Part shown: in pieces, positions 1-29,132 of the stretch
Numbering within the stretch: position 1 is the first letter of the stretch
How the letters are laid out: every line of letters starts with the position of its first letter
Source of the DNA: a virus
Lineage: Duplodnaviria; Caudoviricetes
DNA: 29,132 nt
Reading direction: 5' to 3' (one strand)
IMG/VR virus record: IMGVR_UViG_3300031260_000134
Span: 1-29,132 of that record
The notes under the pieces: generated by a model
What the model saw: the letters and a program-made list of their open reading frames with translations, nothing else
Told to the model about the DNA's origin: nothing
Databases searched by the model: none
Position numbers and translations under genes: made by a program

Positions 1-300
1 CACGGCATCTTCGTGCTGATCGAGACGCCGCTGGCCTTCGTCGATCAGGTCGTCGTCCCGAACCCCGCGGACTGGCTGCCGTTCCTCTCCCGCCATCTCG
101 CGCCGCTCATCGCGGTCGCCAACCAGAGCGCCATGATCGCGCTGCACACCAAGATCGCCAACGCCTTCATCGCCTGGGCGCGCCATGGCGAAGGCAGCCA
201 TGTCGATCGCGAAACGGGTCAGAGCCGGATCGATCTCGATCGGGACCAGGAGCGGCGTCGACTTGAACGGATGCGAGCGACGCGGGGAGGTGGCGCATGA
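1..300 (+). CDS. Hypothetical phage protein, 5'-truncated by window edge
   Basis: Frame open from base 1, GC3-rich codons, stop overlaps next start (ATGA at 297-300). Confidence 0.6.
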   Translation, partial: HGIFVLIETPLAFVDQVVVPNPADWLPFLSRHLAPLIAVANQSAMIALHTKIANAFIAWARHGEGSHVDRETGQSRIDLDRDQERRRLERMRATRGGGA

Positions 301-728
301 AACGCAATCGCCATATCGGTCTCGAGCGCCGCGACGGATCTGACGTGGGCCGCGATCCGCGCGCCCTGTCAGCCAATGATCTGCAGCAGTTGGGTCACGC
401 GCGCGTATCGCCGCTTCGGGCCCTACGCCTCAAATGCCTTGATTGCTGCAATGATTCTGCGCAGGAAGTGCGGCTCTGCACGGCCGTGGACTGCCCGAGC
501 TGGCCGTTCCGGATGGGCAAGAATCCGTGGCGTGCGCCGCTGAGCGCTGAGGCGCGGATGCAGCGTGCAGCGACCATGAGCCATAATCGCGCGTTTGCGG
601 CTGCGAAGCCTGATAAAACTCAGGCCCAAATCGACGCCTCGGGTTTCGATGAGGGTGAGGTGCCGGACGGTGCGCTTACCGAATTTCTCCCCATAGAAAA
701 CTGCGGCAACGACGGAGGTGCGTCATGA
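297..728 (+). CDS. Hypothetical protein with Cys cluster (putative Zn-binding)
   Basis: GGAGG RBS, ATGA coupling; motif KCLDCC...EVRLCTAVDCPSWPFRMGKNP. Confidence 0.7.
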   Translation: MKRNRHIGLERRDGSDVGRDPRALSANDLQQLGHARVSPLRALRLKCLDCCNDSAQEVRLCTAVDCPSWPFRMGKNPWRAPLSAEARMQRAATMSHNRAFAAAKPDKTQAQIDASGFDEGEVPDGALTEFLPIENCGNDGGAS

Positions 729-976
729 AGGCGATGCGGTTCACACCCAAAGGCTATGGTGGTCAGCGCCGCGATCCCGATCAGGTCAAAAGCGATGGCT
801 GGAAGGTGAGGAGGAACCGTCGCGCCAGTGGCGCGGCGAAAGTCCGACGAACGGGACTGCTGGCCGTCGCCATCGACGACGACCATCTGACCTGGCCCGA
901 GCGCGAACTGGTGCGCCAGCTTGGTGAGAAACTGTACCGCAAACTCCCCGCGGTCCGGGAGGTGCGCAATGGCTGA
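725..976 (+). CDS. Small hypothetical phage protein carrying an in-frame 16-codon palindromic insert
   Basis: GGAGG RBS, coupled to both neighbours; codons VRRNRRASGAAKVRRT correspond exactly to the repeat at 806-853. Confidence 0.7.
   Translation: MKAMRFTPKGYGGQRRDPDQVKSDGWKVRRNRRASGAAKVRRTGLLAVAIDDDHLTWPERELVRQLGEKLYRKLPAVREVRNG
806..853 (+). repeat. 48-nt palindromic element, copy 1 (diverged)
   Basis: GTGAGGAGGAACCGTCGCGCCAGTGGCGCGGCGAAAGTCCGACGAACG; same length, termini and CCAGTGG centre as copies at 15806 and 19767. Confidence 0.75.
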
Positions 977-1415
977 CTGGACCACAGGCCGTGTACAGGA
1001 CCGTCTCGAGACCGCGGCGGACGTCTTCGCACAGCTGCCCGCAGTGAAGCCGATAGGGTATTTCAACGCATGGCCCGAATATCTCCACAGCTTCGCCGAT
1101 CACGTGGGCCAGGAGCCGCAGATGAAACGCCCACGGCCTGGCCCGCGCATGATCACCGAGGCCGAGGAGGCGATGCTGTGGCTGCGCTGGCTGGAGCGCG
1201 ACGACGCCCGCATCGTCTGGCTGCGCGCCAACCGCAAGCCGTGGAAGAAGATCACCTGGGAGATCGGGCTCAGCCGCCCGGCCGCCAACCGGCACTGGCA
1301 ATACGGCGTCGCGCTGATCACCTGGCGGCTCAACGGGCGGGTGCCGTCCATGAGACGATCGCGGCGCTTCGTGGTCGAGAACGCCGACCGGCTGTCAAGG
1401 AAAATCATCCTGTGA
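969..1415 (+). CDS. DUF6362-like protein, putative HTH late-gene transcription regulator
   Basis: GGAGG RBS before ATG 969; HTH-like WKKITWEIGLSRPAANRHW; last gene before the late non-coding region, the position of Q/RinA-type activators. Confidence 0.65.
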   Translation: MADWTTGRVQDRLETAADVFAQLPAVKPIGYFNAWPEYLHSFADHVGQEPQMKRPRPGPRMITEAEEAMLWLRWLERDDARIVWLRANRKPWKKITWEIGLSRPAANRHWQYGVALITWRLNGRVPSMRRSRRFVVENADRLSRKIIL

Positions 1416-1530
1416 GGGAATTTTCGGAGAGACATTCAGGAGGGTTTCACGAACCGGCGCCGAGGGCTACAAACGGATATGATCGCACGAGACGTGACCC
1501 CAGGGACGGTGGCCTGCACCGCCGGCCTCC

Positions 1531-1871
1531 GGGGTCCAGCCGGGGTCCAGATGAGGTCGGAGGGAGAGACAGTTCGAAACCGGGCGAACGCCCGCCGCTT
1601 GACTGGACAAACTGTCTCCGCCGCCAGACAAGCCGTTGATTTTACGGTTCCTTTTCGCGCACTTCCTATGCTGGCGGGCGAAGCGCGCAATTTCGCTAGC
1701 GTCAGGGTGATTTTTTTGGGAGTCCACCCCGGTCGGAGTCCACCCTGGGACGCCTGAAAACGACGTAAAATCAAAGGCCTGACTGGACTCCGCAGGTGGA
1801 TACCTGCTGGACTCCGGAGTCCGGTTTGGAAGCCATTACTGGGGTCCACCTGCGGAATCCAGCTGGACCCC
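1531..1871. repeat. Cluster of about 10 copies of a 9-bp motif GG(A/G)GTCCA(C/G) in both orientations
   Basis: Forward at 1531, 1542, 1719, 1735, 1841 (variants 1816, 1854); reverse at 1783, 1807, 1863 (variant 1796). Confidence 0.75.
1641..1700 (+). other. Candidate cos (packaging/cleavage) site
   Basis: TTTACGGTTCCTTT...GGCGGGCGAAGCGCGCAATTTCGCTA resembles lambda cosQ-cosN (TTTACGGGTCCTTT...GGGCGGCGACCTCGCGGGTTTTCGCTA, recalled); phage has a gpA-type terminase. Confidence 0.5.
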
Positions 1872-1937
1872 GCCCCCAGAAGCCACGGTGCCGCCCCTCG
1901 ATGGGCGCGCGCCAACCAATCGAACAGGATCATCCTC

Positions 1938-3257
1938 ATGACCCTCGCCTTCGCCCCTGAGCGGATCGAGCACTGGCCGCTTGCGCGCCTGCAACCTTAC
2001 GCGAAGAACGCGAAGGTGCACGGCGCGGACCAGGTTTTGAGGCTCGCCGCCAGCATGGCCGAGTTCGGCTGGACCGTGCCCTGCCTCGTGGGCGAGGACG
2101 GCGAGTTGATCGCGGGGCACGGGCGCGTGCTGGCCGCGACGCAGTTGGGGCTGACCGAGGCTCCGGTGATCGTTCTCGGGCACCTGACCGAGGCGCAACG
2201 GCGGGCCTACCGCATCGCCGACAACCGGCTTGCCGAGAGCCCATGGGACGAGGCGCTGCTGTCGGCCGAACTGAACGAGTTGCTGGCCGAGGATTTCGAC
2301 CTGTCGCTGGTCGGCTTCTCCGACGGCGAGTTGGACAAGCTGCTGGCCTATGTGCCGGAAGGCGAAGGCGAGGATGGTGCTGGCCCGGGTGGCACAGTGC
2401 CGCCGGTGACCATCCCCGAACCGCCGCGCAACCCGGCGTCGCGCACGGGCGATCTGTGGATCCTCGGCGACCACCGGCTGCTTTGCGGCGACAGCACAAG
2501 CCATGCGGACGTGCGCCGACTGATGAACGGCGAGCGCGCAGTGCTGTTCGCGACCGATCCGCCGTATCTGGTGGATTATGACGGCTCGAACCACCCGACC
2601 CGCAACAAGGACTGGTCGGCGTCCTACGGGACGACATGGGACGACAGTTCGCAGGGGGCGGAGCTCTATGACGGGTTCATCGCCGCCGCCGTCGCCGAGG
2701 CCATCACCGAGGACGCCGCCTGGTACTGCTGGCACGCCTCGCGCCGCCAGGCGATGCTGGAGGCCTGCTGGGAAAAAGCCGGGGCCTTTGTGCATCAGCA
2801 GATCATCTGGGTGAAAGACCGCGGGGTTCTGACCCGGTCGCACTACCTCTGGAAGCACGAGCCCTGCTTCATGGGCTGGCGCCGCCCGAACCGCCCGCCG
2901 AAGGTGGCCGAGCAGACGCTGCCCTCGACCTGGGAAATGCCCAGCTTCGCCAAGGACGAGCGGCCCGACCACCCGACGCCCAAGCCGCTGGACGCCTTCG
3001 GGATCCCGATGCGCCAACACGTCGCGCGGGGTGGGCTCTGCTACGAGCCGTTTTCTGGCTCTGGCTCACAGATCATGGCGGGCGAGGCGAACGGCCGCCG
3101 CGTCTTCGCGATGGAGATCAGCCCGGCCTATGTCGATGTTGCCGTGGAGCGCTGGCAGGCGGAAACCGGCAAGGACGCGATCCTCGACGGCGACGGTCGG
3201 ACCTTCGCGGCAGTGAAGGAAGAGCGGCTGGGCGACAAGGCCGATGCCGCCGCCTGA
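1938..3257 (+). CDS. ParB-like N-terminal domain fused to N6-adenine/N4-cytosine DNA methyltransferase
   Basis: ParB-like LIAGHGR and IADNRL; catalytic TDPPY; HPTPKP; SAM-binding EPFSGSGS (beta-class motif order). Confidence 0.92.
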   Translation: MTLAFAPERIEHWPLARLQPYAKNAKVHGADQVLRLAASMAEFGWTVPCLVGEDGELIAGHGRVLAATQLGLTEAPVIVLGHLTEAQRRAYRIADNRLAESPWDEALLSAELNELLAEDFDLSLVGFSDGELDKLLAYVPEGEGEDGAGPGGTVPPVTIPEPPRNPASRTGDLWILGDHRLLCGDSTSHADVRRLMNGERAVLFATDPPYLVDYDGSNHPTRNKDWSASYGTTWDDSSQGAELYDGFIAAAVAEAITEDAAWYCWHASRRQAMLEACWEKAGAFVHQQIIWVKDRGVLTRSHYLWKHEPCFMGWRRPNRPPKVAEQTLPSTWEMPSFAKDERPDHPTPKPLDAFGIPMRQHVARGGLCYEPFSGSGSQIMAGEANGRRVFAMEISPAYVDVAVERWQAETGKDAILDGDGRTFAAVKEERLGDKADAAA

Positions 3258-4387
3258 TGGCCGTCTACTACAACGATGCCGATCCCGCGGCCTGCGAATG
3301 GCTGCGGGAACTGATCGCCGCCGGCCACCTTCCGGCTGGCGAGGTGGACGAACGGTCCATCCTCGACGTGAAGCCGTCCGACCTGCGGCGCTTCACCCAA
3401 TGCCATTTCTTCGCCGGGATCGGCGGCTGGCCCCATGCGCTGCGCCTCGCTGGCGTGGCCGAGGATCTGTCCGCCTGGACCGGCTCGCCACCCTGCCAGC
3501 CCTTCAGCCAGGCCGGGCAGCGCAAGGGACAGAACGATGACCGCCACCTCGCGCCAGCCTTCCTGCGCCTCATCGCCGTCTGCCGACCGGAACTCGTCTT
3601 CGGCGAGCAGGTCGCGAGCGCGGCCGTGCTCGGACGCGTTGGCAGAAAGCCTGGCGCGGCGGTTGAGGGCCCGGCTGACTGGGCGTGGTTCGACGCTCTG
3701 GCGGCTGAGCTGGAAGCGGCATCTTACGCCGTCGCGGCGGCCGATCTGCCGGCTGCGGGCATCGGTGCCCCGCACATCCGCCAGCGGCTCTTCTTCGGCG
3801 CTGTCGCCCTGGACACTGCCGAAAGCGGGCTGGCCGTCTCCGACGGTCGGGAATGGCGCGGGCGGGCAGAGATGGCCGCAGGGGACCTCCGCCTCCGGCC
3901 GGACGTCGGACGGGCGGAAAGTCACCGTGGCGCTACCGGGCGTGGCGCAGCTGGCGGGCTGGGCGACGGCCTCGGCGCGGGACCACAAGGACGGATCGGA
4001 ATGCAGGGCGGTGCCGATCAACGCGCTGCTGGGCCGGCAGGTCTGGCTGGCGGGCTGGCCGACGGCGATGGCGGGCTCGCCCGCGACGGCAGCGTACAAC
4101 GCGGCCGGCAACACCGATGCGAGTCGCAGGACGGTGAAACTTGTGGATTGGTCGACGGCACCGAGCCCACCGGGGCCAATGCGACGGACGGCGTCTGGCG
4201 AGATCCAGACTGGCTCCTCTGCCGGGATGGCCGCTGGCGGCCCGTTGAGCCCGGAACATTCCCGCTGGCTGATGGGATATCCGGCCGCATGGGGCTTCTG
4301 CGGGGCTACGGCAATGCGATCGTGCCGCCGCTCGCGGCGGAGTTCGTGATGGCGTTCATGGAAAGCATGCCGGAGGGGCTACGATGA
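3257..4387 (+). CDS. C5-cytosine DNA methyltransferase (large subunit: motifs I-VIII and X)
   Basis: FFAGIGG (I), PPCQPFS (IV), GEQV (VI), HIRQRLF (VIII), GYGNAIVP (X); TGATG coupling. Confidence 0.88.
   Translation: MAVYYNDADPAACEWLRELIAAGHLPAGEVDERSILDVKPSDLRRFTQCHFFAGIGGWPHALRLAGVAEDLSAWTGSPPCQPFSQAGQRKGQNDDRHLAPAFLRLIAVCRPELVFGEQVASAAVLGRVGRKPGAAVEGPADWAWFDALAAELEAASYAVAAADLPAAGIGAPHIRQRLFFGAVALDTAESGLAVSDGREWRGRAEMAAGDLRLRPDVGRAESHRGATGRGAAGGLGDGLGAGPQGRIGMQGGADQRAAGPAGLAGGLADGDGGLARDGSVQRGRQHRCESQDGETCGLVDGTEPTGANATDGVWRDPDWLLCRDGRWRPVEPGTFPLADGISGRMGLLRGYGNAIVPPLAAEFVMAFMESMPEGLR
3537..4349 (+). CDS. Nested alternative-frame ORF, putative methyltransferase small subunit (target recognition region + motif IX)
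   Basis: 270 codons open inside the MTase in another frame; AAGGGA upstream of ATG 3537; AGWPSP/AGWATA/AGWPTA repeats and LSPEHSRWLMGYPAAW. Confidence 0.6.
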   Translation: MTATSRQPSCASSPSADRNSSSASRSRARPCSDALAESLARRLRARLTGRGSTLWRLSWKRHLTPSRRPICRLRASVPRTSASGSSSALSPWTLPKAGWPSPTVGNGAGGQRWPQGTSASGRTSDGRKVTVALPGVAQLAGWATASARDHKDGSECRAVPINALLGRQVWLAGWPTAMAGSPATAAYNAAGNTDASRRTVKLVDWSTAPSPPGPMRRTASGEIQTGSSAGMAAGGPLSPEHSRWLMGYPAAWGFCGATAMRSCRRSRRSS

Positions 4388-4596
4388 GGCAGAGCCGCAC
4401 CATGTCGATGGTCGAGGCTGCGACGAACGTGGTTGTCGGCTATGGTCTGGCCATCGCCACGCAGATCGTCGTGTTCCCGTGGTTCGGGATCGAGACAGGG
4501 CTGGCCGAGCACATGACCATCGGCCTCGCCTTCATCGGCGTGTCGCTGGCACGGGGTTACCTGCTGCGTCGGCTGTTCGAGCGCTTGCGCGGCTGA
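4384..4596 (+). CDS. Small two-TM membrane protein typical of phage methylase clusters
   Basis: ATGA coupling, GGAGG RBS, two hydrophobic stretches, ARGYLLRRLFE C-terminus. Confidence 0.8.
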   Translation: MRQSRTMSMVEAATNVVVGYGLAIATQIVVFPWFGIETGLAEHMTIGLAFIGVSLARGYLLRRLFERLRG

Positions 4597-4643
4597 CGGA
4601 CTTTCCACTGGCAGGTGGTCTGTCGTGCTGTTAGCCATTCGAT

Positions 4644-4841
4644 ATGTCCGAAGGCTGGCGACACATCGAGATCACCGATCACGGCACGATCGTCGTGCTG
4701 CGCCCGATTTCCGACGAAGCGCGCGACTGGTTCGATGAGCATGTCGGCGAGCCCGATCCGGGCGGGGTCTACACCTGCGAGCCGCGCATGGCGCAGGATA
4801 TCCTTCAGGCCGCCGCGCGCGACCTCTTATCGTGGCAATGA
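4644..4841 (+). CDS. Small hypothetical protein
   Basis: 65 aa, protein-like composition and GC3 bias, followed by a hairpin; RBS weak. Confidence 0.6.
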   Translation: MSEGWRHIEITDHGTIVVLRPISDEARDWFDEHVGEPDPGGVYTCEPRMAQDILQAAARDLLSWQ

Positions 4842-4845
4842 AAGA

Positions 4846-4869
4846 CCGCCGCCCTGTGAAGGACGGCGG
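4846..4869. terminator. Hairpin between convergent genes, possible terminator
   Basis: CCGCCGCCCT-gtga-AGGACGGCGG (one mismatch); only a short T run on the minus strand. Confidence 0.4.
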
Positions 4870-4901
4870 CGAACTTCTGGGGTCTTGGTGAGCGGTCAGC
4901 C

Positions 4902-5426
4902 CTAAGCGATTTTATACACCCGCCCCCGATCCTCGACCTTCTCCGAGGTGATGGTCAGCCCGAGCCTTTTCTTGAGCGCGCCGGAGATTGCGCCCCTCGC
5001 GGTGTGAGGTTGCCAGTCCAGAGCTGCCACGATCTCGTCGATGGTCGCGCCGCCCTCGGCGCTCAGCATCGCGATCAGCGCGTCCTGCTTGGTGCCGCTG
5101 CGGCGGCGCACGGGCTGCGGTGTGGCCTCGGGCTCCGGCTGGCCGTCGTCCTGCGCGTCGGGCGGGTCGGTGATTCCGAGGGTGGCGTAGGCCAGCGGGG
5201 TGGCGCGCAGGGTGATCGGCCCGCGCTCTTCGTCATGCCGGTACACGGTGTTGAGGTCAGTGGCTTCGATTTCCTCGATGAGCCCGCGTTTCAGCAGGCT
5301 CTTGCAGACATTGCCGACCGCGCCGCCTTTGAGGGTGGTGGTGACGGGGAACACGGCCCCGTCGTCGCGCGCGCAGGCGGCGCTGAGGATCACGAGCTGG
5401 GCGTCGGATAGCTGGATCTGGGTCAT
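4902..5426 (-). CDS. DUF3489-like winged-HTH protein
   Basis: GTKQDALIAML...GATIDEIVAALDWQPHTARGAISGALKKRLGL...RVYKI; GGAG RBS. Confidence 0.85.
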   Translation of the reverse strand: MTQIQLSDAQLVILSAACARDDGAVFPVTTTLKGGAVGNVCKSLLKRGLIEEIEATDLNTVYRHDEERGPITLRATPLAYATLGITDPPDAQDDGQPEPEATPQPVRRRSGTKQDALIAMLSAEGGATIDEIVAALDWQPHTARGAISGALKKRLGLTITSEKVEDRGRVYKIA

Positions 5427-5523
5427 GGATGGTCTCCGGTTGCGGGCCGCGCGGGGTGCGCCGCCTTCTACCGGGTGAAGCCCGCCATCGAGGCGGGCCG
5501 TCCTTGGTCAGGGTCCGGAGGGG

Positions 5524-5793
5524 TTACCCGGCGTATTCGCCCTCGCCAAAGGCGCTGTCGGTGATGCGCTTCAGCAACCCGTTGTAGTGCTCGAGCGTGC
5601 CGACCATGGCCCAGCCCACCTCGTCGGGATGGCAGTTGAAGTGGTCGTCGCTGAGCGCCTGCAGACGGGCGAGCCGTTCGTCGATTTCGGCCTTCTTGCC
5701 GATGAAGGCGGCGAGTGCGGCTTCGCGGTTCCGCCTGGCCTTCTCGGCGCGGAGTTGGTGGCGGGGCGTGGTTTGCGGGTTCAGGCTGGTCAT
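5524..5793 (-). CDS. Small hypothetical phage protein
   Basis: GGAG RBS before ATG at 5793; helical protein ALAAFIGKKAEIDERLARLQALSDDHF; co-oriented with the DUF3489 gene. Confidence 0.8.
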   Translation of the reverse strand: MTSLNPQTTPRHQLRAEKARRNREAALAAFIGKKAEIDERLARLQALSDDHFNCHPDEVGWAMVGTLEHYNGLLKRITDSAFGEGEYAG

Positions 5794-5910
5794 GGCGTGG
5801 CTCCGTGTGGTGAGTTGCATCGTGCTTGTGCAATCAGAATCGCTCCGGGGCGGAACACAATCAACGGAAATCGCAGCAATAACATTGCTTTATGTCGCGC
5901 GGAGCGAATC

Positions 5911-6513
5911 ATGCAGGGCCTGAGCGAACGCCAGTATGCCGCCCGCGCGGGCCTGTCGCGCGGGGCGATCCAGAAGGCCAAGGAAGCTGGCCGACTGGTC
6001 TTGTTTGCTGATGGCAGTATCGACGCCGATGCGTCGGACACACGGCGCGCCGAGATGACCGACCCATCGAAATCCCGCGCCGCGCCCAAAGCGTCCGCGA
6101 CCGGCAAGTCCAAGCTGAAGCCGGTGCCCGAGGCCGCCGTCGCTGCGGTGGGGGACACGCTCAAGGAGCAGGGAATGGCCGCGCCGGCTGTCGGCGGTGG
6201 CACGACCTTCCTGCAGGCCAAGACCGCGAATGAGGTGTTGAAAGCGCAGGAACGCCGCATCCGGCTGCAAAAGCTGAAAGGCGAGTTGGTCGACCGCGCG
6301 CGGGCGGAAACCCTGATGTTCCGCCTTGCGCGCGAGGAACGCGATGCCTGGGTGACATGGCCTGCGCGTGTGGCGGCGCTGATGGCCTCGGAACTGGCGG
6401 CTGCCCTTGGAGAGGGGATCACGGTGGAGGCGGCGGTGATGCAGAAAGTCCTGGAAGCCCATGTCCGCGCCCAGCTCGACAGCCTCGCCGATATCCGCAG
6501 CGGCCTTGGGTGA
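5911..6513 (+). CDS. terS: Terminase small subunit (Nu1-like)
   Basis: GGAG RBS at about 5901; N-terminal HTH (LSERQYAARAGLSRGAIQKA), coiled coil KLKGELVD; directly upstream of terL. Confidence 0.8.
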   Translation: MQGLSERQYAARAGLSRGAIQKAKEAGRLVLFADGSIDADASDTRRAEMTDPSKSRAAPKASATGKSKLKPVPEAAVAAVGDTLKEQGMAAPAVGGGTTFLQAKTANEVLKAQERRIRLQKLKGELVDRARAETLMFRLAREERDAWVTWPARVAALMASELAAALGEGITVEAAVMQKVLEAHVRAQLDSLADIRSGLG

Positions 6514-8452
6514 GGATGTCGCGGGGTTCGATGGGGCAGACGACCTGCTGCGCGCCTGGTCGCGGGGCCTGCGGCCCGACCCGGACCTGACCGTGTCAGA
6601 GTGGGCCGACCGGCATCGCTGGCTGTCGTCGCGCGCCTCGGCGGAACCCGGGCGCTACAAGACCGCGCGCACGCCCTATATGCGCGAGATCATGGATGCG
6701 CTCTCGCCGGTCAGCCCGGTGCAGCGAGTGGTGTTCATGAAGGCCGCGCAGGTGGGTGCCACGGAAGCGGGCAACTGCTTCATCGGCTTTGTCATGCACC
6801 ACGCGCCGGGGCCGATGCTGGCGGTGCAGCCGACGGTAGAACTGGCCAAGCGCAACTCGCGCCAGCGGATCGATCCTCTGATCGAGGAAAGCCCGGAGCT
6901 GCGCGACCGGGTCAAACCCGCACGCTCGCGCGACGCGGGCAACACGATGCTGTCGAAGGAATTCGCGGGCGGCATCCTGATCATGACCGGCGCCAATTCG
7001 GCGGTGGGGTTGCGCTCGACCCCGGCGCGGTATCTGTTTCTGGATGAGGTCGATGCCTATCCGGCCTCGGCCGATGAGGAAGGCGATCCGGTCAGCCTCG
7101 CGGAAGCGCGGTCGCTGACCTTCGCGCATCGCCGCAAGGCATTGTTGATCTCGACGCCCACCATCCGCGGGCTGAGCAGGATCGAGCGGGAATTCGAGGC
7201 CAGCGACCAACGGCGCTATTTCGTGCCCTGTCCGCATTGCGGGCATGTGCAATGGCTGCGCTTCGAGCGGCTGCGATGGGAGAAGGGTCAGCCGGACACG
7301 GCGGAATACCACTGCGAGGGCTGCGACACCGCTATCGCCGAGCACCACAAGACAGCGATGCTGGCGGCGGGCGAGTGGCGTGCGACCGCGCAGTCGCAAG
7401 ACCCGCACACGGTGGGCTACCACCTCTCGGCGCTCTATTCGCCGATCGGCTGGCTCTCATGGGCGCGGATCGCGCGCGCCTGGGAGGCGGCACAGGGGTC
7501 GGACGAAGCAATGCGGGCGTTTCGCAACACCATCCTCGGCGAGACCTGGTTCGAGACCGGCGAGGCCCCGGATTGGCAGCGGCTGGCGGAGCGGCGGGAG
7601 ACATGGAAAGCGGGCACCGTGCCTGCGGGTGGCCTGTTCCTGACCGCGGGCGCCGATGTGCAGAAGGACCGCATCGAGATCGACGTCTGGGCCTGGGGCC
7701 GCGGGCTGGAAAGCTGGCTGGTGGACCACGTCGTCATCGAGGGCGGTCCCGGCGATCCGACCTGCTGGCAGAAACTGACCGAGCTGCTGGGGCGTACATG
7801 GGCGCATGCCTCTGGCCAGCATCTGATGATCGCCAAGCTTGCGATCGACACGGGTTATGAGACCAGCGCGGTTTACGCATGGGCGCGGCAGGTGGGCTTT
7901 GCGCAGGTGGCGCCGGTCAAGGGGCTCGAGGGCTTCAACCGCGCCAGCCCGGTGACGGGGCCGACCTATGTCGACGCCACCGTGGCTGGCCGCCGGCTGC
8001 GCCGCGGCGCGCGGCTGTGGTCGGTGGCGACCTCGACCTTCAAGGCCGAGACCTACCGCTTTCTGCGCCAGGAGCGACCGACACAAGAGGAAATCACGGA
8101 CGGGGCTTCGTTTCCGGCTGGAACGGTGCATCTGCCGACATGGGCCGATGGCGAATGGCTCAAGCAGCTGACGGCCGAGCAGCTGATCACAGTCAAGTCG
8201 AAGCGCGGCTTCACCAAGCTCGAATGGCAGAAGCTGCGCGAGCGCAATGAGGCGCTGGACTGCCGGGTCTACGCCCGCGCTGCCGCCTGGATTGCAGGGG
8301 CGGATCGATGGCCGGAAGCGCGGTGGGCAGAGTTGGCGCGGTCCTTCGCCGTGGAAACGGGCACATCCGCGCCCGATGGGACTGCGGGTTCTGCAACGTC
8401 GGCGCGCCCGTCTGCAAGGCGGCGGACAGTGCGGTCGAGTTACATGGGGTGA
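6461..8452 (+). CDS. terL: Terminase large subunit, lambda gpA family (true start may be TTG 6506)
   Basis: Walker A KAAQVGATE, Walker B YLFLDEVD, ISTPT, CPHC/CEGC, nuclease GADVQ, IDTGY, NEALDC. Confidence 0.95.
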   Translation: MSAPSSTASPISAAALGEDVAGFDGADDLLRAWSRGLRPDPDLTVSEWADRHRWLSSRASAEPGRYKTARTPYMREIMDALSPVSPVQRVVFMKAAQVGATEAGNCFIGFVMHHAPGPMLAVQPTVELAKRNSRQRIDPLIEESPELRDRVKPARSRDAGNTMLSKEFAGGILIMTGANSAVGLRSTPARYLFLDEVDAYPASADEEGDPVSLAEARSLTFAHRRKALLISTPTIRGLSRIEREFEASDQRRYFVPCPHCGHVQWLRFERLRWEKGQPDTAEYHCEGCDTAIAEHHKTAMLAAGEWRATAQSQDPHTVGYHLSALYSPIGWLSWARIARAWEAAQGSDEAMRAFRNTILGETWFETGEAPDWQRLAERRETWKAGTVPAGGLFLTAGADVQKDRIEIDVWAWGRGLESWLVDHVVIEGGPGDPTCWQKLTELLGRTWAHASGQHLMIAKLAIDTGYETSAVYAWARQVGFAQVAPVKGLEGFNRASPVTGPTYVDATVAGRRLRRGARLWSVATSTFKAETYRFLRQERPTQEEITDGASFPAGTVHLPTWADGEWLKQLTAEQLITVKSKRGFTKLEWQKLRERNEALDCRVYARAAAWIAGADRWPEARWAELARSFAVETGTSAPDGTAGSATSARPSARRRTVRSSYMG

Positions 8453-8462
8453 GATCGAGAAG

Positions 8463-9356
8463 CTACTGCAAGCAGCATTTTTTGAACTTCTTGCCGCTCC
8501 CGCAGGGGCAAGGATCATTGCGCCCCGCAGTCGGCGCGAGGTTGCGCACGAAATTGGCCATGGGGATCACGCGCGGATCAGGGTTTTCCTTCAAGGCTTT
8601 CTGCTTCTCGAAATAGGCATCGCTGTAGCAGTACCAGCGCGACAGCTCCTCGATGGCGTCTTCGATCAGGCCATGGCGATAGCGGGGGCTGGCGGGCATG
8701 CCCCCTGCCACGCGTGTGGCCTCCAGATTGCCAAGGAAATGCGAAAAGTCGCAGTAATCCCTTGGGATCAGCCCTTTGTCAAAGACCGCCCGCACGGTTT
8801 CAGTCATATCCTCCAGCCCAAGGTCAGCGACAACATCTGCCCAGCTGATCAAGAGGTTTTCCGGGGCCTTGGGCTGACGGGTGAGGAAGCTGCGGATGAA
8901 GCTCTCGATCTCGGGCCGCAGCGTCGGGTGCAATTGAGCGATCACAACGAGGGCGCACATCATCGCACCGCGCGCAAAATCATCGGCGCGTAGGTCCATG
9001 ATTGACTCGAACAGCGGATCGAGGTCGCCATCGAAGGTGCCCGCGACCATGCGAAACGCGCTTTCGGTGACCGCATCACCCAGCGTCAAATCAAGCGTCC
9101 GCGTCGAGCGGCGCAGCAAACGCAACAGCGGGCGGTAAGCACGCGTTTCGCGCCATTGCGCAAGCAGATAGGTGGCCGGGATCAAGGCCATCAGATCGGC
9201 ATCGGACATGGCACCGGATCTTTGCCGACTGATCCGGTCCAGCAGCGCGATGAAATCCGGTGCCATCACGTCGCTTTGCGCAGTGGCAGCGGCCATGGCG
9301 TCCTTCGGGAAAATATCGTTCCGCGCAAGTTCGCGCATAATCACGTCTGGGGTCAT
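8463..9356 (-). CDS. DUF1186-like helical protein with C-terminal SEC-C motif (accessory gene)
   Basis: Ends in GRNDPCPCGSGKKFKKCC; purine-rich RBS before ATG 9356; antisense to the head operon; more A/T-rich codons. Confidence 0.85.
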   Translation of the reverse strand: MTPDVIMRELARNDIFPKDAMAAATAQSDVMAPDFIALLDRISRQRSGAMSDADLMALIPATYLLAQWRETRAYRPLLRLLRRSTRTLDLTLGDAVTESAFRMVAGTFDGDLDPLFESIMDLRADDFARGAMMCALVVIAQLHPTLRPEIESFIRSFLTRQPKAPENLLISWADVVADLGLEDMTETVRAVFDKGLIPRDYCDFSHFLGNLEATRVAGGMPASPRYRHGLIEDAIEELSRWYCYSDAYFEKQKALKENPDPRVIPMANFVRNLAPTAGRNDPCPCGSGKKFKKCCLQ

Positions 9357-9418
9357 GGATTCTCTCTTCCGGTTTAATGGGAATGAAAGACCCGTTTTGC
9401 CTGAGCAGGTCAACTCAC

Positions 9419-9634
9419 ATGCCGACAATTTCTGACCTTCGCGCGCGCCGCGACGCCCTCTCGGCGCAGCGGTCCTCTGGTGTGGCGCGCGTCAGCTATG
9501 ACGGCAAGACGGTGGACTATCGCTCTGTGGCCGAGATTGACCGGGCCATCGAGGCGCTTGATCGCGAAATTGCAACCCTCGAGGGACGGCGGATTGTACG
9601 GCAGCTGCGCATCACCACGACCAAGGGGCTGTGA
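9419..9634 (+). CDS. Head-tail joining protein, gpW-like
   Basis: 71 aa between terL and portal; GVARVSYDGKTVDYRS. Confidence 0.85.
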   Translation: MPTISDLRARRDALSAQRSSGVARVSYDGKTVDYRSVAEIDRAIEALDREIATLEGRRIVRQLRITTTKGL

Positions 9635-9637
9635 TCC

Positions 9638-11149
9638 ATGGGGTTGCTCGATAGGTTCCGCCGCCCTCCCACGGGCGGTGTAAATGCCGCGCGCGCCCGG
9701 CTTGAGGGCGCAATGTCCCGTCGCCGCTTGCGCGGCTGGAACCCGCCCTTGGAGAATATCAATGCGCTGGTGGCCTCCGGCGGCCCGCGCCTGCTGGCCC
9801 GCGCGCGGGAACTTGTCGTCACCAATGGCTACGCCGCCAATGCCTGCGAGGCCTTCGCCGCGAACCTCGTCGGCGACGGGATCAAGCCCTCGTCGCTGAT
9901 CGAGGACGGGCCGGTTCGCGACCGCGTGCAGCGGCTCTGGCTTGCCTGGACGGACGAGGCCGACGCGGACGGGCTGACCGATTTCTACGGTCTGCAGGCG
10001 ATGGTCGCGCGGGAGATGTTCGTCGCGGGCGAGTGCTTCGTGCGGATGCGCCCGCGCCGGGCCGAAGATGGCCTGCTGGTGCCGTTCCAGTTGCAGTTGC
10101 TGCAATCGGAAATGCTACCCTTCGAGAAGACCGAGACAGCCGCCAATGGGAACCGCATCCGCTGCGGGATCGAGTTCGACGCCATCGGGCGACGGGTGGC
10201 CTATCACTTCCGCCGCACGCATCCCGGCGACAGCACCGACCAGCGCGTGGCGGTGCCCGAGACGGTGCGCGTGCCGGCCGAGGACGTGCTGCACATCTAC
10301 CGCCCGCTCGATGCGGGCCAGATCCGGGGCCTGCCCCATGTCGCGCCGGCCATGGTGCGGCTGTTCCTGCTCGACCAGTACGACGACGCCGAGCTCGACC
10401 GGAAGAAGACCGCGGCGATGTTCGCGGGGTTCATCACCAAGACCGCACCGGAAGACCCGATGATGGGCGAAACGCAAGCGGATCTGGATGGCGCGGCCAT
10501 CGCCAGCCTCGAGCCCGGCACGATGCAGGTGCTGCTGCCCGGCGAGGACGTGAAGTTCTCGGCACCGGCCGACGTGGGCGGCGGTTACGAGGCGTTCCAG
10601 TACCGGACACTTCTGGCAGTGTCGGCCTCGCTGGGGCTGCCCTATCATCTGGTCACCGGCGATACCGCCCGAGCCAACTATTCGTCCTTGCGCGCCGAAC
10701 TCGTGGAGTTCCGCCGCCGCGTGCAGCAGCTGCAGCACGGGGTCATCGCGCATCAGCTCTGCCGCCCCGTCTGGCGGCGCTGGCTGGAAACGGCGCAGCT
10801 GGCAGGTCGGTTGGACCACCTTGCTGATCCGGTAGCCGCGCGCGCGGTGCAATGGATCCCGCCGCGCTGGGATTGGGTCGATCCGCTGAAGGACATCCAG
10901 GCGCAGGTGCTGGCCATGGAGGCCGGCATCACCTCGCGGCGCAAGGTGGTGGAGGCCACCGGCTACGATGTCGAGGAAGTCGACCGCGAGAACGCAGTAG
11001 ACGCCAAACGCGCCGCCGATCTGGGGCTGCACTACCGGACCAGCCCCGGCGAAACCCAAGGTGCGCGGGCCACCCCGGCGCGACGGCCCGATCCCGGCAA
11101 CGCTGCAGATGATGGCAATGGCGACGATCGCGCCATTCAAAAGGAGTAA
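9638..11149 (+). CDS. Portal protein, lambda gpB family
   Basis: 503 aa; LLARARELV, GQIRGLP, ANYSSLR, WVDPLKD. Confidence 0.95.
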   Translation: MGLLDRFRRPPTGGVNAARARLEGAMSRRRLRGWNPPLENINALVASGGPRLLARARELVVTNGYAANACEAFAANLVGDGIKPSSLIEDGPVRDRVQRLWLAWTDEADADGLTDFYGLQAMVAREMFVAGECFVRMRPRRAEDGLLVPFQLQLLQSEMLPFEKTETAANGNRIRCGIEFDAIGRRVAYHFRRTHPGDSTDQRVAVPETVRVPAEDVLHIYRPLDAGQIRGLPHVAPAMVRLFLLDQYDDAELDRKKTAAMFAGFITKTAPEDPMMGETQADLDGAAIASLEPGTMQVLLPGEDVKFSAPADVGGGYEAFQYRTLLAVSASLGLPYHLVTGDTARANYSSLRAELVEFRRRVQQLQHGVIAHQLCRPVWRRWLETAQLAGRLDHLADPVAARAVQWIPPRWDWVDPLKDIQAQVLAMEAGITSRRKVVEATGYDVEEVDRENAVDAKRAADLGLHYRTSPGETQGARATPARRPDPGNAADDGNGDDRAIQKE

Positions 11150-11153
11150 CGCC

Positions 11154-12239
11154 ATGAACAACTGGTACACGATCCGCGCTCGCGCAAGCGGGGCGGAAGT
11201 GCTGATCTATGACGAAATCGGCGCCTACGGCGTTTCGGCAAAGGGGTTTCTGGCAGAGCTGGGCGCGCTGCCGGATGACGCGCCCATTGATCTTCGCCTC
11301 AACAGTCCCGGCGGCTCGGTCTTTGATGCGGTCGCGATCTTTAATGCACTGACCCGGCATGCAGGGACTGTCACCGTCTGGATCGATAGCATCGCGGCCT
11401 CGGCGGCCAGCTACATCGCCATGGCAGGCGATGAGATCGTCATGCCAGAAAATGCCTTCCTGATGATCCATGATCCCTCGGGGCTGGTCATGGGCACCGC
11501 CGCCGATATGCGCGACATGGCGGGCGCACTCGACAAGATGGCCGCCAGCATGACGCGCGGCTATGCGGCTAAATCCGGCAAGCCCGAGGAGGAGATCGCC
11601 GCGCTGATGGCGGCCGAGACCTGGTTTGACGCGAAGGACGCGCTGGAACTGGGGCTGGCTACGCGTATGGCAGAGCCGGTGCGGATTGCGGCGAGCTTTG
11701 ATATCGCGCGGTTTCGGAACGCGCCGCCTTCGCTGCTCCAGGACGTCGCGGAAACCGTTGCCACCTCCAACGGTTTTGAACTCGATCCGGATCATATGAC
11801 GGAGGCAACCCCGCCGGCGGCGTCTGACAGTGATGTTGGGAAAGACAACATCACTCCAGGCGACACCACAACGTCAGCAGAGGACCCATCGGCGCCGCGT
11901 GAGCAAAGCGAGGGTGTTGCAGACGGGAACACCCAACCGAGCGGGGCGGAAAGCTGCGTTGCAATCGCCAACGCAGCACCCGATGCCGCTGCCATCCGCA
12001 CCGAGGTGATTGCCCATGCCCGCGCCGTGATCGATCTCTGCCGTCTGGCGGGTCAGCCGCAGATGGCAGGGCGGTTTTTGGAAGAGGACGCCAGCCTCGA
12101 CGCGGTGCGTGCCAGCCTGCTGGATTTGAGGTCCGAGGCCGCGCCGCAGATCAACCCGCATCATCCACAACCCGGGCGCAGTTCCACCACACGCCCTTGG
12201 GGCGATGTCATCGCCCGCACATTCAAACTGAAAGGCTGA
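11154..12239 (+). CDS. ClpP-type head maturation protease with C-terminal scaffold-like region
   Basis: AAGGAG RBS; LNSPGGSVF, AASAAS (Ser), MIHDP (His), ETWF; acidic low-complexity linker then helical tail. Confidence 0.9.
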   Translation: MNNWYTIRARASGAEVLIYDEIGAYGVSAKGFLAELGALPDDAPIDLRLNSPGGSVFDAVAIFNALTRHAGTVTVWIDSIAASAASYIAMAGDEIVMPENAFLMIHDPSGLVMGTAADMRDMAGALDKMAASMTRGYAAKSGKPEEEIAALMAAETWFDAKDALELGLATRMAEPVRIAASFDIARFRNAPPSLLQDVAETVATSNGFELDPDHMTEATPPAASDSDVGKDNITPGDTTTSAEDPSAPREQSEGVADGNTQPSGAESCVAIANAAPDAAAIRTEVIAHARAVIDLCRLAGQPQMAGRFLEEDASLDAVRASLLDLRSEAAPQINPHHPQPGRSSTTRPWGDVIARTFKLKG

Positions 12240-12243
12240 CATC

Positions 12244-12615
12244 ATGACCACGCTCACTGAAGGCAAACACGCGGGCGGCTTCCTCACCTGGGAAGTGCTG
12301 CGCGACTACACCCGCGAAACTGTCACCCTCGCCTCCGGCGCCGGCAATCTCGCGCCCGGCAGCGTGCTGGGCAAGATCACGACGGGCGGCAAATACACAG
12401 TGCTGACCCCCGGTGCCACGAATGGCAGCCAGAATGCCGCTGGCATCCTCTGGGCCGCTGTCGATGCCACCGATGCCGACGCCCTCGGTGTGGTGCTTGT
12501 GCGCGGCCCGGCCATCGTGAACCGCCATGAGATCATCTGGCCCGAGGGTGCCACCGAGGCGCAAATCACCACCGCCACCACGGCACTTGCCGCGCTCGGC
12601 ATCATCCTGCGCTGA
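12244..12615 (+). CDS. Head decoration protein (gpD-like)
   Basis: 123 aa between protease and capsid; PGSVLGKIT, ALAALGIILR. Confidence 0.85.
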   Translation: MTTLTEGKHAGGFLTWEVLRDYTRETVTLASGAGNLAPGSVLGKITTGGKYTVLTPGATNGSQNAAGILWAAVDATDADALGVVLVRGPAIVNRHEIIWPEGATEAQITTATTALAALGIILR

Positions 12616-12664
12616 GCCAAGGCGCAACTTCCGCATCATTTGTGAAATAGAAGGAGGCTGGCTC

Positions 12665-13678
12665 ATGGCCACCATGGACATCTTTGAAGGCGACGCCTTC
12701 TCCATCATCGAGCTGACCCGCGCGCTCGAAAACATCCCCTTCAAGCCCGCGATCCTCTCGGGCGCCGGGCTCTTCGGCAGCCGCGGCGTGCGCACGCGCA
12801 CCGTGATGATTGAAAGCCGCGACGGCACCCTGTCGCTGATCCCGTTCTCGGAACGCGGCTCGGCCTACGAGTCCCAGATCCCCGAACGCCGCGACATGCG
12901 CGCCTTTGTTGTGCGCCAGTTCAAGAAGCAGGACGTGCTCTGGGCCTCGGAAATCCAGGGTATCCGTGATTTTGGCTCGGAAACCGCGGTGAGCCAAGTG
13001 CAGACCGAGATCGCGCGCAAGCTCGGACGGCTCCGCAATGATGCCGAGGCCACGTTTGAGTTCCATCTGTTCAACGGCATCCAGGGCGTCGTAAAGGACC
13101 CGCGCGACGGGGCCACGGTAATCGACTACCATGCCGAGTTCGGCATCACGCCCGCGGCGGAGGTGGACTTCGATCTGGACAACACGAGCCCCGCTTCTGG
13201 CGCGCTGCGCAAGCGGGCCCAGGCGCTGATCGAAAGCGTCGAGGACAGCCTCGGCGGGCTCGCTGCCGGTCAGGTGCAGCTGCGCGCTGAATGCGGATCG
13301 GCCTTCTTCGCCGATCTGGTGGCGCACAAGGAGGTGCGCGAGACCTATCTCAACACCGCCGCCGCCGCCGATCTGCGCGGCCGCGTCGGAGAAGAGGTCA
13401 GCTTCGGCGGCATCACCTTCCGCCGCTACCGGGGCGGGCTGGGCTTCGGCGTGCCGACCGACAAGGCGTATTTCTACCCCGAGGGCGTCGAGGGGCTGTT
13501 CGAGATCTACTACGCGCCTGCCGACACCTTCGAGACGGTCAACACCGTCGGCCTGCCGCTTTATGCGCGGATGATCCCCGATCGTGACCGCGACGAATGG
13601 GTGCGCCTCGAGATCGAGAGCAACCCGCTGCCGATCTGCACCCGCCCGCAGGTGTTGCGCAGCGCGCGGCGGACCTGA
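12665..13678 (+). CDS. Major capsid protein, lambda gpE-like
   Basis: AAGGAGG RBS before ATG 12665; 337 aa; YAPADTFETVNTVGLP, ESNPLPICTRP. Confidence 0.92.
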   Translation: MATMDIFEGDAFSIIELTRALENIPFKPAILSGAGLFGSRGVRTRTVMIESRDGTLSLIPFSERGSAYESQIPERRDMRAFVVRQFKKQDVLWASEIQGIRDFGSETAVSQVQTEIARKLGRLRNDAEATFEFHLFNGIQGVVKDPRDGATVIDYHAEFGITPAAEVDFDLDNTSPASGALRKRAQALIESVEDSLGGLAAGQVQLRAECGSAFFADLVAHKEVRETYLNTAAAADLRGRVGEEVSFGGITFRRYRGGLGFGVPTDKAYFYPEGVEGLFEIYYAPADTFETVNTVGLPLYARMIPDRDRDEWVRLEIESNPLPICTRPQVLRSARRT

Positions 13679-13989
13679 TGAGCGCCGTCGCCATGGCGCT
13701 TGATGCGCTGTTTACCGATGGTAATATCGGGATTGATGCGGTCTACCTTCCCGAAGGCGGGGTACCGGTTCTGGTCCGCGTGGTCACCCGCCGCGCGGAC
13801 GATGTCACCAGCTTTGGTGACACGCGGATCTGGTCGGAGACCACGCGCGTTGATCTGCGCGTGGCCGAGGTGCCAGCGCCGCGCCCCGGCGACCGCATCG
13901 AGATCGACAGCGAGGCGTTTCTCATCCAAGGGGAGCCGGTGCGGGATCGCGAGCGGCTCATCTGGACCGTGGATTTGAGGCCAGCGTGA
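13678..13989 (+). CDS. Head-tail connector (gpFII-like)
   Basis: TGATG coupling to capsid; PRPGDRIEID; position and size. Confidence 0.75.
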   Translation: MSAVAMALDALFTDGNIGIDAVYLPEGGVPVLVRVVTRRADDVTSFGDTRIWSETTRVDLRVAEVPAPRPGDRIEIDSEAFLIQGEPVRDRERLIWTVDLRPA

Positions 13990-14618
13990 AGCTGAAGCTG
14001 GACGTCACGCCCGATCTGGTCGCCATGATGGCCGCCGAGATCGCAGCGGGCGAAAAGGCCGTCTCCGCCGCAACGCGCGAGGCCGGGACCACTCTCAAGT
14101 CCGCCTGGCGCGCGCAGATCACCGGCGCGGGATTGGGTCAGAGGCTCGCGCGCACCATTCGCTCGGAGCAGTTCCCCAAGGGCAAGCCGAGCCTGAATGC
14201 GGCGGCGCTCGTCTGGTCCAAGGCACCGGTCATCATCGGCGCGCATGACACCGGACCGCTGATCCGCTCGCGCAACGGGTTCTGGCTGGCGATCCCGACG
14301 CCCGCCGCCGGGCGTGGCTTGCGCGGCGGCCGGATCACGCCCTTTGAGTGGGAACGCCGTCGCGGGCTGCGCCTGCGCTTCGTCTATCGCCGTCGCGGCC
14401 CGAGCCTGCTGGTGGCGGAGGGGCGGCTGAACACGAAGGGCCAGGCCGTGGTGTCGCGTTCGAAGACCGGGCGCGGCAAGGTCACCGCGCCGATCTTCCT
14501 GCTGGTGCCTCAGGTGAAACTGCGCAAGCGGCTGGATCTGGCGCGGGACGCCGAGCGCGCGCTCGACATCGTACCCGGGTTGATCGTCGCGAACTGGGTC
14601 GAGGCGCGCTTTCGATGA
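13986..14618 (+). CDS. Tail completion/minor tail protein (DUF6441, gpZ-like), basic
   Basis: GTGA coupling; Arg-rich; WLAIPT and PIFLLVPQVKL motifs; synteny. Confidence 0.75.
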   Translation: MKLKLDVTPDLVAMMAAEIAAGEKAVSAATREAGTTLKSAWRAQITGAGLGQRLARTIRSEQFPKGKPSLNAAALVWSKAPVIIGAHDTGPLIRSRNGFWLAIPTPAAGRGLRGGRITPFEWERRRGLRLRFVYRRRGPSLLVAEGRLNTKGQAVVSRSKTGRGKVTAPIFLLVPQVKLRKRLDLARDAERALDIVPGLIVANWVEARFR

Positions 14619-15289
14619 GATATTCAACGCAAAAACCTCTGGCGCCGGCAGCCGGACAGGGTCAGACTGCGTGTCGAACCATGCCGGGCCAAGCGATGCC
14701 ATCAACCGATCGACTGAAACAGGACAACGCCCATCTGTTACGGACGCAACGGCACTTCCGGCGTGCGGCAGACGTGATCACGGATGCCTGGTCCAGCTTC
14801 CCGCAGGTTGTGGCGATCGCGGTCATCGGATCGGTTGCCAAGCCCCTGTGGAAGGAAGTGCCGCGTTTCGCCCCGTATCGTCGCCGCGGCATTCCGCTAT
14901 GGCATGAATGCAAGGACCTCGACTTGGCGCTCTGGCTTGACGACCTGGCCGGCCTCGGTGATCTGCGGCGGGCAAAGGTGGCAGCGCTGAGGGCCGAGTA
15001 CGAGCGTCAACAGGATTTCGGCGTGGCGGACCATCAGGTCGACGTGTTCCTGTTCGAGCCTGGGAGCGACGCTTATCTCGGCCGGCTCTGTCACTTCAAT
15101 CGTTGCCCGAAGTCGCGGCCCGAATGCGCCGTACCAGGCTGCGGTGCAACGCCGTTCATGCGGCAGTTCCCCGAGTTCGAGGTGGATGGCGACATCCTCG
15201 CGGGCGTGGAGAGAAGCACCCTCTATACACGAGCCGAAGGCATCCGATGCTCCGCCACGGATTTTCCCGAGGCTGTCGACAGCGATTGA
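14615..15289 (+). CDS. Putative Pol-beta-superfamily nucleotidyltransferase with Cys-rich C-terminus (accessory gene; start 14615, 14681 or 14696)
   Basis: AIAVIGSVAK...KDLDLALW...QVDVFLF fits hG[GS]..DxD..D; CHFNRCPKSRPECAVPGC. Confidence 0.65.
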   Translation: MRYSTQKPLAPAAGQGQTACRTMPGQAMPSTDRLKQDNAHLLRTQRHFRRAADVITDAWSSFPQVVAIAVIGSVAKPLWKEVPRFAPYRRRGIPLWHECKDLDLALWLDDLAGLGDLRRAKVAALRAEYERQQDFGVADHQVDVFLFEPGSDAYLGRLCHFNRCPKSRPECAVPGCGATPFMRQFPEFEVDGDILAGVERSTLYTRAEGIRCSATDFPEAVDSD

Positions 15290-15362
15290 TCCTGCGCTCG
15301 CCTGATTTCCGGCCGCCTATCTGCGGGACTGGCGCTGAGCGCTCTGCCTCGAGAAATATGCC

Positions 15363-15782
15363 ATGCCCACCACCTTTGAGACCATCATCACCGCGCTGCA
15401 CGCGCGGCTATCGGGGCTGCCTGCCACCGCACTCCGCGGCGAGGTGCTGCCCGAGCGTGTCCCGGCCGAGGGCCTGCTGATCCTGCGCGATGGCGAGCCG
15501 GGGGAGCCGGAGGTGACGCTCTCGCCGCTGCGCTACCACTACCAGCACCGCGCCGAGATCGAGGCGGTCGTGCAGGGTGCAGCGCGTGACGCCGCCTTCG
15601 ACACGCTGACCGCCAGCATCGGCACGGCGCTCGCTGCCGACCGCACGCTGGGCGGGCTCTGTGACTGGGTCGAGGCGGAAGCGCCGCGGCCCGTGGACTT
15701 GGCCGTAGAGGGCGCAGCCAGCCTGAAGGCGGCGGTCATTTCGGTCGTCTTGCATTATTCAACTGACGACCCGCTTGGGTGA
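15363..15782 (+). CDS. Tail terminator-like protein
   Basis: 139 aa immediately before the tail tube gene; LAADRTLGGL. Confidence 0.75.
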   Translation: MPTTFETIITALHARLSGLPATALRGEVLPERVPAEGLLILRDGEPGEPEVTLSPLRYHYQHRAEIEAVVQGAARDAAFDTLTASIGTALAADRTLGGLCDWVEAEAPRPVDLAVEGAASLKAAVISVVLHYSTDDPLG

Positions 15783-15789
15783 ACCTGCG

Positions 15790-15897
15790 GCCAGCCTGAA
15801 GGCCGCGTTCGGCGGGACGACAGTCCACTGGACTGTCGTCTGATCCGCCTCACTCCCGGTGGTGCTGCACTATTCAACGGCCGATCCTCTGGCCTGA
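15790..15897 (+). pseudogene. Duplicated 3' end of the tail terminator gene containing the palindromic element
   Basis: ASLKA[insert]PVVLHYSTADPLA* versus ASLKAAVISVVLHYSTDDPLG* at 15717-15782; 108 bp versus 66 bp. Confidence 0.85.
15806..15853 (-). repeat. 48-nt palindromic element, copy 2
   Basis: Reverse complement GTGAGGCGGATCAGACGACAGTCCAGTGGACTGTCGTCCCGCCGAACG; perfect 12-bp inverted repeat. Confidence 0.9.
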
Positions 15898-15924
15898 TCC
15901 AACCGAAAATCAAGGAGACTTACC

Positions 15925-16878
15925 ATGTCACGAGCACAGGGAGCGCGGTCGCAAATGGCGCTGGCGTTCGAGTCGACCTATGGAATGCCGCCCGTCGGCG
16001 GCTTCACAAAGATGCCGTTTGCAAGCGCCACGCTGGGCGCGGAACAGCCTCTGCTGGATTCCGAGCTTCTTGGATATGGCCGCGATCCATTGCCACCGGT
16101 CAAAGACGCGGTCACGTCGGACGGCGATGTGGTAGTGCCGATCGACGCCGAAGCGTTTGGGTTCTGGCTGAAGGCGGCCTTCGGCGCGCCGACCACGACC
16201 GGCACCGGCCCCTGGACGCACGAGTTCCAGTCCGGGTCCTGGACGCTGCCCTCGATGTCGATCGAGACCGGCATGCCGGAGGTGCCGCGCTACGCTATGT
16301 ATTCCGGCTGCGTGCTGGATCAGCTCAGCTGGCAGATCCAGCGCTCCGGCCTGCTGACCGCCACCGCCCGGCTTGTGGCGCAGGGCGAGACCGTGGGCAC
16401 GACCACCAGCGCGTTCGGCGCACCCGCCTCACCACCCACCGCGCTGGAACTGAAGCGCTTCGGCCATTTCAACGGCGCGATCAAGCGCAACGGCGTGGAT
16501 CTGGGCAATGTGGTCTCGGCCGAGATCACCTACACGAACAATCTCGACCGGATCGAGACCATTCGCAGCGATGGCAGGATCGACGGGGCCGACCCAAGCA
16601 TCGCGGCGCTCACCGGCCGGATCGAGGTGCGCTTCGCTGACCAGACGCTTGTGACGCAGGCGATCAATGGCGATCCGTGCGAGATGGAATTCGCCTACGT
16701 CCTGCCGTCCGGCGAGAGTTTCACCTTCACCGTGCACGCCGTCTACCTGCCGCGCCCGCGGATCGAGATCTCCGGGCCGCAGGGCGTGCAGGCCACCTTC
16801 GACTGGCAGGCCGCGCGCGACAGCGTCGTCGGCCGGATGTGCACCGCAACCCTCGTGAATGATGTGGAGACGTATTGA
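15925..16878 (+). CDS. Major tail tube protein
   Basis: AAGGAG RBS; 317 aa, beta-rich; precedes chaperone and tape measure genes. Confidence 0.88.
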   Translation: MSRAQGARSQMALAFESTYGMPPVGGFTKMPFASATLGAEQPLLDSELLGYGRDPLPPVKDAVTSDGDVVVPIDAEAFGFWLKAAFGAPTTTGTGPWTHEFQSGSWTLPSMSIETGMPEVPRYAMYSGCVLDQLSWQIQRSGLLTATARLVAQGETVGTTTSAFGAPASPPTALELKRFGHFNGAIKRNGVDLGNVVSAEITYTNNLDRIETIRSDGRIDGADPSIAALTGRIEVRFADQTLVTQAINGDPCEMEFAYVLPSGESFTFTVHAVYLPRPRIEISGPQGVQATFDWQAARDSVVGRMCTATLVNDVETY

Positions 16879-17315
16879 TGCTGACGCTCGACCTGACCAA
16901 CGCCCCGCGCTGGCATGACCTGGCACCCGGTGTCCGCGTGCAGCTCCGCCCGCTGACCACCGCGCTGATGGTGGCGACCCGGAGCGATCCCGCCGTCGAG
17001 GCAGTTCCGGAGGAGGCGTCCGACGAGGAACGCGCGGTCGCCTTTGCCAAGGCGCTCGCGCGGCGCGCGGTGCTCGCCTGGGAGGGCATTGGCGATGCCG
17101 ACGGCAACCCCATCGATCCGAGCCCCGAGGCCATCGACGCGCTGCTCGACGTCTGGCCGATCTTCGAGGCCTTCCAGCTGACCTATGTCTCGAATGGGCT
17201 GCTGCTGGAGCAGGAAAAAAACGCCTCCGCGCTCTCGCCGAATGGGAATTCGGCGGGGGCGCGCGATACTGCGGAGCATGCGAAAGGGCGTGCGAAGACT
17301 GCCCCGCCAGACTGA
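16878..17315 (+). CDS. Tail assembly chaperone (gpG-like)
   Basis: TGATG coupling, GGAG RBS; VLAWEGIGDADG; in-frame slippery site A AAA AAC. Confidence 0.85.
   Translation: MLTLDLTNAPRWHDLAPGVRVQLRPLTTALMVATRSDPAVEAVPEEASDEERAVAFAKALARRAVLAWEGIGDADGNPIDPSPEAIDALLDVWPIFEAFQLTYVSNGLLLEQEKNASALSPNGNSAGARDTAEHAKGRAKTAPPD
17216..17263 (+). other. Programmed -1 frameshift signal
   Basis: A AAA AAC (17216-17222), 5-nt spacer, then a 16-bp stem CGCGCTCTCGCCGAAT-ggga-ATTCGGCGGGGGCGCG (two G-U pairs). Confidence 0.85.
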
Positions 17316-17542
17316 ACCAGCCCCTGACACATGAGGGTTGGCAGGTCTGGGACCTCGTCGGGCGCCTCGGCGGCCAGCTTCGCGTGCTGCCCGGCGCGGT
17401 GATCGGCTGGGACATGGGCGCGGCGCTGGCGCTCGGTGACGCGCTCGGCGTGCCGCCCATTGCCATGGCCGAACTGCTGCCCGTCATCGAGGCGGTGATG
17501 GTCGCCAAACTCAACGAACAGATGGATCATTCGCATGGCTGA
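17222..17542 (+). CDS. -1 frame extension of the chaperone (gpGT-like; full product 16878-17542, about 221 aa)
   Basis: Open frame RLRALAEWEFGGGARYCGACERACEDCPARLNQP...IGWDMGAALALG...LLPVIEAVMV; stop overlaps the tape measure start. Confidence 0.8.
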   Translation, partial: RLRALAEWEFGGGARYCGACERACEDCPARLNQPLTHEGWQVWDLVGRLGGQLRVLPGAVIGWDMGAALALGDALGVPPIAMAELLPVIEAVMVAKLNEQMDHSHG

Positions 17543-19700
17543 AAAAAGGGTCAGCGTCCGCCTCGCGGCCGTGGGCGGGCGACAAGTACGCTCCGAGCTC
17601 GAAGGCGTGGGCGAGGCCGGCAAGCGGGGCTTCGGGCGGCTCAGTGCGGAGATGGAGGCCGCGAACCGTCGGTTGGCCGCCTTCACACGCCGGGTGCGCG
17701 TCGTCGCAGCTGCCGCCGTCGCCGCCGCCGGCGTAGCGGGCGTTGCCATGGTGCGCTCCGGCCTCCAGACCGTCGATGCACAGGCCAAGCTGGCAGCCTC
17801 GCTCGACACCACTGTCGAGAGCATTCAGGTGCTCGAGCGCGCGGGCGATCTCGCAGGCGTGTCGATGGGTGAAGTCCAGCAGGCGACTGTCCAGCTGACG
17901 CGACGGCTCAGCCAGGCGGCGGCCGGGACTGGCCCGGCCGTCAAGGCGCTCGATCAACTGCGGCTCTCGGCGGCGGAATTGCAGGCCTTGCCATTGGACC
18001 AGCGCATCGCGCTGATCCAGGACCGGCTGTCGGAATTCGTGCCGCAGGCCGAACGCGCGGCGGTGGCCTCGCAGATCTTCGGCGACCGCGCAGCCGTGAT
18101 GTTCACCCGCATCGATAGCGCCACATTGCGCCAGGCGACGGAGGATGTGCGCGATTTCGGGGTGGTGGTCTCGGATCAGGACGCCGCGCAGATCGAGCGC
18201 ACCAATGACGCCATCTCGCGGCTCGGGCTGATCTGGCGGGGCCTGTCGAACCAGCTGGCCGTCGCCGCCGCGCCCGCGTTGGAGGCTGTCGCCGACGCCA
18301 TGGCGGCGGTCGCCCGCACCACCGGGCCGCTCGGGCAGGCCATCCGTGGCCTTTTTGACAATCTCGGGCGTCTGACGACCTATGCCACCACCTTCGTCAC
18401 ATTCATGGCGGGGCGCTGGGTGGCCGGGCTGGTTGCGGCGGCGGTGTCCGTGCGCGGGCTGGCAACGGCGCTGGTATTCCTGCGCGGCGCCCTGATCCGA
18501 ACCGGCATCGGTGCACTCATCGTCGGTGCGGGCGAGCTGGTCTATCAGTTCGGGCGGCTGGTCTCCGGTGCCGGTGGCTTTGGCAATGCGCTCGAGCTGA
18601 TGGGCGATGTGGCCCGCGCGGTCTGGGACGGCATGGGTCGCTATCTGGGCTCTTTCACCGACGACTTTCGCGCCATGCGCGCCGATATCGAGCGCATCTG
18701 GACGCAGATGATTGCCTTCCTCGCCGGTAAATGGGCCGATTTCCTCGGCCAGATTGCCCCGACCTTCAATGCAGTGTCCGAGCGCATCGGATCGTCTCTA
18801 CAGATCGACGTGATCGGGGCGCAGTCCTACGCGTCGTTTCTCGAAAACGCCGCCAATAATGCGGGCATCATGGCCGACCGCTTTCGCGAGCGTGCCGAGG
18901 AGACCCGCGCCACGGCCTTCGACGGCCTGCGCGAGGCAGCGGCCGCGCTGGTGGCGGCGGTTCAGGGTTCGGGGGCGGAGACCGATGACGCGAGCGCCGC
19001 GGCGCAGCGCATGGCCGATGCGCTCGCAGAGGCCGAGACCACCGCAAAGCGCGCGGGTGCAGCCGGAGAAGGGGCAGGGAAGAAAACCAAAAAAGGCGCG
19101 AAGGAAGCGCTGACCGGATGGGAAGCGGTCACCAAAGCCGTCAGCGACTATGCGAAAGAGGCCCGCGAGATCGGCGCCGATCTCGGCCAGAGCCTCGTCG
19201 GTGCCTTCCAATCCGCGGAAACGGCCGTGGCCGATTTCGTGCGCAATGGAAAGCTCGAATTCAGCGATCTGGTGACCTCGATGATCGCCGATCTTGCGCA
19301 GCTCGCGGCGCGGCGTTTCATCCTCGCGCCGCTCACCAGTGCGGTCTCCGGCGCGCTTGGCGGCGCTGGCGGAATCTTTGCCGACATCCTGCATGCGGGC
19401 GGCACGGTGGGCATGCCCGGACCCTCACGCATGGTCCCGGCGATGGCCTTTGCCGCCGCGCCCCGGATGCATTCCGGCGGCATGGCCGGGCTTCGCCACG
19501 ACGAGGTTCCGGCGATCCTGCAGCGCGGCGAGCGGGTGCTCTCGCGGCGGGAAGCTGCCGGATACGGCGCGCGTGGCGATGGCGGGACGACTGTCAATGT
19601 CACCATCATGGCGCGCGACGCCGAGAGCTTCCGCCAATCAAGGACACAGGTCGCTGCGGATATTGCTCGAGCAGTTTCTCTTGGGCGGAGGGGGCTGTGA
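17535..19700 (+). CDS. Tail tape measure protein
   Basis: 721 aa, Ala-rich helical; C-terminal HSGG...DEVPAILQRGERVL. Confidence 0.92.
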   Translation: MAEKRVSVRLAAVGGRQVRSELEGVGEAGKRGFGRLSAEMEAANRRLAAFTRRVRVVAAAAVAAAGVAGVAMVRSGLQTVDAQAKLAASLDTTVESIQVLERAGDLAGVSMGEVQQATVQLTRRLSQAAAGTGPAVKALDQLRLSAAELQALPLDQRIALIQDRLSEFVPQAERAAVASQIFGDRAAVMFTRIDSATLRQATEDVRDFGVVVSDQDAAQIERTNDAISRLGLIWRGLSNQLAVAAAPALEAVADAMAAVARTTGPLGQAIRGLFDNLGRLTTYATTFVTFMAGRWVAGLVAAAVSVRGLATALVFLRGALIRTGIGALIVGAGELVYQFGRLVSGAGGFGNALELMGDVARAVWDGMGRYLGSFTDDFRAMRADIERIWTQMIAFLAGKWADFLGQIAPTFNAVSERIGSSLQIDVIGAQSYASFLENAANNAGIMADRFRERAEETRATAFDGLREAAAALVAAVQGSGAETDDASAAAQRMADALAEAETTAKRAGAAGEGAGKKTKKGAKEALTGWEAVTKAVSDYAKEAREIGADLGQSLVGAFQSAETAVADFVRNGKLEFSDLVTSMIADLAQLAARRFILAPLTSAVSGALGGAGGIFADILHAGGTVGMPGPSRMVPAMAFAAAPRMHSGGMAGLRHDEVPAILQRGERVLSRREAAGYGARGDGGTTVNVTIMARDAESFRQSRTQVAADIARAVSLGRRGL

Positions 19701-19729
19701 CCATGCCTTGCCTGATCATCAATGGATGG

Positions 19730-19858
19730 CGCGACGACGAGAGCTTCCGGCAGTCGCGGACGCAGGGTGAGGCCGAAGAGCGGAACGTCCAGTGGACGTT
19801 CCGCCGGCCGAACGCCGATATCGCGCGCGCGGTCAAACTTGGCAGGCGGGGCATGTGA
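19730..19858 (+). pseudogene. Duplicated 3' end of the tape measure gene containing the palindromic element (within a 51-aa ORF, 19703-19858)
   Basis: RDDESFRQSRTQ[GEAEERNVQWTFRRPN]ADIARAVKLGRRGM* versus RDAESFRQSRTQVAADIARAVSLGRRGL* at 19614-19700; 129 bp versus 87 bp. Confidence 0.85.
19767..19814 (+). repeat. 48-nt palindromic element, copy 3
   Basis: GTGAGGCCGAAGAGCGGAACGTCCAGTGGACGTTCCGCCGGCCGAACG; perfect 12-bp inverted repeat. Confidence 0.9.
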
Positions 19859-20484
19859 TGGCGTTTCACGAGGTCCGGTTTCCCGACAACATCGGCCGCG
19901 GCGCGCGGGGCGGACCCGAGCGGCGCACCCAGATCGTCGAGCTCGCCTCGGGTGCCGAAGAGCGGAACGCCAGCTGGGCCAACTCACGCCGCCGCTTTGA
20001 CGTCGCCTATGGCATCCGCCGCGCCGACGATCTCGCCGCTGTCGTCGCCTTCTTCGAGGCGCGGAACGGTCGCCTGCACGGTTTCCGCTTCAAGGACTGG
20101 GGCGACCACAAGTCCTGCCTGCCTTCGGGCACGCCATCGCCGACCGACCAGGCGATCGGCACCGGCGACGGCGCGACGACCGCCTTCCAGCTGGTGAAGC
20201 GCTACGCCTCGGGCGCGCAATCCTGGACGCGCGCCATCGCCAAGCCCGTCACGGGTAGCGTTCGCATCGCATTTGGTGGGGTCGAGCAGCCCTCCGGCTG
20301 GTCGGTTGACGCCACGACCGGTGTCGTCACCTTCAGCGCCCCGCCGGGTGCTGGCGTCGCGATCACCGCGGGCTTCGAGTTCGACGTGCCGGTCCGTTTC
20401 GACACCGACGCGCTCGACGTGACACTCGATCTCGAGCGGCTCGGTGCGATCACTTCGATTCCGCTGCTGGAGATCCGGCGATGA
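19858..20484 (+). CDS. Distal tail protein, DUF2460 (RcGTA g12-like)
   Basis: MAFHEVRFP, FFEARNGRLHGFRFKDW, AGFEFDVPVRFDTD. Confidence 0.92.
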   Translation: MAFHEVRFPDNIGRGARGGPERRTQIVELASGAEERNASWANSRRRFDVAYGIRRADDLAAVVAFFEARNGRLHGFRFKDWGDHKSCLPSGTPSPTDQAIGTGDGATTAFQLVKRYASGAQSWTRAIAKPVTGSVRIAFGGVEQPSGWSVDATTGVVTFSAPPGAGVAITAGFEFDVPVRFDTDALDVTLDLERLGAITSIPLLEIRR

Positions 20485-20534
20485 CGGTGATGTCAGCGTC
20501 ATTCGGATATCATCCATGCGAATGACGCGATCCG

Positions 20535-20729
20535 TTACCTAGCCCGGGGCGCGGGATGACAGATCGGTGTCACGTCGTGATTCTCTGACGCGCTCGCCCT
20601 TTTAAATTTCAATGCCTCCAGGAACGCCTCCGGGGTCATGACATCAAGGATCACCGGGTCCGGATCGGGATCGCTGCTGGCTGTGGATTCGCTGCTGTTT
20701 CCAGCCTTGTCAGTCGCATTGTGTGTCAT
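20535..20729 (-). CDS. Possible small antisense hypothetical protein or decayed accessory gene
   Basis: 64 codons in a 320-bp A/T-richer gap between tail tip genes; no recognisable motif. Confidence 0.3.
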   Translation of the reverse strand: MTHNATDKAGNSSESTASSDPDPDPVILDVMTPEAFLEALKFKRASASENHDVTPICHPAPRAR

Positions 20730-20804
20730 GAAAACGCCCCTCTGCGGCCAACCCACCCTCACCGGCACGATGGCTCACAGCACCAAACACATCAAGGATA
20801 TTCC

Positions 20805-21689
20805 ATGAAATCCTTCAACCCCGCGCTTCAGGCGCATCTCGCAGACTGCACGACGACGCTGGCGTGGTGCTGGCGCATTACCCGCGCCGATGGCACCGCT
20901 TTCGGCTTCACCGATCACGACCGGACGCTCTCCTTTGACGGCACCGAATTCGAGCCCGAGAGCGGGCTCACGGCCTCCGAGGTCCGCTCAAACTCGGACC
21001 TGTCGGTCGATGCGCAGGACGCAGAAGGCGTGCTGACCTCTGACCGCATCACCGAGACCGACATTCTCGACGGCCGCTGGGACAACGCCGAGGTCGAGCT
21101 GTGGCGGGTGAACTGGGCCGACACGAGCCAGCGCGTGTTGATGCACCGCGGGTCCATAGGCCAGATCCGGCGCGGGCGGCTGGCGTTTGTGGCCGAGGTC
21201 CGCTCGCTCGCTCATGTTCTGGGCCAGACGGTCGGGCGGACCTTCCAGGCGAGTTGCGACGCGGAGCTTGGCGATGCGCGCTGTACCGTCGATCTGGAGG
21301 ACCCGACCTACAAGGGCAGCGGCGCCGTGATCGACCTCTTGCGCGACCGGGCATTCACGGCCTCGGGCCTCGGTGGCCTCAAAGCCGGCTGGTTCACCTT
21401 CGGCACGCTGGACTGGACCAGCGGCGCGAACACGGGGCGGCGCGCGGAGGTGCTGAGCCATGATGTCACCGACGGCGTGGCGGTGCTGACGCTGCTCGAG
21501 GCGCCAGTGCGGCCCATCGCCGAAGGCGATGCCTTCACCATCCGCGCGGGCTGCGACAAGCGCATCGAGACCTGTGGCGCGAAGTTCGCCAACACCGTTA
21601 ATTTCCGCGGCTTCCCGCACATTCCGGGGCAGGACACCGTGCTGCGCTATGCGTCGCGCGATGGGAACCACGAAGGAGGCGTATTGTGA
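20805..21689 (+). CDS. Baseplate hub protein, DUF2163 (RcGTA g13-like)
   Basis: AAGGA RBS; GFTDHD, CDAELGDARC, GCDKRIETC, NFRGFPHIPG. Confidence 0.92.
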   Translation: MKSFNPALQAHLADCTTTLAWCWRITRADGTAFGFTDHDRTLSFDGTEFEPESGLTASEVRSNSDLSVDAQDAEGVLTSDRITETDILDGRWDNAEVELWRVNWADTSQRVLMHRGSIGQIRRGRLAFVAEVRSLAHVLGQTVGRTFQASCDAELGDARCTVDLEDPTYKGSGAVIDLLRDRAFTASGLGGLKAGWFTFGTLDWTSGANTGRRAEVLSHDVTDGVAVLTLLEAPVRPIAEGDAFTIRAGCDKRIETCGAKFANTVNFRGFPHIPGQDTVLRYASRDGNHEGGVL

Positions 21690-22123
21690 AACCCGCCGAT
21701 CCGGAGAGGATTATCGCCGCCGCCCGCGCCTGGCTCGGCACGCCGTATCATGACCAGGCCAGCCTGCGCGGGACGGGATGCGACTGCGTCGGGCTCGCGC
21801 GCGGCGTCTGGCGAGAGGTCGTCGGTCCAGAGCCATTCCCGTTTCCGCCCTACAGTCGCGACTGGGGCGAGACAGAATCGCGCGAGCTGGTGGCCGAGGT
21901 CGCGCGGCGCATGATGATTGAGGTTCCGGTTACCAATGCCTGCCCCGGCGCAATGATCGTCTTCCGCATGATGCCCCGCGCCATTGCCAAACATGTCGGG
22001 ATCCTGACCGCGCCCGGCAGCTTCATCCACGCCTATGAGCGCCTTGGCGTGATCGAGCAGCCGCTCACCCAAAACTGGCGGCGGCGCATCGCGTTCGCCT
22101 TCCTGTTTCCCGAGGGGGACTGA
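21686..22123 (+). CDS. NlpC/P60 tail peptidase (RcGTA g14-like)
   Basis: ARAWLGTPY, CDCVGL (Cys), KHVGI (His), FIHA. Confidence 0.92.
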   Translation: MKPADPERIIAAARAWLGTPYHDQASLRGTGCDCVGLARGVWREVVGPEPFPFPPYSRDWGETESRELVAEVARRMMIEVPVTNACPGAMIVFRMMPRAIAKHVGILTAPGSFIHAYERLGVIEQPLTQNWRRRIAFAFLFPEGD

Positions 22124-22126
22124 TCT

Positions 22127-25100
22127 GTGACAACGCTTGTCCTCGGCGCGGCCGGCACCGCCATTGGCGGCAGCATCGGCGGGACCATCCTTGGTGTGAG
22201 CGCCGCCACCATCGGCGGCGTCATCGGCTCATCCGTCGGGTCGGTGGTCGATAGCTGGATCGTCTCTTCGCTCGCGCCAGCGCAGCGGATCGAGGGGCCG
22301 CGGCTCGACACTCTGCGGATCACGTCCTCGACCGAGGGCGCGGTGATCCCGCGGCTCTACGGCCGGATGCGCATGGGTGGCAACATCATCTGGGCCACCG
22401 ATTTCCGCGAGGAGATCAGCACCACCACGCAGGGCGGCGGCAAGGGCGGCGGCGGCAAGGTCAAGACCACCGAGTATCTCTACTTTGCCTCCTTCGCCGT
22501 GGCGCTCTGCGAGGGCCCGATCACCGGGATCGGGCGCATCTGGGCCGACGGGAAGCCCATGGATCTCTCCGGCATCACCTGGCGCTGGTATCCGGGCGAC
22601 GAGACGCAGAGCCCCGATCCGTTCATTGCCGCGAAGACGGGAGCTTTGATTACACCCGCGTATCGCGGCACCGCCTATGTCGTGTTCGAGGAACTGCCGC
22701 TGGCCGATTTCGGCAACCGCATTCCGCAGCTCTCCTTCGAAGTGTTCGCACCCGTAGCCGATCCCGACACCGCCGAGGGTCTCACCCGCGCCGTGACCAT
22801 GATCCCGGCCTCGGGCGAGTTCGTCTATGCGACGGACGGCATCCGCAAGGGACGGAGAGGAAATCAGGGCCCGGAGAACCTCATCGCGCTCTCGGACACT
22901 GCCGACATGGTGGTGGCGCTCGACCGGTTGCAGGCCAGCGCGCCACATGTCGAGAGCGTCAGCCTCGTTGTCGCATGGTTCGGCGACGATCTGCGCGCGG
23001 GCGTGTGCAGCCTTCGCCCGGGGGTTGATACCTCCTTCAAGATCACGACCCCGCAGACATGGATCGTGAACGGCGTCACCCGCGCCGCTGCGCATCTCGT
23101 GAGCATGGATGACGAAGGCCGGCCAAATTTCGGAGGCACGCCGGCCGATTTTGGCGTGGTGCAGGCGATCCGGGAGTTGAAGGCCCGCGGGCTGCGCGTC
23201 ACGCTCTCACCGTTCATCCTGATGGATGTGCCGCCCGGCAACAGCCTGCCGAACCCCTATTCCGACAACGCCGCCGAGACGGGCCAGCCCGCCTTCCCCT
23301 GGCGGGGGCGGATCACCTGTTCGCCAGCTGCGGGCTTCGCCGGGACCGTGGACAAGACCGCGACGGCCGCCGCGCAGGTCGCGGCCTTCTTCGGCAGCGC
23401 GAGGCCGTCCGATTTCGCAATCATTGGCGAGAGAGTCATCTGGACCGGCCCCTCGGGCGACTGGGGCCTGCGCCGGATGGTGCTGCACTACGCGCATCTC
23501 TGCACAGCCGCCGGCGGGGTCGATGCCTTCCTGATCGGCTCCGAGATGCGCGGGCTGACCACGATCCGCTCGGGGGCCAGCACCTATCCGGCGGTGCAGG
23601 CCTATCGAGACCTGCTTGCGGATGTGCGGAGCATCCTCGGGTCCGAGACCAGGATCGGCTACGCCGCCGACTGGTCGGAATACTTCGGGCACCAGCCGCA
23701 GGACGGCAGCGGCGACGTGTTCTTCCACCTCGACCCGCTCTGGGCGGACACCAATACTGACTTCATCGGCATCGACAACTATATGCCGCTGTCGGACTGG
23801 CGTGATGGGTTCGAACACCTCGACGCGCTGGACGGCAGCCCCGCGATCTACGACCGCGCCTATCTTCAGTCGAACATCGCCGGCGGCGAGGGGTTTGAGT
23901 GGTTCTACGCGTCCGATGCCGATCGCGCTGCGCAAATCCGGACGCCGATCCTCGACACGGCATCGGTTTTTGCCGCGATCACGCCATCTCGCAGTTTTTC
24001 CGAGACCTCCGGTTCCACGATAACCGACGACGACTTCGGTGGCGCAGTGACCCGGCAATCAGATGCGGCGTTTTCCGCAAGGGTGCCGCTTCCGGCCAAC
24101 CCGACCGACGGCGTCCTGTTCGAGCGCGGTGGCTCTGGTACTGGCATGCTGCTCGGCCTGCGCGAGGGCGGTACCGTGTTCCGATACAGAGCCGGCAGGG
24201 GCTCCGTGACGGCTCCGGACAACGAGGCCGCTTTTCTGGATATCCCTATCGCGGACATGCCTTTCGATGGCGAGGAGCATGAGCTTGTCTGGGATGTCAC
24301 CATGGCAACGGGGACGATTCGGCTCTGGTGTGATGGCGTATTGCTCGGCTCGGCTGCAACGACCGACGGGGATCTCTTGAACTGGGCCGGCGCGGGCTCT
24401 GGCAGCTACGGCGCCAGTGGCCCGGGGGCCACCAACATCACCGGTGAGCCAACTACCGGTTGGCCCGTGCCCGTTCCGAACCCGCTTCTGATGTATGACC
24501 AGGCTATCACATTTGATCGCGGAAACACCGACTGGGTCTTCCGCCCCAAAGACCTGCGCGCCTGGTGGTCGAGCACTCACCACGACCGCCCGAACGGCAA
24601 TGCGCTGATGCAACCCACAGACTGGGCGCCGCAATCGAAGCCGATCTGGTTCACCGAACTGGGCTGCCCGGCTATCGACCGGGGCACCAACCAGCCAAAC
24701 GTCTTTTACGATCCGAAGTCGTCGGAAAGCTTCACGCCGCATTTCTCGCGGGGCTGGCGCGATGACGCCATCCAGCGCGCCTATCTGGAGGCGACGTATC
24801 TCTGGTGGGGCGAGGCTGCGAACAACCCGACCTCAATCGTCTACGGCGACCGCATGGTGCATGTGCCGGAATGTGCTGCCTGGACCTGGGATGCGCGGCC
24901 CTATCCGTTCTTCCCGGAGATGACCGACTTCTGGACGGACGGACCGAACTGGCGGCTCGGGCACTGGCTGACCGGACGGCTCGGGTCGGTGTCGCTGGCC
25001 GCACTCGTGCGGCACCTCTGCCTGCGCGCAGGGCTGCCAGAAGATCGCATCGATGTCACCGGCCTCTGGGGCGCGGTCGAGGGCTATGCCATCACCGCGC

Positions 25101-26647
25101 TGGAGAGCCCGCGCGCCTCGATCACCACGCTCGCGCGGCATTTCGGCTTCGACGCGGTGGAGACCGAGGGCGTCATTCGCTTTGTCATGCGCGGTCGGGC
25201 CTCCGTCGCCACCCTTGCGCCCGACGATCTGGTGGCGGCAGGCGAGGGCGACGTCATGGAGCTCACGCGCGGTCAGGAGACCGAACTGCCGCAGGCCCTG
25301 AAATGGCAGGTGGCGCGCGCCGACGAGGATTACGATGCCGCACAGGTCGAGGCGCGGCGCATCACTGTCGATACGACGCGCATCGCGTCCGAGTCCTTCC
25401 CCATGGCGGTGCCGCCCGAGGAAGCCGAGCGCCGCTGCCGCCGCGCGCTGATGGAAGCTTGGGTGGGTCGCGAGACGGCGGCGTTCCGTCTGCCGCCCTC
25501 GCGCCTCGCGCTCGATCCGGCCGACGCGATCAGGCTTGAGCATGACGGGCGGCTGCTCGATCTGCGGCTCGTCTCCATCGCCGACGCCGAGGCGCGCGGT
25601 ATCGAGGCTTTGCGCCAGGACCGGGCGACCTACGACCTGCCGCCCGGGCAGGCCCGACCTTCGTCGCTCTCGCGCGCCGTCGTGTTCGGCGCGGCGGATG
25701 CGGTGCTGATGGACCTGCCGCAGCTGACCGAGGACCAGGCCGCGCATCGGCCCCTCATTGCGGCGCACGCGGTTCCATGGCCGGGCGAGATCGCGGTGTT
25801 CCGCAGCCCGTCGACCGACGGGTTCGAACTTCTCACCATCTTTGGAACCCGCGCCAGGATGGGAACGCTCGTCTCGGATTTATTCGCGGGGCCGGTGTCG
25901 CGCTTCGATCTCGGCAATGCGCTTGTAATCGACCTGCTGACCGGCACGCTGGAAAGCGTCACCGATCTGACGCTGTTCGGCGGTGCCAACGCGCTTGCCA
26001 TCGAGAGCGCGCCCGGGGTCTGGGAGATCGTGCAGGCGGGCGCGGCCGAGCTGCTCGCGCCCGGCCGGTATCGGCTCACCCGGCTCCTGCGCGGTCAGCG
26101 CGGAACCGAGGGTGCCATGGCCAACCCGGCGCCCGCTGGCGCGCGGGTCGTCATGCTGGACACCGCGCTCGCATCGCTGCCGATTGCTGAGGCCGATCTC
26201 GGCATCCCGTGGAACTGGCGCATCGGTCCAGCCAGCCGCGCGGTCAGCGATGAGACCTATATCGCGCAGGCCTTCACGCCCGAGGGCATCGGGCTGCGTC
26301 CATTCTCCGTGGTCCATGTGGAGCAGCCGTGGCGCTCACCGCGCGCGCCCGGCGATCTGACGATCCGCTGGACGCGCCGGTCCCGGTCGCTCGCGGCCGA
26401 CAGCTGGGGCGGGCTGGAGGTGCCGCTCGGAGAAGAACTCGAAGCCTACGAGGTCGAGATCCTCGACGGCACCACCATGAAGCGGGTGCTGAGCACCGCC
26501 ACCACCAGCGCGGTCTACACCGCCGCCCAGCAGATCGCCGACTGGGGCGCGCCGCTCGGGTCCGGCGACACTCTCGACATCCGCATCTTCCAGCTCTCCG
26601 CCCTCGTGGGGCGGGGCGCACCGAAAACCGTCACGCTCACGTTCTGA
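22127..26647 (+). CDS. Megatron/host-specificity tail protein (RcGTA g15-like) with an extra internal domain
   Basis: 1506 aa; PAYRGTAYVVFE, TIM-barrel-like YAADWSEY, IDNYMPLSDWRDG, WFTELGCPA, LLRGQRGTE. Confidence 0.93.
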   Translation: MTTLVLGAAGTAIGGSIGGTILGVSAATIGGVIGSSVGSVVDSWIVSSLAPAQRIEGPRLDTLRITSSTEGAVIPRLYGRMRMGGNIIWATDFREEISTTTQGGGKGGGGKVKTTEYLYFASFAVALCEGPITGIGRIWADGKPMDLSGITWRWYPGDETQSPDPFIAAKTGALITPAYRGTAYVVFEELPLADFGNRIPQLSFEVFAPVADPDTAEGLTRAVTMIPASGEFVYATDGIRKGRRGNQGPENLIALSDTADMVVALDRLQASAPHVESVSLVVAWFGDDLRAGVCSLRPGVDTSFKITTPQTWIVNGVTRAAAHLVSMDDEGRPNFGGTPADFGVVQAIRELKARGLRVTLSPFILMDVPPGNSLPNPYSDNAAETGQPAFPWRGRITCSPAAGFAGTVDKTATAAAQVAAFFGSARPSDFAIIGERVIWTGPSGDWGLRRMVLHYAHLCTAAGGVDAFLIGSEMRGLTTIRSGASTYPAVQAYRDLLADVRSILGSETRIGYAADWSEYFGHQPQDGSGDVFFHLDPLWADTNTDFIGIDNYMPLSDWRDGFEHLDALDGSPAIYDRAYLQSNIAGGEGFEWFYASDADRAAQIRTPILDTASVFAAITPSRSFSETSGSTITDDDFGGAVTRQSDAAFSARVPLPANPTDGVLFERGGSGTGMLLGLREGGTVFRYRAGRGSVTAPDNEAAFLDIPIADMPFDGEEHELVWDVTMATGTIRLWCDGVLLGSAATTDGDLLNWAGAGSGSYGASGPGATNITGEPTTGWPVPVPNPLLMYDQAITFDRGNTDWVFRPKDLRAWWSSTHHDRPNGNALMQPTDWAPQSKPIWFTELGCPAIDRGTNQPNVFYDPKSSESFTPHFSRGWRDDAIQRAYLEATYLWWGEAANNPTSIVYGDRMVHVPECAAWTWDARPYPFFPEMTDFWTDGPNWRLGHWLTGRLGSVSLAALVRHLCLRAGLPEDRIDVTGLWGAVEGYAITALESPRASITTLARHFGFDAVETEGVIRFVMRGRASVATLAPDDLVAAGEGDVMELTRGQETELPQALKWQVARADEDYDAAQVEARRITVDTTRIASESFPMAVPPEEAERRCRRALMEAWVGRETAAFRLPPSRLALDPADAIRLEHDGRLLDLRLVSIADAEARGIEALRQDRATYDLPPGQARPSSLSRAVVFGAADAVLMDLPQLTEDQAAHRPLIAAHAVPWPGEIAVFRSPSTDGFELLTIFGTRARMGTLVSDLFAGPVSRFDLGNALVIDLLTGTLESVTDLTLFGGANALAIESAPGVWEIVQAGAAELLAPGRYRLTRLLRGQRGTEGAMANPAPAGARVVMLDTALASLPIAEADLGIPWNWRIGPASRAVSDETYIAQAFTPEGIGLRPFSVVHVEQPWRSPRAPGDLTIRWTRRSRSLAADSWGGLEVPLGEELEAYEVEILDGTTMKRVLSTATTSAVYTAAQQIADWGAPLGSGDTLDIRIFQLSALVGRGAPKTVTLTF

Positions 26648-26657
26648 AAGCCAACCC

Positions 26658-27734
26658 ATGTCCGACACCACGACCCATCTGCTGCTGCCCTACATCCTCG
26701 CGGCGCAGGCCCAGAAGCATGTCACCCATAACGAGGCGCTGCGCATCCTCGACGGGTTGGTGCAACTCTCCGTCAAGGATCGGGATCTGACCGCGCCGCC
26801 GGCATCGCCCGCCGACGGCGATCGCTACATTGTCGCCTCGGGCGCGACCGGCGACTGGGCTGGCTGGGACCTGAACGTGGCGCTCTGGACCGACGGCGCC
26901 TGGCTCCGCCTGCCGCCGCGCGCGGGCTGGCGGGCGTGGATCGAGGACGAGGGTGTGCTGCTCGTCCACGACGGCGCGGACTGGATCGGTACTACGCCAA
27001 ACGCGCTGCAGAACATGGCGCTGCTGGGCGTCGGCACGACGGCGGATGCGTCGAACCCGTTCTCGGCCAAGCTGAACGCCGCGCTCTGGACCGCGAAGTC
27101 CGTGGCCGAGGGAGGCACCGGCGATCTGTTCTACACCATGAACAAGGAGGCCGCGGGCGACGATCTCGGCCTCACGCTGCAGACCGGTTTTTCTACCCGC
27201 GCGCTGCTGGGCCTCTTCGGCTCCGACCGGCTCCGGCTTGCGGTCTCGCCCGATGGCAGCAGCTTCTTCGATGGGCTGATCGTCGACAACGCCACCGGTA
27301 TCGTCGACCAGCCCCGGCTGCCACGGTTCAAGGCCTGGACCAACTACGACAACTATGTCGGCGTCGGCACCTGGACGAAGATCGGCATCAACAACACCGA
27401 GTATAACGATCAGGGCGCGTTCGACGCCGTCAACAACCGCCTCATAGCCCCCGCCTCCGGCACCTACCTCTTCGGCGCGTCGCTGCTCTACAAGATCAAC
27501 GCCAGCGCCTCGGCCCGAATGCGCGGGCGGCTCGTGCTGAACGGCACGAGCGAGATCCGCGGATCCTTCGGCGAAATCAGCGGCGCGCATGTCTCCGGGG
27601 CGACCGCGCTCTGGCTGCAAACCATGGCGGTGCTGCAGCAAGGCGATACCGTCGAGTTGCAAGGGTATTTCCGCGCGCAGGACGGTTATTTCGCGGCCGG
27701 GCACACCAGCTTCTGGGGGGCGAAGATCGGATGA
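26658..27734 (+). CDS. DUF2793 tail fibre/spike protein with C1q-like C-terminal domain
   Basis: LPYILAAQAQKHVTHNEAL; C-terminal APASGTYLF...LQQGDTVEL...TSFWG. Confidence 0.88.
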   Translation: MSDTTTHLLLPYILAAQAQKHVTHNEALRILDGLVQLSVKDRDLTAPPASPADGDRYIVASGATGDWAGWDLNVALWTDGAWLRLPPRAGWRAWIEDEGVLLVHDGADWIGTTPNALQNMALLGVGTTADASNPFSAKLNAALWTAKSVAEGGTGDLFYTMNKEAAGDDLGLTLQTGFSTRALLGLFGSDRLRLAVSPDGSSFFDGLIVDNATGIVDQPRLPRFKAWTNYDNYVGVGTWTKIGINNTEYNDQGAFDAVNNRLIAPASGTYLFGASLLYKINASASARMRGRLVLNGTSEIRGSFGEISGAHVSGATALWLQTMAVLQQGDTVELQGYFRAQDGYFAAGHTSFWGAKIG

Positions 27735-28039
27735 GCAACCGGCACACAGTCGTCGAGCAGGTCGCGCAGGCCTTGCGCGATCACGGCCTCACGGCGGCCA
27801 TCGGCGTCTGGTTCACCGTCATCGCCGGGCTGGCGAGCGCCGTGACGCGCAAGGCGTTCACCAACGAGGCGCTGCTGCACAAGCTCGAGCAGGAACTGGC
27901 CGAGGAACGCACCCGCATCGAGAAGCGCCGCGACGAGGATCGCAAGATCGATCACGACCGGCTCGCGCGCATCGAGCGCGATATCCACGACATGCGCAAC
28001 CTGATCTTCGCCGCCTTCCAGCGCAAGAACGGCGACTGA
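27731..28039 (+). CDS. Small single-TM protein with coiled coil, putative holin
   Basis: One hydrophobic segment then a charged coiled coil; directly upstream of the endolysin. Confidence 0.55.
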   Translation: MSNRHTVVEQVAQALRDHGLTAAIGVWFTVIAGLASAVTRKAFTNEALLHKLEQELAEERTRIEKRRDEDRKIDHDRLARIERDIHDMRNLIFAAFQRKNGD

Positions 28040-28194
28040 CGCGCGAGGGCGGCGCAACGCAGCGCGCGCAGGCCGCATCGTGCGGCAAGCCGACGCTGGC
28101 AGGCTCACTCCCCCTGCAATCCTGACCCCACCGACCGCGCCCCAACTTGGCGGCGGCCCATTCCGCATGCCCTTCCACCCCAAGGAGACGCCCC

Positions 28195-28875
28195 ATGTCC
28201 GACCCCATCCGCACCTTCCGCCATCACCGCGACGTGCCCGAGCACCTCTGGCGCTGGAAAAACTTCTCGCCCGCCGAGATCGCCTGCCGCGGCTCCGGCC
28301 AGCTCAAGCTGCACCCCGAGGCCCTCGACAAGCTGCAGGCGCTGCGCGACCGGCTCGGCAAGCCGCTGATCGTCCGCTCGGCCTATCGCTCGCCCGAGCA
28401 CAACCGCGCGGTCGGCGGCGCGCCGCGCTCGAAGCACATGGACGGCACGGCGTTTGATATCGCCATGTCGAACCACGACCCCGCCGCCTTCGAGGCAGCG
28501 GCGCGCGCGGTGGGATTCCTCGGCTTCGGCTTCTACCCGCGCTCGGGCTTCATCCATATCGACCTCGGCCCCGCGCGTCAGTGGGGTGAGCGCTTCCCGC
28601 CGCGTGCGGCACCTTTTGCCGCTGAGACCCCGCCCGCGCGCGAGGCCATCGCGCAAAGCCGCACGCTGCGCGGCACGGGCGCGGCCGGGGTGGCGACGGT
28701 GGGGGCCGCCGGGATCGAGGTCGCGCAGGAGGTTCTGGCCGAGGCGCAGGGCGCGCTCCTGCCGCTGGTGCCGTATCTGGACACCCTTCGCTGGGTGTTC
28801 ATCGCGCTGGCGCTGGGCGGGATCGCGGTGGCCGTCTGGGCCCGGCTCGACGACTGGAAGCGGGGCCTGCGCTGA
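28195..28875 (+). CDS. Peptidase M15-family endolysin with C-terminal hydrophobic segments
   Basis: AAGGAG RBS; SAYRSPEHN, SKHMDGTAFDI (H-x6-D), FIHID. Confidence 0.85.
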   Translation: MSDPIRTFRHHRDVPEHLWRWKNFSPAEIACRGSGQLKLHPEALDKLQALRDRLGKPLIVRSAYRSPEHNRAVGGAPRSKHMDGTAFDIAMSNHDPAAFEAAARAVGFLGFGFYPRSGFIHIDLGPARQWGERFPPRAAPFAAETPPAREAIAQSRTLRGTGAAGVATVGAAGIEVAQEVLAEAQGALLPLVPYLDTLRWVFIALALGGIAVAVWARLDDWKRGLR

Positions 28876-29132
28876 TGTGGGCCAGCCTCGCGGCCGGCAT
28901 CCTTGCCCGGCCATGGGCGCGGCGGGTGGCTGCCATCGCCCTCGTCGCGCTCACGATCACGCTGTTTCTGATCAACCTCCGCCGCACCGCCGAGCGCGCG
29001 GGCCGCGCCGCCGAACGGTTTGAGCAACTGGAGCGCAACGATGCCATCCACCGCCAGATGCTGCTTGTGGCCGCGCGCCGCCCTCGCAGCCGCGACGATC
29101 TTCTTGACCGGTTGCACGACGGCGGGTTCTGA
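28875..29132 (+). CDS. Membrane-anchored coiled-coil lysis accessory protein (i-spanin-like)
   Basis: TGATG coupling to endolysin; N-terminal TM then helical region. Confidence 0.55.
   Translation: MWASLAAGILARPWARRVAAIALVALTITLFLINLRRTAERAGRAAERFEQLERNDAIHRQMLLVAARRPRSRDDLLDRLHDGGF

Follow-up and report, generated by a model that had tools for sequence, protein, structure and literature searches.

Tiny palindromic repeats lying inside genes have long been known, but a mode of movement is established for only a minority. The small dispersed repeats (SDRs) of Nostocaceae show nesting and structural covariation. SDRs (Elhai 2008) are cited as repeats of ~20 bp confined to Nostocaceae (PMC5861425, PMC3116915, PMC2884548). 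REPs tagged with GTAG or CGTC carry the tag on one side only of a 5-13 bp stem, measure 20-40 bp, often occur as dimers and fall into many high-copy families (Di Nocera 2013, PMC3733652); the GTAG class flanks a RAYT (Y1) gene, and the CGTC class is described there without a linked transposase. RPEs are Rickettsia-specific, 105-146 bp long, and bounded by 12-bp terminal repeats (PMC2229807). MITEs are marked by terminal repeats, TA ends and a target duplication, and CIRs are two-armed repeats of ~110 bp that are not intragenic (PMC2229807, PMC3184786). SE/Tn554 elements encode tyrosine recombinases, add a 6-bp footprint and keep the target spacer (PMC10214605). Finally, SsnA binds a hairpin on single-stranded DNA (ssDNA), with cleavage a few nt to its 5′ side (PMC11893778).

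The window analysed here, by which we mean the whole stretch of 29,132 nt, is an alphaproteobacterial prophage containing four members of a hairpin family, three of 48 nt and one of 21 nt. A hairpin with the same fixed ends was found at these four sites and across numerous bacterial genomes; it usually stands in for six bases, which it does not duplicate. It is therefore likely to be a minute selfish element whose movement depends on an enzyme encoded elsewhere.

Elements in the prophage window

The elements and the gene ends associated with them are as follows.

725..976, + strand: host gene of copy 1 (PHROG 19772, function unknown); the ORF stays open
806..853, + strand: copy 1, 48 nt, in frame in this small gene, net gain of 14 codons; covariance model score 41.7 bits
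15363..15782, + strand: tail-terminator gene, finishing in a replacement 3′ end of 67 nt (~15716-15782) with synonymous divergence
15789..15897, + strand: old tail-terminator 3′ end, now a dead duplicate carrying copy 2
15806..15853, - strand: copy 2, 48 nt, 6 bp replaced; 67.9 bits
16412..16432, - strand: copy 4, a short member of 21 nt with the same ends, 6 bp replaced; matched by the covariance model
19613..19700, + strand: functional 3′ end of the tape-measure gene (17535-19700), diverged and containing the empty site
19729..19858, + strand: second tape-measure 3′ end, carrying copy 3 and coupled to the next start codon
19767..19814, + strand: copy 3, 48 nt, 6 bp replaced, frame open; 64.8 bits

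The three 48-nt copies were exactly as an earlier note on this DNA had described them, in coordinates, sequence, shared ends, central CCAGTGG and covarying stems, and their pattern gave 3 matches in the window against 0 in 300 Markov shuffles. The note had counted a family of three, and the 21-nt copy 4 had been missed. The note's rule that 48 nt replace 6 bp without target duplication holds for copies 2 and 3 and extends to copy 1, where the element is absent from all homologues (80/80) and the shared G is preceded by 5 nt; GAACAG is the commonest form of the replaced bases among them. Copy 4 lies in frame (+15 nt) within a tail gene at 15925-16878 (PHROG 290). Its site is empty in 50 of 51 orthologues, and the same insert was seen there in 6 other contigs. 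Empty homologues exist for all four window sites.

Empty copies of the sites of copies 2 and 3 had also been noted within the window itself. These do exist, but a closer inspection revealed that they are functional duplicates of gene ends, tied to the insertions. The replacement 3′ end of the tail-terminator gene differs from the orthologue majority at 13 of 61 positions (single-copy median 5, maximum 15), and the old, element-bearing end at 5 of 61. An assembly artefact was ruled out, as contigs from run X1 cross copies 2, 3 and 4 without difference and a contig from X2 crosses copy 3. There was no sign of removal at the RNA level in RNA run X9, whose contigs run across copies 2 and 3 and retain the element (contigs cannot show transcription).

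Structure and distribution of the family

Family members range from 21 to 59 nt, and their ends are fixed as GTGAG…CGAACG, which close through GT/AC plus tandem G·A around a covarying hairpin. The covariation score was 0.588, against 0.128 for shuffled and no more than 0.122 for slid sequences (the sequences being pre-selected for folding). The structured strand is the GTGAG strand: across 302 elements, G·T/T·G pairs outnumber A·C/C·A pairs by 66 to 22. Moreover, C(GNA)G mini-hairpins follow downstream on this strand at 36 of 224 sites and on the other strand at 4; C(GNA)G triloops are a DNA-type fold. Elements occur in both orientations, nested in one another and arranged as tandem units. Likenesses to the hammerhead (no CUGANGA core), to attC (GTT/AAC order reversed) and to CRISPR repeats (no spacer array) were dropped on inspection against their familiar features.

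The elements had been called frame-preserving. The net frame is indeed kept, but copy 2 brings a TGA into the frame of its gene. Because core lengths run from 45 to 52 nt and one frame of the element always contains TGA, frame preservation looks like selection at coding sites and not a property of the family. This TGA terminates an ORF of 150 or more codons at 36 of 151 sites, the other frames giving 11 and 5.

Further copies, for which the earlier note had proposed a search, were found in many bacterial genomes across phyla. The family is present in Alpha- and Gammaproteobacteria, Nitrospira, Acidobacteria and Lachnospiraceae at ~1-22 copies per genome, frequently in prophages, IS fossils, tRNA fragments and gene ends; one IS256 holds four different copies. 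Some copies are nested within larger repeats. A BLAST search of plasmids with one copy gave a single weak match. Scanning with short patterns of 20-24 nt gave mostly chance-like matches, the tail-gene site alone being confirmed. Multicopy families of Geobacter showed no motif match in 12 of the 15 supplementary files of PMC2996986 (alignments stored as pictures could hide one, and files 13-15 fall outside this count).

The insertion rule

Filled sites were aligned with their empty homologues. In the simple event the element, including its terminal G, is swapped for 6 bp and target duplication is absent. Replacement of 6 bp was seen at 34 of 35 such loci, which are not independent of one another; among 35 independent sites the simple swap accounts for 17, the remainder being composite, duplicated or off by one. 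Members of other lengths behave likewise in four cases out of six (21, 42, 42 and 54 nt). The terminal G comes from the element, since this position is occupied by T, T and C in the empty homologues of three IS256 sites. The base just 5′ of the junction is G and almost never T. Beyond this G at -1 the targets share nothing, and recombinase-like arms are absent. Together with the covariation, these filled and empty sites support the earlier suggestion of a minimal non-autonomous element selected on structure.

The 5′ junction is constant and the 3′ content is variable. Of 224 sites, 25 have a second copy of the flank close by, compared with 3 of 180 controls (p=1e-4), and in the cases inspected this duplicate makes good the gene or tRNA that was hit, as with copies 2 and 3. 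Among the 24 tRNA loci listed, the duplicate starts 59-110 nt past the element or beyond further tandem units. Since tRNA fragments and duplicated gene ends are classic integration sites, the copies might instead be excision scars or att-site remnants of a larger integrative element, an alternative that the earlier note had kept. We disfavour it as very improbable: the interiors vary (21-59 nt) and covary, copies nest and form tandem units, four different copies sit within one IS256, duplications can take in non-tRNA DNA upstream, and the spacing of duplicates at the 24 tRNA loci is accompanied by no GIY-YIG-motif ORF.

Search for the mobilising enzyme

The mobilising enzyme had been proposed to lie outside the window, and no mobiliser was found among the 33 window ORFs scanned. 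Outside it, the expectation of a transposase, recombinase or reverse transcriptase adjoining or co-occurring with the element was not borne out. ORFs near 190 cellular loci showed no recurring mobiliser, nor did the 140 of 372 ORFs that were scanned. Element-rich genomes were then set against element-free ones (a set picked by one exact pattern, which may contain degenerate copies; assemblies may be incomplete); on this basis no enrichment was seen for Y1_Tnp (3/20 in each set), Y2 (2/21 vs 3/20), RVT_1 (7/20 vs 9/20) or short GIY-YIG genes (~4/20 vs 4/20). The covariance model found no match in 8 Y1 loci, and the analogy with RAYT/HUH-mobilised repeats is accordingly unproven. No GIY-YIG-motif ORF was present at 35 loci, mostly at tRNA genes. 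Ssn-like genes in element-bearing genomes are bordered by other repeats, the model being without a match in 12 such GIY-YIG loci, and in one genome (G593) a single weak copy out of 17 lies ~390 nt from an Ssn-like gene. Replication-strand bias was not seen by KOPS (40 vs 32) or GC skew (73 vs 88), which is a weak test.

These surveys bear on two other routes. In the first, a short structured RNA would be copied by target-primed reverse transcription, staggered nicks losing 6 bp or duplicating a longer stretch. A single structured strand tolerating G·U and many copies in tRNA and gene-end settings would suit such a retro-element, and a fixed 5′ junction with extra 3′ sequence and variable duplications resembles non-LTR insertions. 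However, reverse transcriptase genes are no commoner in element-rich genomes, the model found no match in 10 RT loci scanned, and the downstream modules carry C(GNA)G triloops; we consider this route unlikely.

In the second, a tyrosine recombinase or type IB topoisomerase would make a 6-bp staggered cut, and the 5′-OH ends of the element would attack both 3′-phosphotyrosines, displacing exactly six bases. Tyrosine recombinases typically work with a 6-bp overlap. A 6-bp spacer is used by SE elements (PMC10214605), and TopIB was found in 10 of 21 element-rich against 4 of 20 element-free genomes. However, the TopIB counts do not differ significantly (p=0.10), and TopIB is missing from G379 and G593, which carry the most copies among the genomes compared. 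Moreover, the targets show neither arms nor any preference beyond the G at -1, and SE/Tn554 integration adds its footprint and removes no target bases. We consider such capture improbable.

Discussion

On balance, the family is probably a non-coding hairpin with fixed ends that replaces six bases, moving as a folded single DNA strand with its enzyme supplied in trans. The foot of GT/AC plus tandem G·A would pair both ends and be read by the enzyme. Two openings 6 nt apart would be made in the target, whose 3′ end would then be linked to the 5′ G of the element; the 3′ end of the element would be linked 6 nt further along. Where that 3′ end carries extra hairpin modules or is re-joined upstream, host repair synthesis would produce the duplications through which genes and tRNAs stay intact. 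As to the enzyme, the likeliest class is a nuclease or strand-transferase that reads hairpins in ssDNA (Ssn-type GIY-YIG or HUH). Weighing against an ssDNA form, G·T tolerance suits RNA equally, and the strand bias that ssDNA targeting might give is absent, though weakly tested.

A broader proposal is put forward tentatively, as we think it rather doubtful. The family may belong to a cross-phylum superfamily of 16-60 nt, defined only by the GT/AC plus tandem G·A foot, in which an undescribed ‘swap’ accepts any hairpin as cargo and exchanges it for six bases at G sites that are close to random. A single such event could also duplicate the end of the hit gene and thereby spare tRNAs and phage genes. 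Its enzyme would represent a novel type of short-DNA integrase.

The junction rule is sharp (fixed ends, 6 bp replaced, free interior) over many filled and empty sites, and the mobilising enzyme can therefore be sought with a defined substrate. The element adds 5-16 residues to phage proteins, provides stop codons, and leaves broken tRNAs and gene-end duplicates that resemble integration scars. If the enzyme takes any hairpin between both ends, it would offer a compact means of writing short DNA without target duplication.

Comparison with known systems

A literature search found no description of the family, RIME/Bru-RS and the original SDR paper standing outside the comparison. Rfam gave nothing above its gathering threshold (best in the window BASRCI153, 25.3 bits vs 137), and no match on the element in 6 more loci. 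The comparison with Rfam and with REP and RPE catalogues that the earlier note had called for hence leaves the family unassigned.

Alphaproteobacterial MITEs and CIRs are likewise non-autonomous structured repeats, but the family has neither target-site duplication nor transposase-type terminal repeats, simple sites losing 6 bp and duplicating none. SE/Tn554 share a 6-bp unit at the junction and a strand bias; the family differs in having no coding capacity and in losing target bases. The NTS/SRM hairpins of Ssn GIY-YIG enzymes (Chenal 2025, PMC11893778) are also strand-specific hairpin repeats with tagged flanks, Ssn cutting ssDNA just 5′ of the hairpin. However, the degenerate SRM pattern matches 0 of 224 family sites, and the family does not flank short GIY-YIG genes in the 12 loci scanned.

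RPEs resemble the family in being palindromes that proteins can accommodate in frame and that also occur in RNA genes, but the family is 21-59 nt long, has an imperfect foot and spans many phyla. SDRs are likewise very small mobile hairpins, from which the family may be set apart by the size and host range given in the citing papers. A short motif sharing its GTGAG…CGAAC ends with the family matched 95 viral-contig stretches, which were not tied to SDRs, and 50 kb of a Nostoc plasmid held no family member. GTAG/CGTC REPs are short palindromes with unpaired tags, some of them intragenic, whose termini can supply a stop codon, as the family also does within genes. The family differs in having both ends fixed (GTGAG and CGAACG) instead of a tag at one end, a longer, bulged two-part stem, ~1-22 copies, 6 bp replaced and no link to RAYT. 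Taken together, the family behaves like REP-, RPE- and SDR-type mini-elements yet falls outside the definitions of REPs and RPEs.

Copies in the window and their fold

The three 48-nt elements proposed in the earlier note were confirmed in coordinates, sequence and stems, and the element pattern matched the window three times, compared with 0 in 300 Markov shuffles. A covariance model added a fourth, shorter member.

806-853 (+), copy 1, 48 nt
15806-15853 (-), copy 2, 48 nt, tail-terminator 3' end
19767-19814 (+), copy 3, 48 nt, tape-measure 3' end
16412-16432 (-), copy 4, 21 nt, in frame in a tail gene

The window is the morphogenesis region of a lambda-like prophage, with genes for terminase, portal, capsid, tail terminator and tape measure as well as tail genes (33 ORFs searched against PHROGs). 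We infer an alphaproteobacterial host, because identical filled sites (those carrying the element) recur there. Copies 2-4 were reproduced in contigs of public sequencing runs, which rules out assembly error as their origin. The element is real and mobile. Separately, a GC-rich stretch of ~120 nt (about 3820-3960) within a methyltransferase gene (3257-4387) is missing from at least one related phage.

Only the ends and loop are near-constant. From the ends inward, GT/AC pairs and two G·A oppositions lead into a 5-bp stem; past a bulge, which may lie on either arm, comes a 10-11-bp stem capped by CCAGTGG or CCGGTGG. The covariation noted earlier was borne out (score 0.588, compared with 0.128 after shuffling and no more than 0.122 after sliding, with 96.3% of 1983 cells pairing) in a set of 116 sequences whose pre-selection for folding biases it toward structure. 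The structured strand is the GTGAG strand (G·T 66 vs. A·C 22, strand-symmetric count), and C(GNA)G modules occurred downstream on this strand at 36/224 sites, compared with 4 on the opposite strand. The ends stay identical in members whose interiors differ and whose lengths run from 21 to 59 nt. Copy 4 probably arose when a 40-nt member such as that of locus L567 collapsed and thereby restored the frame, since the sequence of copy 4 is that of the L567 member without the segment separating two CGCC repeats.

A second hairpin family (NGGA-type loops) and GNA-triloop mini-hairpins lie on the 3' side of the element at L140, L237, L961, L1024 and other loci. A variant with the same ends and a different inner hairpin was seen at a tape-measure stop codon (L1063, L1084, L1108); we take its core to resemble CIR/RIME-type repeats.

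Distribution and survival

Hosts named in the wider search include Rhodobacterales, Rhizobiales, Gammaproteobacteria, Nitrospira, Acidobacteriota and Lachnospiraceae. Pattern scans yielded 119 viral loci (length peak at 47 nt, 42/119, the remainder largely chance), 121 genomic loci of an estimated 860 and 121 metagenomic loci of an estimated 3700. Copy number per genome is low: in one Rhodobacterales sample 156/401 genomes matched, with a maximum of 12 copies, and about 50 reversed-pattern matches (own count) mark many single matches as chance. Stricter patterns matched 8/251 genomes from the order to which a Neorhizobium genome belongs and 9/251 of the Lachnospiraceae family; the covariance model detected as many as 22 copies in a single genome. 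Over 964 kb of related prophage sequence (80 stretches) the same model gave just two strong matches, plus weaker variants, and the window is therefore unusually rich in the element. At L411, L412 and L416 the element is nested inside a larger intergenic repeat, of which a Neorhizobium genome has three copies.

The 134-kb Cereibacter plasmid NZ_CP090024.1 has five strong matches, one in an unannotated transposase-like stretch and four in the following feature.

NZ_CP090024.1, 26635-27852, IS256 fossil with four different element copies (L543, G133:C58)

A long ORF is ended by the TGA of the element at 36/151 cellular sites; for the two remaining frames the counts are 11 and 5. Among 305 elements, 20 element-tRNA pairs lie no more than 700 nt apart. 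In two gammaproteobacterial genomes (L1024, L1008) a presumably XerD-like gene, so named from its C-terminal motif, takes its stop codon from the element.

The insertion rule

As had been proposed, the element with its terminal G stands in place of 6 bp in 34 of the 35 filled loci for which an empty homologue is available (5 bp in the other), loci which are not independent. After clustering, 17/35 independent sites show the swap in its simple form; of the remainder, one departs from it by a single base and the rest have additional 3' hairpins or duplications. The 6-bp replacement also holds in 4/6 members of other length. Homologues were empty in 80/80 cases at copy 1 and 50/51 at copy 4. G is the usual sixth base of the target; three IS256 empty homologues carry T, T or C where the filled sites carry G, so the earlier count of 48 for 6 is correct and the terminal G is supplied by the element. 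One degenerate IS256 copy leaves an alignment gap of 4 nt. The base 5' of the element is G at 181, A at 27, C at 15 and T at 1 of 224 independent sites.

Duplications at filled sites

The left flank is repeated within 500 nt at 25/224 sites, compared with 3/180 controls. At the copy-2 site, where 7/80 loci had no anchor, 66 of 74 parsed sequences lack both element and duplication, 4 (window included) have both and 4 have other inserts. Copy 2 brings a TGA into the gene frame, and the gene is completed by an upstream, more diverged 3' end (13 vs. 5 differences of 61). At the copy-3 site a second gene end was found in 0/76 anchored orthologues and in 4/4 other filled loci. The replacement gene ends (15716-15782 and 19613-19700) are synonymously diverged. 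Related phages (L394, L336, L409, L385) carry cargo genes at the tail-terminator site, which is thus an insertion hot spot.

A tRNA D-loop search for the element matched 17/251 genomes. In these loci, selected by the pattern itself, the order was the same in 24/24 listed (of 25): tRNA start, element, further hairpins, the start again and an intact tRNA, the unit sometimes being tandemly repeated between element and intact tRNA. Element-broken tRNA fragments in tandem (up to 3 units) precede intact tRNAs at L961-L985 and L986-L995. In the Lachnospiraceae the tRNA concerned is tRNA-Leu, and some of these loci contain a fold-back palindrome built from tRNA sequence. The duplication may be part of insertion or may be a selected repair.

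Mobilisation

The earlier view that the mobilising enzyme is not encoded in the window was upheld, with a transposase, recombinase or reverse transcriptase in 0/33 ORFs scanned against PHROGs. The search for an adjoining or co-occurring gene returned only ABC transporters and IS transposases struck by the element as recurrent neighbours, and no mobilising family. No candidate class separated element-rich from element-free genomes: Y1 3/20 vs. 3/20, Y2 2/21 vs. 3/20, short GIY-YIG about 4/20 each, RT 7/20 vs. 9/20 and TopIB 10/21 vs. 4/20 (p = 0.10). No GIY-YIG-motif ORF was present in 35 element loci inspected, and repeats at Ssn-like genes of element-bearing genomes are of other kinds.

A model to which we lean with modest confidence best accounts for a 5' junction that is fixed while the 3' content varies, and for the strand-specific fold, the G·A foot and the C(GNA)G modules. 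The element would be a folded single DNA strand mobilised in trans, the target would be cut twice, 6 nt apart, and host repair would finish the 3' side; the rule of insertion is demonstrated, and all enzymatic steps are inferred. Retro-insertion appears unlikely, capture through phosphotyrosine chemistry is more doubtful still, and a scar is very improbable.

Comparison with known systems

A 16-18-nt class with the ends of the element, mostly with a GNA triloop, was found by a motif search in 95 stretches (73 distinct contexts), and hints at a wider superfamily. Some contexts look like tmRNA ends. The 16-nt form GTGAG-C(GNA)G-T-CGAAC (L1117-L1211) occurs on many viral contigs, often within larger palindromes, and no ORF with a GIY-YIG motif was seen up to 600 nt away.

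The element fits no Rfam family. In a comparison that drew on parts of the literature (PMC3733652, PMC5994717, PMC3184786, PMC2884548, PMC3116915, PMC2700814, PMC10214605, PMC2229807, PMC5861425, PMC11893778, and PMC2996986 with 12 of 15 supplements), it falls outside GTAG/CGTC REPs, the SRM hairpin repeats of Ssn nucleases, MITEs, CIRs, RPEs and the Tn554-type SEs. No description of the family was found in the full-text literature; the primary RIME, CIR and Bru-RS papers and Elhai 2008 lie outside that coverage, and a prior description is possible. The element works like REPs, RPEs and SDRs, and our verdict is that it is a new variant of this known kind of mini-element.
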